Part shown: positions 1-64,000 of the stretch, piece by piece
How positions within the stretch are numbered: position 1 is the first letter of the stretch
Layout of the letters: each line of letters opens with the position of its first letter
Sequence record: KY608965.1
Reading direction: 5' to 3' (one strand)
Length of the DNA stretch: 64,000 bases
DNA from: Escherichia phage phiEC1
The notes under the pieces: model-generated
What the model saw: only the letters and a program-made list of their open reading frames with translations
Database searches by the model: none
What the model was told of the DNA's origin: nothing
Made by a program: the position numbers and the translations under genes

Positions 1-441
1 AAGACCTATACCAGAGATTTTACCATTAATGCTTTTGTATTTGATGAAACCATTATCATTAGCATTACTAAGTGCTTTATCCAGAGAATACGTCTTACCA
101 ATACCAGCTGCACCTGAAATAATGAGTGAACGAATTTTGCCATCGATAATGCCATTCGTCATCATGTTCATTACTTTAAAGCGTTTGTTGATACGAGTTT
201 TCATATCTTCAGTGCTTTCAACAACTGCAACTGGTGATGTCTCAACTCCTTCCATTACGATGTCTGATTTGAAGACCCATACTCCACGTTCAGAACCATC
301 AATCATAACGAAAATTTTACCATCACCTAAGTGGGAACATTCAGGATTAAGCTTTGCCGGGAACCATGTCTTTGTGGCAACATAAGAACCAGAGATTTCG
401 TTATTACGATAGATACCTTTTTTGATTTGAACGTTGAACAT
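1..441 (-). CDS. P-loop NTPase, N-terminal part only (C-terminus lies beyond window start)
   Basis: Manual minus-strand translation from ATG at 441: MFNVQIKKGIYRNNEISG...; Walker A GAAGIGKT; not in ORF track because truncated by window edge. Confidence 0.5.
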   Translation of the reverse strand, partial: MFNVQIKKGIYRNNEISGSYVATKTWFPAKLNPECSHLGDGKIFVMIDGSERGVWVFKSDIVMEGVETSPVAVVESTEDMKTRINKRFKVMNMMTNGIIDGKIRSLIISGAAGIGKTYSLDKALSNANDNGFIKYKSINGKISGIGL

Positions 442-458
442 TTTATTCTCCTCTTGTT

Positions 459-500
459 TTGATAGGTCTATAATAACATATCCTAAAAGCATGTACACTA
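459..500 (-). promoter_or_regulatory. Early promoter cassette (PeSL-like), degenerate copy
   Basis: gataggtctataataacatatcc then gtacac; same layout as the other copies but weaker -35; sits just upstream of the gene starting at 441. Confidence 0.35.
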
Positions 501-549
501 CTTTTTAAAAATATTTTGACCCCCTAAAGGGACCCGAAGGTCCCCACAT

Positions 550-816
550 TTACTTATCGCACTTAGCAACATAATTAGGCATATCACAGAATACGGAGCG
601 TGTAACTACTCGACCCTTTGACCATGCTTCAGTTGCTTGTCCGGCTGTGCTATTAATATAGCTTGATTTAATGTTCTCAATACCCTGAGAATGTGATGCA
701 TTTACCGAACCGTTGGAAGGTGCAGAAGACTGGTTACCACCAGCTCCTGTACCTATGGTAGCACCAACAGAGAATGCCATCATTACTGCGAATAAACCAA
801 TTGCTAATTTTTTCAT
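550..816 (-). CDS. Small secreted protein, unknown function
   Basis: 88 aa ORF; N-terminal signal-peptide-like MKKLAIGLFAVMMAFSVGA; Gly/Ser/Asn-rich mature part. Confidence 0.45.
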   Translation of the reverse strand: MKKLAIGLFAVMMAFSVGATIGTGAGGNQSSAPSNGSVNASHSQGIENIKSSYINSTAGQATEAWSKGRVVTRSVFCDMPNYVAKCDK

Positions 817-843
817 ATTTACCTCAAGTTAAGGGTTATTTAT

Positions 844-1830
844 CTATTTATAGTAAGAATTATGATTTTCGAGATAGACTTGCTCAAGGAAGTCATCCCA
901 GAAACTCATATCTACTTTTTGCTGCATACCGTTCTTAGCGGCTTGTTCTGATGCTTGTTCAACTTGGTCAACAATATCTTCTAGGAATTCTTGTACAGTT
1001 TTAAACGTATGTTTACCAAGCTTAACATCGAGAATAAATGGAGCATCCTGAAGTGGGTAAACCAGGTCGCCGGTTTTGTAAATTTCCAATAATTGAAGTC
1101 CACCACGACATGCATGACTCAATGCTTTCCAGTCAATACCTTCGTTGGCTTCTGCCTTACGAGCACGTTCGCCATAGTTCTCTTCAAGTTTAACCAGGAT
1201 GGCATTGAACTCTTTATTGGTTAACGTGTCTTGGAATTTACGGTCTAACAGACTATAGAATGTTTGCTTACCTGTTTTCTCGTTTTCGGTTTCAACCCAT
1301 GAAGCAAATTCACCTACAGGCAGAACATTCTTCATATGTGATAAACGAATTACTGCACCGTTATCAAAGTATTGTCCCCATTCATTAGAACGTTTAAGGG
1401 CTTGACGAAGAACAGCCAGTCGAGAACCCTTGACACCGTATTTAGAAGCTTGCTTACGGACATACCCTAAATAAGATTTCATGTTAGTGGTATAGAAACG
1501 AGACCTGTTATCTTGAATATACTTCCATACATCAGGCAAATCAGATTTAACTACTAGACTTGGTGGAGTGTGAAGCATATCTAATGCGACGGTTTCACCA
1601 TCCGCAGCTAGTTTAAAGAAATATTTGAGACTATATAACTCATGGTCCACGTCGTCTTTTGTGTTCTTAGAAGATGTGTTATTCGTGTTCTTGCTCATAT
1701 GTTCTTTAACGTTACCGGTCAAAATATCACGAGCATGAGGGACATAAATTTCTTTAAAATCGACGTCAGATTCAGGAGTAGACGTTCCATAAAGGTGGCT
1801 ACCAAAGTAAGCCTTAACAATCGTTTTCAT
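844..1830 (-). CDS. Nucleotidyltransferase-fold protein (Pol-beta superfamily motif)
   Basis: 328 aa; N-terminal G-S x10 D-V-D (FGSHLYGTSTPESDVDF) plus a later acidic VALD; start codon overlaps stop of upstream membrane-protein gene. Confidence 0.5.
   Translation of the reverse strand: MKTIVKAYFGSHLYGTSTPESDVDFKEIYVPHARDILTGNVKEHMSKNTNNTSSKNTKDDVDHELYSLKYFFKLAADGETVALDMLHTPPSLVVKSDLPDVWKYIQDNRSRFYTTNMKSYLGYVRKQASKYGVKGSRLAVLRQALKRSNEWGQYFDNGAVIRLSHMKNVLPVGEFASWVETENEKTGKQTFYSLLDRKFQDTLTNKEFNAILVKLEENYGERARKAEANEGIDWKALSHACRGGLQLLEIYKTGDLVYPLQDAPFILDVKLGKHTFKTVQEFLEDIVDQVEQASEQAAKNGMQQKVDMSFWDDFLEQVYLENHNSYYK
845..852 (-). promoter_or_regulatory. T4-type late promoter motif TATAAATA
   Basis: tatttata on plus = TATAAATA on minus, about 29 nt upstream of the ATG at 816. 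Confidence 0.4.
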
Positions 1831-2303
1831 TATTTAGCCTTATATTCAAGAGTAGGACAGATTTTTTCTTTACGAGCTTTAAGGTATTCACCTATTAATG
1901 ATTTCTTACGTTCAATAGGCTCAAGTCCATTTTTAATTCGTTCTTGGTTTTGTGCAATGAGCTCAATTTCTTTATAATATTTTCTGTCGTTATATTTGTC
2001 TAACAACCAAGACGGACCAATTATCAACCCAACAGAAATAAGAGCCATGACTGCTACAATTAAAATGCCTACGCCAATTGAGGCTGGAACTAATGTCCAT
2101 AGACTGCTAAAAACAAAGAATTTAGTTAAAATTTCATGGCCGATGATTATGACTGCTGCTAAAATCGCAAATCCAATAATTGAAACAGCCAATGCCGGGA
2201 TTAACGTTTTCCAAAAATAAGCACACAACGTTTTCGGACGATTCCATGTACTATTAAACGCGGCATAAATTTTAAAGTGCCAAGAGTTTTCATTGATAAT
2301 CAT
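1830..2303 (-). CDS. Membrane protein (two predicted TM helices), unknown function
   Basis: 157 aa; hydrophobic stretches LIPALAVSIIGFAILAAVIIIG and VPASIGVGILIVAVMALISVGLIIG; basic C-terminal tail. Confidence 0.5.
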   Translation of the reverse strand: MIINENSWHFKIYAAFNSTWNRPKTLCAYFWKTLIPALAVSIIGFAILAAVIIIGHEILTKFFVFSSLWTLVPASIGVGILIVAVMALISVGLIIGPSWLLDKYNDRKYYKEIELIAQNQERIKNGLEPIERKKSLIGEYLKARKEKICPTLEYKAK

Positions 2304-2312
2304 AATAATTCC

Positions 2313-2855
2313 TTATTTCAAAGTTGGGATAATAGAATCGAGATAAGCTTTAAGAGCAACTGCTTCATCTTTGTCTAATGTAACGATATGTTGACGAAGG
2401 TCATCAATTTGGCGAATAACTACAACATCGCCATCTTCATAAGAAGGATTAACGCCTAGGACTGTTGTATAGTCAGGGCGGTCCTGATTTGTAATAAAAG
2501 CATTACGGCATTTAGCCCATTGAAGTTTGGCCTTTTTGGCTGTTTCAGATTCAATGAATTCTTTCACCTTAGTGACGAATGTTTTCCAATTATTAATAGA
2601 AAAACATTCGTCTTCAGTTTCGATATTAACCCCACTATAAAGTCCGTGATAAAAACGAACTTGAAGGTCTTCATTAATGTTAATTACAGATGCATGGCCT
2701 GGTGGATTGAGTTTCAAAATCTTGTCCAGTTCCATAGGAAGAATAGTAGCAGCATCATCTTCTTGTGTCAGAACATACACATAACCACGTTTTTCGATAC
2801 ATAAATCACCAAACAACTCGGTTGTTTCAATTACAGTTTTCATATTATTCACCAA
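2313..2855 (-). CDS. Hypothetical protein
   Basis: 180 aa ORF in tightly packed minus-strand early array. Confidence 0.45.
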   Translation of the reverse strand: MVNNMKTVIETTELFGDLCIEKRGYVYVLTQEDDAATILPMELDKILKLNPPGHASVININEDLQVRFYHGLYSGVNIETEDECFSINNWKTFVTKVKEFIESETAKKAKLQWAKCRNAFITNQDRPDYTTVLGVNPSYEDGDVVVIRQIDDLRQHIVTLDKDEAVALKAYLDSIIPTLK

Positions 2856-3146
2856 TTAAAGTTTCAACAAAATTCACCAAATCATTCAGACAAGCATCAA
2901 CCTGATTTTCATAAAAGTCTTCGTTATCATTTACTGCATGATAAGCTACATCATTCAAATCTGAATCGGCTTCACGTAAGTCACTGATAAGGTCCATCAA
3001 TTTATTAGCTTGTTCACGGGTCATTTTACCATACTCGTTTCAATAAGATTCACTATGCCGTTTACCATGTTATAAGTAAACATCGGATAATTGTATTGTA
3101 CTACAACATAAGCGATAAGCAAAAGTTTCATTTTGTTCTCCGTTCG

Positions 3147-3190
3147 TTTTGATAGGACTACTATAACATAGTCCTACCAAGATGTAAACT
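3147..3190 (-). promoter_or_regulatory. Early promoter cassette (PeSL-like)
   Basis: Inverted repeat gataggactactataacatagtcctac containing a -10-like TATAGT (minus), with GTTTAC -35-like box (gtaaac at 3184-3189 on plus). Confidence 0.5.
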
Positions 3191-3425
3191 ACCGATTGTG
3201 TTTTAAATGTTGATAAAGTTCTTCAACTTGTTTAGGGTCCAAAACAATTAAGTCATTTTCTTGGCGAAGATAAATCCATCCCTTATCCCCAGGGCCATTT
3301 TTACAAAACATCACCGTCGTCATATCATCATCTTCAGCGCTTTCAGGTAAAAGTTCAAGTACACCGTCTTCAGATTTTCCAGTATAATCGTAAAGCATAA
3401 TGTCCTCACATAATCTCGTTAACAT
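3189..3425 (-). CDS. Hypothetical protein
   Basis: 78 aa ORF, acidic. Confidence 0.4.
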   Translation of the reverse strand: MLTRLCEDIMLYDYTGKSEDGVLELLPESAEDDDMTTVMFCKNGPGDKGWIYLRQENDLIVLDPKQVEELYQHLKHNR

Positions 3426-3585
3426 ACATTTGCAATTCGGTGTGGGCGTCGGCCATCTTTTTCATAGCTCTGTTAATGTCGATGTCTCCATCTTCGCAAC
3501 CATGAGCATTTTCCCAATCAGATACCGCATTAGCGTACTCTTCAATCAAAAACATCAACTTAGAAATCTTTTCTTTACGTGTCAT
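3406..3585 (-). CDS. Hypothetical protein (rI.-1 position)
   Basis: Start moved to internal ATG at 3585 (MTRKEKISKL...) with GAGGAG Shine-Dalgarno; the longer ORF-track start would read through the upstream promoter cassette. Confidence 0.4.
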   Translation of the reverse strand: MTRKEKISKLMFLIEEYANAVSDWENAHGCEDGDIDINRAMKKMADAHTELQMYVNEIM

Positions 3586-3604
3586 AACGTTCTCCTCTAG
3601 TAAG

Positions 3605-3641
3605 TAAGGACTACTATAACACAACCTGAGGAAAAGTAAAC
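3605..3641 (-). promoter_or_regulatory. Early promoter cassette (PeSL-like)
   Basis: aaggactactataacacaacc followed by gtaaac at 3636-3641. Confidence 0.45.
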
Positions 3642-3651
3642 TGCTAAATGC

Positions 3652-3680
3652 CAAAAAGCCCCAACCATAAGGAAGGGGCT
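3652..3680 (-). terminator. Rho-independent terminator after rI
   Basis: On minus strand GCCCC-loop-GGGGC hairpin followed by TTTTTGG. Confidence 0.55.
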
Positions 3681-3686
3681 AGTAAA

Positions 3687-3989
3687 TTAGATAGATGTAG
3701 GCTCTAATTTTATTTTCATGAACTCGGCAAATTGTCTGGCAGTTTTTATGCCTTGTTCATGACATTCAAATGCATCATCACAGGGGCTATTTTTGTAATG
3801 CTTTGCCATATACTTATAGAATTTTTCAGAATTCTCGACATTTTGAATTTCAAACAAAGTATATACGTTTTTAATCCCTGATTCCATAAAGTTATCAAAA
3901 TATGGGTCAATATGTGCAGTACCAACGATAGGAGTTGTTGCTGCAAAAAACCCCAGCATCGCCATGACAGCTATCGCTCTTAAGGCCAT
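3687..3989 (-). CDS. rI: Lysis inhibition regulator RI
   Basis: 100 aa with signal-anchor MALRAIAVMAMLGFFA and DPYFDNFMESGI...PCDDAFEC, matching remembered T4 RI; lies next to tk as in T4. Confidence 0.8.
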   Translation of the reverse strand: MALRAIAVMAMLGFFAATTPIVGTAHIDPYFDNFMESGIKNVYTLFEIQNVENSEKFYKYMAKHYKNSPCDDAFECHEQGIKTARQFAEFMKIKLEPTSI

Positions 3990-4001
3990 ATAGGCCTCCT
4001 G

Positions 4002-4214
4002 TTAATTTTGGCCAGTATTTATTTTTCGCCTTTGGACGGCCTTAACATCTGTGAGGTATTTTTCCAGCTTGCGCTTGCGTGTATAATCAGCTTTAGAACC
4101 AGTTTGACGGATATCCTCGTTTAAATGAGAAATAGAATGTCCTAATTCTCTTCGGATTTCATCCAATTGGGTTACAGTAAGATTACGAAGTTGTCTTTCG
4201 TTTAATTGCTGCAT
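4002..4214 (-). CDS. Hypothetical protein (rI.1 position)
   Basis: 70 aa basic ORF between tk and rI. Confidence 0.45.
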
Positions 4215-4237
4215 ATATACCTCTTGGTTAGATATTA

Positions 4238-4245
4238 GTATTTAT
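4238..4245 (-). promoter_or_regulatory. T4-type late promoter motif TATAAATA
   Basis: tatttata on plus, about 24 nt upstream of the ATG at 4214. Confidence 0.4.
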
Positions 4246-4823
4246 AACAACCCTGTCAAATCATTCCAATGCTTCCGGCATAATGACACGTATCTATCGG
4301 TATCACCAATTTCAATTTGACTGCCATCTGTAATTGGAAGTCCATCTTCCGTGACTCTAGCTACCATTGTGGCCTTTTTACCGCAATGACAGACACCTTT
4401 AAGTTCAACAAGCTTATCGGCAATAGCCATTAATGCTTGAGAACCTTCAAATAGATTACCTTTAAAATCTGTTCGTAGTCCATATGCCATTACCGGCACA
4501 TTGTATACGTCAACAATACGACTAAGTTGATACACCTTTTCAGTAGTTAAGAACTGAGCTTCGTCAACAAATACACAGTGAATATCCTTTTGTGCTGCAG
4601 CCCATTTATAGAATTCAAAGATATCCATGTCTTTTGTAATTATATTGGCATCTTGACGAATACCAATACGAGAGACTATTTCACCTTTTGAATCACGAGT
4701 ATCAATAGCCGGTTTAAGAACTAATACACCCATGCCACGTTCTTTATAGTTATGTGCGGCAGTAAGTAATGAAGCAGACTTACCAGCGTTCATAGCGGCA
4801 TAGGTAAAAATTAAACTAGCCAT
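4242..4823 (-). CDS. tk: Thymidine kinase
   Basis: 193 aa; MASLIFTYAAMNAGKSASLL P-loop and C-terminal CHCGKKA...SLCRKHW zinc motif, near-identical to remembered T4 Tk. Confidence 0.95.
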   Translation of the reverse strand: MASLIFTYAAMNAGKSASLLTAAHNYKERGMGVLVLKPAIDTRDSKGEIVSRIGIRQDANIITKDMDIFEFYKWAAAQKDIHCVFVDEAQFLTTEKVYQLSRIVDVYNVPVMAYGLRTDFKGNLFEGSQALMAIADKLVELKGVCHCGKKATMVARVTEDGLPITDGSQIEIGDTDRYVSLCRKHWNDLTGLL

Positions 4824-4831
4824 AAGAGTCC

Positions 4832-5017
4832 TTATTCGGTAATTCGTTCTAGATAATCATCTAATGCCCTTTGAGCATCTTCCAGTTCTTGTGTTGCGAG
4901 CTGTTTTGCCAGTTTAGACGAGAAATACGATGAATGTTCCCATTCATAAGCTTGTTCAGCCAAACGTATTTCATTAGACAAATAAATTATCTCTTCTTTC
5001 TGTTGACGAGTAATCAT
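4832..5017 (-). CDS. Hypothetical protein
   Basis: 61 aa ORF. Confidence 0.35.
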   Translation of the reverse strand: MITRQQKEEIIYLSNEIRLAEQAYEWEHSSYFSSKLAKQLATQELEDAQRALDDYLERITE

Positions 5018-5196
5018 AATGAGTTCACATAATTAATGAGTTCTTGTTCTTTCCTGTCAAATGATTCCAACAATGCTTGATATTCTTCATCTGTTAAAGG
5101 AGCATATTCATCGTACGCATTGGTGGCTGCTTGCTCATCCAATAGGTCATGGATAAGTTCGAACAGTTTAGCTTTCTCTTCTTTAGTCAATTTCAT
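5014..5196 (-). CDS. Hypothetical protein
   Basis: 60 aa ORF, overlapping stop/start with neighbour. Confidence 0.35.
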   Translation of the reverse strand: MKLTKEEKAKLFELIHDLLDEQAATNAYDEYAPLTDEEYQALLESFDRKEQELINYVNSL

Positions 5197-5224
5197 TTAG
5201 CACCTGTAAGAATTTTTGTTTGAC

Positions 5225-5452
5225 TCATAACCATGTCACCTTTAAGCAATATTCTTCTACATGTTGTTTACGACCTTTCTTATCAATAAAGGTATATTCA
5301 ACGAATGTTCCGATGTAGTCTTTATCTACGTCATGTGGACTATTAATTGGACATTTAGTACGACAAATGCGTTCCCATTGACGAATAATTACTGCTTTAT
5401 TTTTAGGATCAAACGGATGTGGGTAATGTACTTTCATAGCAATGGTTCCCAA
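5225..5452 (-). CDS. Hypothetical protein
   Basis: 75 aa ORF. Confidence 0.4.
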   Translation of the reverse strand: MGTIAMKVHYPHPFDPKNKAVIIRQWERICRTKCPINSPHDVDKDYIGTFVEYTFIDKKGRKQHVEEYCLKVTWL

Positions 5453-5931
5453 TCAACAATCACAATTTCTAGTTTAGTGGAATACGTATCTAAAATTTCT
5501 TCGATGACATCCCAGTTTCCACCACCAATACCTGCACCAATTCTTGGCATATAAATTACAGGCTTTGTTATCTTATTCTTTCCGAATTTATTTAATTCTA
5601 TTATACAATTCATTAAAGCAGAGTACTCAAAATTAGGTCCCGGCTCAAACTGTGTATAAAGATTAAAGCAATAAGCTTTATGGGTCTTAAAATATTTTTC
5701 ATAAACCGAATAAGTCCCGAGTTTAGACTCGTCTCCGAATTCGGTTTGAAGTTTATCGGCTTCCAGAATTTTTGGATAAGCCTTTGCTAATTGACCTGCT
5801 ACACCAGCGCCCATTGTATGAAAACAATTACACCCATGAGCAATATTATTACCTTTAGAAAACAGGGCGACAATATCGCCCTTGATATAGTTTTTAATCA
5901 CTTGCTGCAAGTCCTCTAGTATAAGAGTCAA
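5434..5931 (-). CDS. Macro-domain protein (OARD1/TARG1-like ADP-ribose hydrolase family)
   Basis: 165 aa; IVALFSKGNNIAHGCNCFHTMGAGVAGQLAKAYP and later RIGAGIGGG resemble the TARG1-type macro-domain signature. Confidence 0.5.
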   Translation of the reverse strand: MTLILEDLQQVIKNYIKGDIVALFSKGNNIAHGCNCFHTMGAGVAGQLAKAYPKILEADKLQTEFGDESKLGTYSVYEKYFKTHKAYCFNLYTQFEPGPNFEYSALMNCIIELNKFGKNKITKPVIYMPRIGAGIGGGNWDVIEEILDTYSTKLEIVIVDWEPLL

Positions 5932-6241
5932 CTAGACGGTCCACCATAGAATTGCATGCTGCCTTATCTTTAGGTTCCGCCACCGAGCATTCTAATATTT
6001 GCCATTTTTTATAGTATCTTTTAATTAAAGTAGACGCCTTGAACCTACTAGACGCCCCATCTTTTTCTCCGTCTTTATACGCGTATAACAATTTTTGTGA
6101 AAAATCTACTTTACACTCTTGACTTTTACCACAGTAATCAGACGCCGTTCTGTTTGTATACTCCGTTACATCAGTATATGTAGTATTAGCAAGAGCGTTA
6201 AATGAAACCAAGCCAACTATTAAAGCCAACATTTTGGTCAT
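5894..6241 (-). CDS. Secreted protein, unknown function
   Basis: 115 aa; signal-peptide-like MTKMLALIVGLVSFNALA; four Cys. Confidence 0.45.
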   Translation of the reverse strand: MTKMLALIVGLVSFNALANTTYTDVTEYTNRTASDYCGKSQECKVDFSQKLLYAYKDGEKDGASSRFKASTLIKRYYKKWQILECSVAEPKDKAACNSMVDRLVDSYTRGLAASD

Positions 6242-6780
6242 TCTTTTATTTCCAGTAGTTTATTTGATTTAAGGTAATTAGCCTTTTCTAGGACTTCAGA
6301 AGCATATTTACTTCCAGCACTTGTCTTCCATCCCGCATTATATGAGGATATAGCTTTTCTTATATCCCCGTTATGTATATTTAACCAATAAGAAAATTCG
6401 ATATAAGCCCATCTGGCTGAATTAGACCGCTTAGATAGCATTTTCTTAATTTGGGCATCAGTCATATTATAACCAAGCTGGTTAATTCTTGCCCTCATTG
6501 TTGGTAGATAATTTTGGAACATTCCATACGCATGGTGACCTTTCTTATCTTTAAGATTAATACCGGCAGATGATTCCTGCCATAGTATTGCGGCCATTAT
6601 GTATCCAAGTCCTTTCTTATGCATATTTTCATGCGTTTTAAATTTTCCATCCTTAGAAAACTGTTCCCCAAACTGATAAGCATAATTCAAGTTATCGAGT
6701 TGGACATTACTAAAAGTATGCTCGGAGCTATGTGCTGATAACGAAAGAGCAAATAGACCAGCGAGTAGTGCTTTTCTCAT
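6238..6780 (-). CDS. Secreted lytic-transglycosylase-like (SLT-domain) protein
   Basis: 180 aa; signal peptide MRKALLAGLFALSLSAHS; SLT motif triad ES (WQESSAG), GMFQ (AYGMFQNY), YNAG (SSYNAGW). Confidence 0.55.
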   Translation of the reverse strand: MRKALLAGLFALSLSAHSSEHTFSNVQLDNLNYAYQFGEQFSKDGKFKTHENMHKKGLGYIMAAILWQESSAGINLKDKKGHHAYGMFQNYLPTMRARINQLGYNMTDAQIKKMLSKRSNSARWAYIEFSYWLNIHNGDIRKAISSYNAGWKTSAGSKYASEVLEKANYLKSNKLLEIKE

Positions 6781-6788
6781 GTTTACCT

Positions 6789-7247
6789 CTAGATTTTAAT
6801 CACTGCTTTAGAAGCTTTTCCTGGTAGTCGTTTACTGTTAATAATAGCCATTCTACATTGAAGAGTCTTCATTTTGAATGCTGGATTTTCGCGACAAACT
6901 GTAAGTCCTAACCAAAGATTTCCGTCAGTTATTTCTAAACGGCCTGGGCGATATTCGACACCTTCGACAAAATCTTCATCAACATCTGGACGTGCCGGCA
7001 TTGATAAAAATTCTGCAACTTCTTTAACATGATTTTTTACTTTATGAAATAATTCAAAAACGTAATTCTCATCTATTTCTCTCTGGATGGCACGATCTAA
7101 GAGATGTTGAGAATACTTGATATGAAAGCCTGGTAGCCCAAGAGACTTTGCAGCATCTTTTATACCGGCATTTATTTTGCGGAACTCCGTTTCAAAGATT
7201 CGACGAAGTTTATTACGGCGGATAAAAACGTCTGAATTGATAGTCAT
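6789..7247 (-). CDS. regB: RegB-like endoribonuclease (by length and synteny)
   Basis: 152 aa basic protein between the vs-region genes and denV; T4 RegB is of this size and position. Confidence 0.45.
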   Translation of the reverse strand: MTINSDVFIRRNKLRRIFETEFRKINAGIKDAAKSLGLPGFHIKYSQHLLDRAIQREIDENYVFELFHKVKNHVKEVAEFLSMPARPDVDEDFVEGVEYRPGRLEITDGNLWLGLTVCRENPAFKMKTLQCRMAIINSKRLPGKASKAVIKI

Positions 7248-7265
7248 TTTGATTTCTCCTCTAGC

Positions 7266-7304
7266 TGACAGGTCTATAGTAACACAACTAGAGGAGAAGT
7301 AAAC
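7266..7304 (-). promoter_or_regulatory. Early promoter cassette (PeSL-like)
   Basis: ggtctatagtaacacaac with gtaaac at 7299-7304; immediately upstream of the regB-like start. Confidence 0.45.
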
Positions 7305-7308
7305 TACT

Positions 7309-7524
7309 TTATTGATAAAATGGAGTTAAAGCCCAAGATTCTTTAGATACCATATCGGCGAAACGCCTCATCTCTTCGATTTGGCGACGACGCTGGTCAG
7401 CATAGTCTTCTTCGCCTTCTTCCTTACAATCTTCAAGGTCTTCTTCAAGATACTTTAAGTATTCACTACAAATTTTGTTGACCTTTTCTTGGAAGTCCAA
7501 TAACCCAGTAATAGTAGAAGCCAT
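7309..7524 (-). CDS. Hypothetical protein
   Basis: 71 aa acidic ORF. Confidence 0.4.
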   Translation of the reverse strand: MASTITGLLDFQEKVNKICSEYLKYLEEDLEDCKEEGEEDYADQRRRQIEEMRRFADMVSKESWALTPFYQ

Positions 7525-7790
7525 TAGTATTTTTCCTCAGGTCGAAATACTGCACGACAGGCCCACATGCTGGCTTCTTTTAGATGTTGCTTAGCATACT
7601 TAAGAGCCTGCACTGCATCCATATCTTCTTTGGTTTGTTGCTCTGTTTCATTTTCTTTCAAGATATATGCTTCTTCAATCAGAGCATCAAACAGCAATCC
7701 AAGACGGACTTCTGCATCTTTAATAGCGTTCACTTTACCGATTTTATCGTCGGTATGCGGCTTGTAGCCTTTGATGTCTTCAATCGACAT
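7524..7790 (-). CDS. Hypothetical protein (T4 vs.4 position)
   Basis: Start set at internal ATG 7790 (MSIEDIKGYK...) to avoid a 178-nt out-of-frame overlap with the upstream ORF. Confidence 0.4.
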   Translation of the reverse strand: MSIEDIKGYKPHTDDKIGKVNAIKDAEVRLGLLFDALIEEAYILKENETEQQTKEDMDAVQALKYAKQHLKEASMWACRAVFRPEEKY

Positions 7791-8004
7791 AAGGAATTTC
7801 CTCATCGGTGGCAAGGTCATATTCGACCAATTGGATAGGCTCATTAATACCATATCCACGTACAGTGATATCAGTTGTCGGATAGCTTCCAGTAATATCA
7901 CCCATTCTAAATGCTTCAATGAATGATTGCTCGCCTGAGCAACTAAACCAGGCGGCAAAACATTTTAAAACATCTTCAGAACCTTCAATAATTATTTTAG
8001 CCAT
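7780..8004 (-). CDS. Hypothetical protein
   Basis: 74 aa ORF. Confidence 0.4.
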   Translation of the reverse strand: MAKIIIEGSEDVLKCFAAWFSCSGEQSFIEAFRMGDITGSYPTTDITVRGYGINEPIQLVEYDLATDEEIPYVD

Positions 8005-8366
8005 TATAGACTCTCAGTAAAGGTACGAGCGATAACGTCGCGCTGCTGTTCCGGAGTCAGAGAGTTAAAGCGAACTGCATAACCGGATACACGGACGGTC
8101 AGCTGTGGATATTTTTCCGGATGCTTAACTGCATCTTCCAGAGTTTCGCGACGCAGAACGTTAACGTTCAGGTGTTGACCACCTTCAATTTTAACTTTAG
8201 GTTGATGTTCAATTTCAATTTCACGGGCATTCAAACCGTAGAAAATTTCCGGGTCTACAATAGCGTCTTCTTTAAAAGTCTTAGAGACAATAATCCGGGC
8301 TTGAGTACCATCTTCAAAATAAATAGTGCCTTTATGTGCACCTTCAAGAATTTGATATGCTTTCAT
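8004..8366 (-). CDS. Autonomous glycyl radical cofactor (GrcA/YfiD-like)
   Basis: 120 aa; C-terminus [60 protein letters not shown] carries the RVSGY glycyl-radical motif. Confidence 0.8.
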
Positions 8367-8372
8367 ATAACC

Positions 8373-8681
8373 TCAATTAGAAAATAAATTTATCCAAGTT
8401 TTTTCTTTAATCAAAAATGGGTCGGAATTAAACGCCATTAAACTTTGAGTGATTAATCCCTTAAATGGCCCATCAATAAATTCCATTTTGAAATGTGGAA
8501 TACTAGTCATCAACCGCGCATTAGGAGCAGTACAAAGAACCTGCTGCCCTGAGAACGGACCTTTAGTCAAACGATATCGTTTAGGTTTAAAATGGTAAAT
8601 CTCGTAATTTTCTACAAGAGCCCTTTTATTGCATACTGGGCTGTTATAACAATATTCAAAAACTTCAATAGTGGTCATCAT
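8373..8681 (-). CDS. Hypothetical protein
   Basis: 102 aa ORF. Confidence 0.4.
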   Translation of the reverse strand: MMTTIEVFEYCYNSPVCNKRALVENYEIYHFKPKRYRLTKGPFSGQQVLCTAPNARLMTSIPHFKMEFIDGPFKGLITQSLMAFNSDPFLIKEKTWINLFSN

Positions 8682-9217
8682 TGCATTCCAATCACAAAAA
8701 ATTGAGGACGAGCGTTACCGCCGATGCAATATTTGCTTTTGCAGCAGGGCTGTACTGTTTTAATGTGGACATTGTAAATCTTATCCATATCAGGAGCTTT
8801 AATAGGCTCGTCAATTATATACAGAATACGAGAAAGCGTTAATCCACGGAATTTAGAACCTTCATTGCCAATAAAACTACGAACAGAATCGGTAAATAAA
8901 CGGAATCGAATATCGTCGCTAGAATAACGCGAAAATTCTTTTTCAATGTTGCCAGCAGAAATTTTAGCATAAGCTGAAGTATTAGAAAGAACAATAACTG
9001 TTCCACCATCATACAGCCAATTAGCAGCAAAGTTAGTCACAGCAATTGATTTACCTGATTGTCGGCCGCCATCTAAACGAAGTGTACAGTACTGCTTGAG
9101 TACGTCTTCAAATGGTGGGACATAACCGTTCTTACAAATTTCTTCTACTCTAGCATCAGAATGGTGTGTAAAAGCATTCATCAGGGATAGATAAGGTCCA
9201 GTTAAAAATGTTCTCAT
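8678..9217 (-). CDS. Hypothetical protein with Walker-A-like motif
   Basis: 179 aa; GGRQSGKS. Confidence 0.45.
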   Translation of the reverse strand: MRTFLTGPYLSLMNAFTHHSDARVEEICKNGYVPPFEDVLKQYCTLRLDGGRQSGKSIAVTNFAANWLYDGGTVIVLSNTSAYAKISAGNIEKEFSRYSSDDIRFRLFTDSVRSFIGNEGSKFRGLTLSRILYIIDEPIKAPDMDKIYNVHIKTVQPCCKSKYCIGGNARPQFFVIGMQ

Positions 9218-9394
9218 TTAGTTTCTCTTAAGGTTGGGCCATTCCATGGCGCATGAATTGTCCGTTTCTGTATTTACCCATTACCGCACTTGGGCTCGAC
9301 CTTATTACAGGTTGGCGGGAATCCCTCATAGAATAATGAGGTCCAGGTTGTTCCCATTTTATTTAAATGTAAATAGGCCTATACTTAGGCCTTA

Positions 9395-9973
9395 TTAATT
9401 ACCACGGGCTGCATTAGCAACGGCGTAAGCGTACTGAACATTAGCGTCTTTAAACGTACCTTTAGAGGTATCTATTTCTGCCTTAAAGCCGCCTTTAGCC
9501 ATAACATCAGCAAATTCTTTACGGAAAGCCATTGCGTCAAGACCTTTCCATGATGATTTATGCTTGGCAAATTCAAGACCTGCGAAGTTGACAGCTTTAG
9601 CCAATTTATTATCAATGACCCATTTACCTGCTTTAGGCACAAACTTCGGGCCTTTTTGTTTAGAGAACAGTTTTAAATTCCAGCGACGAAGGTCACTGTC
9701 GGCTTTAACAAAAGCTGCGTCTAAGTTACTAGCAACAACATCTTCAATATGAGCAAATTTAAGACCATCAACTTCAATATTTAGATCGTTACGCCAGCGA
9801 AGTCCTTCCCAAGCGAAGGCTTTAAAGTCGGAAGCCTTTGTAGCTAAGTACCGTTCAATAGGAGCAGTTTTAGGGTCAAAGCCGTTTCCGCCACGATAAT
9901 TCCACTCGTCCTTATTAATGCCTTGAGCTTTTCCTGCAAAGGCCTCGGCGATAAATTCTTTATATGTTTTCAT
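9395..9973 (-). CDS. ipIII: Internal protein III-like capsid-targeted protein
   Basis: 192 aa; N-terminal capsid targeting sequence MKTYKEFIAEA; size and position fit T4 IPIII. Confidence 0.65.
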   Translation of the reverse strand: MKTYKEFIAEAFAGKAQGINKDEWNYRGGNGFDPKTAPIERYLATKASDFKAFAWEGLRWRNDLNIEVDGLKFAHIEDVVASNLDAAFVKADSDLRRWNLKLFSKQKGPKFVPKAGKWVIDNKLAKAVNFAGLEFAKHKSSWKGLDAMAFRKEFADVMAKGGFKAEIDTSKGTFKDANVQYAYAVANAARGN

Positions 9974-9999
9974 TTTTGTTCCTATTCTTTTAATTTATG

Positions 10000-10314
10000 T
10001 TATTCTTTAGGGAAGTTTTTAGAGTATGCGTCATAAAGTTTATTACCGATGCGACGGAAGACTTTAGCTGCAAAACGGTTTTCAGGGTTTTTAATCATGA
10101 TTTGCATCATGTAAGTTCCTGCATCCGAAAGAGCTTCTTCATAGTACCCATTAATTTCTTTAAGAGTCCTACGTTTACCACCAGGACCATCAACAGTAAT
10201 TTTCCATTTACCTGTAGAAGTGCGGCTCGGTGGCTCAACTTGTTCAATCCAAATATAACCACCTTCAACGCGTTGGTTGGCGGATTCTGCAATAAATTCT
10301 TTATACGTTTTCAT
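10000..10314 (-). CDS. ipII: Internal protein II-like capsid-targeted protein
   Basis: 104 aa; N-terminal MKTYKEFIAES leader. Confidence 0.55.
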   Translation of the reverse strand: MKTYKEFIAESANQRVEGGYIWIEQVEPPSRTSTGKWKITVDGPGGKRRTLKEINGYYEEALSDAGTYMMQIMIKNPENRFAAKVFRRIGNKLYDAYSKNFPKE

Positions 10315-10334
10315 TTTTGTTTCCTTGTTTGTTT

Positions 10335-10374
10335 TGATAGAGTAATTATACCATATTAATACTTAAGCGTAAAC
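10335..10374 (-). promoter_or_regulatory. Early promoter cassette (PeSL-like), degenerate
   Basis: gatagagtaattataccatatt with gtaaac at 10369-10374, upstream of the ipII-like start. Confidence 0.4.
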
Positions 10375-10377
10375 AAT

Positions 10378-10494
10378 TTAAGCTTTACCGCCAGAAATAA
10401 TTCCGAAGTTGTTAAAATCGTATCCAATATCGTCAACATCTACTTTAGGACCTTTGGCATCTGCTTCAATGATAAATTCTTGATACATTTTCAT
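10378..10494 (-). CDS. Small capsid-targeted-like protein (38 aa)
   Basis: Manual translation MKMYQEFIIEADAKGPKVDVDDIGYDFNNFGIISGGKA; CTS-like leader; AAGGA Shine-Dalgarno; below the 60 aa cutoff of the ORF track. Confidence 0.4.
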   Translation of the reverse strand: MKMYQEFIIEADAKGPKVDVDDIGYDFNNFGIISGGKA

Positions 10495-10500
10495 TTTTCC

Positions 10501-10914
10501 TTAGTAAATTGATTTACCATAGTATTTGTACCAAGTCGGACGTTGAGCAATTTTTTCATCTAAGCGTGCTTGACTTATCGCAATGGACGCTTCGGACGGG
10601 ACATAATTATTACGAAATTCGGCAGGAATGTCGGAAATATCCTGGACAGTCGTGTCCTTGATTTTGAAACCACGTTTCAAGCATTCAGCTATTAGCTCGA
10701 TTTGACGTAAACGTAAAAATTCGAGTTTGTCATAAAAGAATGTTACGTGACCTGTGCCTAAGATAAATGTTGGAGAGATTTTAAAATCCTTTACACGTTT
10801 ACCATTTTGAACATGTTTACGGACTGCACCAAATACGCGTGGTAATTCACGATACTCAGCCATAAGATGTTGGTCGGTCAGTTCAGAAACAAGTGTTAAA
10901 TTGATACGAGTCAT
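10501..10914 (-). CDS. denV: Endonuclease V (pyrimidine dimer DNA glycosylase)
   Basis: [12 protein letters not shown]...[10 protein letters not shown]...TWYKYYGK, matches remembered T4 DenV; start taken at MTRINL rather than the upstream MEEIM. Confidence 0.9.
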
Positions 10915-10930
10915 AATTTCCTCCAAGTAG

Positions 10931-10971
10931 TTGATAGATGTATAGTATCAAAACCCTTGGAGGAAGTAAAC
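10931..10971 (-). promoter_or_regulatory. Early promoter cassette (PeSL-like)
   Basis: gatagatgtatagtatcaaaac with gtaaac at 10966-10971, upstream of denV. Confidence 0.45.
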
Positions 10972-10972
10972 A

Positions 10973-11254
10973 CTATTTTTCTGAAGCGCCTGAAATATAT
11001 TTTTCAAGACGTTGTTTCATCAGCGAGCCGTTCTTAGCGATTTCTTCCGGTTTATCGCACATACGCAACAGTGCTTCAAGCTTAGCGATATCGCTGGTAC
11101 GTTCAAATTTGCGAGTATCTATCTTACTGGCAAGTTCAGAAATACGTGCTAATAGACTTTCAGCTTCAACCAAAGCTGCACCTAGCTTAGTTGCAAATGT
11201 GTCAGTAGCTTCGTTAAGAATAGATTCTGATAAAAATTCACTATATGTTTTCAT
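10973..11254 (-). CDS. Capsid-targeted internal-protein-like protein, no T4 counterpart recognised
   Basis: 93 aa from ATG 11254: [11 protein letters not shown] leader; start abuts the stop of lysozyme e. Confidence 0.5.
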
Positions 11255-11739
11255 ATATACGCTTTCCAAGTTCCTGTTTTAAATGTTGAGATTACGCGTT
11301 TTGCGCGATTAGGTGTCTGACGATACCATTTAGATTGGGCGAGATTTACTGCCGCTTCATCCCAACGTTTCTGTTGAAGCATACGAAGAGAATTAGTAAA
11401 ACCGGCGACGCCTGATACGCCCATTTGGAAGACCATATTGACTAATGCACATCGACGAACCGCGTCTAAAGAATCATACACCGGTTTAAGTTTAGCATTA
11501 CCCAAGATTCCGCGAACGGCTTTATCGACGTCTTCATTAAATAGCTTTTCAGCCTCATCAAGGGTAATTGTACCGTTGCATTTACGACCGATCATTCTGT
11601 CAAGTTCAGCTTTAGCTACGGCTAAAGACGGGTTCTTTGTTACTAAATGGCCTATGCCAATCGTCCAAAAGCCTTCAGTGTCTTTATATAAAGTCAGTCT
11701 AAGACCTTCATCATTACGAAGCATTTCAAATATATTCAT
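11251..11739 (-). CDS. e: Lysozyme (endolysin)
   Basis: [28 protein letters not shown] with Glu-Asp-Thr catalytic arrangement; clear homolog of remembered T4 lysozyme; start taken at MNIFEML. Confidence 0.95.
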
Positions 11740-11773
11740 AATACCTCCCACGTTTATAGGAGGTATTTATTAC

Positions 11774-12232
11774 TTATAGGAGGGTAGTGAGCACCTTATA
11801 TAATGATTTGCCCATTACATATTCCCATTGAGAAGGTTTAATTAAAGCGAATGCATCAAATTCAGGAATTTGTCGTCCGTCTGGGAATGTATGATAGGAA
11901 TTACAAACACTGTTTCTGAATTGCTCGTGCTCTACAGGGATGGTATATAGGAACAGATGAATATTCTTATTGTCTGAGTAATGATGTTCACCTAGGTCTT
12001 TCAGGAAGGCAGGGTCATATTGTGTAAACCCAGTTTCTTCTTCGCATTCACGAATAGCGGCTTCAATAGGAGATTCGCCAGGTTCGACACGGCCTTTAGG
12101 AATATCCCACCGATGAGCTAATGCACCTTTAGAACGAGAACCAGTTACACGACCCATGAATAATTCTTTATCTTCGGTAAGGAAAATAATACCGGCTGAT
12201 AGTTCTTTCACTTTATTTTTCTTACTCATCAT
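11774..12232 (-). CDS. nudE: Nudix hydrolase
   Basis: 152 aa; Nudix box GRVEPGESPIEAAIRECEEETG; downstream of e as T4 nudE. Confidence 0.75.
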   Translation of the reverse strand: MMSKKNKVKELSAGIIFLTEDKELFMGRVTGSRSKGALAHRWDIPKGRVEPGESPIEAAIRECEEETGFTQYDPAFLKDLGEHHYSDNKNIHLFLYTIPVEHEQFRNSVCNSYHTFPDGRQIPEFDAFALIKPSQWEYVMGKSLYKVLTTLL

Positions 12233-12473
12233 CTCGGTCCCATGATTTGGCCATTAATTCGGACATAAATTCTTCAATGCGTGTTTCTTTAGATGGACTT
12301 TCACTATTAGAGACCGCAAGTTTGTAATCTGCAATAGGACGGAACAAATCAAGGTCCATATTAAGATCGTCTTTGATTTTTTCTTCTGACACATCTTTAT
12401 CGTATGTGTATAGATAACTATCACATGATTCCGATTTAATGTAAATTGCTATACTCATCTCAAATTCCTGCAT
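12222..12473 (-). CDS. Hypothetical protein
   Basis: 83 aa acidic ORF. Confidence 0.4.
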   Translation of the reverse strand: MQEFEMSIAIYIKSESCDSYLYTYDKDVSEEKIKDDLNMDLDLFRPIADYKLAVSNSESPSKETRIEEFMSELMAKSWDRDDE

Positions 12474-12946
12474 TCGGTAATAAAACGTTCAACTTCGTTA
12501 TTCTTGGCCTTTATCTTGTCTTTACGTTCCTGTAAACTACTTTTAACAAGATTAATAATGATGCCTATAGTACCTCCACCAATTATACCACCAATTATAC
12601 TTACGATAGTAGATGCCAATAAGATAGCGATAATATCTGGTATGGCAAAGGCACTTACTTTAGTACTAAAAAACCATACCGACGGTACAAATATAATCCA
12701 TCCTGTTATCCATTGGCACTTATTGAAAAACTTTTCAAGATCAGCTTGAGTTGTTCGTATTACTTCATCGATAGGTTGATATCCATTAATGTATCTGTTC
12801 ACGATAATACCTGCTGGCTGGTCGATTTTAAATTCTTGGCAAATACGTTTCACTAAGTAGGATGGACATCCTGTCCAATCCACCGAATAGTACGAAATAC
12901 CTTCATTGCCGTCGTCAATATTAGACCAATATGTTTTGTTAATCAT
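12455..12946 (-). CDS. Membrane protein with conserved FITECR C-terminal tail
   Basis: 163 aa; hydrophobic segment plus Gly-rich IIGGIIGGGTIGII; C-terminus ERFITECRNLR. Confidence 0.45.
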   Translation of the reverse strand: MINKTYWSNIDDGNEGISYYSVDWTGCPSYLVKRICQEFKIDQPAGIIVNRYINGYQPIDEVIRTTQADLEKFFNKCQWITGWIIFVPSVWFFSTKVSAFAIPDIIAILLASTIVSIIGGIIGGGTIGIIINLVKSSLQERKDKIKAKNNEVERFITECRNLR

Positions 12947-13632
12947 TACCAGCCTTCCATAGGGAATTCCAGATAAACTTGGGCATTGACACGAATTTCA
13001 TTGGTAATCTTTTTAACTCGGTCTGTATTACGAGATACACGTCCGAACCAACGCCATCCATTACTAATTGCACGAGAACCAGTGTGCCATGTTTGCCAAT
13101 CAAACTGAAGAAGAGTACGGTCCGGAGCTTCCCATTTCTCTAGTTCACCTTTTTCAATTTTTTCGAGGACTTCTTTGTGCCACTGGCGATAGATAAGTTC
13201 GCCATCAGGAATCTGACTGAACTCTGCAGTTCCTGTTGCAAAATGAGTAGGACACACGTCAGCGTTAACAAGACCAAGAATATGTTCAGAATGGTAACGA
13301 GGGTTGTCATAATCAGGTTGTCCTGCAGTAATAAAATGTTGACCAACCGGAATATCCGGGCGTGGTACATCATCATGGTGATAACCTGGGATAGCAGGAT
13401 ACCAACCAGGCATCAGCATGTGGACTCGTGAATCAAATACAACCTGGTCTGTGTTCCAATCATCTGGCAAGTTCATGATGAAGCTGCGAGTAATAGGACC
13501 GCCGTTATTATAAGCAAATTCTAAACTACAGTTGAAGAACATAGGCTCGTTCTTGATTTTATCATTAGAAATACCGCCGGCAAAACCACCTACTGCACGA
13601 GCTTGACTATTAAACACTTTAGAACTATTCAT
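12946..13632 (-). CDS. Hypothetical protein
   Basis: 228 aa; His/Trp-rich, no motif I can assign. Confidence 0.45.
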   Translation of the reverse strand: MNSSKVFNSQARAVGGFAGGISNDKIKNEPMFFNCSLEFAYNNGGPITRSFIMNLPDDWNTDQVVFDSRVHMLMPGWYPAIPGYHHDDVPRPDIPVGQHFITAGQPDYDNPRYHSEHILGLVNADVCPTHFATGTAEFSQIPDGELIYRQWHKEVLEKIEKGELEKWEAPDRTLLQFDWQTWHTGSRAISNGWRWFGRVSRNTDRVKKITNEIRVNAQVYLEFPMEGW

Positions 13633-13633
13633 A

Positions 13634-13939
13634 TTATTTTCCTCGACATTCTTTAATGAAATTTTCTAGATTGGTAGATTCAATAGCTTTTTTACGAGCT
13701 TCTGCGTGTTCTTCTTCAGACAATTTACATTTATAATTAACCCAGACGTTATGGTCAAAACTAGTCGTGGCATATAATAACAAAGCCCCGACGAATAATA
13801 AAAATGGTGATAAGAATACAAAACCAGGAACACCATCCATATCGTAAGCCTTTTGTAATACTGCAACAGAAAGAGCTGCGTAAAAAGGTGATGCAAATAT
13901 TGTTAAAAGACCAATTCGGTTGGTTTCGCCTAATTTCAT
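13634..13939 (-). CDS. Small membrane protein with FIKECR C-terminal tail
   Basis: 101 aa; two hydrophobic segments; C-terminus ENFIKECRGK. Confidence 0.45.
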   Translation of the reverse strand: MKLGETNRIGLLTIFASPFYAALSVAVLQKAYDMDGVPGFVFLSPFLLFVGALLLYATTSFDHNVWVNYKCKLSEEEHAEARKKAIESTNLENFIKECRGK

Positions 13940-13959
13940 AATATTCTCCTCATGTTTTA

Positions 13960-13997
13960 ATAGGACTACTATAACATAGTCCTATAATTGGGTAAAC
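13960..13997 (-). promoter_or_regulatory. Early promoter cassette (PeSL-like)
   Basis: ataggactactataacatagtcctat with gtaaac at 13992-13997. Confidence 0.5.
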
Positions 13998-14009
13998 AGT
14001 TTTGTGAAG

Positions 14010-14966
14010 TTATTTGAAAGGTTTCACCATATGAAAATTTTCTTTAAACCGTTTGATGTAATCATTTTTGCCGAGCTTATGATACATAGCCACTACTTCA
14101 TAATAGTTCTCGTATGCGTACTCACGGAACCATCCTGACGTGATTGAAGTACAGACTTTTTCTAATGCCATCATGAAACTGGCTTCAGGGTTAATTTCAA
14201 AGTTATTAGGAATCTGAGAACGTTCTAATGCTAGTACACATGATTCTTCGTATACACCGGCCAATTTGACCATTTCCGGTAATGATTCGAACTTCTCGCG
14301 TGAGGTCATGACTTCAGAACCATCTTTCATGTAAAATGTATACGCTGGACGGTCTGTTAGTGCAATGGCTTCGTGAATAGTATCATGGTCATACGTATAG
14401 ATGTCATCTTTAAAGAATGCGCTTTTAGAAGTGTCAAGAACTGGGTGAGCATAGTTCAAGGTTTCTTTCTGGCGTTTCAGCATAATTTCAGTAAGTTCAT
14501 CGTTCAGTGTAACACCTTTACCACGAAGATACTGAATATGGTTCATAGTCTTTAAAAAGAATGGATTATTTTTCTTGAAACGATGGGACATCTTAATTGC
14601 AAGGCACATCTCAGGAGTTGCCCAGTAAAACCCGTTCAAACGGTCTTTAGTCAAATTTTTCTTGGCGTATTTTAAAAGGTCATAAGAAGACGTGAAATCT
14701 TCAGGAGTGAGTTCACCGACTAATTCACGGACATTAGTGATTGCCGGAACAATATATGCTTCAAAATGAGTTTCGCGTCCGTTATGAAAACATTTGAAAA
14801 CCTGGACGTCAGGGTTATCTTGGTGAACATATACACCCATCATTTGATTTTTGAATGCATTCCAAGAACCTTGGTCCGCAATAAAGTCCCAATCGCTATT
14901 TTTGATAGCGCTAGAATCAATAAGGCCGTGATAGTGAAGTGCACGAGAACCAATAACTAACATCAT
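14010..14966 (-). CDS. Hypothetical protein
   Basis: 318 aa ORF. Confidence 0.45.
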   Translation of the reverse strand: MMLVIGSRALHYHGLIDSSAIKNSDWDFIADQGSWNAFKNQMMGVYVHQDNPDVQVFKCFHNGRETHFEAYIVPAITNVRELVGELTPEDFTSSYDLLKYAKKNLTKDRLNGFYWATPEMCLAIKMSHRFKKNNPFFLKTMNHIQYLRGKGVTLNDELTEIMLKRQKETLNYAHPVLDTSKSAFFKDDIYTYDHDTIHEAIALTDRPAYTFYMKDGSEVMTSREKFESLPEMVKLAGVYEESCVLALERSQIPNNFEINPEASFMMALEKVCTSITSGWFREYAYENYYEVVAMYHKLGKNDYIKRFKENFHMVKPFK

Positions 14967-14991
14967 AATATTTTCCTCGAATTTAGATTAC

Positions 14992-15243
14992 TTAAATTTC
15001 ACGACATGCGATATTATATTCATCCCAGAGGTCGTCATGTGAAGCCTCTACCAAAGGAACGATTGTACCGTTTATGTCTTCATTATAAGGACAAATTGTA
15101 CAGTGCGCATCTTCGAATCGGATGCCTTTGTGTTCAGATTTTTTATAACGCATATCGAATATCTTTGCAAACTTTTCACGACTAATAGTTTTAGCAACTA
15201 CTTCGGTTCCGATACTTTCGTAATAAATCATTGTAGACTCCAT
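14992..15243 (-). CDS. Hypothetical protein
   Basis: 83 aa ORF. Confidence 0.4.
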   Translation of the reverse strand: MESTMIYYESIGTEVVAKTISREKFAKIFDMRYKKSEHKGIRFEDAHCTICPYNEDINGTIVPLVEASHDDLWDEYNIACREI

Positions 15244-15250
15244 TTAATTT

Positions 15251-15290
15251 GATAGGACTACTATAACATAGCCCTATCTTGTTGTAAACT
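15251..15290 (-). promoter_or_regulatory. Early promoter cassette (PeSL-like)
   Basis: gataggactactataacatagccctatc with gtaaac at 15285-15290. Confidence 0.5.
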
Positions 15291-15293
15291 GTT

Positions 15294-15491
15294 TTAGCAA
15301 GAATAACTAGATGATACCCAGCCTTGAACAGTAATACTATTATTTGATAACGAGATTGCGTCCTGGAGATTCAGACCTGCGTTATCTTCAATCCACAATG
15401 TAACTTCTTCACGTTCTTCGGTTGCAATTTGGAACAGGTTTTCCAGGGCAGCTACTGCCGTACGTACAGCACAATCTAATTCACGAGACAT
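15294..15491 (-). CDS. Small protein, member of tandem WVSSS..C-tail family
   Basis: 65 aa; C-terminus QGWVSSSYSC. Confidence 0.45.
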   Translation of the reverse strand: MSRELDCAVRTAVAALENLFQIATEEREEVTLWIEDNAGLNLQDAISLSNNSITVQGWVSSSYSC

Positions 15492-15500
15492 ATTATTTCC

Positions 15501-15773
15501 TTAACAAGTGTGAGAAGATGCAACCCAACCGCCATCTTCAAGGCTCAGGTTGTAGTCGTATTGGTAAACGTCGGCCCATTCAGCATAGCCGTTTTTTGTA
15601 CAACGTTCAAGATCGGCTTTAAGCTGTCCGGGTGAATGATAGGTTCCACCCATACCATAAGCTGGATACAAGTCGAATGTTGTGTTTTGTTTATCAGCAA
15701 TTTCTTTGGCAGCCTCAATAGCTGCATAGATTTTTGCTACAGCTTCAGCCAGCTCGGTTTGTTCTTTAGACAT
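15501..15773 (-). CDS. Small protein, member of tandem WVSSS..C-tail family
   Basis: 90 aa; C-terminus GGWVASSHTC; shares G.GGTY/GRTY core with next gene. Confidence 0.45.
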   Translation of the reverse strand: MSKEQTELAEAVAKIYAAIEAAKEIADKQNTTFDLYPAYGMGGTYHSPGQLKADLERCTKNGYAEWADVYQYDYNLSLEDGGWVASSHTC

Positions 15774-15782
15774 AATGATTCC

Positions 15783-16088
15783 TTAGCACAACGCAGAAGA
15801 CGAAACCCAAGCACCTTCAGTAATAACGTAACCATTACCTTCACGCTTAACATCGCCACCATTATTTTCAATTTCATTTTTCATCCACTGAGATACGATT
15901 TCACCCTTAGGATAATAAGTACGACCGCTACCATAATCACCTACAGAAAATGATACGGCATATTGGTCTGCGATCTTTGTTGCTTCTTCTTCGATACGTT
16001 CAGCTTGATTTAGAAGTTTATAAATTGCATCTGAAGCGGATTTGGCATCATTAAACTCTGGTACTTTAATTTCAATAATCTTACTCAT
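15783..16088 (-). CDS. Small protein, member of tandem WVSSS..C-tail family
   Basis: 101 aa; C-terminus GAWVSSSALC. Confidence 0.45.
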   Translation of the reverse strand: MSKIIEIKVPEFNDAKSASDAIYKLLNQAERIEEEATKIADQYAVSFSVGDYGSGRTYYPKGEIVSQWMKNEIENNGGDVKREGNGYVITEGAWVSSSALC

Positions 16089-16444
16089 TTTCTACATTCC
16101 TTAATAAAGTTTTCGATTGTTTCATTTTCACGTCTAGCTAGGAGTTCATTATAACTAATCATTTGAGAAGCGTAAACCTTTTTATTTTTCTTGTTATGGT
16201 TTATAAAATCGTAGTAAAAATAGACTACAGTACAAAAGGATGCTATTGATGCAAAGGCTTGGGTATACCGTAAGTCCTGCCATTGGTCTGTGAATCCACC
16301 AGTGTTACCTATAAATCCTAACACAACGCCGTCAATAAGAAATCCAACTAATCCAAAGGCAAATCCCATGCCGGCGCTCATGATAAAAATTAAAATATTC
16401 TCACCAAGAGAAGGCCATACGGTTAAGAGTTGAGGCTTTTGCAT
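16085..16444 (-). CDS. Small membrane protein with FIKECR C-terminal tail
   Basis: 119 aa; hydrophobic N-terminal half; C-terminus ENFIKECRK. Confidence 0.45.
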   Translation of the reverse strand: MQKPQLLTVWPSLGENILIFIMSAGMGFAFGLVGFLIDGVVLGFIGNTGGFTDQWQDLRYTQAFASIASFCTVVYFYYDFINHNKKNKKVYASQMISYNELLARRENETIENFIKECRK

Positions 16445-16848
16445 CTTATTTCCTTAACGAATTCCATAGCTTCTTCATATTCATACTTTTTAACAGCTTC
16501 ATCATACTGAGCTTGGGCTTTTGCGCACTGAACTTTCCACTCGCGAACTCGAGCTCTGTGATGACGGCCTTGGTGCCAATATCCTGCCCAATTAATAGGC
16601 ATTAATAAAAACGGTACAATAAGTGGTGCGACGAACATTAATGAAAACGCTGCATCAGACGATATAACTTTATTGGAATCTAAAATAGCTCCTATAATCA
16701 TAAAGATTAAAAATGCTAAAGCTAAAATAGGGCCAAATAGTACTTCGTTTGGGATTAATTTACGTTTGTATTCGTATGCCCAGGGCTTAATTGGCATGTA
16801 CAGGGTTGGCTTTGACATATTCTCTACATTCCATAATAAATTGCTCAA
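16423..16848 (-). CDS. Small membrane protein with related C-terminal tail
   Basis: 141 aa; two hydrophobic segments; C-terminus EFVKEIRCKSLNS. Confidence 0.45.
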   Translation of the reverse strand: MSNLLWNVENMSKPTLYMPIKPWAYEYKRKLIPNEVLFGPILALAFLIFMIIGAILDSNKVISSDAAFSLMFVAPLIVPFLLMPINWAGYWHQGRHHRARVREWKVQCAKAQAQYDEAVKKYEYEEAMEFVKEIRCKSLNS

Positions 16849-17410
16849 GGATTAAATTGTTAGTGAAATTAGGACTAACAACCATAGTTTCATAAAGCGC
16901 ATCAATAGCACTTAAAGCATCAACTCTTTTAAGCAAAGGCTCGCCTTCATACATAGTTTCAGAATCGACGATTAACGTAAAGTAATATTTTTTATTATCG
17001 ACTAGAACTTCAGTATCGATATAAAACATATTAGACCTCAGAAGCTTATCTCTAAAACCATAATAATCTTCAGAGCGTTCGCTGATATATTCCCATTCAG
17101 TGTTTAAACAACAAACAGACCATGTAGGAGCAACAAAATCGGTGAATCTAATATCATGGTCTGCAACTAGTTTAGCAATAGCTCCGATATCATGAATCAT
17201 AATACCTGGGGCTAATAAAGATTTTCTGCTATGGCCAGCCGTTTTCTCAGTGGTCTCATAAGAAGCTGACCAGTACCATTTACGTCCAGTTGCAACATAT
17301 CGTAATGAATCAACTAAAGACGTAGGTGGATTTACCTTATTTCGGAACTCTTCGAACATTGAGTCAATATCATTATTTTGGTTTCGCATGTTAACTCCTT
17401 TATTATCCAA
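16787..17410 (-). CDS. Hypothetical protein
   Basis: 207 aa; contains QFIMECREY near C-terminus. Confidence 0.45.
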   Translation of the reverse strand: MDNKGVNMRNQNNDIDSMFEEFRNKVNPPTSLVDSLRYVATGRKWYWSASYETTEKTAGHSRKSLLAPGIMIHDIGAIAKLVADHDIRFTDFVAPTWSVCCLNTEWEYISERSEDYYGFRDKLLRSNMFYIDTEVLVDNKKYYFTLIVDSETMYEGEPLLKRVDALSAIDALYETMVVSPNFTNNLILEQFIMECREYVKANPVHAN

Positions 17411-17438
17411 AAGGAGGACAAAAGTCCTCCGTATTATT

Positions 17439-18047
17439 TTATTTCAAAGAGTTAATATATTCTTGTACATCAGCAGAAGTGGTTTCGACACCAGCTGGAG
17501 TGCCATTGAACGTTTCAACACGAGTCAGAGTGTCTTCGATATCAACCTTAGTCAGTGCAGCGATTTCAATTACATCATCGGCCGTAGAGATACCAAGGGC
17601 ATTAGCTGCTCGAGTTTCACGAATGTATTCGAGTTTGATTGCCAGATTCTGACGAGCATCGTCAAGTTCAACAACCTTACGAGCAATTTCAATTCGCATA
17701 GCGGCATACCCGTCAGCTTTTGTATTAAGTTGTTCGGCCGTTCGACGATACAGAAGACCAAGCTTAGCATGCATGGTAACATCTTGTCCTTCAGCCAGGA
17801 GCTTACGAATTTCACGTTCCTTAGAAGCGGCTTGCTTGTTCTTTTCATTAACAAGTTCGCGAATACGTTTTTCTTCATTAATAGATTTAACAGAAGCCGT
17901 TTTTAGTTCTTTGATTTGGGTAATCAACTTATCTGCAGCTGCGTTATACTGTTCTTCGACAGTCAGATTTTTAGCCATAGCAGTACTCAGTTTAGTGCGG
18001 ATGAATTCAACAAGTTTCTTCAGTGTGTTCATATTATTACCTTTCAA
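17439..18047 (-). CDS. Coiled-coil protein, possibly PspA/IM30-like
   Basis: 202 aa; heptad-rich charged sequence of PspA-like length; no diagnostic motif. Confidence 0.4.
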
Positions 18048-18102
18048 TTGGTGGTTTATTATCCAATGAGAGCATTATACTCTGCTCTCAAGAGTTTGTA
18101 AA

Positions 18103-18330
18103 TTATTTTTTAATCAAATTGACATAAAACTCGGCGTCTTCCGGGTGCATGCCTTCACAGTATTCTTCAACCATGAACTTCTTAACGGCTTCATAAGGAC
18201 CACTCAGATTAAGCTCAGTTGTCCAGAACTTGGAATCTTGGACTGAATCGATACGAACTTCAGGGTGACGGTTGCGAATAACTTCTTCGGTGTATTCATA
18301 ATCAACAACATCAATACTAACTGTAGCCAT
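18103..18330 (-). CDS. Hypothetical protein
   Basis: 75 aa ORF. Confidence 0.4.
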   Translation of the reverse strand: MATVSIDVVDYEYTEEVIRNRHPEVRIDSVQDSKFWTTELNLSGPYEAVKKFMVEEYCEGMHPEDAEFYVNLIKK

Positions 18331-18349
18331 TTTGTTTCTCCTCTTGATT

Positions 18350-18389
18350 TGATGTGATTACTATAACATAAACTTACTTAGATGTAAAT
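18350..18389 (-). promoter_or_regulatory. Early promoter cassette (PeSL-like), degenerate
   Basis: gatgtgattactataacataaac with gtaaat at 18384-18389. Confidence 0.4.
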
Positions 18390-18542
18390 TATTTCAACGT
18401 CACCTTTAGCGGCTTTATAACCTTCAGCCCAAGATACAACAGAGTTTTTATCTGAGGATTCAAATTCAGGCATTGGACTTTCACCAATATTCACACAATA
18501 TGTTTCTTCATTTTCATCGAACCAAATAATTAAAGTAGTCAT
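18378..18542 (-). CDS. Small hypothetical protein (54 aa)
   Basis: Manual translation MTTLIIWFDENEETYCVNIGE...; leader and first codons identical to the ORF at 55176. Confidence 0.35.
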   Translation of the reverse strand: MTTLIIWFDENEETYCVNIGESPMPEFESSDKNSVVSWAEGYKAAKGDVEIIYI

Positions 18543-18554
18543 TTTGTTTACTCC

Positions 18555-18600
18555 TCTGTAGTTGATAAGTTTATAGTATCACCGTCCTTGGTGCTTGTAC
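18555..18600 (-). promoter_or_regulatory. Early promoter/leader cassette, duplicated at 55195-55236
   Basis: gtttactcctctgtagttgataagtttatagtatcac nearly identical to 55183-55222. Confidence 0.45.
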
Positions 18601-18610
18601 ATCATTATTT

Positions 18611-18943
18611 TTAATTTTTCCAACTTAACAACTTGTAGTGTCCTTCATTAACACGTGGTTTATCCCAAGAAATACTAATATATGATTCACTGTCAATAGA
18701 AGTCGCCGGGTTTTTCTCTACCGTAAGACCTTCACTTTCCAGCCATTCAATAGTATTTGCGCATAAATCAGAAGAACACCTCATTGGAAACCGGCAAGAT
18801 TTTTCACCTTTAGCTGCAGTGTTATACATCTTTTCTAAAATACGCTTTTGCACGTTTTTAAAAATAGTTTCAGCAGATTCTTCAGATTTTTTATTCAGTT
18901 CGGTATAAAGACTCATAACATTCTTCTCATTAATAGTGCTCAT
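18611..18943 (-). CDS. Hypothetical protein
   Basis: 110 aa ORF. Confidence 0.4.
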   Translation of the reverse strand: MSTINEKNVMSLYTELNKKSEESAETIFKNVQKRILEKMYNTAAKGEKSCRFPMRCSSDLCANTIEWLESEGLTVEKNPATSIDSESYISISWDKPRVNEGHYKLLSWKN

Positions 18944-18973
18944 AATATCTCAATCATAAGCCCGTGTAAACAA

Positions 18974-19249
18974 TTATTTCATATTATTGAAATAATCTTC
19001 CGCATCAAAATCGTTATCATGGTAAACTTTGGTAGACGATTTGGCGTAGCCTTCAGCAGAGAACATATTAATCACAACTTTAATTGTATACCACTGTCCA
19101 TCTTCATTACCCATTACTGCATAGGTTTCATACACCGGGTGTTCAGGTCCAATAACTTTAATATCATTCACTGTACGTCCGAAATCTTCTGGAACGCATT
19201 TCATAAAGAAGTTGAACAGTTCACCGTAATTATCCATTTCATTCTCCAA
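18974..19249 (-). CDS. Hypothetical protein
   Basis: 91 aa ORF. Confidence 0.4.
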   Translation of the reverse strand: MENEMDNYGELFNFFMKCVPEDFGRTVNDIKVIGPEHPVYETYAVMGNEDGQWYTIKVVINMFSAEGYAKSSTKVYHDNDFDAEDYFNNMK

Positions 19250-19270
19250 GTTTTTTCTGTATCGGTAGTT

Positions 19271-19309
19271 GATAGTTGTATAGTACCACGGAAGAACAGG
19301 GATGTAAAC
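19271..19309 (-). promoter_or_regulatory. Early promoter cassette (PeSL-like)
   Basis: gatagttgtatagtaccac with gtaaac at 19304-19309. Confidence 0.45.
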
Positions 19310-19443
19310 AGTTTTGTGAAAAAATTTTTAAAAAGTTTTGTGGAATTCTAGGGCAGGGAGAGGAAATTAAAAAGTAGGATAATATATTATAAAGGGTATA
19401 AACTAAATGATGTGCCTAGAGAGGCCCTGAAAGGCCTAGATAC

Positions 19444-19472
19444 CAAAAAGCCCCAACCTTTCGGAAGGGGCT
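19444..19472 (-). terminator. Rho-independent terminator downstream of tRNA-like region
   Basis: Minus strand AGCCCCTTCCGAAAGGTTGGGGC hairpin followed by TTTTTGG. Confidence 0.55.
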
Positions 19473-19511
19473 ATACCTTGTCGGGGTTCCACCTGCAAGG
19501 CAAGTGTTTGT

Positions 19512-19603
19512 ACGAAACGCCGGGATTCGAACCCGGTTATTGAGTAGTTGACGCTACTCAATATTTTTAAAAGGCCATATCTCGACCATATCCGAACATT
19601 CCG
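19512..19603 (-). ncRNA. tRNA-like element (canonical T-arm, non-canonical body)
   Basis: Minus strand has CCGGG-TTCGAAT-CCCGG T-arm (19520-19536) and a possible 7-bp acceptor pairing CGGAATG/CGTTTCG, but no convincing anticodon stem; T4 encodes tRNA-like stable RNAs in its tRNA cluster. Confidence 0.3.
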
Positions 19604-19771
19604 TCAAAAACGCTACTCGGCTTACGGCAAAGATATTTCCTCGAATCGATAATTCGGTGCGCCGTTTCTGCTGTGATGTAAGGGGATATTAACGAATCAT
19701 AAAGATTTATTAAGACCAGTCCTTAATCAGGGAACATCAGTCCGACGACTTGCCGGTAGCGACCCGGCTTC

Positions 19772-20116
19772 TTATTTTGACATATCATCAATTTGTTCTC
19801 TACGTCTACGCCATAGATTAATTACTTCATCAACACATTCGGCGTTTGATATATGACGGCAATAATATAATGATTCGCGTTTCTGGAACCGATGTTGCAA
19901 TGGGATTTCGTTTAAAAGGTCTTTACGGTCAAAGTATTCAAAACTAGTTAACCCAGAACGGTTTTTAAGGAACTTCCAATGACCAAATTCATTTTGAACA
20001 TAGACGTAATCGGCATGCTGATACAGCGAATTAATTAACCTATTGGAAATAACTGTTTCACGTTCGTTAAAATAAAACGTTAAATCATGAACTACCAGAT
20101 AAACATTGCCTTTCAT
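19772..20116 (-). CDS. Hypothetical protein
   Basis: Start moved to ATG 20116 (MKGNVYLVVHDL...) with GAGGA Shine-Dalgarno, because the longer ORF would overlap tRNA-Arg. Confidence 0.4.
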   Translation of the reverse strand: MKGNVYLVVHDLTFYFNERETVISNRLINSLYQHADYVYVQNEFGHWKFLKNRSGLTSFEYFDRKDLLNEIPLQHRFQKRESLYYCRHISNAECVDEVINLWRRRREQIDDMSK

Positions 20117-20134
20117 ATTTTCCTCACTTAAAGT

Positions 20135-20211
<77 letters not shown>

Positions 20212-20217
20212 AATATA

Positions 20218-20291
20218 TGACCCAGACCAGATTCGAACTGGTAACCTTTCCCTTATGAGGGGACTGCTGCTAACCATTGAGCTACAGGGCC
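20218..20291 (-). tRNA. tRNA with CAU anticodon (Met or Ile-type)
   Basis: Minus strand: anticodon loop CTCATAA, T-arm ACCAG-TTCGAAT-CTGGT, acceptor GGCCCTG/CTGGGTC with one mismatch; 6 nt from tRNA-Arg. Confidence 0.7.
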
Positions 20292-20370
20292 TAAATAACT
20301 TTCTATTATGAAAGGCACTTTAGAGCACCTTTGGTAATAGAGGGTATGAATTAATAATAACACATAATTC

Positions 20371-20886
20371 TTAAAGCAAATCAACCATTTTAACGGTCGG
20401 CAAAACGATTTCTTCTTCAATATAAGCAAATTCGACACGTTCAACTACACGCAAGAAATCGTAATCATAGTATTCAGAAGCATAGCCAAGAATATCAATA
20501 AGACCTTGAGATATCTCATCGCCTTTCACAAAGAACAGGTCGAATACACGTGATTCATCTTCTTCAGATTTATTACCGAGGTCGACTTCGATACCAAAGA
20601 CCTTTTTAATGAATTCCGGATAAAGCTGGTCTGAGAACAGTCCTTCAACCAAGTATTCATAGATTAAAAGCGAGCAATCACTGAATGGTGTATTACCACA
20701 ATAACGTTCGGCTTTGGTGCTAGAATGACGGCTCTTAAATTTCTTCAAGAGATATTTAAACTGTTGGAGCTCATGCTCTTCCACTTCAAACAATGTTTTG
20801 GTTTTATAGTTGTCACCATCATTTTCATAGGTAGTGACATCAATTACGTAACCCTTAGGAATTGTACTGCCTAAACAAATATTCAT
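20371..20886 (-). CDS. Hypothetical protein
   Basis: 171 aa acidic ORF. Confidence 0.45.
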   Translation of the reverse strand: MNICLGSTIPKGYVIDVTTYENDGDNYKTKTLFEVEEHELQQFKYLLKKFKSRHSSTKAERYCGNTPFSDCSLLIYEYLVEGLFSDQLYPEFIKKVFGIEVDLGNKSEEDESRVFDLFFVKGDEISQGLIDILGYASEYYDYDFLRVVERVEFAYIEEEIVLPTVKMVDLL

Positions 20887-20890
20887 TTAC

Positions 20891-21181
20891 TCACCGTACC
20901 ATATTAATGTAATTATATTCAATGCAACGTAATTTCAAAGGATTCTTGAAAATATCATATTCAAGAGGACCTTTTTCTGTTTCAATAAAGAAATCAAAGT
21001 TCACACTATTAAATTTGCGGTCTTCCCAAAGTAATTTAACCTGTGAAGATGAACGGTCGATGTAAACCTTTTCAACTTCAAAGTGGGTCAAAATACCATA
21101 GTAATCGACTAGTGCTTTAGCTGCAGCTCGGTCGCTTTCATATCCATTCTCAACGGATTTTACCTTAGCATAAAGAATCAT
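20891..21181 (-). CDS. Hypothetical protein
   Basis: 96 aa ORF. Confidence 0.4.
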   Translation of the reverse strand: MILYAKVKSVENGYESDRAAAKALVDYYGILTHFEVEKVYIDRSSSQVKLLWEDRKFNSVNFDFFIETEKGPLEYDIFKNPLKLRCIEYNYINMVR

Positions 21182-21558
21182 GAATGTTCCACCATTTCAA
21201 AGGTATGAGCATCAACAATATGATACCAGTCAAAATTTTCTTCTGCGTTTTTATAAATTTCGCGAAGAGCCTCAACAGTTTTTCCTGTAGCAACAAGGTC
21301 GTCAATACCACCAAGAGGATAACAGTCATAACCAGCAAACAGAAGGAAATTAATAGTTTCTGTAGGTTCTGGATACAGAACTCCGTTATCGTCTACCACT
21401 TCAAAGAAAGTGTAAGAAGGAGTACAAGTTTTAATCCAGGCCCATGCTTGAGCTGCTGAATCAAACGGATTACGGAATAAACGACAATCCGGGTCTTTAG
21501 AAGGATTTGCTTCAAAATCAGCATATACATGATATTTCATTTTACTCACCTTTTGCAA
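21178..21558 (-). CDS. Hypothetical protein
   Basis: 126 aa ORF, overlapping start/stop with neighbours. Confidence 0.45.
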   Translation of the reverse strand: MQKVSKMKYHVYADFEANPSKDPDCRLFRNPFDSAAQAWAWIKTCTPSYTFFEVVDDNGVLYPEPTETINFLLFAGYDCYPLGGIDDLVATGKTVEALREIYKNAEENFDWYHIVDAHTFEMVEHS

Positions 21559-21748
21559 TTTTATCCATAACGATAGCGATTAAGCCGATTAGAAATGCTA
21601 CTACCAATGAGATAGAATTTTCTGTTGTTGTCAGTAGTCCACAAATGAATCCTACAAACATCGAAAAACTAAAAGCCATTGAAGCAATTACTACAGCAAC
21701 ATTACGAATCAGTTCAGCGCGTTTCATTTTATTTCTCCATTTACTCAT
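21542..21748 (-). CDS. Small membrane protein
   Basis: 68 aa; two hydrophobic segments. Confidence 0.4.
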   Translation of the reverse strand: MSKWRNKMKRAELIRNVAVVIASMAFSFSMFVGFICGLLTTTENSISLVVAFLIGLIAIVMDKIAKGE

Positions 21749-21755
21749 TTGATTT

Positions 21756-21794
21756 GATAGGACTACTATAACATAGTCCTATCAGCATGTAAAC
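21756..21794 (-). promoter_or_regulatory. Early promoter cassette (PeSL-like)
   Basis: gataggactactataacatagtcctatc with gtaaac at 21789-21794. Confidence 0.5.
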
Positions 21795-21797
21795 TAC

Positions 21798-22085
21798 TTA
21801 TAGAAGAGTTTTTGCAATAATTTTAAGCTGAGCTACAGAAATATGCTTAGCTTTAAACAGTGCAGTCTCTTCAGCCGGAGAGATAACAATAGTAGCGCCA
21901 TCTTTCTTAGCAGACCATCCATCCCCTAAGTAAACAGTACCTTTTACTTCTTCACCATCAACCAGACTAATCATTGGTTTACCCTCACGTCCTTTATTTG
22001 TTTTAATAACTTCAGAAGTAAGGGATGCTTCGGTCAGAGTAGAAACGTTAGCAACAGGTGATATAAATTCTTTATAGGTTTTCAT
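21798..22085 (-). CDS. ipI: Internal protein I-like capsid-targeted protein
   Basis: 95 aa; MKTYKEFI leader; adjacent to 57B as T4 ipI. Confidence 0.65.
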   Translation of the reverse strand: MKTYKEFISPVANVSTLTEASLTSEVIKTNKGREGKPMISLVDGEEVKGTVYLGDGWSAKKDGATIVISPAEETALFKAKHISVAQLKIIAKTLL

Positions 22086-22110
22086 TTTATTTCCTTGAGG
22101 CTGTTTATTT

Positions 22111-22149
22111 GATAGGATGATAGTAACACACCATCATCCTTATGTAAAC
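22111..22149 (-). promoter_or_regulatory. Early promoter cassette (PeSL-like)
   Basis: gataggatgatagtaacacaccatcatcc inverted repeat with gtaaac at 22144-22149, upstream of ipI. Confidence 0.45.
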
Positions 22150-22162
22150 TGTTTTGTAAAAA

Positions 22163-22848
<686 letters not shown>

Positions 22849-22852
22849 TTTA

Positions 22853-23587
22853 TTACCTTAAGATTGTTTCAATTTTAGAATAAAGCTCTTCTAAAGAGCT
22901 GTCGTTTGTAATAACTAAATCGCCTTCTTCAATAGGCAACCCAGCTTCTGTAATATGTTTATCGGTGGATTCCGTACCAGAGCGAACCACATGAATAACT
23001 GTAGCACCCATCGCTCTAGCGGTTTCCATTTCATGGACTTGACGTGTATCGGTTACGACATAGTAATCGAAATCACTTCCAATATAATCCATATAGTTTA
23101 ATGCAAAAAGTTTAACCCAATACATACGGTCAAATAAATTAACGACAACATCCGTACCGAGGGCTTGCATAAGACGGCGGATTGACCATGTGTCGTTGAT
23201 ATTATTTATAGCTTCACGCAGGGCTTCATATGGTTTAATATCTAGATACGAATATCCACCTTCTAACGATGATAATACTTTAACATTATTAATTGGTAAA
23301 TATTGACTTTGCAAATAAATTAGCGCTTCTTCCAATAATTCAATAACATCCAACTTATTGAGATTTAATGGTGTTTCACGGTCATATCCAACGCCTTCAA
23401 AGTATTCATATTTCAACTCTGTGAATACATCAGGATTTTCAGCATGCCTACGTCCCCAGGCTATTGCTAGAGCGTCTTTAATCGGATATGCCAATTGATA
23501 TTTTACGGATTTAAAGTTTGAATTGATGTAATCAGCAGTGGTGTCTTTACCACTACGTTTGATGCCGCTTAAAAAGATTAGCTCCAT
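22853..23587 (-). CDS. 1: Deoxynucleoside monophosphate kinase
   Basis: 244 aa; FLSGIKRSGKDTTADYI P-loop and ...ARAMGATVIHVVR... matching remembered T4 gp1. Confidence 0.9.
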   Translation of the reverse strand: MELIFLSGIKRSGKDTTADYINSNFKSVKYQLAYPIKDALAIAWGRRHAENPDVFTELKYEYFEGVGYDRETPLNLNKLDVIELLEEALIYLQSQYLPINNVKVLSSLEGGYSYLDIKPYEALREAINNINDTWSIRRLMQALGTDVVVNLFDRMYWVKLFALNYMDYIGSDFDYYVVTDTRQVHEMETARAMGATVIHVVRSGTESTDKHITEAGLPIEEGDLVITNDSSLEELYSKIETILR

Positions 23588-23640
23588 AGGTTTTCCTCAT
23601 ATAATTTATGAGTGATTATAACATACGGAGCTAGAAGCGA

Positions 23641-24231
23641 TTAACGCAAAGAAGGGTGTCTAGAAATGGATTTAGATTCGACCGCTTGACGTGGTTGTTG
23701 AGATACAATGACTTCACCATCTTTTTCTATCGTCATATACGCGTAATGAATAGTTGCTACGCAAGTAACGGCAGGGTCAGAGTCTTCAGTGTAACTAAAT
23801 TCAATTTCACTCAAATCAGAAATCCATGGTTTATAGAAATTTGCTGTCAAAACTACTTCTGTTTTATTGTTGTTTAAAATGTGCAAAGTAACAAACTCAG
23901 GACCATCAGAGTGGGCCGTATTATGGCCGGTTATATAGTTATTAGTGCTGAGCATCCATTTATACATGTTCATCCAGGACGTCATGTCTTCATCAACTAT
24001 AAATCGTACAATAAAAGGGTCATATTCAAATGTGGTGCCTGCACGCATTGCACGTCCTAAACCCATTGTGCCTGTCACAGTTTCAACAACAGGAATTCTC
24101 ACACCTGGCAATGGTGCCGTTTGGGCATTGAGCACAAAACCTGAAGTTCGTGTACTATCCGGGATATCCACAACAAAGTTTGTTATATTTGTTTGGTTAA
24201 AAATCTGTCTCGCTGGACGAGTCATAAGCAC
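23641..24231 (-). CDS. 3: Tail completion / sheath stabilizer protein (gene 3), by synteny
   Basis: 196 aa ORF between genes 1 and 2. Confidence 0.55.
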   Translation of the reverse strand: MLMTRPARQIFNQTNITNFVVDIPDSTRTSGFVLNAQTAPLPGVRIPVVETVTGTMGLGRAMRAGTTFEYDPFIVRFIVDEDMTSWMNMYKWMLSTNNYITGHNTAHSDGPEFVTLHILNNNKTEVVLTANFYKPWISDLSEIEFSYTEDSDPAVTCVATIHYAYMTIEKDGEVIVSQQPRQAVESKSISRHPSLR

Positions 24232-24327
24232 CTCAAAAACGCTTTAATAAAAATGCAGTATAATGGTTTTAGGTCTCTTCCATTAATCCGGTTCAACAGA
24301 ATATCAGACGAACGGAAGAGAATAGAA

Positions 24328-25149
24328 TTAAGATTTCCAAACAGTATTTGCAGAGAAACGTTTTCCTTTTGACATAAACTGTTGAGTAGGTAACATGATT
24401 ATGTTAGCCCAGTCTTTAGGAGCTATTTCTGTTATTGTTCCTCTAATGTGACCTGGCAGGTATGCTTTAATCATTTTGTCAGCACCTTGAAATCCTTTCA
24501 CCTTACTCCAGTCTATTTTCAACTTTGTGTTATTAGTAATAGTAGTTGTGCTAGCATATTGCTTCAGCAATTCTTCAAGAAACTGTTGACGTGCTTTAGG
24601 TGGGATATAGTGCAAGTTTAACCCATACATCAAATTATGTTTACCTAATCCTAAATAAATAATCAAAGGATATCGGTCCCAGTATGGCAGAGTATCTTTA
24701 TGTTTAGCATCATAAACGTAAGTATAAATTTTGCCTGGCGTAGGCTTGACTACTTTATGGCCTTTTACACTTTTCTTAATTGTTTCAACAAACCACTTAG
24801 ATGATTTGTTGTTTACTGCTGCGCCTTCATTTCTAATCTTTTCTCGTATTGAACTGCGAAACGAGTTTATCATCAGAAGTTGACGTTCTTGCTTATTGAG
24901 TTTATTTTTAGGTTTAGATTCAAGCGTTTCAATTTTCTGTGCAGTCTTAATAGATGATGCATATCTAGACATTGCAGATGTAAACGACGAGTATTTTATT
25001 CCTTTTGATTCTGCAAATGCTTTTGCAGTGATTCCTTTCTCTTTAGCTTTCTTGTATTCTAATCCTATCTCAATCCATTTTCTTTCATTCATAGACTGAG
25101 CAATCTTAGGGGCTTGTACGCCTTCAGATATAATTTGGAATATGCTCAT
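24328..25149 (-). CDS. 2: DNA end protector protein (gene 2), by synteny and length
   Basis: 273 aa basic protein between genes 3 and 4. Confidence 0.7.
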
Positions 25150-25151
25150 AA

Positions 25152-25601
25152 TTACCCCTTGTATCCGAGTTTTCTAAGTCCGTCTTCGGTTAGAACTCGA
25201 AATTTTATATTTCTCTTTTCAGCAACAGCTGAGGCAGCTTTCCATTTGTCACAGTTCACAGACCACGTGTAGATTTCATTCATATAACGTTTCTTAGCCG
25301 CAGTTGTAAGATTCACCGGTTTAATAGGTGGCTGAGTTTCTTTCTTTGGTTTTATTTCTACAAAGAACTCTTGACCTGATGCATCTTTCATCCATATGTC
25401 CATATAGTATCGACGTTTCTTACCTTCAGCATTACAAAAATATGGAATTACTGCTGTTTCACTACCCCATGCAATAATTTCTGGATTTTTATCCAACCAT
25501 TCGAAAAAGAATTTTTCCCAGTTTGAACGATACGTTATTTTGGTATGGTCTCCACGGTATTTTTTTAAATTTTTTGGGACCCATTTACCAGAGTAGGCCA
25601 T
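25152..25601 (-). CDS. 4: Head completion protein (gene 4), by synteny and length
   Basis: 149 aa; divergent from gene 53. Confidence 0.7.
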
Positions 25602-25612
25602 GTTGTCCTCCT

Positions 25613-25620
25613 TATAAATA
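25613..25620 (+). promoter_or_regulatory. T4-type late promoter TATAAATA for gene 53
   Basis: TATAAATA about 43 nt upstream of the gene 53 start. Confidence 0.55.
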
Positions 25621-25627
25621 GTATTAT

Positions 25628-25635
25628 TATTTATA
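25628..25635 (-). promoter_or_regulatory. T4-type late promoter TATAAATA for gene 4
   Basis: tatttata on plus, 27 nt upstream of the gene 4 ATG at 25601. Confidence 0.5.
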
Positions 25636-25662
25636 CCAATTTCATATTGGAAGGAGACTATC

Positions 25663-26238
25663 TTGTTATTTACATTCTTCGACCCAATAGGATATAGTGC
25701 TAAAACAGTTGATAAGAATGCACCTACTATTCCTATGACAGATATATTTCGTAACTATAAAGAGTACTTTAAGCGTGTTGCTGCCAATTATAGATTACGT
25801 TCTTATTACATTAAAGGCTCTCCACGTCCTGAAGAACTAGCAAACATAATTTATGGAAACCCTCAATTATACTGGGTCCTTTTGATGTGCAACGATAACT
25901 ATGACCCGTATTATGGTTGGATTACATCTCAGGAAGCAGCGTATCAAGCTTCTATTCAGAAATATGCAAATGCCGGCGGAGACCAAATTCTTTATCATAT
26001 TAACGAGAACCGTGAGAAATTTTACAATTTGGTTTCATATCCGGACGAGCCTTTAGTGTGGTACGATAAAGGTGATGAAGCTCGTAAGTATCCGCAATAT
26101 AAAGGACCTTTAGCTGCAGTAGATACTTATGAAGCGGCAGTATTAGATAATGAAAAACTTCGTAAAATAAAAATTGTTGCAAAAGAAGATATAAACTCGT
26201 TTATCACAGATTTGATTCGAGAGATGGAGATTGCATAA
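25663..26238 (+). CDS. 53: Baseplate wedge protein gp53
   Basis: 191 aa MLFTFFDPIGY...GNPQLYWVLLMCNDNYDPYYGWITSQEAAYQ matches remembered T4 gp53; apparent TTG start after AAGGAG. Confidence 0.85.
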   Translation: MLFTFFDPIGYSAKTVDKNAPTIPMTDIFRNYKEYFKRVAANYRLRSYYIKGSPRPEELANIIYGNPQLYWVLLMCNDNYDPYYGWITSQEAAYQASIQKYANAGGDQILYHINENREKFYNLVSYPDEPLVWYDKGDEARKYPQYKGPLAAVDTYEAAVLDNEKLRKIKIVAKEDINSFITDLIREMEIA

Positions 26239-27971
26239 TGGAAATGATTAGCAGTAGCCTTAATTGGTTCGTGGGTGTTGTCGAGGACAGAATGGACCCA
26301 TTAAAACAAGGGCGAGTTCGAGTTCGAGTCGTTGGTCTTCATCCGGCACAGAGGGCACAAGGTGATGTACAAGGTATTCCTACAGAAAAACTTCCATGGA
26401 TGACTGTTATTCAACCTATTACGTCTGCGTCAATGTCAGGTATTGGTGGTTCTGTTACAGGTCCTGTTGAAGGAACTCGAGTATATGGTCATTTCTTAGA
26501 CAAATGGAAAACAAACGGGATTGTACTTGGTACATACGGTGGAATCGTACGTGAAAAGCCTAATAGACTCGAAGGTTTTTCCGACCCTACAGGTCAATAT
26601 CCACGACGTTTAGGTAATGATACGAACGTATTAAACCAAGGTGGTGAAGCTGGTTATTATTCGAACTCTAACGTAATTCAAGATAACAACTTGGATTATG
26701 GTATAAACCCAGATGATACAGATTTAGCAAATATTCCAGAAGATGATGACCCTAATTTTACAATAACAGAAATGTTACGTCGTGACGAAGGTCTTCGTGA
26801 TAAAGTGTATTGGGACCATCTCGGATATCCTACGGTAGGTATTGGACACCTTATCGTAATGGAAAAGACCCGAGATATGTCTCGAATTAATAAATTGTTA
26901 TCTGATCAAGTAGGGCGTGAAGTAACAGGAAATCCCGGGACTATTACATTAGAAGAAGCAACAGCGTTATTTGAGAAAGACCTTGCTAAGATGCAGAAAG
27001 ACATTCGTTCTAATTCTAAAGTGGGTCCTGTTTATGCTAAAATGAACAGATCTCGCCAAATGGCATTAGAAAACATGTGCTTCCAAATGGGCGTTGGTGG
27101 TGTAGCAAAATTCAATACTATGCTTAAAGCAATGGCCGAAGGTGATTGGAAAACTGCATACAAATCTGGGCGCGATTCATTATGGTTCCAACAGACTAAA
27201 GGACGCGCTTCACGTGTAACAACAATTATTTTAACAGGTAATATGGAATCATACGGTGTTCCTGTTAAAACACCTCCTTCACCAGGAGTTGGTGCCGATT
27301 TAGTTACTAGAAATACCGATTCAGAAGACCCGGCTGGTCCTCCTGTTCCATTAGATTCACGCATCCTTTTTAAAGAACCGGAATCAAGTTATCGTGGTGA
27401 GTATCCATACGTTCATGCTATGGAAACAGAAAGTGGTCATATTCAAGAATTTGACGATACTCCAGGTAATGAACGTTATCGCTTAGTTCATCCAACAGGG
27501 TCATATGAGGAAGTTTCTCCGTCCGGGCGTCGTACTCGTAAAACTGTAGAAGACCTTTATGACATCACTAATGGTGATGGGAACTTCTTGATTTCTGGCG
27601 ATAAGCTTGTTAACGTTGGTGCTAATGAAATATATTATAACATGGCAGACCGCCTCCATCAAATAGACGGCAATGACACAATCTTTATTCGTGGTAACCA
27701 AACTAAAACTGTTGAAGGCGATGGAACTCTTTACGTTAAGGGGAATATCAAAATAGTTGTTGACGGAAATGCAGATATTCTTGTTAAAGGTGATGCTAAA
27801 ACTCAGGTCGAAGGGAATCATGATTACACCGTCAACGGAAACGTTAAATGGACCGTTAATGGTAATGTTGATATGACTGTTGCCGGGGATTGGGCAGAAA
27901 CAATGTCTACAATGAGCTCAGTAGCTTCAGGACAATACACTGTTGACGGATCTCGTATTGATATTGGGTAA
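26238..27971 (+). CDS. 5: Baseplate hub / cell-puncturing protein with lysozyme domain (gp5)
   Basis: 577 aa; central lysozyme domain RRDEGLRDKVYWDHLGYPTVGIGHL; C-terminal VxGxxxxx beta-helix repeats. Confidence 0.95.
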   Translation: MEMISSSLNWFVGVVEDRMDPLKQGRVRVRVVGLHPAQRAQGDVQGIPTEKLPWMTVIQPITSASMSGIGGSVTGPVEGTRVYGHFLDKWKTNGIVLGTYGGIVREKPNRLEGFSDPTGQYPRRLGNDTNVLNQGGEAGYYSNSNVIQDNNLDYGINPDDTDLANIPEDDDPNFTITEMLRRDEGLRDKVYWDHLGYPTVGIGHLIVMEKTRDMSRINKLLSDQVGREVTGNPGTITLEEATALFEKDLAKMQKDIRSNSKVGPVYAKMNRSRQMALENMCFQMGVGGVAKFNTMLKAMAEGDWKTAYKSGRDSLWFQQTKGRASRVTTIILTGNMESYGVPVKTPPSPGVGADLVTRNTDSEDPAGPPVPLDSRILFKEPESSYRGEYPYVHAMETESGHIQEFDDTPGNERYRLVHPTGSYEEVSPSGRRTRKTVEDLYDITNGDGNFLISGDKLVNVGANEIYYNMADRLHQIDGNDTIFIRGNQTKTVEGDGTLYVKGNIKIVVDGNADILVKGDAKTQVEGNHDYTVNGNVKWTVNGNVDMTVAGDWAETMSTMSSVASGQYTVDGSRIDIG

Positions 27972-27974
27972 CAT

Positions 27975-28490
27975 ATGGCACAAATACTTCCTTTAAATAC
28001 CGACTTAGGAGAAGACATGGAAGGGGCGTCTATTGACGTCCTTTTTACTCCACAGTTAGAAACAACCGAAACTTTAGTGTCAATAAATATAACAGATTAT
28101 GAACCGACACAAGGCATTACGGTAGATGGTAATCGTTTATACGGAACATATGAAAGTGTGTTTAGCTTTTCTTCGGATGCATTGAAATACCGATTAAATG
28201 ATGATTTTGAAACCGCATCTTCATGGGATGATTTACCAAAAGATGAATCCACGCAGTTATATTTGTGGAGAGCTCCTCAGAATCTTCGTAAAGTGTTTAG
28301 TTATACGGTTGAAATGATTTATAACTACCAAGAAGAAAGTTCATCAGGCGGTTCTAGAAATGACTCTGGTACAGAACCTCCACCGGCTCCAGTACAAAAA
28401 ACTCTTACTAAGGTTTATACAAAAACTATAGTAGGAAATTGGAGCAAATGGGCTCATCAATTACGAAACTACGTTTATGTGAGGCCGTGA
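27975..28490 (+). CDS. 5.1: Gene 5.1 protein
   Basis: 171 aa ORF directly after gene 5. Confidence 0.6.
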
Positions 28491-28492
28491 AA

Positions 28493-28786
28493 ATGTCTGG
28501 CTTAAGTTACGACAAGTGCGTTACATCAGGTCATGAAGCATGGCCTCCTACTGTAATAAATGCTTCCCAATCTAAAGTGTTCACCGGCGGTATTCCTGTT
28601 CTTGTGGCAGGAGACCAAATAACACCTCATACAGAAATTAAAAAACCATACGAGACTCATGGAGGTGTTACTGAACCTCGTACATCTAAAGTATACGTCA
28701 CTGGTAAAAAGGCCGTTCAAATGGCTGACCCAATTTCATGCGGGGATACTGTTTCTCAGGCCTCGTCAAAAGTCTTTATAAAATAG
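28493..28786 (+). CDS. 5.4: PAAR-type spike tip protein gp5.4
   Basis: 97 aa from ATG 28493 ([15 protein letters not shown]...); Cys/His-containing small protein between 5.1 and 6. Confidence 0.65.
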
Positions 28787-28794
28787 GAATTAAA

Positions 28795-30768
28795 ATGGCA
28801 AACACTCCTGTAAATTATCAATTAGCCCGAACAGCGAATGCTATTCCCGAGATTTTTATCGGGGGCACATTTGCCGAAATCAAACAAAACATTATCGAAT
28901 GGCTCCATGGACAGAATGAATTTCTTGATTATGATTTTGAAGGTTCACGCTTAAACGTATTGTGCGACCTTTTAGCATATAACACTCTTTACATCCAACA
29001 GTTCAGTAATAGTGCAGTGTATGAAAGTTTTATGCGTACTGCAAACTTGCGTAGTTCTGTTGTACAAGCGGCTCAAGATAATGGATATCTGCCTTCATCT
29101 AAATCCGCAGCACAAACAGAAATTATGCTCACATGTACGGATGCATTAAATAGAAACTATATCACCATTCCACGTGGCACTCGTTTCTTAGCATACGCTA
29201 AAGATACTTCTGTTAACCCATATAACTTTGTTTCTACTGAAGATGTCATTGTAGTTAAAGACAAAAATAACCAATATTTTCCACGTCTTCGATTAGCTCA
29301 AGGACGTATTGTTCGCACTGAATTAACCTTTGATAAATTAAAACCTATCATTATTCGTGATAAGAATATTGACCGTAATTTGGTTAAGTTATACGTTGAC
29401 GGAGCAGAATGGATTAACTGGACTCGTAAGTCTATGGTTCACGCTGGTTCTACGTCAACAATCTATTATATGCGTGAAACAGTTGACGGGAACACCGAAT
29501 TTTATTTTGGTGAGGGCGAAATCTCTATTAACACATCAGAAGGTGCGTTAACATCTAACTATATTGGCGGCCTTAAACCTGTTCAGGGTTCTAAAATCGT
29601 AATTGAGTATATTTCTACTAATGGTGCAGATGCTAACGGAGCTGTAGGATTTTCTTATGCTGATACATTAGCTAATATCACGGTAATCGATATTAACGAG
29701 AACCCTAGCAATAACCCAGACTTTGTTGGGGCTGACGGTGGTGGTGACCCTGAAGATATTGAACGTATCCGCGAATTAGGCACAATTAAACGCGAAACTC
29801 AACAACGTTGTGTAACCGCTTCCGATTATGACACATTCGTCTCTGAGCGGTTTGGTTCTATTATTCAAGCCGTTCAAACATTCACAGATTCATCTAAACC
29901 AGGGTACGCATATATTGCTGCTAAGCCTAAATCTGGATTGTATTTGACTTCTGTCCAACGTGATGATATCAAAAACTATTTGAATGATTATAACTTAGGA
30001 ACTATTACTCCTGTTGTTATTTCGCCTGATTATTTGTTTATCAAAATGAATATCAAAGTTACATATGCTTTGAATAAGCTTCAAGAATCAGAACAATACC
30101 TTGAAGGGCAAATTATTAATAAAATTGACCGATATTATATTGAAGATGTAGAAATTTTTAACTCATCGTTTGCAAAATCTAAAATGCTAACTTATGTCGA
30201 TGATGCAGATATTTCTATTATTGGTTCTTCGGCTACTATTCAAATGGTTCGCGAAGTACAGAACTTTTATAAAACGCCTGAGGCCGGTATTAAATACAAT
30301 AATCAGATTAAAGATAGATCGATGGAATCTAATATATTCTCGTTTGATTCGCACAGACCTAATCCAGAAAATGCAAACGAAACTATTAAATACGGTGTTC
30401 GCATAGTATCTTCTGACCGTAATGACCGTGGCATAGGTCAAGTTATTATTGGTCCATTCGCAGACGGTGATGTTGTTGAAAACGAAAATATACAACCTTA
30501 TACAGGTAATGATTTTAATAAACTTGCTGTTACTGACGGACGAAACAAATACTATTCAATTGGTGAAGTGAATTATCCTGCCGATTCGATTTATTGGAAC
30601 ATTGCTAAAATTGACCTCACTTCAGACCGTTTTGAAGTTCAAACAATTGAACTTTATTCCGACCCTGCAGATGATATTATTTTTACAAAGGACGGTTCTT
30701 TAATCGTATTTGAAAATGACTTACGTCCCCAGTACTTAACTATAGATTTGGAGCCTATTTCACAATGA
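28795..30768 (+). CDS. 6: Baseplate wedge protein gp6
   Basis: Start at ATG 28795 (MANTPVNYQL); about 657 aa; colinear with T4 gene 6. Confidence 0.85.
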   Translation: MANTPVNYQLARTANAIPEIFIGGTFAEIKQNIIEWLHGQNEFLDYDFEGSRLNVLCDLLAYNTLYIQQFSNSAVYESFMRTANLRSSVVQAAQDNGYLPSSKSAAQTEIMLTCTDALNRNYITIPRGTRFLAYAKDTSVNPYNFVSTEDVIVVKDKNNQYFPRLRLAQGRIVRTELTFDKLKPIIIRDKNIDRNLVKLYVDGAEWINWTRKSMVHAGSTSTIYYMRETVDGNTEFYFGEGEISINTSEGALTSNYIGGLKPVQGSKIVIEYISTNGADANGAVGFSYADTLANITVIDINENPSNNPDFVGADGGGDPEDIERIRELGTIKRETQQRCVTASDYDTFVSERFGSIIQAVQTFTDSSKPGYAYIAAKPKSGLYLTSVQRDDIKNYLNDYNLGTITPVVISPDYLFIKMNIKVTYALNKLQESEQYLEGQIINKIDRYYIEDVEIFNSSFAKSKMLTYVDDADISIIGSSATIQMVREVQNFYKTPEAGIKYNNQIKDRSMESNIFSFDSHRPNPENANETIKYGVRIVSSDRNDRGIGQVIIGPFADGDVVENENIQPYTGNDFNKLAVTDGRNKYYSIGEVNYPADSIYWNIAKIDLTSDRFEVQTIELYSDPADDIIFTKDGSLIVFENDLRPQYLTIDLEPISQ

Positions 30769-33700
30769 CAGTAAAAGCGCCAGCAGTCACAAGTCTCAGA
30801 ATATCCAAGTTGTCCGCTAACCAAGTTCAAATACGCTGGGATGACGTTGGTGCTAATTTCTACTATTTCGTAGAAATCGCTGAGACTAAAACGGCAGACG
30901 GGGAAATAATTCCCCCTGCCAGCTACAGATGGATAAATTTAGGATATACTCCTAATAGCAACTGGTTCGAAAGTAGCTTAGACCCATTAACTTCTTATAT
31001 TATTCGTGTATCAACTGCCGCTGAAGGCTTCGAGAGATCCGATTGGGTATATACCGAAATATTTGAATCATTTCAGACTAACGCGTATACATTTCAACAT
31101 ATGATTGAAATGCAATTGGCTAACACTTTTATTAGAGAAAAATTTACAAATAACAACATGGCTTATGTCGATTTTAATAACGACACTATAATGGCAGCTC
31201 TAATGAATGAATCGTTCCAATTTAGCCCTGCTTATGCGGATATTTCATCTATTAAAAATTTCATTATTGGTGAAAATGAGTATCACGAAATTCAAGGTTC
31301 GATTCAACAGGTGTGCCATGATATAAACCGTGTTTATTTGATGGAATCTGAAGGAATTCTTTATTTGTTTGAACGGTATCAGCCTGTAGTTAAAGTCTCT
31401 AATGATAAGGGACAAACCTGGAAATCGGTTAAATTGTTTAATGACCGTGTAGGATACCCTGTATCAAGAACAGTGTATTACCAGACAGATTACACCACGT
31501 ATGTTCTTGGGTATGATAAATTATTTTACGGCCGTAAATCAACAGATGTTCGTTGGTCTGCTGATGATGTGAGATTTAGTTCTCAAGATATAACATTTGC
31601 TAAAATTGGTGACCAGTTAAATTTAGGATTTGATGTAGAAATATTTGGTAACTACGCATCATTACCTGCTAACGTATCACGTATTGCAGAAGCTATCGTT
31701 TGCAATGACGATTATGTATATGTTGCTGCTCGAGATAAAGTTCGTTTTATTAAAACTAGTAATGCCCCTATTGATTCAGACCCGTTATCTCCGACATATT
31801 CCGAACGTTTGTTTGAACAAGAAACATTTAACATCACAGGTAACCCTAAGGCAGTTTGCTATAAAATGGATTCTGTCGGTGGTAAAATATTTGCACTGAT
31901 TATCGGTGAAGTTGTTAATCTTAATGACGACCCAAGGACCACTCCTATTGTTGATTCTGCTGATAAGGGTGTTTACGTTCTAGACCATGATGCTGGCACA
32001 TTTAAACGTGTGTTTGGTAATACTGAAGAAGAACGCCGTCGTATTGAACCAGGGTACACCAGTATGTCTACTGATGGTGTTGAGTTATCTATTTCATCTA
32101 GTAATTTTAAATTTCTAGAATCAGATATTGTTGATGACCCAAAAACACAAGTCAAGTACGGTTTAATCGGTGCTGTTAAATATGAGTATCCTCGTGAATG
32201 GCTGGCTGATAAACATTATCATATGATGGCATTTATTTCAACTGAAGACTCTCAATGGGAATCGTTCACTCCTCAACCTATGGAATACTACGCTGAGCCA
32301 TTCTTTAGTTATTCTAGAAAGTCTGGTACTCGTTGTTGGATTAATAACTCAGACAAGGCCGTTGTAATTTATTCTGATTTACTTTACACTAAGGTTATTG
32401 AGAATCATCCACTTAGTTCTTCAGACCGTGAAGTTCATGAATATTGGAAGGACGGTGACTGTACAATAGTGATGCCTAACGTAGATTTCACCGGATTTAA
32501 AAAATATGCATCCGGCATGATTTTCTATAAATCATCAGGTGAGATTATTTCTTATTATGATTTTAGTTATCGTGTTAGAGATAATGTTTCTATAATTTGG
32601 AAGCCTACTAATATATTCTTAACAGCATCATTACAAAACCAAGAAAAAGATACCACATGGACTCCTGTAGAAGAGAACGGTATTGCAGACCCAGATTTAC
32701 GACCATTGCTCACTACAATGATGCCGGAGTCTTATCTTTTAGATAATACAAACTTCGAAGCATTCTGCGAGGCTTATATTCAGTATCTTTCTGACGGCTA
32801 TGGGACCCATTATAACAATCTTTTAAATCTTATTAAAAATCAATATCCACGCGAAGAACATGCGTGGGAATACTTATGGTCTGAGATTTATAAAAGAAAC
32901 ATTTACTTAAACGCCGAAAAACGCGATTTAGTGTCTCGTTTCTTTGAATCAAGAAGTTATGACTTCTATTCAACTAAAGGAACTGAAGCATCATATAAAT
33001 TCTTGTTTAAAGTGCTTTATAACGAAGATGTTGAAATTGAAATTGAATCTAGTTCCGGGACCGAATATGATATCATCATTGAATCTGATTCGTTGACAGA
33101 AGATTTGGTCGGACAAACCATATACACCGCGACAGGACGTTGTAATGTGACGTATATCGAGAGAAGTTACTCTAAAGGTAAATTACAATGGACCGTAACA
33201 ATTCACAACCTCTTAGGTCGTTTAATCCAAGGACAGGAAGTTAAAGCTGAAAGACTCCCTGGTTTTGAAGGTGAAATTGTTCGTGGTATTAAAGGTAAAG
33301 AGCTTTCTCAGAACAACATCGATTACATAAATCGTGGTAGAGCATACTACGTAATGAAGATTAAATCTAAACTTCCATCGTCTCGTTGGAAATCAGACGT
33401 ATTACGTTTTGTTCATCCAGTTGGATTTGGATTTATCGCAATTACACTTCTCACAATGTTTATTAACACTGGATTAACACTTAAACATGTTGAAACCATT
33501 ATTAATAAATACAAAAACTATAAGTGGGATTCTGGATTACCGACTAAATACGCAGACCGAGTGGCTAAATTAGACCCACAAGGAAATGTTGAGTTTGACC
33601 CTATTACAGGTAAAGCTATATATGAAATAGGCCCTATGGCTGGTCAAGATTATCCATTGCCTGAAGATTATAACGCTGAAAACAATAACTCTATATTTCA

Positions 33701-33863
33701 AGGTCAGCTTCCATCAGAACGACGTAAACTGATGAGCCCGTTATTTGATGCGTCCGGAACAACATTCTCTAGATTTAGAGATTTGGTTGAACAACGGTTA
33801 ATCGATAATGTAGGAAATCCAAGAGACCCCGTGAATCCACCACAGGTTAAATTAGATGAATGA
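30765..33863 (+). CDS. 7: Baseplate wedge protein gp7
   Basis: 1032 aa, same length as T4 gp7; overlapping stop/start with 6 and 8. Confidence 0.85.
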   Translation: MTVKAPAVTSLRISKLSANQVQIRWDDVGANFYYFVEIAETKTADGEIIPPASYRWINLGYTPNSNWFESSLDPLTSYIIRVSTAAEGFERSDWVYTEIFESFQTNAYTFQHMIEMQLANTFIREKFTNNNMAYVDFNNDTIMAALMNESFQFSPAYADISSIKNFIIGENEYHEIQGSIQQVCHDINRVYLMESEGILYLFERYQPVVKVSNDKGQTWKSVKLFNDRVGYPVSRTVYYQTDYTTYVLGYDKLFYGRKSTDVRWSADDVRFSSQDITFAKIGDQLNLGFDVEIFGNYASLPANVSRIAEAIVCNDDYVYVAARDKVRFIKTSNAPIDSDPLSPTYSERLFEQETFNITGNPKAVCYKMDSVGGKIFALIIGEVVNLNDDPRTTPIVDSADKGVYVLDHDAGTFKRVFGNTEEERRRIEPGYTSMSTDGVELSISSSNFKFLESDIVDDPKTQVKYGLIGAVKYEYPREWLADKHYHMMAFISTEDSQWESFTPQPMEYYAEPFFSYSRKSGTRCWINNSDKAVVIYSDLLYTKVIENHPLSSSDREVHEYWKDGDCTIVMPNVDFTGFKKYASGMIFYKSSGEIISYYDFSYRVRDNVSIIWKPTNIFLTASLQNQEKDTTWTPVEENGIADPDLRPLLTTMMPESYLLDNTNFEAFCEAYIQYLSDGYGTHYNNLLNLIKNQYPREEHAWEYLWSEIYKRNIYLNAEKRDLVSRFFESRSYDFYSTKGTEASYKFLFKVLYNEDVEIEIESSSGTEYDIIIESDSLTEDLVGQTIYTATGRCNVTYIERSYSKGKLQWTVTIHNLLGRLIQGQEVKAERLPGFEGEIVRGIKGKELSQNNIDYINRGRAYYVMKIKSKLPSSRWKSDVLRFVHPVGFGFIAITLLTMFINTGLTLKHVETIINKYKNYKWDSGLPTKYADRVAKLDPQGNVEFDPITGKAIYEIGPMAGQDYPLPEDYNAENNNSIFQGQLPSERRKLMSPLFDASGTTFSRFRDLVEQRLIDNVGNPRDPVNPPQVKLDE

Positions 33864-34860
33864 TTCAAGTGTTATCTATCGTGCAATAGTTACATCAAAA
33901 TTTAGAACAGAGAAAATGCTGAATTTTTATAATTCGGTTGGGGATGGAGATGATAAGAACTCCATTTATATTACGTTTGGACGTTCAGAGCCTTGGGCGT
34001 CAAATGAAAATGAGGTGGGCTTCGCCCCACCTTATCCTACAGATTCTGTTCTTGGTGTTACTGATATGTGGACCCATATGATGGGCACCGTTAAAGTTTT
34101 ACCTTCAATGTTAGATTCTGTTATTCCTAGGCGTGATTGGGGAGATGTGCGATATCCAGACCCTTACACGTTTAGAATTAACGATATAGTCGCATGTAAT
34201 ACTGCTCCGTACAACGCGACAGAAGTTGGAGCCGGTTGGTTAATTTACCGTTGTTTAGACGTCCCTGACGTAGGGCTCTGTTCAATAGAATCTTTAGATA
34301 ATAAAGATGAATGTCTTAAATTAGGTGGTAAATGGACCCCGTCTGTTCGTTCTATGTCTCCTCCTGAAGGCAGAGGCGATGCTAATGGGGTTATCGAAAC
34401 CGGTGATGGATATATTTGGGAATACCTTTATGAGATTCCTGCCGATGTGTCAATTAACCGTTGCACTAATGAGTATCTTGTAGTTCCATGGCCGGAAGAA
34501 ATTAAAGAAGACCCTACGCGTTGGGGATACGAAAATAACTTAACTTGGCAACAAGATGACTATGGCTTGATTTACCGTGTTAAAGCCAATACGATGCGGT
34601 TTAAAGCATATTTTGATTCTGTTTATTTCCCTGAGGCAGCTTTGCCTGGTAACAAGGGTTTTAGACAGATATCAATTATCACAAACCCATTAGAAGCTAA
34701 GAAAAATCCAAATGACCCTAATGTTAAAGCAGAAAAGGATTATTACGACCCTAGAGACCTGCAACGTCATTCTGGTGAAATGATTTATATGGAAAACCGA
34801 CCACCTGTTATTATGGCAATGGACCAAACAGAAGAAATTAACATTTTGTTTATGTTTTAA
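33856..34860 (+). CDS. 8: Baseplate wedge protein gp8
   Basis: 334 aa, same length as T4 gp8. Confidence 0.85.
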   Translation: MNDSSVIYRAIVTSKFRTEKMLNFYNSVGDGDDKNSIYITFGRSEPWASNENEVGFAPPYPTDSVLGVTDMWTHMMGTVKVLPSMLDSVIPRRDWGDVRYPDPYTFRINDIVACNTAPYNATEVGAGWLIYRCLDVPDVGLCSIESLDNKDECLKLGGKWTPSVRSMSPPEGRGDANGVIETGDGYIWEYLYEIPADVSINRCTNEYLVVPWPEEIKEDPTRWGYENNLTWQQDDYGLIYRVKANTMRFKAYFDSVYFPEAALPGNKGFRQISIITNPLEAKKNPNDPNVKAEKDYYDPRDLQRHSGEMIYMENRPPVIMAMDQTEEINILFMF

Positions 34861-34863
34861 TTA

Positions 34864-34888
34864 GGGAGCCTTCGGGCTCCCATTTTTG
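34864..34888 (+). terminator. Rho-independent terminator after gene 8
   Basis: GGGAGCC-TTCG-GGCTCCC hairpin followed by ATTTTTGT. Confidence 0.6.
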
Positions 34889-34892
34889 TATC

Positions 34893-34900
34893 TATAAATA
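34893..34900 (+). promoter_or_regulatory. T4-type late promoter TATAAATA for gene 9
   Basis: TATAAATA 33 nt upstream of the gene 9 ATG. Confidence 0.55.
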
Positions 34901-34932
34901 GAATATAATATCGGACAACAAAAGGCAGAATT

Positions 34933-35805
34933 ATGGCATTTTTTAAGCAAACTCCTAAACAATTAATCGATACCGGCGAAATTGGTAATGCCTCAACAGG
35001 TGATATCTTATTCGACGGTGGTAATAAAATAAATGACGATATCAACGCTATTTACAATGCATTTGGCGATCAACGTAAAATGGCCGTAGCAGATGGAACC
35101 GGACCTACAGGTCAAACTATTCATGCCACAGGTTATTATCAAAAAGGAAAGGCAGCTGATTATCAAACTCCTATTAAACCAGGCACTATGCATGATATTG
35201 ATGCTTCTGATGGTGGTGTGATTGTTATTATTGACCGTCCTGAATTAGGTGACTCTGTAGAATTCATAAACTCTAATGGGTCTATTTCTGTTAACAATCC
35301 TTTAAGTATCCAAGTAACCGATGGTTCGATTAAAGGTGTTCTTAATAATCTTGTTATTTCCACACCTTATACCCATGTTGTTCTTCGTTGTGTTGAAATT
35401 AATGGGCCGACTTCAGTATGGAATTATTCTACTGATAGCATGTTTGGACAGAAAGAATCTCCTGTTGATGGGACTTGGAGTCTTACAGGAAACACAGTTT
35501 CTATTCCTCTGTTTTATCGCACGGATTATAACATGGCTAAATTGCTTGTTACATGTCAATCCGCTGATGGTAGAAAAATAAAAACATGCGAAATAAATAT
35601 TCTAATAGATACAATTAACTCAGAAGTTCTTTCTACCGAATTTGCAGTAATGCGAGTTGGTAATGTAGATGAAACCGACGAGATTGCTAATATTAGCTTT
35701 AGTATTATTAACAACTTTGCTACTATGACGATTACATCCGATATTATTGGATTACGTTCAGCAGTTAAAATTATCTCAACTCAGAAAATTGGGGTCGCTC
35801 AATAA
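34933..35805 (+). CDS. 9: Baseplate wedge / long tail fiber attachment protein gp9
   Basis: 290 aa; colinear with T4 gene 9. Confidence 0.8.
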   Translation: MAFFKQTPKQLIDTGEIGNASTGDILFDGGNKINDDINAIYNAFGDQRKMAVADGTGPTGQTIHATGYYQKGKAADYQTPIKPGTMHDIDASDGGVIVIIDRPELGDSVEFINSNGSISVNNPLSIQVTDGSIKGVLNNLVISTPYTHVVLRCVEINGPTSVWNYSTDSMFGQKESPVDGTWSLTGNTVSIPLFYRTDYNMAKLLVTCQSADGRKIKTCEINILIDTINSEVLSTEFAVMRVGNVDETDEIANISFSIINNFATMTITSDIIGLRSAVKIISTQKIGVAQ

Positions 35806-37610
35806 TGAAACAAAATATTAAAATTGGTAACGTCGTTGATGACGGACAAGGCGATTACCTTCGTCGAGGTGGTGAAAAGATAAATGAGAACTTTGACGAA
35901 ATCTATTATGAATTAGGTGATGGTGAAGTTCCTTATGCCGCTGGTGCATGGAAGACTTATGATGCGGCTGATGGTCTTAATCTTAAGGCTGCTTGGGGTA
36001 AATCTTATGCAATTAATACTACTTCTGGGCGAGTTTCGGTAAATCTTCCTAAAGGGACAATTGCAGACTATAATAAAGTTATTCGTGCTCGTGACGTATT
36101 TGCAACTTGGAACATTAACCCTGTTACTTTAATTCCGGCAAACGGAGACACGATTAAAGGTTCTTCATCTCCAGTAGAAATTAACGTTCAGTTCTCTGAT
36201 TTAGAATTAGTTTATTGTGCTCCTGGACGTTGGGAATACATCAAGAACAAACAAATTGATAAAATAGTTAGCTCTGACATTAGTAACGTTGCTCGTAGAG
36301 AATATCTGGTTGAAACCCAAGGTCAGACCGATTTCATGGATGTTTTTAACGGGACCTCTTATAACGTTAACAACATTCGCGTAAAACATCGTGGCAACGA
36401 ATTGTATTATGGTGATGTATTCAGTGATAATAGTGATTTTGGTTCCCCAGGCGCTAATCCTGGTGAACTGGTTGCACTTGATGGATTTAATATTAGATTA
36501 CGCCAACCATGTAATGTTGGGGACACTGTACAAATTGAGACATTCCTAGATGGTGTTTCTCAGTGGCGTAGTTCATATACTCGTCGCCAAGTTCGCATTT
36601 TAGATAGTAAATTGACTGCTAAAAAGTCTATTGATGGAAGTATTTACGTCACTGATTTGAGTACGTTCCGATCTATTCCATTTACAGCATTTGGTATTAA
36701 TCCTACAGAACCACCTAACCCGAATTCGTTAGAAGTTCGCTTCAATGGTATTCTCCAAGAATTAGCTGGTACTGTTGGAACTCCTATTTTCCGTTGTGAA
36801 GGTGTGGATGCTGATTCTGAAGAGTCATGCGCTAATCTCGGTGGGACATGGACTCAATCATATACAGATTATGCGATTGAATATACTGATAATATCCCTA
36901 GCGCAATTCTGTTTGACCGTCAATTTGAAGACCAGGACATTATTACCATCACATGGTTTAATAACGATTTAGGAACTCTTCTTGAAATGGAAGAAATCCT
37001 TGATGTCGCTGATGAGAAATATGTTTCTCAAGGGTCTAACATTGAAATTACCGGTGACGTTGCATTAACCGATTTCGATAAAATTGGATGGCCTAATGTA
37101 GAACCTGTTCCTAAGTACGAACGTGAATTCTCGACTATCTCAGCAATATTTGATACAATTTATCCTGTCGGGACTATTTACGAAAATGCGGTTAACCCTA
37201 ATAATCCGGCCACTTATTTAGGTTTTGGTTCGTGGAAAATTTGGGGACAAGGCAAAGTATTAGCAGGTTGGAATGATGACGCGTCGGATCCTAATTTTGC
37301 ATTAAATAATAATGACCTTGACATCAACGGTAACCCTACTCATACCGCAGGTGGTACTGTTGGTGTAACAACTATCACATTAGAAAATGCCGATTTACCA
37401 GCTACACAAACAGATGAAAAGGTTCTTATTTCTGATGATAATGGTACGGTAATTATAGGCGGTTGCCAATATGACCCAGATGCAGAAGGTCCTATTTACA
37501 CTAAATATCGTGAAGACCATGCAAAGACTAACGGATCTCATGTTCCAGCGCGTTCTATAACTAATATTCAGCCATCTATAACTGTATACCGTTGGGTAAG
37601 GATTGCATAA
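35805..37610 (+). CDS. 10: Baseplate wedge / short tail fiber attachment protein gp10
   Basis: 601 aa; colinear with T4 gene 10. Confidence 0.85.
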
Positions 37611-38269
37611 TGACTGTACTTAATACAAAGGCGGGAGTTATTTCCCGTCATGCTGATTTTTTGAATTACAGAAAAAATCCAGCTCAAATTGATGTTTTAA
37701 ACAACCAAGCTGTAGGTTCCGTGACTATTTCTCAGTTAGCTCGTGGTTTTTATGATGCTAACGTAGAATCTGCAATAAATGATGTCCATAATATGGCACG
37801 AGCTGATATTGGTACTGTTGTAACAAACACTTCAGGCATATCGCCTGAAGGTACAGCACAAGTTGATTATTGGACTTTTTCTGGTGATGTTCTCGACGAT
37901 ACTTTGGCCCCTGGAACGCCGGTCGTTATTAACGTATTTGGACTTGCTGTTAAAGCAACAATTGGTATGACTGATAACGAATTAACTGCACAAGTTCGTA
38001 TAGCTTTACAAGAAGCCATTGCTAATCAAATCGCTATTTCTTCTTATAAAGACCATCCATCCGAAGGTAATAAACTTCAGGTGACATATTTAGATAACCA
38101 ACGTCATGTGTTGCCAACATATGCTTCGTTTGGTGTAACAATTTCGCAAGAAATTTTGTCTGAAGCAAAATCCGGATACGGAACATGGAATTTATTGGGT
38201 GCCCAAACGGTTACTCTTGATAACCATGATACTCCTACCGTTTTCTACCACTTTGTGAGAGCCTCATGA
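37610..38269 (+). CDS. 11: Baseplate wedge protein gp11
   Basis: Start at ATG 37610 overlapping gene 10 stop (TAATG); 219 aa as T4 gp11. Confidence 0.8.
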
Positions 38270-39849
38270 GTAATAACAATACATACCAACACGTTTCAAA
38301 CGAATCCATTTACGTTGAATTCGACCCTACGGGGACGAATTTTCCAGATACAGTCACTAATGTCCAAGCCGCATTAGCTGCTATTTCTCCTTCAGGTGTT
38401 AATGGTGTACCGGAAGCAACAACTACTACACCAGGAATTATTCAAATAGCTACTCCACAAGAAGTTATTGATGGATTAGATAATAATAAAGCTGTTACTC
38501 CAGCATCACTGAATGCTCGTCTACAATATCCTAATGCAACCGAAACTCAATATGGCTTAACTCGTTATGCTACTGAAGATGAAGCAGTAACCGGAACTAT
38601 TGACGATGCATCAATTACTCCGCTTAAATTGAATCAAAAAATAGACAATGTATTTCAGACAAAAGTGTCAACAGAAGCAACAAATGGTGTAATTAAAATT
38701 TCAACTTCTGCTGCCGCATTAGCTGGTTCTGATGATACAACGGCAATGACTCCGTTAAAAACGCAACAATTAGCAATTAAACTTATTTCACAAATTGCTC
38801 CAAATAATAGTGACGCCACCGAATCTATTACAGGTGTTGTTCGTTTGGCTACAGTTGCTCAAGCACAACAAGGCACCCTGCGTGAAGGCTATGCAATTTC
38901 GCCTTATACCTTTATGAATTCAGTAGCATCAGAAACTAATAAAGGCGTCGTTAAACTAGGGACACAGACTGAAGTAAATAGTAACAACTCTTCAGTTGTA
39001 GTGACCGGCGCAACATTAAACGGGCGTGGGGCTACAACTTCTTTACGTGGAGTTGTTCGTTTAACTACACAAGCGGGTAGCCAATCAGGTGGTGATGGTT
39101 CTTCTGCTCTTGCTTGGAATGCTGATGTTATCCACCAACGAGGCGGACAAACTATTAATGGCACACTTCGCATTAATAATACGTTGACGGTTGGTTCTGG
39201 CGGCGCTAATATAACTGGTAATGTCAATATGACAGGTGGTTATATTCAAGGCAATCGTATTGTGACTCAAAATGAATTAGACCGAATTCTTCCAGTTGGC
39301 GCTATTACAATGTGGGCTGCAGATAGTTTACCGAGTTCCGACTGGCGCTTCTGTCACGGTGGGACTGTTTCTGCTTCAGAATGTCCAGTATATGCTTCCA
39401 GAATTGGGACACGATATGGTGGTAGTTCTTCTAACCCAGGCTTGCCTGATATGCGTGGATTATTTGTTCGTGGCTCAGGTCGTGGCTCTCACTTAACAAA
39501 TCCAAATGTTAATGGTAATGACCAGTTTGGTAAGCCTAGATTAGGTGTAGGTTGTACTGGTGGATATGTTGGTGAAGTACAGAAACAACAGATGTCTTAT
39601 CATAAACACGCTGGCGGATTTGGTGAGCATGATGATTCTGGAGCATTCGGTAATACCCGTAGATCAAATTTTGTTGGTACACGTAAAGGACTTGACTGGG
39701 ATAACCGTTCATACTTCACCAATGACGGATATGAAATTGACCCGGCATCACAACGAAATTCCAAATATACATTAAATCGTCCTGAATTAATTGGAAATGA
39801 AACACGCCCATGGAACATTTCTTTAAACTATATCATTAAGGTAAAATAA
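38266..39849 (+). CDS. 12: Short tail fiber protein gp12
   Basis: 527 aa, same length as T4 gp12. Confidence 0.85.
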
Positions 39850-41297
39850 TGGCTGATATATCTCTGGTAGATTTACCATATGTTGACGGCCCGCCAGACG
39901 CGGGTCAGAGTCGTATTGAATGGATTAAAAACGATGAAGAAATAACAGGTGCCGACACAAAATACGGTTCTGAAGGTGTAATGAACCGTCCTATTGTTGA
40001 AGTTCAACGTAACGTAGAAGCGTTAGATGTTAATATTAAAACTATAGCATCTTCTTTGAATACGGCCAATGAAGATATCAAAGTTATTCAAGGTATTTTA
40101 GATGTTTCTGGGGATGTTGATGCTCTTGCACAGATAGGCCAGAACACCCAAGATATCGATGTCATTAAAGTCACAGTTCAAACTCATGCCAGTGAATTGA
40201 ATGATTTGAATGAACATATTGATGCGAATACTGATGATATTGGTGTTTATAATCAGGAAACAGATTCAGTTTATAGAACGGTTCGTAATGACCTGCTTTG
40301 GATTAAAAATGAATTAGGACAATATACTGGTCAAGATATTAATGGGGTTCCTACTCCAGGAAATGATAGCACTGGTATGAAACGCCGTATTATGACTAAT
40401 AGCTCCGTAATTGTTGACCACGGCGTTCGATTAACTGATTTAGAAACTAAATTTGCTGATTCTGACGTCGGCTCTTTAACTATTGAAGTCGAACGCTTAC
40501 GCGAAGAAATGGGACCTCGTACTTCTTTCACTACTCCAGTGTTTAGTCGTCTTTCCGGTATTGATTTAACCTTGTCGCGTCAAAATGCTGACTTGGACGG
40601 CATTAAACAGTCTATTGGATATCCTAATACGACTTCTATTATTACTACCACTAATGCAAATAGTTCAGCAATAAATGACATTAATCTTGAGCTCAATCAA
40701 TCAGGTGGTATTAAACCTCGTTTGACTACAGTAGAAACTGCCATTGGCGCTGATGATTTGCCTACTACAATCCAAGGTCGTATTAAACTCAATACTGATG
40801 CTATCGGAGCATTGAACACTGTTGTCGGCTCTGATTCTTCGTCAGGATTGCGTTTTAATGTGTCATGGTTAAATAACGTAGTTGGTGTTGACGCTTCAGG
40901 TGGGAAACCGGAACCAGCCGGCTCTTTGCTTTATCGTACTCGAGAGCTTGAAGGAACTATCAGTGGGATGAGTAATGACATTCAGAACATTCAAACTGAT
41001 GTTGGGACTACTACCACAGGAATTAAGGGTTCTGTAAACACATTAAATACTCTTATAAATGGCACCAACCCAAATGGTTCGACTGTTGAAGAACGCGGTA
41101 TATTGCCTACAGTTAAAAGTCATGATACGACAATTAATAGTTTAACTTCTAGAATTGCTACTCTTGAAACTGATTTGGCCGCTGCAGAAGCTGAAATCCA
41201 AACTCTTAAGGAAGCTGGATATATTGAAGATGCTCCTTCAGACGGTAAATTCTATGTTCGCAAAGATGGTGCATGGGTTGAACTTCCTACAGCTTAA
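39849..41297 (+). CDS. wac: Fibritin (whisker antigen control)
   Basis: 482 aa; N-terminus like T4 fibritin and C-terminal foldon GYIEDAPSDGKFYVRKDGAWVELP. Confidence 0.9.
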   Translation: MADISLVDLPYVDGPPDAGQSRIEWIKNDEEITGADTKYGSEGVMNRPIVEVQRNVEALDVNIKTIASSLNTANEDIKVIQGILDVSGDVDALAQIGQNTQDIDVIKVTVQTHASELNDLNEHIDANTDDIGVYNQETDSVYRTVRNDLLWIKNELGQYTGQDINGVPTPGNDSTGMKRRIMTNSSVIVDHGVRLTDLETKFADSDVGSLTIEVERLREEMGPRTSFTTPVFSRLSGIDLTLSRQNADLDGIKQSIGYPNTTSIITTTNANSSAINDINLELNQSGGIKPRLTTVETAIGADDLPTTIQGRIKLNTDAIGALNTVVGSDSSSGLRFNVSWLNNVVGVDASGGKPEPAGSLLYRTRELEGTISGMSNDIQNIQTDVGTTTTGIKGSVNTLNTLINGTNPNGSTVEERGILPTVKSHDTTINSLTSRIATLETDLAAAEAEIQTLKEAGYIEDAPSDGKFYVRKDGAWVELPTA

Positions 41298-41303
41298 TGA
41301 AAA

Positions 41304-41326
41304 GGGCCTTCGGGCCCTAAAGGATT
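41304..41326 (+). terminator. Hairpin / weak terminator after wac
   Basis: GGGCC-TTCG-GGCCC hairpin followed by TAAAGGATTT; T-run is weak. Confidence 0.35.
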
Positions 41327-41329
41327 TAT

Positions 41330-42256
41330 ATGTCAGGTTATAATGCACAAAACCCTAAAGAATTAAAGGACGTAATATTACGTCGTTTAGGCGCTCCTAT
41401 TGTAAATGTTGAATTAACTACAGACCAAATTTATGATTGTATTTCACGAGCGTTAGAACTTTATGGCGAATACCATTTTGACGGGTTGAATAAAGGTTTC
41501 CATGTATTTTTTGTTGATGACGAAGAAAAATACCGTCACGGCGTATTTGATATGCGTGGTTCTAACGTATTTGCTGTAACAAGAATTATAAGAACAAATG
41601 TTGGCTCTATTACTTCAATGGATGGTAATGCAACTTATCCATGGTTCACTGATTTCCTTTTAGGAATGGCAGGTGTTTCAGGTGGTATGGGTAGTAATTG
41701 TGGTAAATTCTACGGCCCTAACGCTTTTGGCGCTGATCTCGGGTATTATTCTCAATTAGTATCTTATATGGGTATGCTTCAAGATATGATTGCTCCTCTT
41801 CCAGATTTTTGGTTTAACTCTGCAAACGAGCAATTAAAAGTAATGGGTAACTTTAGACAAAAAGACGTCATTATCGTTGAATCGTATGTTCGCTCTTATA
41901 TCGAGACCCATAAGATGGTAGGAAATACAGTAGGGTATGGTCAGGTCGGTCCTCGTGATTCATGGTCTATTTCTGAACGTTATGACAACCCAGACCATAA
42001 TTTGGTCGGACGACGAGTCGGTGAAGATCCTGCAACCAAACAAGGCGCATATAACAACCGTTGGGTTAAAGATTATGCGACTGCATTAGCTAAAGAGCTT
42101 AATGGACAAATTCTTGCTAAACATCAAGGTATGATGTTACCTGGTGGTGTCACTGTTGACGGTGTTCGATTAATTGAAGAGGCTCGTTTAGAAAAAGAAG
42201 CTTTACGAGAAGAGTTATATTTACTGGACCCTCCTGCAGGTATTTTGGTAGGTTAA
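41330..42256 (+). CDS. 13: Neck protein gp13
   Basis: 308 aa; colinear with T4 gene 13. Confidence 0.8.
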
Positions 42257-42257
42257 T

Positions 42258-42893
42258 ATGGCGACATACTACAGATTGTATATTACAACATTTGAAACAT
42301 CCACTGGTATAAAGATTTATGGTGGTAAACACAAATCAGTTTACGAAGACCCTTCAAAAGACCCTTATACTGGGTCTGGTACCTTTATACGAAGGGCCAA
42401 AAGAAAATACGGTCCGTCTTGTATAAAAGAAATTATATGGTCTAAGCCATTTGAATCTAAAGCTCTAATGGATGAAGCTGAAGAGTTACTGGTAGATGAA
42501 TTATCCATTTTAGAAAATTGCGCAAATCTTGTTAAAGGTGGTGCAGGCGGAAGGTCGTATATTAACCCAGAAGATAATCCATCTATAGGACAAAAACGTT
42601 CAGCCCAATCTAAAAAGAAAATGTCTGACGCCGCAAAATCAAGAAAATGGACTGAAGAAGGGTTAAGAAAACGTAAAGAATCTACAGCAAGAATGTGGAA
42701 AGATTTCAAACATAGACATCCTGATTTTTCTGGTTCAAAAAATCCAGCAGCTCGAAAAGTTAGTGTAAATGGTAAAATATTTAACACCTGCAAAGAATGT
42801 GGTGAAGAATTTAATATCACATCAAGCGCGGTTATAGGCCGATGCAAAAACAACAAACCTAAATGGGCAGGATGGAATTATGTCGACGTATAA
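42258..42893 (+). CDS. GIY-YIG homing endonuclease (Seg / I-TevI-like)
   Basis: 211 aa; N-terminal YRLYI-(x12)-KIYGG GIY-YIG-like motif; basic linker; C-terminal [39 protein letters not shown] resembles the I-TevI DNA-binding tail. Confidence 0.75.
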
Positions 42894-43644
42894 TTCAAAT
42901 TTATTTGCAAAGTTAGAAACCCGAGAAGGCTATTCTAAAACTAATGAAACCGAGATTTTAAACAAATACGTGAACTTCAACAAATACGAAAATAGTCAAA
43001 CCCTAGCTGATGTGTTAGTAGCAGAAAGCATACAGATGCGCGGTATTGAGTGTTTTTATGTTCCACGTGAATATGTTGCCGTGGACCTTATCTTTGGTGA
43101 GGACCTTAAAAATAAATTTACTAAAGCATGGAAATTTGCTGCATATCTGAACTCTTTTGAAGGTTATGAAGGAGCGAAATCGTTCTTCAGCAACTTCGGA
43201 ATGCAAGTTCAAGACGAAGTTACATTATCTATTAACCCAGGTCTTTTCAAACACCAGGTCAACAATCAGGAGCCCAAGGAAGGTGATTTAATATACTTCC
43301 CAATGGACAACAGTTTGTTTGAGATTAACTGGGTTGAACCATATGACCCATTCTATCAAGTAGGTAAAAATGCGATTCGTAAAATTACTGCAGGCAAGTT
43401 TATTTACTCTGGCGAAGAAATCAATCCGGTGCTTCAGAAAAACGAAGGTATCAATATACCTGAATTTAGTGACTTGGAACTTAACCCTGTTAGAAATCTT
43501 GACGGTATCCATGACATTAATATCGATGAATATTCTGAAGTTGAGCAAATCAATTCAGAGGCAAGTGAATACGTTGAGCCGTATGTAGTAGTTAACAACC
43601 GTGGTAGACAAAATTCACCATTTGACGATGGGTTTATGAATTAA
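42880..43644 (+). CDS. 14: Neck protein gp14
   Basis: 254 aa; start lies within the last 14 nt of the endonuclease ORF. Confidence 0.8.
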
Positions 43645-43693
43645 TAAATAGATAAGATAAAGCAAACACCGGTCGAAAGGCCGGTTAGGAGAA

Positions 43694-44518
43694 ATGATGT
43701 TTGGTTATTTTTACAACTCGTCGTTCAGGCGATATATCACAATGATGGGCGATTTGTTTTCAAATATCCAAGTTAACCGTCAATTGTCTACAGGCAATAA
43801 ATTAATTAGAGTTCCTATTACGTATGCATCTAAAGAGCACTTTATGATGAAACTTAATAAATGGACCTCTATAAACTCACAAGAAGATGTGGCTAAAGTC
43901 GAAACTATTCTACCACGTATAAATCTCCAAATGGTAGATTTCGTTTATAACCCAACGTTTAAAACGAATATATTGAATAACTCTCTTTTGAGTAAATCGA
44001 CTAAGGATATTGTAGACCAATACAACCCATCACCAATTAAAATGATTTTTGAACTGAGCATCTTTACTCGTTATGAAGATGATATGTTCCAAATCGTTGA
44101 GCAAATTATTCCATATTTTCAGCCGCATTTTAATACGACTATGATTGAGCAATATGGGCAGGATATTCCATTTGAAAGGGATATTAAAGTCGTATGGATG
44201 GCAGCAGCAATGGATGAACAAATAGACGGTGATAATTTATCCCGTCGACGTTTAGAGTGGTCATTAACATTTGAAGTAAATGGATGGATGTATCCTCCGG
44301 TAGGCGCAGCTGAAGGCCTTATTAAAACGACTTATCTTGATTTTCATGCTAATGAACGAGACCTTCAAACAGCCGCCAGCGTTTTTGAATCAGTTGATAC
44401 AGAAATTAAACCGAGAGACGTTGAAGCACAAGATTGGAATGGTGAAGTTGAACAAACTTATACTCATGATATTCCAATCCCGACTCCACCAACCCCTCCT
44501 GGTCCTAGAAAACAATAA
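43694..44518 (+). CDS. 15: Tail sheath stabilizer / completion protein gp15
   Basis: about 272-274 aa; colinear with T4 gene 15. Confidence 0.8.
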   Translation: MMFGYFYNSSFRRYITMMGDLFSNIQVNRQLSTGNKLIRVPITYASKEHFMMKLNKWTSINSQEDVAKVETILPRINLQMVDFVYNPTFKTNILNNSLLSKSTKDIVDQYNPSPIKMIFELSIFTRYEDDMFQIVEQIIPYFQPHFNTTMIEQYGQDIPFERDIKVVWMAAAMDEQIDGDNLSRRRLEWSLTFEVNGWMYPPVGAAEGLIKTTYLDFHANERDLQTAASVFESVDTEIKPRDVEAQDWNGEVEQTYTHDIPIPTPPTPPGPRKQ

Positions 44519-46841
<2,323 letters not shown>

Positions 46842-46871
46842 ATAAAATAAAGCAAATTAAGAGGAATTAAA

Positions 46872-48854
46872 ATGTCACTTCTCTCTCCGGGCGTTGAGCT
46901 CAAAGAAACTACCGTACAGAGTACTGTAGTTAATAACTCCACTGGTACTGCTGCCTTGGCTGGAAAATTCCAATGGGGACCTGCATTCCAGATTAAACAA
47001 ATCACTGATGAAGTTGCATTGGTTGATATGTTTGGTACTCCTAATACGGATACAGCAGATTATTTCATGTCTGCTATGAACTTCCTTCAATATGGTAATG
47101 ACCTTCGTGTTGTACGCGCAGTTGACCGTGATACTGCTAAGAACTCATCTCCTGTAGCAGGCAATATTGAATTCACAATCTCTGCTGCTGGTAGTAACTA
47201 TGCAGTTGGTGATAAAATTATCGTTAAGTATTTGACCGAAACTGTTGAAGCAGATGGTTATGTCACTTCAGTTGATGTCGATGGTAAAATTCTTAACATT
47301 TATATCCCAACCGGTAAAATTATTGCTCGTGCAAAAGAAATTAATGAATATCCGGCATTGGGTTCTAACTGGACCGCCGAAGTTGCCAGTTCTTCTTCTG
47401 GACTCTCTGGCGTTATTACAATTGGTTCTATCGTAACCGATTCGGGTATTCTGTTAACTGAAGTTGAAACTTCTGAAGAAGCTATTACTTCTCTAACTTT
47501 CCAAGAATCTATTAAAAAATATGGTGTCCCAGGCGTAGTTGCTCTTTATCCTGGTGAACTTGGCGACCAGCTCGAAATTGAAATCGTATCTAAAGCAGAC
47601 TACGACAAAGGTGCTTCAGCCCAGTTAAAAATTTATCCTGATGGTGGTACTCGCGCATCTACTGCTAAAGCAATCTTTGGGTATGGCCCACAAACTGATG
47701 ACCAATATGCAATTATCGTTCGTCGTAACGATGCTGTAGTCCAGAGTGTAGTTCTTTCTACTAAACGCGGTGAACGCGATATTTATGGTAGTAATATCTT
47801 TATTGATGATTTCTTTGCTAAAGGCGCAAGCAATTATATTTTCGCTACAGCACAAGGTTGGCCAAAAGGTTTCTCTGGCGTAATCAAACTTGGCGGTGGC
47901 TTATCATCTAATGAAACGGTTGACGCTGGCGATTTAATGGAAGCTTGGGATTTGTTTGCTGACCGCGAATCTGTTAATGCGCAGTTGTTTATTGCAGGTT
48001 CTTGTGCAGGTGAATCTTTAGAAGTTGCTTCTACAGTTCAGAAACATGTTGTAGCAATTGGTGATTCTCGCCAAGATTGCTTGGTTCTTTGCTCACCGCC
48101 ACGTGCAACTATAGTCGGTATTCCTGTTAATCGTGCAGTTGATAATCTGGTTGATTGGCGTACTGCGTCAGGAACTTACACTGATAATAACTTTAATGTA
48201 AGTTCTACTTATGCCGCTATTGACGGTAACTATAAATATCAATATGATAAATATAATGATGTGAATCGTTGGGTTCCATTAGCTGCTGATATTGCTGGTC
48301 TTTGTGCTCGCACAGACAATATTTCTCAGCCTTGGATGTCTCCTGCCGGTTATAACCGTGGACAAATTCTTAACGTTATTAAGCTTGCGATTGAAACTCG
48401 CCAAGCACAACGTGATCGTTTGTATCAGGAAGCTATTAACCCTGTTACTGGTACCGGTGGTGATGGGTATGTTCTGTACGGTGATAAAACTGCCACTTCC
48501 GTTCCTTCACCATTTGACCGTATTAACGTTCGTCGTTTGTTCAATATGGTTAAAACGAACATTGGTTCAGCATCTAAATATCGCCTGTTTGAATTGAACA
48601 ACGCATTTACCCGTTCTTCTTTCCGTACAGAGACTTCTCAATATCTACAGGGTATTAAAGCTCTCGGTGGTGTATATAACTTTAAAGTTGTTTGTGATAC
48701 TACCAATAATACCCCAGCAGTTATCGACCGTAATGAATTTGTAGCTACTTTCTACTTACAACCTGCCCGCTCGATAAATTATATTACGTTGAACTTTGTA
48801 GCAACAGCAACTGGTGCCGATTTCGACGAACTGATTGGTGCTGTAGGTGGTTAA
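46872..48854 (+). CDS. 18: Tail sheath protein gp18
   Basis: 660 aa; MSLLSPGVELKETTVQ N-terminus typical of T4-type sheath. Confidence 0.9.
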   Translation: MSLLSPGVELKETTVQSTVVNNSTGTAALAGKFQWGPAFQIKQITDEVALVDMFGTPNTDTADYFMSAMNFLQYGNDLRVVRAVDRDTAKNSSPVAGNIEFTISAAGSNYAVGDKIIVKYLTETVEADGYVTSVDVDGKILNIYIPTGKIIARAKEINEYPALGSNWTAEVASSSSGLSGVITIGSIVTDSGILLTEVETSEEAITSLTFQESIKKYGVPGVVALYPGELGDQLEIEIVSKADYDKGASAQLKIYPDGGTRASTAKAIFGYGPQTDDQYAIIVRRNDAVVQSVVLSTKRGERDIYGSNIFIDDFFAKGASNYIFATAQGWPKGFSGVIKLGGGLSSNETVDAGDLMEAWDLFADRESVNAQLFIAGSCAGESLEVASTVQKHVVAIGDSRQDCLVLCSPPRATIVGIPVNRAVDNLVDWRTASGTYTDNNFNVSSTYAAIDGNYKYQYDKYNDVNRWVPLAADIAGLCARTDNISQPWMSPAGYNRGQILNVIKLAIETRQAQRDRLYQEAINPVTGTGGDGYVLYGDKTATSVPSPFDRINVRRLFNMVKTNIGSASKYRLFELNNAFTRSSFRTETSQYLQGIKALGGVYNFKVVCDTTNNTPAVIDRNEFVATFYLQPARSINYITLNFVATATGADFDELIGAVGG

Positions 48855-48886
48855 TAAGACGCCTGATGGGCTATTTCGGTAGCCCA

Positions 48887-48894
48887 TATAAATA
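48887..48894 (+). promoter_or_regulatory. T4-type late promoter TATAAATA for gene 19
   Basis: TATAAATA immediately after the TGGGCTA-TTTCGG-TAGCCCA hairpin, 73 nt upstream of gene 19. Confidence 0.5.
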
Positions 48895-48966
48895 TACTAT
48901 ATCGTTTAAAAATTAATTCTATGGGCGTCTGGTTAATCCTAAGCCCATATTACTACAGAGGCTAAT

Positions 48967-49458
48967 ATGTTTGTAGATGACGTAACTCGCGCCTTCGAAT
49001 CTGGTGATTTCGCTCGCCCTAACCTGTTCGAAGTAGAAATCTCTTATCTTGGGCAAAACTTTAGCTTCCAGTGTCGTGCTACGGCTCTTCCTGCTGCAAT
49101 CGTTGAAAAGGTTCCTGTTTCTTATATGAACCGTAAAATTAACGTGGCCGGTGATCGTACATTCGATGATTGGACTATTACAGTAATGAACGATGATGCT
49201 CATAGCATTCGTCAGAAATTTGTTGATTGGCAAGGTATTGCAGCAGGACAAGGTAATGAAATTACCGGTGGTAAACCTGCTGAATATAAAAAGACTGCTA
49301 TCGTTCGTCAATTTGCTCGTGATGCTAAAACGGTCACTAAAGAAGTTGAAATTGTCGGCTTGTGGCCTACTAACGTTGGTGAAGTATCTCTTGATTGGGA
49401 TTCGAATAACGAGATTGAAACGTTCGAAGTAACTCTTGCTCTTGATTGGTGGGAATAA
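48967..49458 (+). CDS. 19: Tail tube protein gp19
   Basis: 163 aa, same length as T4 gp19. Confidence 0.85.
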   Translation: MFVDDVTRAFESGDFARPNLFEVEISYLGQNFSFQCRATALPAAIVEKVPVSYMNRKINVAGDRTFDDWTITVMNDDAHSIRQKFVDWQGIAAGQGNEITGGKPAEYKKTAIVRQFARDAKTVTKEVEIVGLWPTNVGEVSLDWDSNNEIETFEVTLALDWWE

Positions 49459-49506
49459 TCCGGTTGGGGAGAAATCCCCAGCTTCCCGTGATGACGGAGA
49501 AGTCCA

Positions 49507-49514
49507 TATAAATA
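49507..49514 (+). promoter_or_regulatory. T4-type late promoter TATAAATA for gene 20
   Basis: TATAAATA 29 nt upstream of the gene 20 ATG. Confidence 0.55.
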
Positions 49515-49542
49515 TAACTATAATTCCCATTTGGAGAATACA

Positions 49543-51114
49543 ATGAAATTTAATATCTTAAGTTTGTTTGCTCCATGGGCAAAAATGGACGAACGTGATT
49601 ACAAAGACCAAGAAAAAGAAAATTTAGAATCTATCACCACACCAAAATTAGACGATGGCGCTAAAGAATACGAAGTATCTGAAAATGAAGCACAGCAAAC
49701 ATATAATGCTATGTTTCAGAGAATGTTCGGTAGTCAAGAACCAGGGCTCAAATCAACCCGTGAATTAATCGATACGTATCGAAATTTGATGACGAACTAT
49801 GAAGTGGATAACGCGGTCTCTGAAATAGTTTCTGATGCTATCGTATATGAAGATGATACAGAAGTCGTTTCTATAAATTTAGACAACACAAAATTTAGTC
49901 CAAATATAAAATCAATGATGTTGGATGAATTTAACGAAGTGTTGAATCATTTATCTTTCCAACGTAAAGGTTCAGACCATTTTAGGCGTTGGTATGTAGA
50001 TTCTCGAATTTTCTTCCATAAAATTATTGACCCTAAACGCCCTAAAGAAGGTATTAAAGAGCTTCGTCGTTTAGACCCACGCCAAGTTCAATATGTCCGT
50101 GAAGTTATTACAACCACTGAAGCCGGTGTTAAAATAGTCAAGGGTTATAAAGAATATTTCATTTATGACACATCACACGAATCTTATGCTTGTGATGGTC
50201 GCATATATGAAGCTGGCACAAAAATAAAAATCCCTAAAGCCGCGATTGTTTATGCCCATTCTGGTTTAGTTGATTGTTGTGGTAAAAATATCATCGGTTA
50301 TTTGCATCGGGCTATTAAGCCGGCGAACCAATTAAAACTTCTTGAAGATGCCGTCGTAATTTATCGTATTACTCGTGCTCCCGATCGTCGTGTATGGTAC
50401 GTTGATACAGGTAATATGCCTTCAAGAAAAGCAGCAGAACATATGCAACATGTTATGAATACGATGAAAAACCGTATTGCATATGATGCTACTACAGGCA
50501 AGATTAAAAACCAGCAGCATATTATGTCGATGACCGAAGATTATTGGTTACAACGACGTGATGGTAAAGCAGTAACAGAAGTTGACACATTACCAGGTGC
50601 AGATAATACTGGAAATATGGAAGATGTACGTTGGTTCCGTAATGCGCTTTATATGGCTTTACGTATTCCTATTACCCGTATTCCAAGTGACCAAGGTGGT
50701 ATACAGTTTGATGCTGGTACTTCTATTACACGAGATGAATTATCATTTGGTAAATTTATTCGTGAGCTGCAACATAAATTTGAAGAGATATTCCTAGACC
50801 CGCTTAAAACTAATTTAATTCTTAAAGGAATTATTACAGAAGATGAGTGGAATGATGAAATAAATAATATTAAGATAAAATTTCATCGGGATAGTTATTT
50901 CTCGGAATTAAAGGATGCTGAGATTCTGGAGCGTCGAATTAATATGCTTCAGATGGCCGAACCATTTATTGGTAAATATATTTCTCACAGAACAGCTATG
51001 AAAGATATTCTTCAGATGTCTGACGAGGAAATTGAACAAGAGGCTAAGCAAATTGAAGAAGAGTCGAAAGAGGCTCGTTTCCAAGACCCCGACCAAGAAC
51101 AAGAGGATTTTTAA
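49543..51114 (+). CDS. 20: Portal vertex protein gp20
   Basis: Start at ATG 49543 ([18 protein letters not shown]) rather than the TTG at 49531; about 523 aa. Confidence 0.9.
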
Positions 51115-51350
51115 TGGACGATTTAATTCAAGCTATTAAATCAAACGACCTCGTTGCTACTCGAAAGTTTTTTGAAAGTGCAATGGCAGAAAAAGCGGTT
51201 CGTTTGATTGAAGCGCGTAAAGCAGAAATCGCTTCTCAATTTTTGATTGAAGGCGAAGAACCTGAAGAAGAAAAGAAAGCTAAAGCTTCGGAAGACGACG
51301 CTGATGAAGGCGATGACGACGAAGACGAAGATGATGAGGACGATGAATAA
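51114..51350 (+). CDS. 67: Prohead core protein gp67
   Basis: 78 aa with acidic C-terminus [11 protein letters not shown]; position 20-67-68-21 as in T4. Confidence 0.7.
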
Positions 51351-51775
51351 TGTATCTTATCCCTGAATCTTATGAATTGGTACTCGAAAATGTCGAAGCA
51401 CTTATTCCTGAAGCACAGGGCCGAATCGATGCATTGTCTTCTGCTCTCGATATTGACGATATAAATACTATTATCGAGAACATGCTTGAAACTGAAACGG
51501 ATTTAGCTGTTGCAATGGCTTCCATTATTAATGAAGAACAGTTAAATGAGTTTATCGTTAAACATGTTTCTTCTCGTGGTGAAGTCACCCGCACTAAAGA
51601 CCGTAAAACTCGTGAACGTAACGCGTTCCAAACCACTGGTCTTTCTAAAGCAAAACGTAGACAAATCGCTCGTAAGGTCGTTAAAGCTAAAAAAGCTAAC
51701 CCTTCAGGCCAAGTTAAAGGCTTGCGTAAGCGTAAAAAGGCTCTTAAACGTCGTAAAGCATTAGGATTAAGCTAA
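51350..51775 (+). CDS. 68: Prohead core protein gp68
   Basis: 141 aa, same length as T4 gp68; basic C-terminus. Confidence 0.7.
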
Positions 51776-52422
51776 TGAATAAACCCGAGTTACTTATTGA
51801 AACTTGGGGTCAACCCGGTGAGATTATTGATGGCGTTCCAATGTTGGAATCTCATGATGGAAAAGATTCTGGCTTAAAACCAGGGCTTTATATAGAAGGT
51901 ATTTTTCTTCAGGCAGAGGTTGTTAACCGAAATAAACGTTTATATCCTAAACGCGTTTTGGAAAAAGCAGTAAGTGACTATATTAAAGAACAAGTCGCAA
52001 CCAAACAAGCCCTTGGAGAATTAAACCATCCACCTCGTGCAAATGTTGACCCTATGCAAGCCGCTATCATTATTGAAGATATGTGGTGGAAAGGAAACGA
52101 TGTATATGGACGTGCTAGAATTATTGAAGGCGACCATGGTCCCGGCGATAAATTAGCTGCTAATATACGAGCTGGTTGGATTCCGGGTGTTTCCTCTCGT
52201 GGTCTTGGTTCTTTAACCGACACCAATAAAGGGTACCGTATCGTGAACGAAGGATTTAAATTAACCGTCGGCGTAGATGCCGTATGGGGACCTTCTGCTC
52301 CAGATGCTTGGGTTACTCCTAAACAAATATCAGAATCAGAATCAGAAAATTCGGTGGAAATCACCAAAAACAGTGCTGACGAAGCATTTAAAGCTCTCGC
52401 AGAGAGTTTAAAAGCATTATAA
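51775..52422 (+). CDS. 21: Prohead core protease gp21
   Basis: 215 aa; colinear with T4 gene 21. Confidence 0.85.
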   Translation: MNKPELLIETWGQPGEIIDGVPMLESHDGKDSGLKPGLYIEGIFLQAEVVNRNKRLYPKRVLEKAVSDYIKEQVATKQALGELNHPPRANVDPMQAAIIIEDMWWKGNDVYGRARIIEGDHGPGDKLAANIRAGWIPGVSSRGLGSLTDTNKGYRIVNEGFKLTVGVDAVWGPSAPDAWVTPKQISESESENSVEITKNSADEAFKALAESLKAL

Positions 52423-52425
52423 ATA
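52418..52425 (+). promoter_or_regulatory. T4-type late promoter TATAAATA for gene 22
   Basis: TATAAATA overlapping the gene 21 stop, 31 nt upstream of gene 22. Confidence 0.5.
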
Positions 52426-52455
52426 ATAATGTAATCTAAACCACAGGACACTAAA

Positions 52456-53268
52456 ATGATCAAAGAACAACTTTTGAAAGAAGCTCAGAACATCGAGACT
52501 TCAGTTGCTCTTAATAGTGTTTTCGAATCAGTAGAACTGTCTCCGGACGTTAAAGCTAATTTCAGCACTGTATTCGAAGCCACCGTTAAGCAGGAAGCAG
52601 TCAAACTGGCTGAATCTCATATCAAAGCCATCGCCGAAAAGGCTGAAGAAGAAGTTGAAAAGGCTAAAGAAGATGCTGAAGAGAAAGCTGATAAAAAATT
52701 GGCTGAACAAGCTTCTAAATTCCTGGACCATCTTGCAAAAGAATGGCTCGCAGAAAACCAAATCGCAGTTGATAAAGGCATTAAAGCTGATTTGTTCGAA
52801 TCCATGCTTGGTGGTCTGAAAGAACTGTTTGTTGAACATAACGTTGTTGTTCCAGAAGAATCTGTAGATGTTGTAGCAGAAATGGAAGAAGAGCTGGCCG
52901 AACATAAAGAAGAAACCGCTCGTTTGTTCGAAGAAGTTACCAAACGTGATGCATATATCAATTACGTTCAGCGTGAAACCGCTATTAATGAAAGCGTAAA
53001 AGACCTGACTGAATCTCAGAAAGAAAAAGTTATTGGCCTGGTTGAAGGTATGGATTATTCTGACGCATTTGGTACTAAGTTAACTGCTATTGTAGAAATG
53101 GTTAAAGGTTCTACTAAAGAAGAAGCCGATATTACCGAAAGTATAAATACAGTTGACAATGACGCTGCCGGTCTTAATTTTGTTGCCGAAGCAGTTGACA
53201 CTACCACAACTCAGGTAGAACAGAATTCTAATGTAAGTTTATATGCGAAAGTCGCATCTCGTTTCTAA
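52456..53268 (+). CDS. 22: Prohead core scaffold protein gp22
   Basis: 270 aa, Glu/Lys/Ala-rich helical scaffold-like. Confidence 0.8.
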   Translation: MIKEQLLKEAQNIETSVALNSVFESVELSPDVKANFSTVFEATVKQEAVKLAESHIKAIAEKAEEEVEKAKEDAEEKADKKLAEQASKFLDHLAKEWLAENQIAVDKGIKADLFESMLGGLKELFVEHNVVVPEESVDVVAEMEEELAEHKEETARLFEEVTKRDAYINYVQRETAINESVKDLTESQKEKVIGLVEGMDYSDAFGTKLTAIVEMVKGSTKEEADITESINTVDNDAAGLNFVAEAVDTTTTQVEQNSNVSLYAKVASRF

Positions 53269-53285
53269 TTTAAAGGTTAACACAA

Positions 53286-54854
53286 ATGACTACTATCAAA
53301 ACTAAAGCTCAGCTCGTAGACAAATGGAAAGAACTGCTGGAAGGTGAAGGCCTGCCGGAAATCGCTAATAGCAAGCAGGCTATTATCGCTAAAATCTTCG
53401 AAAACCAGGAAAAAGATTTCGAAGTATCCCCTGAATATAAAGACGAGAAAATCGCTCAGGCATTTGGTTCTTTCTTGACCGAAGCTGAAATTGGTGGTGA
53501 CCACGGTTATAATGCTCAGAATATTGCAGCAGGTCAAACCTCTGGTGCAGTAACCCAAATTGGGCCGGCAGTTATGGGTATGGTTCGTCGTGCTATTCCT
53601 AATCTGATCGCTTTTGATATTTGTGGTGTTCAGCCTATGAACAGCCCGACCGGTCAGGTATTTGCTCTCCGTGCAGTATATGGTAAAGACCCTATCGCTG
53701 CTGGCGCTAAAGAAGCTTTCCATCCGATGTATGCCCCAGACGCGATGTTCTCTGGTCAGGGTGCTGCTAAGAAATTCCCAGCTCTGGCTGCTGACACTAC
53801 TACTGTTGTAGGTGATATCTATACTCACTTCTTCCAAGAAACTGGTACTGTATATCTGCAAGCTTCTGCTATCGTAACACTTGATTCTGGTGCAACTGAT
53901 GCAGCTAAATTAGATGCAGAAGTTAAGAAACAAATGGAAGCTGGTGCACTGGTAGAAATCGCTGAAGGTATGGCTACTTCTATCGCTGAACTCCAGGAAG
54001 GTTTCAACGGTTCTACCGATAACCCATGGAATGAAATGGGCTTCCGTATCGATAAACAAGTTATCGAAGCTAAATCTCGCCAGCTGAAAGCTGCTTACTC
54101 TATCGAATTAGCACAAGACCTCCGTGCAGTACACGGTATGGATGCTGATGCTGAACTGAGCGGTATTCTGGCTACAGAAATTATGCTAGAAATCAACCGT
54201 GAAGTTGTTGATTGGATTAACTACTCTGCACAGGTTGGTAAATCTGGTATGACCCTGACTCCGGGTTCTAAAGCTGGCGTATTTGACTTCCAGGACCCGA
54301 TTGATATCCGTGGTGCTCGTTGGGCCGGTGAAAGCTTTAAATCTCTGTTGTTCCAGATTGATAAAGAAGCAGTTGAAATTGCTCGTCAAACCGGCCGTGG
54401 TGAAGGTAACTTCATTATCGCTTCCCGTAACGTAGTTAACGTACTGGCTTCAGTTGATACTGGTATTTCTTACGCTGCACAGGGCCTGGCTTCTGGTTTT
54501 AATACCGACACTACTAAATCTGTGTTTGCCGGTGTACTTGGTGGTAAATACCGCGTATACATCGACCAGTATGCTAAACAGGATTACTTCACCGTTGGTT
54601 ACAAAGGCGCTAACGAAATGGATGCAGGTATTTACTATGCTCCTTACGTTGCACTTACCCCACTGCGTGGTTCCGATCCTAAGAACTTCCAGCCGGTAAT
54701 GGGCTTTAAAACTCGTTACGGTATCGGTGTTAACCCGTTTGCTGAAAGTTCCCTGCAGGCTCCAGGTGCTCGCATCCAGTCCGGTATGCCGTCTATCCTG
54801 AACAGCCTTGGTAAGAACGCTTACTTCCGCCGTGTATATGTAAAAGGCATCTAA
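53286..54854 (+). CDS. 23: Major capsid protein gp23
   Basis: 522 aa; colinear with T4 gene 23; strongly biased codon usage typical of a highly expressed gene. Confidence 0.95.
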   Translation: MTTIKTKAQLVDKWKELLEGEGLPEIANSKQAIIAKIFENQEKDFEVSPEYKDEKIAQAFGSFLTEAEIGGDHGYNAQNIAAGQTSGAVTQIGPAVMGMVRRAIPNLIAFDICGVQPMNSPTGQVFALRAVYGKDPIAAGAKEAFHPMYAPDAMFSGQGAAKKFPALAADTTTVVGDIYTHFFQETGTVYLQASAIVTLDSGATDAAKLDAEVKKQMEAGALVEIAEGMATSIAELQEGFNGSTDNPWNEMGFRIDKQVIEAKSRQLKAAYSIELAQDLRAVHGMDADAELSGILATEIMLEINREVVDWINYSAQVGKSGMTLTPGSKAGVFDFQDPIDIRGARWAGESFKSLLFQIDKEAVEIARQTGRGEGNFIIASRNVVNVLASVDTGISYAAQGLASGFNTDTTKSVFAGVLGGKYRVYIDQYAKQDYFTVGYKGANEMDAGIYYAPYVALTPLRGSDPKNFQPVMGFKTRYGIGVNPFAESSLQAPGARIQSGMPSILNSLGKNAYFRRVYVKGI

Positions 54855-54878
54855 TCTTAATTGATTAAATCTTATTTT

Positions 54879-54910
54879 GGGAGACTTCGGTCTCCCATTT
54901 TTGGTTTTAT
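54879..54910 (+). terminator. Rho-independent terminator after gene 23
   Basis: GGGAGAC-TTCG-GTCTCCC hairpin followed by ATTTTTGGTTTT. Confidence 0.7.
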
Positions 54911-55176
54911 TTCTGTGCAATTTCGATGTAAGTTTTCAAAATATTTTGCCAATTAGGCATACCTTCTTGGACATATGCCGGAGAACCGTCTTTGTTTTTG
55001 AATGATGCAAGTTTATCAGTGGCCCAATAACCTTTAGCTCGAGCTTCAGAATCAACTTTCATCCATACTTTGTTGAAGGCATTACCATTAACTTTTGCAC
55101 CATATTTTTCTACTAACTTAACTGCTTCAGCTTCCAGAACTTTTAAAGTATCTCGTAAGAAACGTGCTTTAGTCAT
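54907..55176 (-). CDS. Small hypothetical protein, antisense-oriented in the 23-24 intergenic region
   Basis: 89 aa; occupies the position where T4 carries segD but shows no endonuclease motif; own early-type promoter cassette upstream. Confidence 0.45.
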   Translation of the reverse strand: MTKARFLRDTLKVLEAEAVKLVEKYGAKVNGNAFNKVWMKVDSEARAKGYWATDKLASFKNKDGSPAYVQEGMPNWQNILKTYIEIAQK

Positions 55177-55194
55177 TTTGTTTACTCCTCTGTA

Positions 55195-55236
55195 GTTGAT
55201 AAGTCTATAGTATCACATACCAAATACGTTGTAAAC
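55195..55236 (-). promoter_or_regulatory. Early promoter/leader cassette, duplicate of 18555-18600
   Basis: gtttactcctctgtagttgataagtctatagtatcac with gtaaac at 55231-55236. Confidence 0.45.
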
Positions 55237-55242
55237 AATCTT

Positions 55243-55250
55243 TATAAATA
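55243..55250 (+). promoter_or_regulatory. T4-type late promoter TATAAATA for gene 24
   Basis: TATAAATA 27 nt upstream of the gene 24 ATG. Confidence 0.55.
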
Positions 55251-55276
55251 ATCTATATCACATAAGGAAAAATGCA

Positions 55277-56560
55277 ATGAGTAAAATCCAAAAATTATTG
55301 CGTGAATCTACAACGTCTACTAGCAACTCAATCGGTCGCCCAAATCTCGTTGCTTTGACTCGCGCTACGACTAAATTAATATATTCTGACATTGTGGCAA
55401 CACAAAGAACTAATCAACCTGTTGCTGCTTTTTATGGTATTAAATATCTTAACCCAGACAACGAATTAACATTTAAAACTGGTGCTACTTATGCAGGCGA
55501 AGCTGGATATGTAGACCGAGAAAAAATTACTGAGCTCACAGAAGAATCAAAAGTCACACTAAATAAAGGTGATTTTTTCAAATATAATAATATCGTCTAT
55601 AAAGTGTTAGAAGATACGCCGTTTGCAGATATTCAGGAAAGTGATCTAGAATTAGCTCTTCAGATTGCGGTCGTTCATTTAAAGGTACGGCTATTTTCAG
55701 ATGCAGCGGTAACAAGCAAATTTGAAAGCTCTGGTAGCGAAATTTCTGATGCAAGATTCCAGATTAATAAATGGCAAACTTCAGTCAAATCTCGTAAACT
55801 TAAAACCGGCCTCACGGTTGAATTAGCGCAAGATTTAGAAGCGAATGGATTTGATGCCCCTAACTTCTTAGAAGATTTGCTTGCTACTGAAATGGCTGAT
55901 GAAATTAATAAAGATATTCTTCAGTCTTTAATTACTGTATCTAAACGTTATAAAGTTACTGGAATTACTGACACCGGATTTATTGACTTGAGTTATGCAT
56001 CTGCTCCGGAAGCAGGTCGTTCGTTATATCGAATGGTGTGTGAAATGGTTTCGCATATCCAAAAAGAGTCAACTTATACTGCAACGTTTTGCGTAGCTTC
56101 AGCTCGTGCAGCTGCTATTCTTGCTGCTTCTGGTTGGTTAAAACATAAGCCGGAAGATGATAAGTATCTTTCACAAAATGCTTATGGATTCTTGGCAAAT
56201 GGATTACCTCTTTACTGCGATACCAACAGTCCGTTAGATTATGTTATTGTGGGTGTTGTAGAAAATATCGGCGAAAAAGAGATTGTAGGGTCCATCTTTT
56301 ATGCTCCATACACTGAAGGAATGGATTTAGACGACCCGGAACATGTCGGTGCATTTAAAGTTGTAGTTGATCCGGAAAGCTTACAACCGTCTATAGGTTT
56401 ATTGGTTAGATATGCTTTATCAGCAAATCCTTACACAGTAGCAAAAGATGAAAAAGAAGCGAGAGTAATTGATGGCGGGGACATGGATAAAATGGCAGGA
56501 CGTTCAGACTTGTCTGTTTTACTCGGTGTTAAATTGCCTAAAATTATTATAGATGAATAA
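55277..56560 (+). CDS. 24: Capsid vertex protein gp24
   Basis: 427 aa, same length as T4 gp24. Confidence 0.9.
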   Translation: MSKIQKLLRESTTSTSNSIGRPNLVALTRATTKLIYSDIVATQRTNQPVAAFYGIKYLNPDNELTFKTGATYAGEAGYVDREKITELTEESKVTLNKGDFFKYNNIVYKVLEDTPFADIQESDLELALQIAVVHLKVRLFSDAAVTSKFESSGSEISDARFQINKWQTSVKSRKLKTGLTVELAQDLEANGFDAPNFLEDLLATEMADEINKDILQSLITVSKRYKVTGITDTGFIDLSYASAPEAGRSLYRMVCEMVSHIQKESTYTATFCVASARAAAILAASGWLKHKPEDDKYLSQNAYGFLANGLPLYCDTNSPLDYVIVGVVENIGEKEIVGSIFYAPYTEGMDLDDPEHVGAFKVVVDPESLQPSIGLLVRYALSANPYTVAKDEKEARVIDGGDMDKMAGRSDLSVLLGVKLPKIIIDE

Positions 56561-56563
56561 ACG

Positions 56564-56590
56564 AAAAAGGGACCGTAAGGTCCCTTTTTT
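56564..56590. terminator. Bidirectional rho-independent terminator between gene 24 and rnlB
   Basis: AAAAAGGGACC-GTAA-GGTCCCTTTTTT; A-run and T-run flank the hairpin. Confidence 0.65.
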
Positions 56591-56591
56591 G

Positions 56592-57590
56592 TTATGATAC
56601 TAATTCAATCCATGCAGGACGCAGAACATCTTGCACCATTCTAATTAATTCTTTCTTAACAAGACTCGGGTCATTGGATGATGTTAATACAATACCTTCA
56701 CGAGAAGTTTCTTCTAGAATATCTTTAACAGTCAATCCAGTCACTTTACCGAAATCTTTTGGCGTTACAGTCCCAATCTTAGAAATCACATTGTTAACAC
56801 GATTTAGTGTAACATAACAAGCTAGAACATCAAGCAAGTTTTTGTCAATTTCAGTTAATTGAACCTTAGTTTTAATAGGCTTATCAGACTTTTTCTTTTC
56901 ACTGAATTTAGAGTTCTTGCACTTAATCGCTACACGAGTACCGTTTGGCAGCCATTTAGGGAAACAAGGCTTCAGAACATAACCTTCTGCAGTATTATCA
57001 CCAATAACATTAGCATCAAATACACAATTATTTGCTTCGACAAGGTCTTCCGATGCCGTAGCGTTATAAGCGGCTAAGACGGAATCAAGGTCATTTGGAA
57101 TCATGATAAGAGAATCAAATGTTCCACGTCCAAGCATTGGTGCCATTTTAAAGCCGAATTCATTACAGAAATCTTGCATTTCGTAATCGGTCAAATACGT
57201 ATTATCACCACTTTCTGTATTGATAATGATATCGAACACATAAAAATCTTTTTCACCGTAGTCAACACCTTTCTGGATTCCACCACCAGCGAATTCACCG
57301 AATACTTGATATGATACGGCTCGAGCTGTGTACATGACTTCTTGAACGGCTTTAATAGCCTTATCATACTTCTTGAGTACGATTTCATAACCATAAAAAT
57401 CTTCTGCTGGAAGAATAGGGCCTGTGCGCTTGGCGCATGTGACGTTGTCACGTTCAATTATTAACGAGAAGTTGGTCCCGTGGATTTTCTCACGTGCTAC
57501 CCAAACACCAGTAGTCAAACCATTAGTGTAGAGTTTTTCAATAAACTTAGAGTTGTAGTGGTTTTCAAGACTGCTGTATTTCTTAAACAT
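56592..57590 (-). CDS. rnlB: RNA ligase 2
   Basis: 332 aa; [12 protein letters not shown]...[14 protein letters not shown] ligase motif I; matches remembered T4 Rnl2. Confidence 0.9.
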
Positions 57591-57709
57591 AAATCACCAT
57601 TATAAATAATAATATCAAAATAATTAGCAGAGACTCTATCTCCGACCCGATGTTTAATTTGAATGGATAGAACCTAGATTCATTATACCATCAAAAAATG
57701 TAAAGCATA

Positions 57710-57961
57710 TTAGAACTTGATTTCTATCCAATGTCCATCACGTTGGTCGTGATTAATTTTGTACTGAAAGCCGTTATCACGAAGCCATTGACCGATTTGC
57801 TCGGTGATAGTTAAATCATTCTTTGACGGATAGTACGTGAATTGTGTCTGGCCTTTGTCAGCGGCTTTCTCTGCCATCACAGAGAAGTTAGTAATAAAAT
57901 CACTCAACAAATTGGCCTTAGTGGCCAGAGCCCTTTCTCTTAATTCCTGTGCAAAACTCAT
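57710..57961 (-). CDS. Hypothetical protein
   Basis: 83 aa ORF between rnlB and hoc. Confidence 0.4.
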   Translation of the reverse strand: MSFAQELRERALATKANLLSDFITNFSVMAEKAADKGQTQFTYYPSKNDLTITEQIGQWLRDNGFQYKINHDQRDGHWIEIKF

Positions 57962-58152
57962 TTCTTCACCTTTTTGTTAATCAAACGTTTACGGTATACA
58001 ACTTTTTCTTTTGCTTTAAACTTTGACCGAGCTGTCTCGGCTTTAGTCCATAGTAATCCAACTTCTTTAGGTTGTAAACCAATTTTTTGAGCAATTTCTA
58101 CGAATGAAAATCCCGCCTCATGTAATGTATAAACTTCAACTTCAGCTCTCAT
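57958..58152 (-). CDS. Hypothetical protein
   Basis: 64 aa basic ORF, overlapping start/stop. Confidence 0.4.
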   Translation of the reverse strand: MRAEVEVYTLHEAGFSFVEIAQKIGLQPKEVGLLWTKAETARSKFKAKEKVVYRKRLINKKVKK

Positions 58153-58215
58153 AATCGATCCCGTATTATTTGGTTTGTGCCATTATATACATCAATCTCA
58201 AGTTGTGTTTTGTAT

Positions 58216-58248
58216 GCTTTAAAAACGAAGAAAGGGGCCGAAGCCCCT
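58216..58248 (-). terminator. Rho-independent terminator after hoc
   Basis: Minus strand AGGGGC-TTCG-GCCCCT hairpin followed by TTCTTCGTTTTT. Confidence 0.55.
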
Positions 58249-58253
58249 TACGA

Positions 58254-59384
58254 TTATGGATATGTATAGATGATACCAGTTTCTAAAGCAGTTTTATTGA
58301 TGACGTATCCATTACGTGATTCTTGAACATCAACTTCCGGATAGTCTTTCATCATCTTCTGAAGCGTATAACGATGCAGGTAGTATTTACTATCTAGATC
58401 GTCAATTTTCCAATCTTTACCTTCTTCAGTCATTTTTTGGATTTCATCCATAACCCACCAACCGCACCAGATGTAAGCTGAAGTACGATGTGGAAGAGGA
58501 TGAACATAAGGTAATTCACCTTCTGGTTCCGGAGCAACTTTATCAGTCACTTGAACTTGACCTTCTGCTGTAATAGTTTTGCTATCATAGTCATCTGCAG
58601 TAACGATGGCAGTCACTTCAATAGTTTGACTTCCAACAGATGAAGTATCAACGGTATATACATTAGTTGACCCTTCTACAGGAGAAGAATCTTTCTTCCA
58701 TGAATATTCAATTTGCGCTTCTTCTGGGGCATCAGTGACATTAACAGTAAATGTAGCTGAAGCATCTTGCTGAACGTTAATAGAAGGAGGAGTCAATGTA
58801 ACCTGTGGATTCATTGTCTTCTTATTAACCGTTAATGATACTTCATTCGAAGTAACTTCCTTTGCATCATAATCTGTCGCAGTTACTTGAGCTACACATT
58901 TAATTCTTTTTACTCCACTTGTAGTTGGAGTATAGCTAAATGTAGAGTTAGTTTCTCCACCAACCTGTGAATCATCTACATACCACTGATACGTAGCAGA
59001 CGCTCCAGCCGGTTGAGAAGCTAAGGCAGCAGTAAATTGAACTGGGGTTCCAATTACTCCAGCTGAAGGACTATTGGGAGTTACTGCCAACGTAGTTGTC
59101 TGAGTTTTATTTTTAACCGTGATAGTCGTAGTAATTTCTGCCGTTTCAGCGTCAGTATCAGGAATAGTATTTGTTGCAACAACTTTAATTGTTTTTGTTC
59201 CGGCAGGTCCTTTTAACACATAATCAAAAGTTTCTGCCGATCCTACTTGAGGAGCATCATCCACAGTCCAAGCATATGTAATAGTTCCACCTTCAGTTTC
59301 ACCACTGGGAGTGGCAGTAAACTGCTTAGTCTCATCTATAACTCCAGTAGGTGTTTTAGGAGTTATATCAACTGTAAAAGCCAT
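58254..59384 (-). CDS. hoc: Highly immunogenic outer capsid protein Hoc
   Basis: 376 aa; tandem Ig-like repeats and C-terminal capsid-binding region, very close to remembered T4 Hoc. Confidence 0.95.
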   Translation of the reverse strand: MAFTVDITPKTPTGVIDETKQFTATPSGETEGGTITYAWTVDDAPQVGSAETFDYVLKGPAGTKTIKVVATNTIPDTDAETAEITTTITVKNKTQTTTLAVTPNSPSAGVIGTPVQFTAALASQPAGASATYQWYVDDSQVGGETNSTFSYTPTTSGVKRIKCVAQVTATDYDAKEVTSNEVSLTVNKKTMNPQVTLTPPSINVQQDASATFTVNVTDAPEEAQIEYSWKKDSSPVEGSTNVYTVDTSSVGSQTIEVTAIVTADDYDSKTITAEGQVQVTDKVAPEPEGELPYVHPLPHRTSAYIWCGWWVMDEIQKMTEEGKDWKIDDLDSKYYLHRYTLQKMMKDYPEVDVQESRNGYVINKTALETGIIYTYP

Positions 59385-59393
59385 AAGTTATCC

Positions 59394-60062
59394 TTATTTT
59401 AATGTTACGAAAGAAGAATTACGAGTTTCACGAATTAGGACTGATCCATCGCGATTAATATAATAAATTAAGCTAAATAATGTTTGGTGAGCAGAAGCAT
59501 GCACAAAACTAGTTGGGCGGGATTTCCAATCAGGTGTTTCGGCTATCCATTGATAAATCCACCAAGGAACAGTAACATACCCTGGGCCTTTGCCTAATTT
59601 AATAAGTGTAGGACTAAAATTTTCAGGCAGAACAAATTTTACTTCTTTATTTACCTCTGACTCAGGCTCTTTTTCAGATTCAACAACCTGAGTAATTGCT
59701 TCTTCGAATATATCATGGTCGAATTCTTTTTCTTGTTCGACAACTTCTAATACTTCAACTTGTTCTGTTGGAGAATCAAACAACAGAATAGCTTCTTCTT
59801 TAACCTCTTCGTTGGTGAAATTAACACCGTCCACATCATCTGCGGCAGTAATTAAATCGGTGATAGATAATCCATCAGTTTCAGGTAACGGTTCATCAGC
59901 CAGTGCGTTAAGAGCTTCTTCAATATCAATAACAATATTATCGAATGATTTTGTTTTCTTAACACTAATGCCAAATTGTTCCGCATATTCAAACAGTTTA
60001 GCTTTGGCTTCCTTTTTATCGGAAAGAGCACGTAACTCTTCAATATAGTCTTTATCGATCAT
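59394..60062 (-). CDS. inh: Inhibitor of prohead protease (inh), by synteny
   Basis: 222 aa acidic protein between hoc and uvsW. Confidence 0.65.
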   Translation of the reverse strand: MIDKDYIEELRALSDKKEAKAKLFEYAEQFGISVKKTKSFDNIVIDIEEALNALADEPLPETDGLSITDLITAADDVDGVNFTNEEVKEEAILLFDSPTEQVEVLEVVEQEKEFDHDIFEEAITQVVESEKEPESEVNKEVKFVLPENFSPTLIKLGKGPGYVTVPWWIYQWIAETPDWKSRPTSFVHASAHQTLFSLIYYINRDGSVLIRETRNSSFVTLK

Positions 60063-60075
60063 AGTATTTCCTCAT

Positions 60076-60083
60076 TATAAATA
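60076..60083 (+). promoter_or_regulatory. T4-type late promoter TATAAATA for uvsW
   Basis: TATAAATA 30 nt upstream of the uvsW ATG. Confidence 0.5.
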
Positions 60084-60112
60084 TAACTATATTTATTACA
60101 TGGTAATTTGAC

Positions 60113-61627
60113 ATGACTGACATTAAAGTACATTTTCATGATTTTAGTCACGTTCGCATTGAATGCGACGAAAGTACGTTTTACGAACTTCGTGACTTTT
60201 TTAGCTTTGAAGCTGACGGGTATAAATTTAACCCAAAATATCGCTATGGGCAATGGGATGGTAGAATTAGACTTTTAGATTACAATCGTTTGTTACCATA
60301 TGGACTTGTAGGTCAAATAAAAAAGTTCTGTAACAATATGAGTTATTCTGTATGGATTGACCCTAAAATCTTTGAGACTGAAGACCTTACCAGGGAAGAT
60401 TTTGACGCATGGCTTTCTAAACAAGAAATTTATTCGGGCAACACCAAAATCGAACCACATTGGTATCAAAAAGATGCAGTATATGAAGGACTAGTTAATC
60501 GTCGTCGAATTTTAAACCTTCCGACATCAGCAGGTAAATCACTAATCCAAGCACTTTTAGCTCGGTATTATCTAGAGAACTATGAAGGTAAAATTCTCAT
60601 TATCGTCCCTACAACAGCATTGACAACCCAGATGGCTAATGATTTTGTTGATTATAGCTTGTTTAGTCATTCGATGATTAAGAAAATTGGCGGTGGTGCT
60701 GATAAAGCGGACAAATCTAAAAACGACGCTCCAATTATTGTTGGCACATGGCAAACGGTAGTTAAGCAGCCTAAAGAATGGTTCTCTCAGTTCGGTATGA
60801 TGATGAATGATGAATGCCACTTAGCAACAGGCAAAAGTATTTCTTCAATCATCTCAGGATTAAATAATTGCATGTTTAAATTCGGTTTATCTGGCTCATT
60901 AAGAGACGGAAAAGCCAATGTAATGCAGTACGTAGGTATGTTCGGCGAAATCTTCCGTCCTGTTAGCACGTCTAAATTAATGGAAGACGGACAGGTAACT
61001 GAGCTTAAGATTAATAGTATTTTCCTTCGTTATCCGGACGAATTCACGGTTAAATTAAAAGGTAAAACATACCAAGAAGAAGTTAAAATTATTACCGGAC
61101 TAAAACGTCGTACAAAGTGGATTGCTCAACTTTCGGTCAAATTGGCTAAGAAAGACGAGAACGCCTTTGTAATGTTTAAACACGTTACACACGGTAAAGA
61201 AATATTTGAAGCTATTAAAGAGCTTGGATACGAAAAAGTTTATTACGTATCGGGTGAAGTTGATACTGAAACACGTAACGCGCTTAAAGTCATGGCAGAA
61301 AATGGTAAAGGCATTATTATTGTCGCATCATATGGAGTATTCTCTACTGGTATTTCAGTCAAGAATCTTCATCATGTTATTTTTGCCCATGGTGTTAAAT
61401 CAAAAATTATCGTACTTCAAACCGTAGGTCGTGTGCTTCGTAAGCACGGTTCTAAAGCTGTTGCTACAGTTTGGGATCTCATCGATGACGCAGGTGTAAA
61501 ACCTAAATCATTAAATACTAAAAAGAAGTATACTCATCTTAATTACTTGTTAAAACACGGTATTGATCGTATCCAGCGTTACGCTGATGAGAAATTTAAC
61601 TATGTAATGAAAACAATTAATTTATAA
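60113..61627 (+). CDS. uvsW: UvsW DNA/RNA helicase (SF2)
   Basis: 504 aa; Walker A LPTSAGKS, DECH box MMMNDECHLATG. Confidence 0.9.
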   Translation: MTDIKVHFHDFSHVRIECDESTFYELRDFFSFEADGYKFNPKYRYGQWDGRIRLLDYNRLLPYGLVGQIKKFCNNMSYSVWIDPKIFETEDLTREDFDAWLSKQEIYSGNTKIEPHWYQKDAVYEGLVNRRRILNLPTSAGKSLIQALLARYYLENYEGKILIIVPTTALTTQMANDFVDYSLFSHSMIKKIGGGADKADKSKNDAPIIVGTWQTVVKQPKEWFSQFGMMMNDECHLATGKSISSIISGLNNCMFKFGLSGSLRDGKANVMQYVGMFGEIFRPVSTSKLMEDGQVTELKINSIFLRYPDEFTVKLKGKTYQEEVKIITGLKRRTKWIAQLSVKLAKKDENAFVMFKHVTHGKEIFEAIKELGYEKVYYVSGEVDTETRNALKVMAENGKGIIIVASYGVFSTGISVKNLHHVIFAHGVKSKIIVLQTVGRVLRKHGSKAVATVWDLIDDAGVKPKSLNTKKKYTHLNYLLKHGIDRIQRYADEKFNYVMKTINL

Positions 61628-61652
61628 GGGCTTCGGCCCTTAGGAGATAAAA

Positions 61653-61886
61653 ATGGTACTTGAATTTAAACAATTTTTATACGAAGCATCTATTGACGAA
61701 TTCATGGGTAAAATTGCTAGTTGTCATACCTTAGAAGGGCTTGAAGAATTGGAAGCTTATTATAAGAAACGTATAAAAGAAACGGAATTAAAAGATACAG
61801 ATGATATTTCTGTCAGGGATGCCTTAGCAGGTAAGCGTGCCGAACTTGAAGGCGACGATGATGAGGATGAGGAAGAAGACTTCTAA
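61653..61886 (+). CDS. uvsW.1: UvsW.1 small acidic protein
   Basis: 77 aa with acidic C-terminus DDDEDEEEDF directly after uvsW. Confidence 0.6.
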   Translation: MVLEFKQFLYEASIDEFMGKIASCHTLEGLEELEAYYKKRIKETELKDTDDISVRDALAGKRAELEGDDDEDEEEDF

Positions 61887-61918
61887 TTAAAAAAAGGCCC
61901 GACCTTTTTGGAAGGGCC
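61886..61918 (-). terminator. Rho-independent terminator (minus strand), end of uvsY operon
   Basis: Minus strand GGCCC...GGGCC hairpin followed by TTTTTTT. Confidence 0.45.
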
Positions 61919-61944
61919 AAAAACCATAGGCAAAAAAGGTAACA

Positions 61945-62112
61945 CTATAGTAAAAGTTGGGTTTCGTTCAATTGCTCTTCTGAACTTTCTGAAACCGGCA
62001 ATTGTTGTACATAATTATAACAAGGACCAGGATGTGCTGGACCTTTGTCTGTTTCAACAACCAATGCAGAATCGATTGGAGTTTTACAGACAACACAAAT
62101 CTTATCTGACAT
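61945..62112 (-). CDS. Small Cys-containing protein (uvsY.-2 position)
   Basis: Manual translation MSDKICVVCKTPIDSALVVETDKGPAHPGPCYNYVQQLPVSESSEEQLNETQLLL; AGGAGG Shine-Dalgarno; replaces the plus-strand ORF 61908-62114. Confidence 0.5.
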   Translation of the reverse strand: MSDKICVVCKTPIDSALVVETDKGPAHPGPCYNYVQQLPVSESSEEQLNETQLLL

Positions 62113-62144
62113 GATTGCCTCCTAAGTTGAAATTACATATCTAT

Positions 62145-62369
62145 TTATACCATTCGCATGCACATATCGATACCCATATCTTTTGTATAAAAATACTCGT
62201 CGATGTACCCAGCAAACTTCCCTTTAATATAAAGGACGTCTTCGCCACAAGGATGGTCTGCCAGGATACGAATATCCTGACGACGTAGATGATACTTTTC
62301 CATTAAGAATTTAATTTCAGTTTCAAATTCTTCATCATTATTAAAGGCATCTTCAATTGAATAACGCAT
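62145..62369 (-). CDS. Hypothetical protein (uvsY.-1 position)
   Basis: 74 aa ORF, stop overlaps uvsY stop region. Confidence 0.5.
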   Translation of the reverse strand: MRYSIEDAFNNDEEFETEIKFLMEKYHLRRQDIRILADHPCGEDVLYIKGKFAGYIDEYFYTKDMGIDMCMRMV

Positions 62370-62782
62370 TATTGCCCCGCTTCAAATTCTCGCATATCTT
62401 GGATATGTTTAAGTGCAAAACTACGAGACTTAACTGCGTCAAGTGCACCACTACAGAACTCAAGTAAAATTCCCCAGTATTGTAAAGTAGTCTCTATTTT
62501 AAGCACATCTTTATCTGCGGCCAGGACAGTTTTCATTTCAGATTTCTCATATCGGTCCATACTGAATTCATCACCATCACCTCGTCCCGAGTAGTAGTCT
62601 AATCTTGCTTTTAGAGCAGTTTTCTTCTGAGTCTCTATACGCAACATTTCTTTACGAATAAATGAGTGCTTACGTAGCCATTTGCTGTATAACTTAACAT
62701 TATTCGCCGTCTCATATTGCAACTTTGTCGTATCAATAGCTAAGTCTGCGTCTAACTCTTCCTGTAAATCTTCCAGCTTCAT
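62369..62782 (-). CDS. uvsY: Recombination mediator UvsY
   Basis: Start at ATG 62782 (MKLEDLQEEL); 137 aa; LKARLDYYSGRGDGDEFSMDRYEKSEMKTVL matches remembered T4 UvsY. Confidence 0.9.
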   Translation of the reverse strand: MKLEDLQEELDADLAIDTTKLQYETANNVKLYSKWLRKHSFIRKEMLRIETQKKTALKARLDYYSGRGDGDEFSMDRYEKSEMKTVLAADKDVLKIETTLQYWGILLEFCSGALDAVKSRSFALKHIQDMREFEAGQ

Positions 62783-62862
62783 AATGTTCTCTCTTTTAAC
62801 TAATAATCTCCCGGCTGTATCGGAAGGACCTAAAACCATTATACATAGGTTGCCTTGAAGCA

Positions 62863-63261
62863 TTACACTCTATTGCTTGATGCTAACTGAAGTTTGATTT
62901 GTTCGATATCATCAGGGTTATCTACGACCGAAAATCTAATCTCTACTATAACTGTATAGTCATCATATACTGGCATTACACTTACAGAAAGTTTGTCGAT
63001 GCGCGGCTCATAGTTACGGACGGCTGCCTGGATATTACGCTCAATCGTATCAGCTGTAAGTGGTGTCATGTTCTCGAAAAGTTCATCAACCAAATCGCAT
63101 CCAAATTCAGGGTCGAAGGGGCGTGAGCCTTTTCTAGTTGTCACTATACCAAGAAGACTATTTTTAATAGAACGAAGTCCTACAGAACGAGCAACGTCCT
63201 TGTTCCAATCCATACGCATTTCTGGGTCGATATCTGAATAAAGTTTATTGATATTAGACAT
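62863..63261 (-). CDS. 25: Baseplate wedge protein gp25
   Basis: 132 aa; MSNINKLYSDIDPEMRMDWNKDVARS...IEQIKLQLASSNRV matches remembered T4 gp25. Confidence 0.9.
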   Translation of the reverse strand: MSNINKLYSDIDPEMRMDWNKDVARSVGLRSIKNSLLGIVTTRKGSRPFDPEFGCDLVDELFENMTPLTADTIERNIQAAVRNYEPRIDKLSVSVMPVYDDYTVIVEIRFSVVDNPDDIEQIKLQLASSNRV

Positions 63262-63887
63262 TATAGTAACTCAAAGAATTCTTTGAGGCCTCGTATTGTG
63301 TGAACGTGTGACGCCCCACATTTGGGACATTTAATAGGCGTTGCCAGATAAATTGATGGCGATACCAAAAGATTTTTAATATTGATCATGTCATCTTCTG
63401 TTATAAGGCCGTAAAGGTCGTTTATTTCGGCTTCAGTTAAATCTTCAACAGGGATGGACTCTCCATTGACAAAAACGGCCTCAATACATGAAGCAATCAT
63501 TAATGCGATATTTTTATCGTCAAATAATTTAGGTTGGCGGAACTTAATTTTAATACCACTAAACGAATACCAGGGATCGGCCTGTTCATCCAATTGAGTA
63601 TGCAATAAATTCATATAGACTTGAAATGAATGCCCACAGGAACAATTCCAGGTGTGTTCTTGATTCACTTCACCTAACGAATGTGCCCACAGATTTACCA
63701 ACAATAGCTCGGCTTCTTGTTTAGTCAAGTTTTTAGCATTAGAGCAATTAGTGATAATATTGTTCACTGCTGATTCAATAGTACCGGTAGCCCGCGCACC
63801 TATGAGTCCTAAATATTCTTTTAAAGTAAAGGCTCTACAATTCACTTCTTTATCGCCTAAACGTACGGTAAACGTATATTTGTACAT
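63261..63887 (-). CDS. 26: Baseplate hub subunit gp26
   Basis: 208 aa, same length as T4 gp26; divergent from gene 51. Confidence 0.8.
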   Translation of the reverse strand: MYKYTFTVRLGDKEVNCRAFTLKEYLGLIGARATGTIESAVNNIITNCSNAKNLTKQEAELLLVNLWAHSLGEVNQEHTWNCSCGHSFQVYMNLLHTQLDEQADPWYSFSGIKIKFRQPKLFDDKNIALMIASCIEAVFVNGESIPVEDLTEAEINDLYGLITEDDMINIKNLLVSPSIYLATPIKCPKCGASHVHTIRGLKEFFELL

Positions 63888-63905
63888 GTTAACTCCTTTA
63901 TTGTT

Positions 63906-63913
63906 TATTTATA
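63906..63913 (-). promoter_or_regulatory. T4-type late promoter TATAAATA for gene 26
   Basis: tatttata on plus, about 20 nt upstream of the gene 26 ATG. Confidence 0.5.
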
Positions 63914-63917
63914 AATA
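63910..63917 (+). promoter_or_regulatory. T4-type late promoter TATAAATA for gene 51
   Basis: TATAAATA overlapping the minus-strand motif; 18 nt upstream of the gene 51 ATG. Confidence 0.5.
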
Positions 63918-63934
63918 ATAGAAAAGGAGTAATT

Positions 63935-64000
63935 ATGGCTAATATAATTCGTTGTAAATTACCGGATGGTGTTCATCGTTTCAAGCCGTTCACCGTGGCG
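63935..64000 (+). CDS. 51: Baseplate hub assembly protein gp51, N-terminal fragment (runs off window end)
   Basis: ATG at 63935 after AAGGAG; [22 protein letters not shown]; divergent from gene 26 as in T4. Confidence 0.7.

Follow-up and report, generated by a model that had tools for sequence, protein, structure and literature searches.

T-even phages have a variable early region with anti-defence and host-range genes, such as those of internal proteins, and knowing the sequences behind gene exchange helps to explain phage adaptation and aids engineering. In the stretch of DNA analysed here (the window, 64,000 nucleotides), whose source is an RB69-like (Mosigvirus) T-even phage with ~96% identity to the nearest GenBank records, a 40-bp element recurs along the early genes, and the question is what this element is and what it does. 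We give a probability of roughly 0.7 to the reading that its copies are sigma-70 early promoters of the T4 type that act as recombination substrates and, in many cases, allow a hairpin to form only on read-through RNA.

Probable early promoters of a known kind

The original prediction named 14 sites, after whose positions the copies are called here, and the element is present at all 14, on the minus strand and each time 5' of a minus-strand ATG. Two copies absent from that list were found by a profile search (18942–18971) and by a sigma-70 scan (18074–18103), which brings the total to 16 (Table 1). The first 22 kb holds 15 of them and the 42 kb of late genes holds one, a preference for the early (hyperplastic) region. 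Every copy lies on the minus strand in sense orientation 5' of an early-gene orthologue; the orthologues headed in this way are nrdC.10, mobD.2, regB, internal-protein (IP) genes, denV, e.6, e.8, trna.4, and ipI.

The overall layout is an A-rich UP-like region, GTTTAC, an 18-nt gap, TGn-TAYWRT, and CTATCAA; in its positions and motif it agrees with the original prediction. The -35 hexamer GTTTAC is exact in 12 of the 15 profile copies, the deviants being GTGTAC (459), ATTTAC (18350), and ATGTAC (18555). The spacer, expected at 17–18 nt, measures 18 nt from GTTTAC (17 nt in 3605 and 7266), GTTTAC plus 18 nt being equivalent to TTTACa plus 17 nt. The -10 hexamer is TATAGT, TACTAT, TATAAT, or TATTAT (consensus TAYWRT), most often preceded by TGT or TGA, and CTATCAA begins 4 nt past it, at the start predicted from the -10 position (exact in 8 copies, one mismatch in 3). 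In the 20 nt that precede the -35, AT content is 76%, vs 62% for the window, and an A-run of at least 3 is found in this region in 14 of 15 copies.

A profile built from the copies and run over both strands of the 64 kb returned only the same 15 (E ≤ 6e-5; next best E = 0.9), and generic sigma-70-like sites are not enriched in the window (68 found vs 65.7 expected). The pattern GTTTAC-N16–19-TATAGT gives 5 matches against 0.06 expected, well past chance. The consensus reaches well past the two hexamers; outside one subfamily of 80–91% identity, the similarity among copies is 36–77% over 44 nt, about that of a promoter consensus.

T4 early promoters consist of UP, -35, TGn, and -10 elements with further consensus regions (Hinton 2010, PMC2988021), and 57 promoters of this type have been predicted in RB69 (Nolan et al. 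2006, PMC1524935), so that the early-promoter reading has been in print for RB69 since 2006. The copies share with them the GTTTAC -35, the A-rich UP-like region, TGn with the -10, the C-rich positions -3 to -1, and the location 5' of early-gene orthologues and small novel ORFs. We see no essential difference from the RB69 promoters, the present phage being another isolate of the same genus. The same motif, in agreement with the profile, stands at the orthologous T4 sites of nrdC.10, mobD.2, regB, denV, ipII, ipIII, e.8, trna.4, and ipI. The repeated element thus represents the strong early promoters of a T4-family phage, a kind already known, and no new kind of element is revealed; that each copy functions as a promoter is probable from its sequence and its orthology to T4 early promoters.

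Table 1. Early promoters and adjoining hairpins in the window (positions of the whole stretch).
Feature	Position	Strand	Remarks
Early promoter, nrdC.10 orthologue	459..499	-	GTGTAC-N18-TATTAT-AGAC-CTATCAA; without significant hairpin
Terminator-like GC hairpin, then short A run, T-rich (AAAATATTTT)	518..534	-	directly 5' of promoter 459
Early promoter, mobD.2 orthologue	3149..3189	-	tight 13-bp hairpin around -10, -18.7 kcal/mol, z = -4.65
Early promoter (copy 3605), 17-nt spacer	3602..3641	-	pairing of spacer TTTTCCTC with SD GAGGAGAA weak, z = -0.3
GC-rich hairpin with T-run (AGCCCCTTCC..GGTTGGGGCTTTTT)	3653..3680	-	just 5' of promoter 3605
regB early promoter (copy 7266)	7254..7304	-	spacer TTCTCCTCTAGTTG pairs with SD-containing CAGCTAGAGGAGAA, -21.6 kcal/mol, z = -4.8
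Early promoter, internal-protein gene	10334..10374	-	product with MKTYKEFI capsid-targeting leader; without hairpin
denV early promoter (copy 10931)	10918..10971	-	spacer TTCCTCCAAG pairs with SD-containing CTTGGAGGAA, -19.2 kcal/mol, z = -4.8
Early promoter, tight hairpin	13957..13997	-	z = -2.4
Early promoter, tight hairpin with one G.U pair	15249..15289	-	-16 kcal/mol, z = -3.6
Early promoter, e.6 orthologue	18063..18103	-	ATTTAC-N18-TATAAT; stem TGAGAGC/GCTCTCA around -10
Early promoter	18349..18389	-	ATTTAC; without hairpin
Early promoter (copy 18555)	18562..18602	-	ATGTAC; without hairpin
Early promoter, e.8-like gene (copy 18942)	18931..18971	-	moderate hairpin, z = -2.0
Early promoter	19269..19309	-	95% identity to T4 orthologue; without significant fold
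Early promoter, trna.4 orthologue	21754..21794	-	tight 12-bp hairpin, -18.1 kcal/mol, z = -4.5
ipI-type internal-protein promoter	22109..22149	-	hairpin -16.8 kcal/mol, z = -3.5
Isolated early promoter	55196..55236	-	heads 89-aa ORF inserted between gp23 and gp24

Cassette exchange among relatives

PeSL (promoter-early stem-loop) cassettes, in which AT-rich DNA is combined with an early promoter of sigma-70-like type, a variably placed stem-loop, an SD, and an ATG, lie in hyperplastic regions beside indels and are known in RB49/phi1, T4/PST, and KVP40/nt-1 (Arbiol et al. 2010, PMC2839356; Comeau et al. 2014, PMC4122927); among indexed papers we found none that links them to RB69 or Mosigvirus. 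Mini-circles that arise when adjacent cassettes recombine count as a further PeSL trait. The proposed match to PeSL is a partial one: most copies fit the definition and junctions fall in cassettes, but about a third of the copies are stemless and the stems are unlike the RB49 terminators. Shared features are the same composite, the early hyperplastic region, indel or replacement junctions between close relatives, and, in the copies that have a stem, its place between -35 and -10 or over the -10, as in the commonest RB49 subclasses. In PST/T4 the stems lie 5' of the promoter, which here is so only at 459 and 3605.

We compared a 24 kb region with seven relatives and obtained 41 breakpoint positions belonging to 31 distinct events. 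Eleven of the 41 fall inside element spans, which make up 5.8% of the 24 kb, a ~4.6-fold enrichment (p = 1.6e-5) that is inseparable from the survival of indels only between genes, since elements are present in nearly all intergenic spacers of any size. Junctions with an element were broken in 10 of 13 cases and those without in 14 of 43 (p = 0.006). An end at an element was found for 14 of the 31 events, or 19 with a 40-bp tolerance, and 12–17 have neither end at or near one (e.g., 4835/5016, 5200/5444, 12235/12455, 20138–20893). The expected coincidence of breakpoints with elements is seen within these limits, and the original claim that elements delimit most variable cassettes is overstated.

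The copies could be promoters only, which do not themselves favour recombination, with breakpoints coinciding since indels are tolerated just between genes and nearly all true intergenic spacers of the region hold a promoter. When only junctions with spacers of at least 40 nt are considered, the enrichment is not significant (10/13 vs 2/5), many events lie where genes adjoin closely and no element is present, and T4 deletes between homologies of just 2–10 bp (PMC9391042). We nevertheless consider this explanation unlikely in view of where the junctions lie. Several indels relative to the relatives have a junction within a cassette, although the intergenic-spacer confound applies to these as well, and junctions inside shared sequence have left chimeric cassettes behind: the single cassettes at 446–478 and 13985/13992 correspond in relatives to two cassettes around an extra ORF. 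Promoter 459 is a chimera of the two found on either side of an additional 72-aa ORF in one relative (L004), and in 13957..13997 the junction falls at the -35, four relatives having two cassettes around an extra 66-aa ORF instead. At two insertions the HSPs overlap by 29–33 nt. Paralogous copies separated by 18 kb resemble each other more than orthologues do (3147, 13960, 15251, and 21756 have 80–91% mutual identity, with 3147 and 21756 only 59–70% identical to their T4 orthologues), and spacer variants change sites between relatives.

Three relatives have an unrelated ORF in place of the one 5' of the regB promoter (7309–7524), and the junction, at 7308, is 4 nt upstream of the -35 hexamer (7299–7304). 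Breakpoints lie at 18353 in two relatives and at the -35 of the trna.4 promoter (21794), and the hairpin at 3653..3680 is duplicated in relative L005, where one copy lies on each side of a 594-nt insertion. Across relatives, one cassette stands before different genes and one gene behind different cassettes; the e.8-like gene has a different cassette 5' of it in relatives L001 and L007. Copies 18555 and 55195 are near-identical from the -10 to the ATG, the 34-nt core of the 15249..15289 promoter is also present in Serratia phage 4S, and promoter 10334..10374 adjoins the highly variable IP locus.

The elements mark many sites of small-gene swapping between relatives. In the reading we prefer, each promoter would head one small early gene or gene cassette, and the copies, as direct repeats with 40–100 bp of similar sequence, would be substrates for homologous recombination, as in the published PeSL model. 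Such recombination would delete, insert, or replace the intervening genes and homogenise some copies, as the chimeric junctions and concerted evolution suggest. Promoter-cassette shuffling is thereby extended to the RB69 group, which is common in phage therapy collections.

Hairpins around the -10 hexamer

Contrary to what had been supposed, not every copy is embedded in an inverted repeat: about a third lack a stem, a stem-loop in or beside the promoter is found in ~9–11 of 16, and a tight hairpin encloses the -10 in ~7. The ATAGGACTA/TAGTCCTAT repeat is limited to 3147, 13960, 15251, and 21756. Other stems occupy the same position at 22111 (here AGGATGATG/TATCATCCT, a different sequence in the same place as the other tight stems), at 18074, and weakly at 18942. 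Pairing between spacer and SD is clear at 7266 and 10931 and weak at 3605 and 19271. Fold z is ≤ -3.5 in six copies, and five (459, 10335, 18350, 18555, and 55195) fold no better than shuffled sequence. Complementarity between spacer and downstream sequence reaches z = 11 relative to shuffled spacers. The RB69 promoter paper (PMC1524935) makes no mention of stems around the -10.

Among T4 promoters, 7 of 12 have a fold with z < -2 with differing stem sequences, and the orthologous ones retain stems of other sequence. Since T4 orthologues keep stems with differing sequences and the regB and denV pairing covaries, the structure appears to be under selection. In about half to two thirds of the copies, promoter DNA 5' of the predicted start is complementary to a stretch that lies at the start or past it; with one arm 5' of the start, the hairpin can form only on RNA from an upstream promoter and never on the promoter's own transcript.

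That the stems terminate or attenuate upstream transcription has been proposed, and tested for one RB49 PeSL (PMC2839356), and their location at the end of the upstream gene would suit this function, as would the separate terminator-like hairpins just 5' of promoters 459 and 3605. The stems enclosing the -10, however, are rich in AU and lack a U-tract, the sequence after them being A-rich, and none was called by a terminator scan; PeSL stems are polyG/polyC, and the tested RB49 terminators are G/C-rich. A terminator would moreover need no such specific, covarying pairing with the SD as is seen at regB and denV, which makes this function doubtful for the stems.

A perfect 9-bp inverted repeat across the -10 in four copies might also be taken for an operator at which a dimeric repressor would switch early promoters off, a process whose mechanism is described as incompletely understood (PMC3014915). 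Such an operator is scarcely credible here, as stem sequence varies from promoter to promoter and also differs from that of T4, with pairing kept, including G.U, that is, the pairing is conserved and the sequence is not, and a third of the promoters have no repeat.

The repeats could instead act as DNA, with cruciforms or single-strand hairpins attracting structure-specific nucleases and so creating recombination hot spots, and breakpoints do lie within and beside them. We consider this very improbable: the hairpin-less copies 459, 18350, and 18555 are broken as often as the rest, the 20–30-nt loops of the anti-SD class would make poor cruciforms, and stem substitutions yield G.U more often than A.C (14 vs 5, p = 0.06), which weakly favours sense-strand RNA over DNA.

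Spacer pairing with the Shine–Dalgarno sequence at regB and denV

An SD-including hairpin with compensatory conservation was found at 7266, 10931, and their homologues. Across T4-like phages, own pairing exceeded cross-pairing in 2000/2000 permutations, and 84.5% of cells were paired vs 67.8 ± 2.0 in shuffles and 43–52% in slid registers, shuffle counts that are not to be read as probabilities given the kinship of the sequences. Both sides were altered in 8 of 12 pairs.

Covariation shows the pairing itself; as to its consequence, the hairpin buries the SD, so that translation should require the proximal promoter. Hairpins that sequester the RBS and have a promoter inside them occur in T4-like phages at T4 e, soc, 49, and I-TevI. 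Aeh1 mobE is a further case, as cited in PMC3014915. As in these, the SD is predicted to be paired in the long read-through RNA (regB, denV, and homologues in T4 and other genera), and the proximal promoter starts inside the hairpin, giving its own transcript without the 5' arm. In the classical examples, translation is delayed by means of a late (or middle) promoter, whereas at regB and denV the promoter is early and its own -35/-10 spacer forms the 5' arm. Judged from sequence, the two genes would be clean testable cases of a spacer masking the ribosome-binding site on read-through RNA.

It is possible, though we put it forward only tentatively, that the stems are a general filter for transcript origin in T-even early promoters and not mainly terminators or recombination sites. 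Every start site would then lie within a hairpin that has the promoter's own spacer as its 5' arm. The next gene's leader or RBS would arrive folded, and so untranslatable, on read-through RNA from the neighbouring cassette, folded GGAG sites would be shielded from RegB, and only the cassette's own transcript would be open. If so, every shuffled cassette would be self-contained in its translation. This would account for the joint movement of promoter and hairpin and for the covariation of the pairing across genera.

The tight-class hairpin leaves the SD uncovered; located at the head of the 5' UTR, it may serve in the attenuation or processing of read-through RNA, or shield the 3' end of that RNA.

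Copies of the element and their predicted identity as early promoters

All 14 sites at which the original prediction placed the element do carry it, on the minus strand and each 5' of a minus-strand start codon, and two copies absent from that list, 18942 and 18074, were found in addition; a profile of the copies run over the 64 kb on both strands found nothing further. Fifteen of the 16 copies lie within the first 22 kb; the remaining one, 55195, stands in front of an 89-aa ORF that is an insertion between gp23 and gp24. With the -10 hexamers as anchor, the alignment of the copies has no gap other than one spacer base in 3605 and 7266. From 5' to 3', the parts are an A-rich stretch, GTTTAC, an 18-nt spacer whose last bases are TGT or TGA, TAYWRT, 4 nt, and CTATCAA, followed by a 10–35-nt leader with a GGAG- or AAGGA-type Shine–Dalgarno (SD) sequence (e.g., GAGGAG) and then ATG. 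The pattern GTTTAC-N16-19-TATAGT was found 5 times against 0.06 expected, whereas a generic sigma-70 scan gave 68 sites against 65.7 expected, that is, no excess; since the specific pattern is enriched and generic sites are not, the copies are far more alike than generic sigma-70 promoters. The exact 24-nt core occurs in only 6 stretches in IMG/VR, in close relatives and one T4-like contig.

About 160 phage records match the first 24 kb of the window at 95–99% identity (best match, 95–96% identity with 96–97% of the query covered), the closest being Mosigvirus, RB69-like T-even phages. The gene order projected from annotated relatives is nrdC.10, mobD.1, rI, tk, vs, regB, vs.3–vs.8, internal-protein genes, denV, e, nudE, e.2–e.6, two tRNAs, trna.2–4, ipI, 57B, 57A, gene 1, and gene 3, on the minus strand throughout; in T-even genomes this stretch is the classical hyperplastic region of early genes, and late structural genes occupy the window from ~24 kb on.

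The elements are the early promoters of this phage, their activity being predicted. Profile matches in T4, whose promoters were located in this way because the RefSeq record has no promoter features, lie at orthologous positions 5' of nrdC.10, mobD.2, regB, denV, ipII, ipIII, e.8, trna.4, and ipI. T4 early promoters have UP, -35, TGn, and -10 regions plus additional regions of consensus (PMC2988021), and by sequence the window elements qualify as early promoters of the T4 type. For RB69, Nolan et al. listed 57 predicted early promoters, which have GTTTAC at -36 to -31, A-rich sequence at -40 to -44, and a preference for C at -3 to -1 (PMC1524935); CCTATCAA in the window copies agrees with these preferences. 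The AT content of the 20 nt 5' of the -35 is 76%, compared with 62% window-wide.

Two candidates were not accepted as copies: 16148, which lies inside an ORF with a profile E of 0.9, and 58050, which gave no profile hit. The former (16148–16177) is a good GTTTAC-N18-TATAAT match within an e.3-like ORF, and the -35 of this match (16177) is the exact start of a 250-nt deletion in phage PTE-Eco05. Of the five sizeable spacers between genes that have no profile-matched cassette, three hold a terminator-like hairpin instead, so that most spacers here contain a promoter cassette or else a terminator; 18032–18103 is the spacer that holds the 16th promoter. The segments 18562–18602 and 55196–55236, 36 kb apart, are identical but for one position in the run that starts at the -10 and includes the first codons (TACTATA[A/G]ACTTATCAACTACAGAGGAGTAAACAAAATGACTA); both leaders contain GTAAAC, which is complementary to the -35 hexamer GTTTAC, and RNAfold pairs the two in 55195.

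Hairpins in the copies and conservation of pairing

RNA of each copy was folded from the -35 to the ATG and compared with shuffles. The claim that every copy is embedded in an inverted repeat holds for some copies and fails as a universal property. The stems have two geometries. In the tight class, the spacer supplies the 5' arm, TGn together with most of the -10 is in the loop, and the 3' arm starts at the end of the -10 and reaches about +3. In the anti-SD class, the spacer directly after the -35 is complementary to the SD region 25–35 nt downstream. Pooled over all copies, spacer–downstream complementarity exceeds that of shuffled spacers by 11 standard deviations.

Copies of the element, their stems, and other located features of the window. 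Strong, z between -3.5 and -4.8; none, no significant fold, no better than shuffles.
Feature	Position	Strand	Fold	Class	Stem in window	Stem in T4
Copy 459	459	minus	none
Copy 3147	3147	minus	strong	tight	ATAGGACTA/TAGTCCTAT
Copy 3605	3605	minus	none	anti-SD, weak
Copy 7266 (regB)	7266	minus	strong	anti-SD	TTCTCCTCTAGTTG/CAGCTAGAGGAGAA	TTTTCCTCTTGAC/GTTAAGAGGAGAA
Copy 10335	10335	minus	none
Copy 10931 (denV)	10931	minus	strong	anti-SD	TTCCTCCAAG/CTTGGAGGAA	TCTCCTGTAG/CTACAGGAGA
Copy 13960	13960	minus	moderate (z = -2.4)	tight	ATAGGACTA/TAGTCCTAT
Copy 15251	15251	minus	strong	tight	ATAGGACTA/TAGTCCTAT
Copy 18074	18074–18103			tight	TGAGAGC/GCTCTCA
Copy 18350	18350	minus	none
Copy 18555	18555	minus	none
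Copy 18942	18942–18971		moderate (z = -2.0)	tight, weak
Copy 19271	19271	minus	none	anti-SD, weak
Copy 21756	21756	minus	strong	tight	ATAGGACTA/TAGTCCTAT
Copy 22111 (ipI)	22111	minus	strong	tight	AGGATGATG/TATCATCCT	TGATGAGGTA/TACCTCATCA
Copy 55195	55195	minus	none
mobD.2 promoter (copy 3147)					TTGGTAGGACTAT/GTAGTCCTATCAA	GTTGACAAGATT/AATCTTGTCAAC
trna.4 promoter (copy 21756)					TGATAGGACTAT/GTAGTCCTATCA	ATAGGGT/ACCCTAT
Terminator-like hairpin	5864–5882	minus
Terminator-like hairpin	9375–9392	minus
Terminator-like hairpin	17413–17430	minus
Long hairpin with T-run	19538–19563	plus
tRNA-Arg(tct), tRNA-Met(cat)	20135–20291	minus

At the orthologous T4 promoters the stem is in the same place and its sequence differs, and 7 of the 12 T4 promoters of this region fold with z < -2. 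Covariation was followed in regB and denV loci gathered from IMG/VR. The segment 5' of the predicted start pairs far better with its own leader than with the leaders of other phages (25.4 vs 17.3 for regB, 21.3 vs 14.1 for denV), the observed value being reached in 0 of 2000 permutations; the sequences are related, and neither this count nor that of the shuffles below is a probability. A MAFFT alignment was dropped because the arms fell into different registers by lineage, and pairs were counted instead in 22 distinct sequences anchored on the invariant CTCC and GGAG, unoptimised, with the flanks counted. In these flanks 84.5% of cells pair, compared with 67.8 ± 2.0 in shuffles (reached in 0/500), and slid registers give 43–52%. 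Both partners vary in eight of the 12 stem pairs, as many as four pair types occur at one position, and each gene has at least five different stems. These comparisons of sequence are evidence that the regB and denV stems have been selected as structures. A single sequence-specific operator or repressor protein is ruled out, because the stems vary in sequence while pairing is kept. Among non-Watson–Crick positions, G.T outnumbers A.C (14 vs 5, p = 0.06), a weak hint that the sense-strand RNA is the folding molecule.

For the tight class, a search for trna.4 homologues returned close relatives only, so that conservation rests on the comparison of T4 with the window and on the differing stems across promoters. 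In more distant T4-like denV loci (L036, L044–L046, L050, L051, and L058), the SD and AUG pair with an arm that lies outside the spacer and overlaps the -10 and the next 6 nt (e.g., TATGATGTCTTC with GAGGACATCATG). Still 5' of the predicted start, this arm would be a second solution to the same design.

Predicted masking of the ribosome-binding site on read-through RNA

Whichever the class, the 5' arm is located 5' of the -10 or has its end inside that hexamer. The predicted start of transcription is the A of CTATCAA, ~7 nt beyond the -10, so that the arm would be absent from the promoter's own transcript and the hairpin would form only on RNA begun at a promoter further upstream. The ribosome-binding site of such read-through RNA is predicted to be paired in the cases of regB and denV, at -19 to -22 kcal/mol, and the proximal early promoter would then be needed for translation. 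T4 e, soc, 49, and I-TevI follow the same masking logic. Aeh1 mobE is a further case, cited in PMC3014915; the window differs from all of these in that the early promoter's own spacer would serve as the masking arm. Because RNA structure shields GGAG sites from RegB (PMC3014915), read-through RNA would probably be shielded from this nuclease as well. What the analysis adds is evidence of selection on the stems as structures, and of an arrangement in which read-through RNA alone could form them; regB and denV are the clear predicted cases of ribosome-binding-site masking.

The tight-class stems leave the SD uncovered and, being followed by A-rich rather than U-rich sequence, are by their sequence not canonical terminators. 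They may attenuate or process the upstream message or protect its 3' end.

Probable recombination at the elements and comparison with PeSLs

Chained blastn alignments of window positions 1–25000 with seven relatives gave 31 distinct indel or replacement events with 41 distinct breakpoint positions. Eleven of the latter fall in the 100-bp element spans, which make up 5.8% of the region (p = 1.6e-5), and 14 events (19 at a 40-bp tolerance) have at least one end in such a span. Junctions between genes are broken in at least one relative in 10/13 cases with an element and 14/43 without (p = 0.006). Indels surviving only between genes would give a similar picture: with spacers of at least 40 nt only, the figures are 10/13 and 2/5, not significant, and because just five such spacers lack an element, the enrichment is statistically inseparable from this effect.

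Individual junctions support crossovers inside shared cassette sequence. In four relatives, an extra 66-aa ORF at 13985/13992 stands between two cassettes; the window has a single cassette there, whose -35 side, read base by base, is that of the upstream copy and whose spacer and -10 are those of the downstream copy. Copy 459 is a similar chimera, the two cassettes flanking a 72-aa ORF in phage SF, and at 7308 an unrelated ORF in three relatives starts 4 nt 5' of the -35 hexamer (7299–7304). Across relatives, one cassette stands before different genes, and one gene stands behind cassettes with differing upstream halves or wholly different cassettes. Copies 3147, 13960, 15251, and 21756 are 80–91% identical to each other, and 3147 and 21756 only 59–70% to their T4 orthologues; that paralogues are more alike than orthologues indicates homogenisation of the dispersed copies. 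The 34-nt core of this subfamily, G.U variant included, precedes an unrelated ORF in Serratia phage 4S, of another genus, where the core (GATAGGGCTATGTTATAGTAGTCCTATC, behind GTTTAC; L111 640–800) is identical to copy 15251 and fronts a small ORF next to tk.

In 12–17 of the 31 events neither end is at or near an element; these include tight gene junctions in tk.2–tk.4, at 12235/12455, and around the tRNAs. T4 deletes between very short homologies in the same region (PMC9391042). A 594-nt insertion in PTE-Eco05 (L005 5060–5760) at window 3652–3680 is bracketed by a duplicated GC-rich terminator hairpin, not a promoter, so that the repeated sequence at a junction can be a terminator as well as a promoter; the insertion encodes a 185-aa ORF with its own SD and no early promoter. 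A MITE-like mobile element is rejected, as stem sequences vary and the orientation is always sense and 5' of a gene; no target-site duplications were seen at the junctions read base by base (13985/13992, 7308, 459, and 3652–3680).

The window elements share most defining features of the promoter-early stem-loop cassettes (PeSLs) of RB49/phi1, T4/PST, and KVP40/nt-1: the AT-rich region, early promoter, SD, and ATG, the location in the hyperplastic region with association to indels, and, in about two thirds of the copies, a stem-loop that sits between the -35 and -10 or overlaps the latter. Unlike PeSLs, one copy in three lacks a stem, the stems that exist are rich in A and U without a U-tract, and two well-supported stems pair with the ribosome-binding site. 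The observation behind the original prediction is largely correct; its interpretation is reasonable, though overstated. The elements are of a known kind, early promoters doubling as shuffling points, in a genus where this had not been spelled out; within the literature and journals searched, we found no paper linking PeSLs to RB69 or Mosigvirus.

The most variable stretch is the internal-protein locus (9279–10376), with six distinct replacement events among seven relatives; homology restarts there within the conserved MKTYKEFI capsid-targeting leader (10285), not at the promoter, and likewise at ipI (22063). At 10444–10451, six of seven relatives have ~136 nt extra, which belong to a small ORF located between denV and the internal-protein gene, and the window seems to have a private deletion leaving a 38-aa remnant ORF (10378–10494). 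Rfam found two tRNAs and nothing else in 1–24000. Upstream of the tRNAs, 19238–19771 (534 nt) has no convincing ORF and no Rfam match, and relatives differ there by insertions of 613–1234 nt; in T4, the stable RNAs rnaC and rnaD occupy roughly this position. The tRNA-Met(cat) is annotated in one relative as tRNA-Ile reading ATA.

Follow-up and report, generated by a model that had tools for sequence, protein, structure and literature searches.

A T4 NrdC.11 ortholog of the RlaP nucleotidyltransferase family in Escherichia phage phiEC1: probable nucleotide addition to RNA ends and a separable upstream membrane gene

The window analyzed here is the whole 64,000-nucleotide stretch of Escherichia phage phiEC1 in sequence record KY608965.1, and according to the ORF listing, all genes in its first 5 kb lie on the minus strand. 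There, the gene for a 157 aa membrane protein is directly followed by an ORF for a 328 aa protein with the N-terminus MKTIVKAYFGSHLYGTSTPESDVDF, and the gene for an 88 aa protein with a putative signal peptide comes next. The features considered in this study are as follows:

844–1830, minus strand: Pol-beta nucleotidyltransferase of the RlaP family (PF10127), 328 aa, ortholog of T4/RB69 NrdC.11 (Pfam, PHROG, tblastn, AF2, homolog alignment)
1830–2303, minus strand: inner-membrane protein, 157 aa, predicted two transmembrane (TM) helices, PHROG 944, no Pfam family (PHROG match, hydropathy, AF2)
1828–1832, minus strand: TAATG, in which the stop codon of the membrane gene overlaps the start codon of the nucleotidyltransferase (NTase) gene (sequence)
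550–816, minus strand: putative signal-peptide protein, 88 aa, PHROG 2243, in a slot of variable content that separates nrdC.11 from nrdC.10 (sequence, PHROG match)
518–545, minus strand: terminator-like G+C hairpin(s) (sequence; terminator-like match at 534–518, a consensus match only)
56592–57590, minus strand: T4 Rnl2-type RNA ligase, 332 aa (PF09414, 4e-24; T4_Rnl2_C, 2e-21)

Base 1830 is common to the TAA stop codon of the membrane gene (1832–1830) and the ATG of the NTase gene (1830–1828), which creates the TAATG overlap, and an AAGG Shine-Dalgarno sequence is present at 1841–1838, 8–11 nt upstream of this ATG. In the 328 aa protein, G10-S11 is followed after 10 further residues by D22-V23-D24, and a VALD sequence occupies residues 81–84. 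The 88 aa protein starts with MKK, a hydrophobic stretch and VGA/T, and thus resembles a signal-peptide protein when read from the sequence; its slot contains no annotated gene in T4 and another gene in T2. The original prediction had correctly located the NTase ORF with its GS-x10-DVD and VALD motifs, the ATG/stop overlap at 1830, the two-helix 157 aa protein and the secreted protein of 550–816. One hairpin at 518–545 has a UUCG loop (GGGACC-TTCG-GGTCCC) and an A/T-rich run after it, and the hairpin or hairpins in this interval probably mark where the transcription unit with the three genes ends. Promoter matches were no more numerous than expected by chance (16 versus a shuffled expectation of 15.6), and an internal sigma-70-like site at 2002–1974 was set aside for this reason.

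The region is 96–97% identical to RB69-like Mosigvirus phages, which are T-even phages. In an annotated relative that is 96.5% identical, the gene order is tk, rI.1, rI, small ORFs, a y05I/MobD.1-family protein, the membrane protein, the nucleotidyltransferase, the 88 aa protein and an NrdC.10-like P-loop ATPase. Both 844–1830 and 1830–2303 are real genes, as indicated by matches in 1544 phage records for the former and in 1204 for the latter; the NTase homologs are carried mainly by T4-like phages of enterobacteria, Aeromonas, Acinetobacter and Vibrio. Start and stop codons overlap in 14 of the 32 adjacent gene pairs of the annotated relative, and the 1-nt overlap between the membrane and NTase genes is therefore not special; it would reflect compact genome packing rather than a dedicated two-component module. 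Thus, the adjacency noted in the original prediction is real, but its overlap had been over-read as a special coupling.

In the 328 aa protein, we recognize the Mosigvirus ortholog of T4 NrdC.11; it belongs to the RlaP family (PF10127, RNA-ligase-associating Pol-beta), although the original prediction had found no known family for it. Over the full length in tblastn, its identity is 97.9% with RB69 nrdC.11 and 79% with T4 nrdC.11. It matches PHROG 388 (1e-125) and the Pfam family RlaP (PF10127) with 48.6 bits against a gathering score of 23 (E 1.1e-12), with an alignment that covers residues 6–139 only, and the precomputed Pfam assignment of all close homologs also gives PF10127. When clusters were counted at 50% identity in a scan of 1.84 billion representative proteins, the family comprised 3266 clusters at E<=1e-3 and 752 clusters at E<=1e-30. 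The NTase gene is an already catalogued, conserved T4-like gene, and the finding is to that extent largely ordinary; NrdC.11 has been listed as a conserved NTase ORF since 2006 (PMC1524935), and T4 NrdC.11 has been assigned explicitly to PF10127, in cluster 5 of the SSN (PMC12776372). As a modest gain, the widespread "thioredoxin" misannotation of this gene can be corrected.

An AF2 model built from an alignment of 114 homologs, which was also used to determine conservation, reached a pLDDT of 93.7 and a pTM of 0.85. The model consists of an N-terminal alpha/beta NTase domain (~1–115), helices at 118–154, a three-stranded beta insertion (~176–200) and a C-terminal helical bundle with the last helix at 308–323. 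G10, S11, Y131, K235, R242 and G272 are invariant in the 114 homologs, and D22, D24, N56, D60, D62, D84, H239 and other residues are at least 96% conserved. The Pol-beta motifs hG[GS] and [DE]x[DE] are therefore present as G10-S11 and D22-x-D24, both invariant or 99% conserved, with D62 and D84 as candidates for the third carboxylate. VALD had been proposed to supply the later catalytic acid, and its aspartate D84 is indeed 96% conserved, as is D60; D62, however, is conserved at 99% and lies on a strand (61–67) in the model, whereas D84 lies on a helix (80–86). The third carboxylate of Pol-beta enzymes is usually located on such a beta-strand, and the model thus makes D62 more likely than D84 to be the third catalytic acid.

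The best structural matches of the NTase model are all Pol-beta-type NTases, and these, together with the Pfam score and the confidence of the model, bear out the predicted nucleotidyltransferase fold. In a Foldseek search against the PDB, only weak matches were obtained, with aminoglycoside NTases on top (E 3e-3, TM ~0.3) together with Hailong HalB, the closest solved structure. Neither a single-protein search nor a profile of the 114 sequences found a PDB chain by sequence. An identity as an aminoglycoside NTase was rejected, given no family-level sequence match and the weak Foldseek result.

The biochemistry of this family has been described in a 2025 preprint, in which two Pseudomonas RlaP enzymes label RNA and neither DNA nor protein (PMC12776372). 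Bacterial RlaP adds 1–2 NMPs to RNA 3'-OH ends, prefers the 5' half of a nicked tRNA mimic, works best with Mn2+ and partly restores the aminoacylation of a tRNA missing one nucleotide; the 3'-OH products suit 5'-phosphate ligases (PMC12776372). The PfRlaP crystal structure has an N-terminal NTase domain and a C-terminal helical domain, with a terminal helix packing back (PMC12776372). The same RNA-repair prediction was made for phage RlaP in a survey of jumbo phages (PMC7824862).

From this RlaP-family biochemistry, we infer the mechanism of NrdC.11. The enzyme would be template-independent and probably Mn2+-dependent, with a center formed by G10-S11, D22-x-D24 and D62 (or D84), and would extend the 3'-OH end of broken RNA by one or two NMPs. 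Its main target would be tRNA that RloC-type host nucleases have cleaved within the anticodon loop with loss of a nucleotide, and phage 5'-phosphate RNA ligases would then restore the full-length tRNA, namely the Rnl2 encoded in the window and the T4-type Pnk and Rnl1 expected elsewhere. The Rnl2-type ligase, which is encoded ~55 kb from the NTase gene in the same phage, is a 5'-phosphate/3'-OH ligase and could seal RlaP-made ends. NrdC.11 would thus be a conditional counter-defense gene that is dispensable in the laboratory, and the observation that the T4 segment nrdC.11–mobD.3 can be deleted (PMC9825161) fits the expectation for such a gene. The upstream two-TM gene (PHROG 944) would be an independent accessory gene that often occupies that position in T4-like genomes. 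We give this whole explanation, in which NrdC.11/RlaP adds nucleotides to RNA ends before re-ligation and the membrane gene is independent, a probability of about 0.68. If it is true, the classic RNA-repair counter-defense of T4 Pnk/Rnl1 is extended by a step in which nucleotides removed by "smart" anticodon nucleases are replaced before ligation.

The genomic contexts bear on the substrate. A scan of 185,579 bacterial and archaeal species genomes yielded 80 loci with full-length homologs of 35–52% identity, 72 of them with an intact ORF. RtcB, a Pnkp-type kinase-phosphatase-ligase (Rnl1-type), Hen1, Ro60/TROVE or a PrfH-like factor is encoded within 6 kb in 16 of these 72 cellular loci and within 600 nt in 9. 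On the viral side, we used 79 IMG/VR loci with genes for the nearest relatives of NrdC.11, with flanks of 6 kb, and an RNA ligase is found near the NTase gene in only two of them. Hence, the association of RlaP-type genes with ligase and repair genes is present at the closest cellular homologs and absent as adjacency in phiEC1. The scarcity of adjoining ligases in phages would also suit a protein that has the RlaP fold and acts in the phage on another substrate: tRNA 3' ends, of the phage or of the host (CCA maintenance), mRNA for tailing, or a small molecule of the ANT type. Such a substrate would be in keeping with the little NTP specificity of RlaP and its labeling of rRNA and full-length tRNA (PMC12776372), with the CCA-adding enzyme encoded beside the NTase homolog of Rheinheimera phage Barba19A, and with the top rank of aminoglycoside NTases in the Foldseek list. 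However, the matches to aminoglycoside NTases are weak, RtcB/Pnkp/Hen1/Ro operons contain the closest cellular homologs, RlaP leaves protein and DNA unlabeled (PMC12776372), and the conserved basic residues K235, H239 and R242 of the helical domain would, by their charge only, suit a polynucleotide. We therefore regard a different phage substrate as rather improbable, and addition of nucleotides to broken RNA ends remains the preferred reading.

The original prediction had compared the gene pair to signaling-nucleotide or abortive-infection modules. According to a review (PMC13434031), the Hailong system likewise consists of a TM-protein gene and an NTase gene in one operon, and in a system of this kind, an oligonucleotide or second messenger made by the NTase would gate the membrane protein in superinfection exclusion, abortive infection or anti-defense mimicry. 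The overlapping start and stop codons in phiEC1 and the position of HalB as the best structural match point in this direction, but the similarity to HalB does not extend to the sequence level, and the phiEC1 NTase has 328 aa versus 217 aa for HalB and belongs to PF10127, with its RNA-repair neighbors. Moreover, Foldseek matched the membrane model to no PDB chain, Hailong HalA included, at E<1 (best E 2.7), and the two genes are not kept as a unit, as described below. None of the four proteins matched a PADLOC family at E<=0.1, with a 2023 library that may lack Hailong. We consider a Hailong-like or other nucleotide-signaling pair highly improbable. A CBASS CD-NTase was rejected on the basis of no CD-NTase Pfam match and no PADLOC match, and so was a type VII MNT-HEPN toxin-antitoxin pair, for which NCBIfam MntA scored 13.3 bits against a cutoff of 60 and the neighbors are a membrane and a secreted protein rather than HEPN. 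With no match above threshold to defense or signaling families, no structural match for an effector and a separable pair, the comparison with signaling and abortive-infection modules is not upheld.

The membrane protein matches PHROG 944 (3.6e-52), and Kyte-Doolittle windows and an AF2 model with a pLDDT of 89 place its two TM helices at ~29–55 and ~66–100. Both terminal segments are basic and lie on one side of the membrane, presumably in the cytoplasm. In the model, the terminal segments form a small domain with S7, W8, H9, C27, Y29 and C149, which are invariant among 49 sequences, and the homologs have in common an N-terminal SWH(Y/F)...LCxYFW and a C-terminal KAKKxKxCPxIEF motif.

Co-occurrence was counted from both sides. 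The membrane gene is upstream of the NTase gene on the same strand in 44 of the 79 viral NrdC.11 loci, where it abuts the NTase gene in 13 and is 0.3–2.6 kb off in 31, with variable small ORFs between; no membrane homolog was found within 6 kb in the other 35. Conversely, RlaP is encoded within 6 kb in 7 of 33 IMG/VR loci with a membrane homolog, and in 26 it is not. Either gene can occur without the other: RB43, Aeh1, Cr30 and nt-1 have the NTase without the membrane gene, and no RlaP was found in flanks of 4–5 kb around the membrane gene of ICP1, phiR1-37, Eneladusvirus-like jumbo phages, Aeromonas AhFM11 and Cronobacter LPCS28. In T4, the mobD endonuclease sits exactly in the place of the membrane gene. 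No membrane homolog was found at any bacterial RlaP locus among the cellular loci with full-length homologs. These two-way counts, the mobD replacement in T4, the phages with either gene alone and the commonness of overlaps together show that the membrane-then-NTase order is a conserved synteny in part of the Straboviridae and therefore not an obligate two-gene module. The anticipated co-occurrence is thus confirmed as a synteny kept in many T4-like phages, but neither beyond T4-like phages nor as an overlapping pair.

Could the two proteins nevertheless constitute one RNA-end-repair unit, in which the membrane protein tethers or regulates RlaP and ligases at the inner membrane or senses a membrane-delivered ribotoxin? 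The maintenance of order and strand in the 44 viral loci, including the 13 with abutting genes, would agree with this idea, as would the 1-nt overlap retained in T2, the membrane paralogs that flank or precede the NTase gene in two lineages (L031 and L035), the frequent position of membrane genes directly upstream of a ligase when they are away from RlaP, and the conserved Cys/His mini-domain that the model places in the cytoplasm. On the other hand, T4 has kept nrdC.11 without any membrane gene, the T2 membrane copy gives two separate matches, one for its N-terminal part and one for the remainder, the copy in TG1 is truncated, and bacterial RlaP loci have no homolog. Furthermore, no repair gene lies nearby in 12 of ~27 membrane-protein lineages, defined as 50%-identity clusters, among them those of ICP1 and Eneladusvirus-like jumbo phages, and early regions are rich in nucleic-acid enzymes, with rI equally syntenic, so that the adjacency may be inherited synteny. 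Taken together, these observations make a common repair unit unlikely.

Nevertheless, the neighbors of the membrane gene in other phages deserve attention, since RlaP or a ligase is encoded no more than two ORFs downstream in ~11 of 27 lineages. In Aeromonas phages, an RNA ligase with an OB-fold and PF09414 follows ~85 nt downstream; in Nanhuvirus, an Rnl2-type ligase is found at +260 with one ORF between; in another lineage (L033), an Rnl1-like ligase starts 15 nt downstream; and in phiR1-37, a NAD-dependent DNA ligase is located at +400, again with one ORF between. Two contigs contain NAMPT genes by the membrane gene and Rnl1 within 4.5 kb, and ICP1 has a dNMP kinase and a pyrophosphohydrolase as neighbors. 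The adjacency to RlaP or ligases exceeds the naive expectation but may still come from inherited synteny of early regions, and we consider a functional link between the membrane protein and end-repair enzymes doubtful. The invariant SWH...C.Y...CP residues and the place of the gene upstream of RlaP, three RNA-ligase types or a NAD-dependent DNA ligase in unrelated lineages underlie a more specific proposal, according to which the PHROG-944 protein would be a membrane-anchored part of phage nucleic-acid end repair that localizes or regulates tRNA repair at the inner membrane or detects translocated ribotoxins; this proposal is a long shot. To our knowledge, earlier work has not described that this membrane gene recurs beside enzymes of RNA and DNA end repair, and the discovery potential of the locus is limited to the membrane protein.

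The closest known systems include the Hailong pair. HalB makes tyrosine-primed oligo-dA and resembles the phiEC1 NTase at the fold level only, and HalA, a tetrameric TM ion channel, shows no similarity to the phiEC1 membrane model; the phiEC1 genes, moreover, are not co-inherited as a pair. The ANT(4') kanamycin nucleotidyltransferase and related aminoglycoside NTases have an NTase domain followed by a helical domain, as in the phiEC1 protein, but the TM-score is ~0.3, the identity is 8% and the substrate class is different. The Pseudomonas RlaP enzymes are in the same Pfam family as the phiEC1 protein and have the same catalytic motifs, and the order reported for PfRlaP (NTase domain, helical domain, terminal helix) recurs in the AF2 model of the phiEC1 protein, which suggests a shared two-domain layout. 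They differ in SSN cluster, with the phage clade in cluster 5 and Pseudomonas RlaP in 1a (PMC12776372), and unlike the RlaP genes associated with ligases, the phiEC1 gene is not adjacent to a ligase. T4/RB69 NrdC.11 (COG3541-type) lies, like the phiEC1 gene, in the tk–nrdC early region with nrdC.10 next to it; in T4, unlike in phiEC1, the HNH homing endonuclease gene mobD is upstream of nrdC.11 instead of the two-TM gene, and the 88 aa secreted protein is absent.

The gene for the two-helix membrane protein of PHROG 944, which lies directly upstream of the nucleotidyltransferase gene in phiEC1, was recurrently found directly upstream of RlaP genes in different phage lineages. Elsewhere, again in different lineages, it was observed directly upstream of RNA ligase genes of three different types, and also directly 5' of the gene for NAD-dependent DNA ligase; this pattern was drawn from the phiEC1 gene (window 1830-2303) and from loci L012, L013, L027, L033, L034, L042 and L004 of other phages and viral contigs. 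The small, predicted cytoplasmic domain of the membrane protein carries invariant SWH, C..Y and CP residues. In some T4-like contigs of the Aeromonas/Acinetobacter type, two membrane-gene paralogs are present per contig, either flanking the nucleotidyltransferase gene or placed in tandem upstream of it, as in the following regions.

L031, 3590-6396: membrane-gene paralog region
L035, 5998-6878: membrane-gene paralog region

Enzymes acting on RNA ends were found both in the window and beside an RlaP homolog of another phage. Domain matches in phiEC1 identified one ligase.

56592-57590, minus strand: T4 Rnl2-type RNA ligase (PF09414 and T4_Rnl2_C)

This ligase is a plausible candidate for the sealing partner of an RlaP product. 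In Rheinheimera phage Barba19A (L010 3247-5900), the RlaP homolog comes third in a gene run, after the genes for, in order, a CCA-adding tRNA nucleotidyltransferase and a "hydrolase" of 139 aa; the arrangement suggests a tRNA-end maintenance cassette. Homologs of the phiEC1 nucleotidyltransferase (window 844-1830) are named "thioredoxin" in many GenBank and UniRef records in the hit lists; this label, which apparently originates from the gene name nrdC.11, is a propagated misannotation.

The surroundings of the gene pair contain two candidate promoters and a small gene found in RB69-like phages.

3160-3188, minus strand: sigma-70-like site, TTTACA-17-TATAGT with TG (consensus match only)
550-816, minus strand: 88 aa signal-peptide protein, PHROG 2243, with two C-terminal cysteines
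470-497, minus strand: promoter-like site, TGTACA-16-TATTAT with TG

ORF 2845-3024 is preceded by a gap of 164 nt that holds the sigma-70-like site. Judged from sequence, this site could be the start of a unit comprising DUF7438, y05I/MobD.1, the membrane gene, the nucleotidyltransferase gene and the 88 aa protein gene, and this predicted unit could terminate at the 518-545 hairpin. The hairpin is followed by the promoter-like site and then by the nrdC.10-like ATPase gene, which starts at 441. A ATGCTTTTA element read from the sequence here appears to resemble a T4 MotA box; the site may be a middle promoter for this downstream ATPase gene.

Gene content between nrdC.11 and nrdC.10 differs among RB69-like phages, T2 and T4. 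In RB69-like phages this slot is filled by the gene for the 88 aa signal-peptide protein. The T2 slot holds a 161 aa gene annotated as "RNA polymerase ADP-ribosylase", for which no Pfam match was found, and the T4 slot is without an annotated gene. The T4 slot that exactly matches the membrane gene (L002 3238-4017 versus window 1830-2303) is occupied by the HNH homing endonuclease gene mobD, with no membrane-gene remnant detected in T4, and mobD overlaps the start of nrdC.11 by 17 nt. The T2 membrane homolog is a two-piece match, consisting of the N-terminal ~30 residues and the remainder.

Follow-up and report, generated by a model that had tools for sequence, protein, structure and literature searches.

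Escherichia phage phiEC1 (KY608965.1) carries, on the minus strand of the 64,000-nucleotide stretch analysed here (the window), a gene that sequence and gene order identify as the syntenic orthologue of T4 tk.4 (adfM) and whose predicted product is a free-standing 155-residue macrodomain of the ALC1-like class (TARG1, DarG, SCO6735 and Poa1p). The protein is probably a DNA ADP-ribosyl-thymidine hydrolase with a glutamine-type site, which acts in the manner of an orphan antitoxin and protects the phage from DarTG2. The initial annotation had proposed an anti-defence role against DarT, and published genetics of the T4 orthologue, 83% identical and in the same slot, bear this out; the proposal was correct and is not novel, the anti-DarTG2 function being already known from a 2025 preprint. 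The gene is a well conserved copy of a known counter-defence gene, and its remaining interest is mechanistic: knowledge of the protein's substrate range would tell to what extent annotation as a macrodomain is a reliable guide to the defence that a phage evades.

The gene had been described as encoding 165 residues with two glycine-rich motifs, and its strand, which is minus, had been left unstated. A 165-codon open reading frame is indeed present on the minus strand at 5434..5931, and in its translation both motifs, HGCNCFHTMGAGVAGQLAKAYP and RIGAGIGGG, are found just as described. The length of 165 holds for the reading frame and not for the protein; it results from the mechanical choice of the first TTG (5931) after a stop codon. 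The true start is most likely the GTG at 5901–5899, which gives a coding sequence at 5434..5901 (minus strand) of 155 residues plus the stop codon TGA (5436–5434), with its translation checked; residue numbers (Q84, N25 and so on) refer to this 155-residue form. The GTG is preferred because of the alignment with the T4 start, the upstream stop codon in T4, the beginning of the PHROG match and the lengths of the homologues. The ATG of T4 tk.4 falls exactly on this GTG, as do the orthologue ATGs in a DNA alignment of six orthologues, and an in-frame TAG stop codon lies immediately upstream of the tk.4 ATG in T4. The PHROG match begins at residue 11 of the 165-residue frame, and the homologues are mostly ∼145–160 residues long with the N-terminus M-I-x-K-Y-I-K-G-D. 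The TTG at 5931 was rejected as a start in favour of the GTG on the T4 alignment, the T4 upstream TAG and the six-orthologue alignment. The ten in-frame codons that follow from this TTG (5902..5931, minus strand) lie inside the 3′ end of vs, are not conserved, fall outside the PHROG and Pfam matches and are probably not part of the protein. Reading of the sequence gives a Shine–Dalgarno-like AGAGGA (5912..5917, minus strand), which precedes the GTG start by 10 nt.

The gene is tightly packed between its neighbours. Upstream, the stop of vs (valyl-tRNA synthetase modifier, 115 residues; 5894..6241, minus strand) overlaps the start of the macrodomain gene by 8 nt, with GTGATTAA holding both the start and the stop codon. 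Downstream, the ATG of tk.3 (70 residues; 5225..5437, minus strand) overlaps the TGA of the macrodomain gene as ATGA. The same ATGA arrangement of the tk.4 stop and the tk.3 start is found in T4, and the overlap in phiEC1 suggests translational coupling of the two genes.

Residues 11–165 of the 165-residue frame align by BLASTP with all 155 residues of T4 Tk.4 (NP_049723) without gaps and with 129 of 155 identities (83%). The gene order regB–vs.1–vs–tk.4–tk.3–…–tk is that of T4, and the flanking genes include thymidine kinase and tk.1–tk.3. Full-length identity and the slot between vs and tk.3 thus place the gene in the T4 Tk.4/AdfM orthologous group. The T4 gene shares the overlapping start and stop codons as well, and its product retains all family-invariant residues. 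Of the codons that differ between the two genes, 48 are synonymous and 26 non-synonymous (dN/dS of 0.07), which indicates strong purifying selection on the phiEC1 gene. Among the 26 amino-acid differences, the phiEC1 protein has the family consensus glycine at position 127, whereas T4 Tk.4 has a lysine; the phiEC1 gene starts with GTG and the T4 gene with ATG. The best DNA matches are Mosigvirus phages (97.8% for ATK47), and the protein of phage ZQ3 is 99.4% identical; the phage is placed in the RB69/Mosigvirus group of T4-like phages. A tRNA search of the window gave two genes and no more, and an Rfam scan likewise gives only these two; we take two to be the number carried by RB69-type phages, as against eight in T4.

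The macro-domain fold suggested in the initial annotation was recovered by both profile and structure searches. The Pfam Macro profile (PF01661) matches the protein with 28.4 bits (cutoff of 22) and an E value of 1.7e-6, and PHROG 335 matches with an E value of 1.7e-66, values well outside what chance would give; the domain match of Tk.4 had already been reported in 2006 (PMC1524935). An AlphaFold model calculated with 110 homologues as input has a pLDDT of 95.7 and a pTM of 0.91. The predicted three-layer α/β/α arrangement and the two ADP-ribose-binding loops, together with the above-threshold profile match, are those of the Macro superfamily. A Foldseek search of the PDB with this model returned TARG1 first (2.4e-10), followed by Poa1p, DarG, Bt_1257 and SCO6735, and a sequence search of the PDB returned the same set of proteins. 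These Pfam, AlphaFold, Foldseek and PDB sequence results therefore assign the predicted protein to the ALC1-like class; macrodomains of the MacroD, viral and PARG types are more distant from it.

The active site was compared with those of TARG1 (its sequence verified against PDB entry 2LGR), two DarG macrodomains, PhiKZ gp104, Bt_1257 and SCO6735, using a family profile HMM and MAFFT, and conservation was evaluated over 110 homologues. The first ADP-ribose-binding loop comprises residues H22–G33 (HGCNCFHTMGAG; 5803..5838, minus strand) and is conserved in these homologues, with C26 and G33 invariant and H22, G23, C24, N25, M30 and G31 nearly invariant. N25 is aligned with N23 of PhiKZ gp104 (AdfM), and the N23A mutant of the latter shows less DNA de-ADP-ribosylation (Cell Rep 2026). 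The second glycine-rich (diphosphate-binding) loop, delineated by conservation and alignments, comprises residues P119–W130 (PRIGAGIGGGNW; 5512..5547, minus strand), with P119, I121, G122 and G124 invariant and G127, G128 and W130 nearly invariant; G124 corresponds to Gly128 of SCO6735 and G126 to Asp125 of TARG1. The end of the central β-strand carries N80-L-Y-T-Q84 (5650..5664, minus strand), on which the profile and MAFFT alignments agree; N80, Y82 and Q84, as well as D49, are invariant in the 110 homologues. In both alignments the position of Q84 is that of Lys84 of TARG1, Lys80 of DarG and Gln85 of SCO6735, with the strand end L-Y-T-Q84 aligned with L-I-T-K84 of TARG1 and F-P-T-K80 of DarG; that Q84 corresponds to the catalytic lysine is read from the two sequence/profile alignments and the predicted strand position and not from a structural overlay.

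With Q84 and G126 in these aligned positions, the phiEC1 protein lacks the defining catalytic residues of TARG1 and DarG. The likeness to TARG1 and DarG noted in the initial annotation thus holds at the level of the ALC1-like class and does not extend to strict membership of either family (K84, D125 and K80 are all missing). Human TARG1/OARD1 (C6orf130) is 24% identical and has in common the P-R-I-G-x-G loop and a threonine at position 83, but its catalytic Lys84–Asp125 dyad is replaced by Q84 and G126. The DarG macrodomains of Thermus aquaticus and M. tuberculosis (5M31/5M3I) are ∼21–24% identical, and their catalytic lysine (Lys80 in T. aquaticus) is likewise replaced (L-Y-T-Q as opposed to F-P-T-K). 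DarG also has two domains, of which the C-terminal one binds DarT, whereas the phiEC1 protein is a single domain of 155 residues. The NCBIfam DarG equivalog NF048014 scores 31.9 bits against a cutoff of 250 and covers only model positions 4–146 of 338, which represent the macrodomain part; the PADLOC DarG model matches with an E value of 9e-9. No darT toxin gene is adjacent, and tblastn with one query (P. aeruginosa DarT2) detected no DarT2 homologue in the window. Membership of the DarG or TARG1 family was therefore rejected on catalytic residues, domain architecture and the absent DarT neighbour. Yeast Poa1p (6LFQ), an ADP-ribose-1′′-phosphate phosphatase and a eukaryotic housekeeping enzyme of tRNA splicing, has T-S where the phiEC1 protein has T-Q.

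The glutamine points instead to a different branch of the class. Streptomyces coelicolor SCO6735 and Bacteroides Bt_1257 are 22–30% identical to the phiEC1 protein and have a glutamine (Gln85 in SCO6735) at the catalytic position, with which Q84 is aligned in both. We assign the protein, from the alignments, to this glutamine-type branch of the ALC1-like macrodomains. SCO6735 strips DarT-modified thymidine of ADP-ribose faster than DarG or TARG1, is inactive on guanine adducts, acts also on Glu/Asp-linked protein ADP-ribose and is inactivated by the Q85A substitution (PMC9411070). Its authors propose that an activated water molecule effects catalysis while the glutamine positions the distal ribose, and link the high DNA activity to an extended ‘mobile loop’ (PMC9411070). 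As SCO6735 works with Gln85, loss of the lysine is no argument against DNA de-ADP-ribosylation. The resemblance to SCO6735 and Bt_1257 is not complete, however: these proteins have 5–6 extra residues after the glutamine (a loop ∼5 residues longer than in TARG1/DarG), whereas the loop of the phiEC1 protein is of TARG1/DarG length, and Lys34 and Lys89 of SCO6735 are absent (A32 and about G88, respectively).

The function of the orthologue is known from T4 genetics. When a T4 transposon library was grown on a DarTG2-expressing host, tk.4 was the single significant hit, and a clean tk.4 knockout was DarTG2-sensitive; the gene was named adfM (anti-DarT factor Macrodomain), and removal of ADP-ribose from DNA was proposed without biochemistry (bioRxiv 10.1101/2025.11.20.689424). 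These data are genetic, come from a preprint that used special conditions (M9 glucose at 30 °C) and concern T4 and not phiEC1 (bioRxiv 10.1101/2025.11.20.689424). DarTG1 is countered separately in T4 by the NADAR protein AdfN (PMC11825919). Our own analysis establishes the fold, class, orthology, conserved residues and purifying selection of the phiEC1 protein; that the T4-type protein hydrolyses DNA-linked ADP-ribose, and does so by a glutamine mechanism, we infer. On infection of a DarTG2 host, released DarT2 would put ADP-ribose on the thymidines of single-stranded phage DNA and so block its replication. The cytosine modification of T-even phages would leave thymidine unprotected. The phage macrodomain would use its two glycine-rich loops to bind the adduct and would hydrolyse the thymidine–ribose bond to restore normal DNA, and would thus serve as a phage-carried orphan antitoxin. 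The lysine route of TARG1 and DarG would be impossible for the protein, as it lacks the lysine; catalysis would probably be of the SCO6735 type, in which Q84 would position the distal ribose and an activated water molecule.

Several comparisons count against this reading. The nearest biochemically characterized relative, the Adpp of Vibrio phage Gary, is a small-molecule phosphatase and not a DNA hydrolase; the catalytic lysine of DarG/TARG1 is absent, as is the extended mobile loop of the SCO6735 type; and the similarity to PhiKZ AdfM, the one phage macrodomain shown to de-ADP-ribosylate DNA, is marginal. Protection could also come mainly from binding and blocking DarT2, or from shielding of the adduct, in place of hydrolysis. 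The catalytically dead SCO6735 (Q85A), DarG (K80A) and TARG1 (K84A) mutants still inhibit DarT in vitro, SCO6735 most of all (PMC9411070), and the T4 study used no catalytic mutant (bioRxiv 10.1101/2025.11.20.689424). Full-length DarG, however, binds its toxin through a separate C-terminal domain (PMC11825919) that is absent from the 155-residue protein, and all residues of the ADP-ribose-binding and catalytic positions are invariant in relatives without an adjacent DarT, from phages and bacteria alike, which argues for selection on enzymatic activity. We consider protection without hydrolysis quite improbable.

Two further alternatives concern other ADP-ribose substrates. The initial annotation had also proposed regulation of phage-driven ADP-ribosylation, in which the protein would erase or tune the modification of proteins by the phage's own Alt, ModA and ModB. 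SCO6735 and TARG1 do remove ADP-ribose from proteins (PMC9411070). The alt, modA and modB genes are present in the lineage, according to the annotation of ATK47. Alt, ModA and ModB are, however, arginine-specific, whereas this class of macrodomain acts on thymidine and Glu/Asp linkages; in addition, homologues occur in many phage groups and bacteria, and the T4 screen singled out tk.4, its one significant hit, specifically on the DarTG2 host. Such self-regulation is therefore extremely unlikely. Degradation of small immune signals derived from ADP-ribose, such as the cyclic isomers used by Thoeris, or removal of ADP-ribose from RNA is scarcely more credible as the main function, even though a comparative-genomics survey proposed low-molecular-weight ADP-ribose derivatives as the targets of most phage Macro domains: T4 has tk.4 and yet CmdTAC, an ADP-ribosyltransferase system that acts on mRNA, restricts it strongly, and the HIDEN-SEQ screen tied tk.4 only to DarTG2.

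The main competing explanation is that the principal task of the protein is that of an ADP-ribose-1′′-phosphate phosphatase of the Poa1p/Adpp type, which would yield plain ADP-ribose from the product of either RES-type NAD+ breakdown or side reactions in RNA repair. T4 tk.4 is annotated as ‘phosphatase; contains A1pp phosphatase motif’, and its relatives are similarly annotated. Among relatives of proven enzymatic activity, Gary Adpp (KNV71_gp137), at 38% identity (E value of 1e-23), is the closest, and it turns ADP-ribose-1′′-phosphate into ADP-ribose in vitro. Both proteins have the motifs H-x-C-N-C, M-G-x-G, N-x-Y-x-Q and P-x-I-G-x-G-x-G-G-x-W, although the loop after the glutamine is ∼7 residues longer in Adpp. 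By this conversion Adpp, the phosphatase of the NARP1-AP pathway, enables NARP1 to rebuild NAD+ after attack by aRES (RES-domain), a defence that it overcomes together with Adps and Namat (preprint 10.64898/2026.01.28.702374). It thus acts within a three-gene NAD+-rebuilding operon, located between Adps and Namat, whereas the phiEC1 gene lies between vs and tk.3. The homologue of a Vibrio phage group is likewise found between genes resembling those for PRPP synthetase and nicotinamide phosphoribosyltransferase. No Adps or Namat homologue, and hence no Adps–Adpp–Namat operon, was detected in the window or in 100 kb of the closest genome, ATK47, outside it (bases 1–50 000 and 120 021–170 020), and a role in NAD+ reconstitution as for the Vibrio Adpp was rejected on this ground. 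Among Escherichia phages, only 178 records match Adps, and those sampled are 86–147 kb in size and not T4-sized. The only phenotype of T4 tk.4 mutants in the preprint is lost DarTG2 resistance (bioRxiv 10.1101/2025.11.20.689424). To our knowledge, the T4 RNA-repair route (Pnkp and RNA ligase) yields no ADP-ribose-1′′-phosphate, which also speaks against a phosphatase function. We thus regard phosphatase activity as an unlikely main function, but as a side activity it could possibly coexist with the DNA de-ADP-ribosylation that we favour.

The relation between AdfM proteins is less simple than their shared name implies. PhiKZ gp104, also named AdfM, is a phage-encoded free-standing macrodomain that counters DarTG2; it de-ADP-ribosylates DNA in vitro and is imported into the phage nucleus (Cell Rep 2026). 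It has the loop 1 asparagine in common with the phiEC1 protein (N23 and N25, respectively), but it is a close relative of DarG (E value of 9e-25 to M. tuberculosis DarG, 5M3I) that keeps the lysine of F-P-T-K, and it is barely alignable with the phiEC1 protein (BLASTP E value of 6e-4 over 23 residues). As gp104 is DarG-like and the phiEC1 protein is not, the name AdfM covers two separate macrodomain lineages directed against the same toxin. It is conceivable, though doubtful, that T4-type AdfM is more than a borrowed DarG and is a member of a distinct family of glutamine-type macrodomains, found in phages and bacteria and including Adpp, in which one small site serves two NAD+-based arms races: against DarTG2, by removal of thymidine-linked ADP-ribose from DNA, and against RES-type NADases, by dephosphorylation of ADP-ribose-1′′-phosphate. 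If so, the family would consist of bifunctional proteins or would change between DNA and small-molecule substrates by very few substitutions, and the name AdfM, as used for T4 Tk.4 and PhiKZ gp104, would conceal that macrodomains were recruited twice, independently, to counter one toxin.

Homologues are encoded in 2839 of 50 697 phage records, and 1.84 billion cluster representatives, searched with a profile, gave 1215 matches at E ≤ 1e-30 and 8937 at E ≤ 1e-10. A scan of one genome per species identified 245 bacterial relatives with roughly 35–45% identity, in Rhodobacterales, Verrucomicrobiota, Hymenobacter, Desulfobacterales and other groups. The N-x-Y-T-Q motif is present in 61 of 80 bacterial relatives by a simple motif search. 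Clustering of the neighbours at 80 bacterial loci gave no real partner in more than 11 loci, only lineage-specific housekeeping genes; one cluster present in 32 loci looks like spurious antisense open reading frames. Within 4 kb of the 80 relatives, tblastn with one DarT2 query, by which distant DarT forms could be missed, gave nothing with an E value below 1. With no conserved partner and no DarT2, the family appears to be mostly free-standing like SCO6735 and not part of a toxin–antitoxin pair; an origin by co-option of a toxin–antitoxin system, with DarT beside the bacterial relatives, was rejected on the same observations at these 80 loci (one query).

Promoter-like sites near the gene are not in excess (12 found compared with 14.7 expected in shuffled sequence). 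A consensus scan located a terminator-like hairpin inside codons 7–13 (5864..5882, minus strand), formed by AGGGCGAT-ATT-GTCGCCCT and followed by GTTTTCT, which folds at about −13 kcal/mol (z of −2.5). The hairpin is present in T4, ime09 and fPS-65 (the record of which annotates a terminator), is absent from STP4-a and LilPanda, and does not extend beyond Tequatrovirus and Mosigvirus; stretches of unchanged codons just as long are seen in other parts of the gene. Given this restricted spread and the comparable codon runs, the hairpin is unproven as a conserved regulatory element and its significance is uncertain. The GTG start has a practical consequence: because of it, the tk.4 orthologue is missing from or truncated in the annotation of the closest genomes, and automated searches for anti-defence genes will count too few copies of it.

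The name AdfM (anti-DarT factor Macrodomain) has been given independently in the literature to two non-orthologous macrodomains, Tk.4 of phage T4, which is the T4 orthologue of the protein described here, and gp104 of phage PhiKZ. T4 Tk.4 is of the glutamine type and is closest to Bt_1257, Poa1p and Adpp, the ADP-ribose-1''-phosphate phosphatase of Vibrio phage Gary, whereas PhiKZ gp104 is of the lysine type, matches DarG with an E value of 9e-25 and can barely be aligned with the Tk.4-type protein of the window (5434-5901). In Vibrio phages VF16 (L088 2632-5649; coordinates with an L number are counted within the fetched locus) and Gary (L089 1629-4659), homologues of the window protein are flanked by Adps-like and Namat-like genes. 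This arrangement is the NARP1-AP NAD+-rebuilding operon, near which RNA ligase and phosphoesterase genes are also located, and the family of the window protein therefore serves a small-molecule pathway in other phages.

The bacterial relatives, sampled as 80 loci (L004-L083), share 35-45% identity and come from Ruegeria, Verrucomicrobiota, Hymenobacter, Desulfobacterales and others. They are free-standing genes with unrelated neighbourhoods, and most of them contain the N-x-Y-T-Q motif. A search with one DarT2 query found a homologue within 4 kb of the gene in none of the 80 loci. One of these loci, L004, is a contig of 167 kb that carries the label 'bacterium' but could itself represent the genome of a phage.

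The genus Tequatrovirus has two strongly divergent alleles of tk.4 in circulation, represented by ime09 (L084 401-880) and T4 (L001 3923-4390), with an overall identity of 58%. Despite this divergence, the two are nearly identical over about the first 66 nt of tk.4 and over the end of vs, the gene upstream, which suggests a recombination boundary within this anti-defence gene.

A terminator-like hairpin (5864-5882, minus strand) with an 8-bp stem, a GTTTTCT tail and a stability of about -13 kcal/mol falls within codons 7-13 of the macro gene, directly past the end of vs. The same 20 nt are found unchanged in T4, ime09 and fPS-65, and the fPS-65 record has a terminator annotated at this position; the hairpin is not present in Gelderlandvirus STP4-a or Jiaodavirus LilPanda. 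The hairpin could attenuate read-through from vs. Alternatively, it could merely reflect conserved codons, since residues 145-153 of the same gene form a comparable stretch of unchanged codons.

Because the macro gene begins with GTG, the annotations of the closest relatives either omit it or give it in truncated form. The ORF is intact in ATK47 (L002 2906-3403), in a slot without any annotated CDS, and the CDS annotated in vB_EcoM-ZQ3 (L003 1288-1668) begins only at the internal Met30, with loss of the H-G-C-N-C portion of the active site.

The wider neighbourhood of the macro gene includes a 120-residue ORF (8004-8366, minus strand) with the terminal glycyl-radical motif RVSGYAVRF, which is the already known T4 gene vs.6, a GrcA-like spare glycyl-radical domain. 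The 64-kb window contains just two tRNA genes, Arg-TCT and Met-CAT (20135-20291, minus strand); as T4 has eight at the corresponding place, this fits an RB69/Mosigvirus-type genome.

What the first reader, a model, noticed from the sequence alone, without database searches (positions are those of the whole stretch)
9395..11254. Expanded cassette of capsid-targeted internal proteins flanking denV
Four minus-strand ORFs here start with the T4 capsid targeting sequence pattern: MKTYKEFIAEA (192 aa), MKTYKEFIAES (104 aa), MKMYQEFIIEA (38 aa, not in the ORF track) and [11 protein letters not shown] (93 aa, abutting the e stop). A fifth, MKTYKEFI (ipI-like), lies at 21798-22085. In T4 such leaders load proteins into the head for injection, and IPI is a known anti-restriction factor. 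The 93 aa and 38 aa members and the interleaving with denV differ from the T4 arrangement as I remember it, so they may be uncharacterised injected anti-defence proteins.
Basis: partly seen in the sequence, partly recalled or inferred. Interest (0 to 1): 0.65.

Follow-up and report, generated by a model that had tools for sequence, protein, structure and literature searches.

The report
Standard RB69-type internal head protein genes
These are the usual internal head protein genes of an RB69-like T-even phage, whose products are loaded into the capsid by a short leader and injected with the DNA; all five belong to families already named or annotated in sequenced relatives, so the finding is real but ordinary.

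Summary
Four minus-strand ORFs at 9395-11254, and a fifth at 21798-22085, start with the T4 capsid targeting sequence (CTS). About 8e-5 such motifs are expected per window by chance.

The window is a Mosigvirus (RB69-like) genome. The gene order e / 93-aa Ip / denV / small Ip / 104-aa Ip / last Ip / vs.8 is the RB69 order, known since that genome was sequenced.

- 192 aa: IpIII, 93% identical to T4.
- 104 aa: Ip10. It shares only the leader with T4 IpII.
- 93 aa: RB69 ORF127c type, annotated "internal head protein" and 47-51% identical to Ip5 of T2 and PP01.
- 38 aa: an in-frame 144-bp deletion allele of the 86-aa RB69 ORF125c, found in at least eight other phages.
- 95 aa: IpI (Pfam IPI_T4).

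The prohead protease gp21 and scaffold gp22 lie in the same window.

Published work shows that T4 Ip1, Ip2 and Ip3 each block a different GmrSD type IV restriction enzyme. Ip4-10 tested negative against further GmrSD variants. An anti-defence role for Ip10, the ORF127c type and ORF125c is therefore plausible but unproven.

One modest addition: comparison with PhAPEC2 places an ip10 gain/loss crossover inside the CTS-coding sequence.

The parts
9395..9973 (-). ipIII (192 aa). The CTS is MKTYKEFIAE, with predicted gp21 cleavage before A11. The mature form is 182 aa, pI 9.6.
   Evidence: 93% identity to T4 IpIII over the full length. PHROG 5341 'internal virion protein', E 2e-117. Mature size and pI.
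9375..9392 (.). GC-rich hairpin followed by a T-run, a terminator-like site just downstream of ipIII that closes the ip block.
   Evidence: Pattern scan. This is a consensus match only.
10000..10314 (-). ip10 (104 aa). The CTS is MKTYKEFIAE, with predicted cleavage before S11. The mature form is 94 aa, pI 9.6.
   Evidence: 96% identical to the gene annotated ip10 in PP01 and 72-73% to ip10 of VR25/VR20. 100% identical copies occur in Bas46, IME340 and others. The JS09 record calls its copy 'Ip10, similar to CAA84455 [phage Pol]'. It shares only residues 1-21 with T4 IpII. PHROG 3966.
10345..10373 (-). T4-early-type promoter-like site, TTTACG-17-TATAAT with an extended TG, upstream of ip10.
   Evidence: Best promoter match in the region, 10 of 12. 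Nearly invariant in window, PhAPEC2, RB69 and JS09. Close to the PST/T4 PeSL promoter consensus TTTACW-N17-TAYWAT in PMC4122927. Function not shown.
10378..10494 (-). 38-aa deletion allele of RB69 ORF125c. The CTS MKMYQEFIIE is intact, with predicted cleavage before A11. The predicted mature peptide is 28 aa, pI 4.3.
   Evidence: Alignment with p000v and Bas46 shows a 144-bp in-frame deletion between copies of GTCCTAAA. The junction 44-mer occurs in 10 records from 8 phages. PhAPEC2 annotates it 'similar to RB69ORF125c'. PHROG 35655, E 2.4e-30.
10501..10914 (-). denV (endonuclease V). It is interleaved between ip genes and is not an internal protein.
   Evidence: Pfam Pyr_excise E 3.3e-14 and PHROG 1183 E 1.5e-62. 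Same position in RB69.
10973..11254 (-). RB69 ORF127c-type, Ip5-related internal head protein (93 aa). The CTS is [10 protein letters not shown], and a second, family-conserved L-N-E site ends at residue 15. The start overlaps the e stop as ATGA.
   Evidence: 91% identical to RB69p127 and 48-51% to Ip5 of Bas37 and PP01. PHROG 3499 'internal head protein', E 2e-46. 232 records hold copies at 95% identity or more. The AF2 model is all-helical, pLDDT 72.6.
11251..11739 (-). e (T4-type lysozyme), upstream neighbour and anchor of the locus.
   Evidence: Pfam Phage_lysozyme. Annotated as e or endolysin in relatives.
21798..22085 (-). ipI (95 aa). The 19-residue propeptide ends in L-T-E, and the mature form is 76 aa.
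   Evidence: Pfam IPI_T4 E 2.6e-49 over residues 20-95, matching the whole 76-position profile. PHROG 4363. The gene lies next to the ORF at 22163-22618; the 57B assignment is by position only.
51775..52422 (+). Prohead protease gp21, the enzyme that removes the CTS.
   Evidence: Pfam Peptidase_S77 E 3e-107.
52456..53268 (+). Scaffolding core protein gp22, with which the internal proteins assemble in the prohead core. gp67 and gp68 lie at 51114-51775.
   Evidence: Pfam T4_CASP E 1.4e-89 and GP67 E 2.4e-19. The gp68 assignment is by position only.

Best explanation
The five ORFs are the internal-protein (ip) gene set of an RB69-like T-even phage (genus Mosigvirus). They are ipIII, ip10, a deletion allele of RB69 ORF125c, an Ip5-related ORF127c-type gene, and ipI at its usual second locus.

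Mechanism, as shown for T4 and inferred here. The N-terminal 10 residues (Y4 and F7 for targeting, L/I8 and E10 for processing) take each protein into the scaffolding core of the prohead. The gp21 protease cuts after L/I-x-E, and the mature protein stays in the head and enters the cell with the DNA.

By orthology, IpI and IpIII should inhibit particular GmrSD-family type IV restriction enzymes. Ip10, the ORF127c type and ORF125c have no known target. Most likely they are narrow-specificity inhibitors of other first-line defences that act on modified DNA. The 38-aa allele has probably lost whatever the 86-aa protein does.

The array is remodelled by recombination in the conserved CTS-coding and upstream sequence, and by microhomology deletion.
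For: - Motif and chance.
- All four CTS determinants (Y4, F7, L/I8, E10) are present in the four clustered ORFs. IpI has its L-T-E site at residue 19, giving the 76-aa mature form that the Pfam profile covers. The residue roles come from PMC9026906.
- gp21, gp22, gp67, the portal and gp23/24 are encoded in the same window.
- Orthology: IpIII is 93% identical to T4, and IpI matches IPI_T4 at E 2.6e-49.
- Family assignment and annotation in relatives.
- Function of T4 Ip1, Ip2 and Ip3 against distinct GmrSD enzymes: PMC12373910. IpIII is needed on ECOR17, and a variant lacking the CTS still rescues when expressed in the host: PMC9391042. Another CTS protein, Bas37_0260, inhibits McrBC: bioRxiv 10.1101/2025.11.20.689424.
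- Cassette turnover: PhAPEC2 lacks ip10. Its ipIII carries the ip10-type upstream region and the ip10-type codon 3 (ACG), then switches to ipIII sequence. This places the crossover in the shared TATAAAGAATTTAT of the CTS.
- The last slot holds ipIII here, ORF123c in RB69 and an ORF of the same length (330 nt) in UGJNEcP1, and ipII plus a denV fragment in JS09.
Against: - I found no virion proteomics for these Mosigvirus proteins, so packaging and cleavage are inferred.
- Ip4-10 showed no reproducible inhibition of five further GmrSD variants.
- No exact T4 late promoter TATAAATA lies in 9150-11850, so late expression, which packaging needs, is not shown.
- The ORF127c type (mature pI about 6.3) and ORF125c (pI 4.3-4.9) are not basic like T4 IpII and IpIII.
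- The 38-aa allele may be inert.
Confidence: 0.8

Rival explanations
1. The uncharacterised internal proteins mainly serve head assembly or DNA packing, through charge neutralisation or core architecture, rather than counter-defence.
For: T4 IpIII mutants show slower head assembly and a burst of about 40%. The IPs are present at about 360 copies per head, and their lysines contact DNA (PMC9026906 and PMC3012670). Ip10 and IpIII here are basic, pI 9.6.
Against: All three T4 IPs now have specific type IV restriction targets. The genes come and go between very close relatives, which does not fit a structural requirement. The 93-aa and ORF125c proteins are near-neutral or acidic.
Confidence: 0.12
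2. The 38-aa ORF is a non-functional remnant. It may still be translated, and even packaged, but its 28-aa mature peptide does nothing.
For: It arose by an in-frame 144-bp deletion between 8-bp repeats, which removes 48 of the 76 mature residues. The full-length form is far more common, seen in about 200 of 217 records, against 10 records with the junction.
Against: The allele keeps its frame, Shine-Dalgarno sequence and an intact CTS. It persists in at least eight phages with different neighbouring cassettes.
Confidence: 0.6
3. The 93-aa ORF127c/Ip5-type protein is a core component that gp21 cuts into short peptides, like gp22, gp67 and gp68, and is not delivered intact.
For: L/I-x-E motifs near residues 15, 30 and 40 are conserved in the window protein, PP01 and Bas37 Ip5, and the divergent cluster representatives P0009, P0010 and P0012.
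Against: The motifs lie in a long predicted helix and may be conserved for structural reasons. Transposon insertions in Bas37 ip5 are about 4-fold depleted on UPEC CFT073 relative to K-12 (supplementary table), which suggests a host-specific role.
Confidence: 0.08

Closest known systems
RB69 e-denV-vs.8 locus (RB69p127, denV, RB69p125, ORF124c, ORF123c)
   Same: Same gene order, with denV interleaved between CTS genes. The 93-aa protein is 91% identical to RB69p127, and Ip10 is 96% identical.
   Different: The last slot holds ipIII instead of ORF123c. ORF125c carries the 144-bp deletion. RB69's ip10 has a 1-nt insertion relative to the window.
[quoted passage not shown]
   Same: The CTS leader, ipI and ipIII orthologues, the two loci (next to e, and in the T4 ipI position near 57B), and gp21/gp22 machinery.
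   Different: There is no ipII. Three additional, unrelated mature domains are present, and denV is moved inside the array.
Ip5 and Ip10 of T-even phages (Repoila et al. 1994 nomenclature; ip5 in T2/PP01/AR1, ip10 in PP01/VR25/SP18)
   Same: The 104-aa ORF is Ip10. The 93-aa ORF is a homologue of Ip5 at 47-51% identity over 84 aa.
   Different: The Ip5-type gene here sits beside e rather than at the ipI locus, and it is a distinct subfamily.
Bas37_0260, CTS-bearing McrBC inhibitor (HIDEN-SEQ preprint)
   Same: A CTS leader on a small variable protein in an ip locus.
   Different: No similarity to any window protein beyond the leader.

Membership tests
T-even internal proteins (CTS-bearing, capsid-packaged) | N-terminal CTS with Y4 and F7 (targeting) and L/I8 and E10 (gp21 processing) | tested here: met
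   All four clustered ORFs have Y4, F7, I/L8 and E10. IpI has Y4, F7 and an L-T-E site at residue 19. Residue roles come from PMC9026906.
T-even internal proteins (CTS-bearing, capsid-packaged) | The phage encodes the gp21 prohead protease and the gp22 scaffolding core | tested here: met
   Peptidase_S77 at 51775-52422 and T4_CASP at 52456-53268.
T-even internal proteins (CTS-bearing, capsid-packaged) | Located in one of the two known ip loci, and variable between close relatives | tested here: met
   The ORFs lie in the e-vs.8 interval, with ipI at a second locus in the position it has in T4. Presence and absence differ among PhAPEC2, UGJNEcP1, JS09, RB69 and p000v.
T-even internal proteins (CTS-bearing, capsid-packaged) | Protein physically present in virions in leader-cleaved form and injected | not testable with these tools
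   No proteomic report was found in the held literature.
IpI (Pfam PF11634, GmrSD-CT596 inhibitor) | Match to the IPI_T4 profile over the mature 76 residues | tested here: met
   E 2.6e-49, 165.5 bits against a cut-off of 25, residues 20-95 on profile positions 1-76. Inhibitory activity was not tested.
IpIII (inhibitor of the ECOR17 GmrS1/GmrSD2 system) | Full-length sequence orthology to T4 IpIII | tested here: met
   93% identity over 192 aa. Activity was not tested.
IpII (inhibitor of ECOR21 GmrSD/BrxU) | Homology of the mature domain to T4 IpII | tested here: not met
   The 104-aa ORF aligns with T4 IpII only over residues 1-21. No other window ORF matches IpII beyond the leader.
Ip10 | Full-length homology to proteins named Ip10 | tested here: met
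   96% to PP01 ip10 and 72-73% to VR25/VR20 ip10. P0007, 'Ip10 [Shigella phage SP18]', is 72% identical.
Ip5 | Full-length homology to proteins named Ip5 | tested here: inconclusive
   47-51% identity over 84 of 93 residues, E 1e-23 to 1e-25. This shows clear homology, but the RB69 ORF127c type is a separate subfamily at a different locus.

The most novel reading that the evidence does not exclude
Ip10, the ORF127c-type protein and full-length ORF125c could be injected inhibitors of defence systems not yet linked to any Ip. One example would be type IV nucleases that recognise the arabinosylated 5-hydroxycytosine DNA reported for RB69, Bas46 and Bas47 (PMC13326640). In that case the Mosigvirus array would encode new anti-defence specificities matched to a different DNA modification than that of T4.
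Probability: 0.35. Interest if true: 0.55.

Novelty: already known. Interest (0 to 1): 0.2.

Why it matters
The concept is well established: T-even phages carry a variable palette of leader-tagged, injected proteins that counter host restriction. These particular genes are already catalogued. The open question is what Ip10, the ORF127c/Ip5 type and ORF125c target. That would extend the map of Ip against type IV restriction to phages with arabinosylated DNA, and it bears on host-range prediction for therapeutic T-even phages. The sequence-level evidence that cassettes are exchanged through the CTS-coding sequence is a small, concrete illustration of a shuffling mechanism proposed in 1994.

Tried and rejected
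- 104-aa ORF as IpII: rejected, because only the leader aligns.
- A window Ip as a homologue of the McrBC inhibitor Bas37_0260: rejected.
- The 177-bp gap at 9218-9394 as a denV remnant, as in JS09: rejected. It has no similarity to denV and instead carries the 5' end of T4-type vs.8.
- Structured RNA in the locus: only two sub-threshold Rfam matches, to eukaryotic families.
- Pfam domains for the four clustered Ips: none, apart from a sub-threshold CsgH match for Ip10.
- Structure route. The Ip10 model is unusable (pLDDT 46.8). The 93-aa model is helical (pLDDT 72.6, pTM 0.36) and gave no Foldseek match in the PDB.
- Deep homology. Word-indexed searches gave 5 hits for the 93-aa protein and 3 for Ip10. 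An exhaustive HMMER search with the 93-aa protein gave only 4 cluster representatives, so that family appears confined to T-even phages.
- Exact late promoter TATAAATA: none in 9150-11850.
- Literature search for virion proteomics of RB69-type Ips: nothing found.
- Repoila et al. 1994 (PMC395341) is not held. Its content is cited only through later papers.

Full report
**Observation.** The region was read on both strands. Four minus-strand ORFs start with a T4-type capsid targeting sequence (CTS).
- 9395-9973: 192 aa, MKTYKEFIAEA.
- 10000-10314: 104 aa, MKTYKEFIAES.
- 10378-10494: 38 aa, MKMYQEFIIEA.
- 10973-11254: 93 aa, [11 protein letters not shown].

The ATG of the 93-aa ORF overlaps the TGA of the lysozyme gene e as ATGA. 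A fifth ORF at 21798-22085 (95 aa) starts MKTYKEFISPV. A six-frame scan for MK.Y.EF[ILVM].E finds exactly these four. None appeared in 100 shuffles, and the analytic expectation is 7.7e-5. The looser MK.Y.EF adds only the fifth ORF.

**What genome this is.** The locus matches Mosigvirus (RB69-like) phages at 96-97% identity: p000v, Bas46/ChristianSchoenbein, phi25-307 and PhAPEC2. Over 24 kb the best records are 95-96% identical, so the window is a Mosigvirus that is not itself in the collection. The head-morphogenesis genes are in the same window.
- Portal gp20: 49531-51114.
- gp67: 51114-51350.
- Prohead protease gp21 (Peptidase_S77, E 3e-107): 51775-52422.
- Scaffold gp22 (T4_CASP, E 1.4e-89): 52456-53268.
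- gp23 and gp24 follow.

**Identity of each ORF.**
- 192 aa. It is IpIII, 93% identical to T4 IpIII over its whole length.
- 104 aa. It aligns with T4 IpII only over the first 21 residues. It is 96% identical to the gene annotated ip10 in PP01 and 72-73% to ip10 of VR25/VR20. 100% identical copies occur in Bas46, IME340 and many other records. The JS09 record calls its copy "Ip10; similar to CAA84455 Ip10 [Enterobacteria phage Pol]". Homologues at 52-57% identity lie beside the lysozyme gene in Enterobacter, Cronobacter and Kosakonia phages.
- 93 aa. It is 91% identical to RB69p127, which RefSeq annotates as "internal head protein". It matches PHROG 3499 at E 2e-46. It is 48-51% identical to Ip5 of Bas37 and PP01, and one search gives 47-51% against Ip5-type genes more widely, T2 included. 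232 records hold copies at 95% identity or more.
- 38 aa. It is an in-frame 144-bp deletion allele of the 86-aa RB69 ORF125c, also annotated "internal head protein". The deletion lies between copies of GTCCTAAA. A junction-specific 44-mer finds the same allele in 10 records from 8 phages: PhAPEC2, JS09, TU01, pEK20, UGJNEcP1/2, 172859UKE1 and MRostami-2023e. PhAPEC2 annotates it as similar to RB69ORF125c, and it has its own 38-position PHROG.
- 95 aa. It is IpI. Pfam IPI_T4 matches at E 2.6e-49 over residues 20-95, covering the full 76-position profile.

**Arrangement.**
- T4: e-ipIII-ipII-denV-vs.8.
- RB69: e-p127-denV-p125-ORF124c(ip10)-ORF123c-vs.8. ORF123c also starts MKTYQEFIAA.
- Window: the RB69 order, with ipIII in the last slot.

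The last slots vary among close relatives.
- PhAPEC2 has the deletion allele followed directly by ipIII, with no ip10.
- UGJNEcP1 has the deletion allele, ip10 and a 330-nt ORF of the same length as RB69 ORF123c. I did not compare their sequences.
- JS09 has the deletion allele, ip10, ipII and a denV fragment.
- p000v and Bas46 have full-length ORF125c, ip10 and ipIII.

All top matches to the window locus need at least two aligned pieces. This exact permutation therefore appears absent from the collection. That is a new shuffle of known parts, not a new part.

**How the array is remodelled.** The first 30 nt of the five genes are 20-26 of 30 identical pairwise. Exact runs of up to 15 nt are shared when the A-rich ribosome-binding region is included.

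In PhAPEC2, the gene that continues as ipIII carries the ip10-type upstream region, including the promoter-like TTTACG-17-TATAAT. It also carries the ip10-type codon 3 (ACG rather than ACA), and it switches to ipIII sequence by codon 8. The crossover that removed or added ip10 therefore lies within the shared TATAAAGAATTTAT of the CTS-coding sequence.

This agrees with the IP-palette shuffling attributed to Repoila et al. 1994 and with the promoter/stem-loop (PeSL) exchange model of Comeau et al. 2014 (PMC4122927). I could not read the 1994 paper.

**Mechanism.** The mechanism is established for T4. The first 10 residues of IpIII suffice for incorporation into the head. Residues 4 and 7 matter for targeting and residues 8 and 10 for processing. 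gp21 removes the leader, and about 360 copies of each IP per head are ejected with the DNA (PMC9026906; PMC3012670).

All four determinants are present in the four clustered ORFs, and the protease and scaffold are encoded in the window. Packaging and cleavage of Ip10, the 93-aa protein and the ORF125c allele are inferred, not shown. I found no virion proteomics for them.

In the ORF127c/Ip5 family the site conserved across members is L/I-x-E ending at residue 15. RB69p127 has a degenerate first site (MKTYMNFYQN) but keeps L-N-E at residue 15.

**Function.**
- T4 Ip1, Ip2 and Ip3 each inhibit a different GmrSD-family type IV restriction enzyme, with no cross-protection (PMC12373910).
- IpIII was first linked to growth on ECOR17, and a variant lacking the CTS still rescues when expressed in the host (PMC9391042).
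- Another CTS protein, Bas37_0260, inhibits McrBC (bioRxiv 10.1101/2025.11.20.689424). It has no similarity to any window protein beyond the leader.
- Ip4-10 were tested against five more active GmrSD variants with no reproducible hit.
- In the Bas37 transposon data, insertions in ip5 (bas37_0261) are depleted on UPEC CFT073 relative to K-12 (log2 fold change -2.09, adjusted p printed as 0). I infer the comparison from the order of sheets in the file. The neighbouring gene is also depleted (-1.56), so a polar effect is possible.
- RB69, Bas46 and Bas47 carry arabinosylated 5-hydroxycytosine rather than glucosyl-hmC (PMC13326640). The targets of Mosigvirus Ips may therefore differ from those of T4.

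**Physical properties and structure.** Predicted mature Ip10 and IpIII are basic, pI 9.6. The 93-aa protein is near-neutral (pI 6.3), and ORF125c is acidic (pI 4.9 for the full-length form, 4.3 for the 28-aa remnant).

AF2 predicts the 93-aa protein as all-helical (pLDDT 72.6, pTM 0.36), and it has no Foldseek match in the PDB. The Ip10 model is unusable (pLDDT 46.8). An exhaustive HMMER search with the 93-aa protein finds only four cluster representatives.

**Verdict.** The cassette is nevertheless the ordinary internal-protein array of RB69-like phages. Every member belongs to a named or annotated family, and the 38-aa ORF is a deletion remnant. An anti-defence role for the three members without a target is the field's standing hypothesis, not a new one. 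Novelty: already known. Interest is low.

Noticed in passing
window 9228-9329 and 8678-9217 (minus strand): vs.8 is split relative to T4. Residues 1-32 of T4 Vs.8 (219 aa) match 9329-9234 at 97% identity. Residues 38-219 match the 179-aa ORF in a different frame. The 177-bp 'gap' after ipIII is therefore the 5' part of T4-type vs.8, and it is conserved at 81-95% in JS09, PP01, UGJNEcP1 and RB69. PP01, PhAPEC2, p000v, JS09 and UGJNEcP1 annotate a 540-nt (179-aa) form, and RB69 a 504-nt form.
   Followed up: partly
L008 (JS09) 2847-2984: JS09 carries a 46-aa denV fragment downstream of an ipII gene, at the T4-type position, in addition to the full denV between the ip genes. This looks like a scar of an exchange with a T4-type ipII-denV segment.
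   Followed up: no
L004 (RB69) about 2380-2400, within ORF124c: RB69's ip10 has one extra G (GCAGCTGAAAG) relative to the window and JS09. This explains its shorter annotated ORF and the two-piece tblastn hit. It is either a frameshift or a sequencing error. Other RB69 ORFs are reported to be split by sequencing errors (PMC13326640).
   Followed up: no
L001 (p000v) and L002 (Bas46), start of ORF125c: In p000v the first ATG of ORF125c is ACG, so the CTS would start at the second Met (MYQEFTAEA). Bas46 has an extra G just upstream of the ORF125c start and is annotated with a longer ORF that overlaps denV. Start-site annotation of this gene is inconsistent across records.
   Followed up: no
window 10973-11254; P0009, P0010, P0012; PP01 and Bas37 Ip5: L/I-x-E motifs near residues 30 and 40 (LVE/LAE/IVE and ISE/IKE) are conserved across the divergent ORF127c/Ip5 family. 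They could be extra gp21 cleavage sites or simply helix positions.
   Followed up: partly
Bas37 (L009) 2864-3121, literature data: Bas37_0261 is annotated 'ipI' but is Ip5 by sequence. It shows a CFT073-specific fitness effect in the HIDEN-SEQ supplementary table that the preprint's main text, as far as I searched it, does not discuss.
   Followed up: partly
window 21542-21748 (minus strand): A 68-aa hydrophobic ORF lies immediately downstream of ipI. It resembles Bas37_0259 (MKR.ELIRNVA...), which occupies the same position near the ip genes there. Its function is unknown.
   Followed up: no
window 49531-56560 (plus strand): A complete T4-type head-morphogenesis block lies in the window: gp20, gp67, an unassigned 141-aa ORF in the gp68 position, gp21, gp22, gp23 and gp24.
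   Followed up: partly
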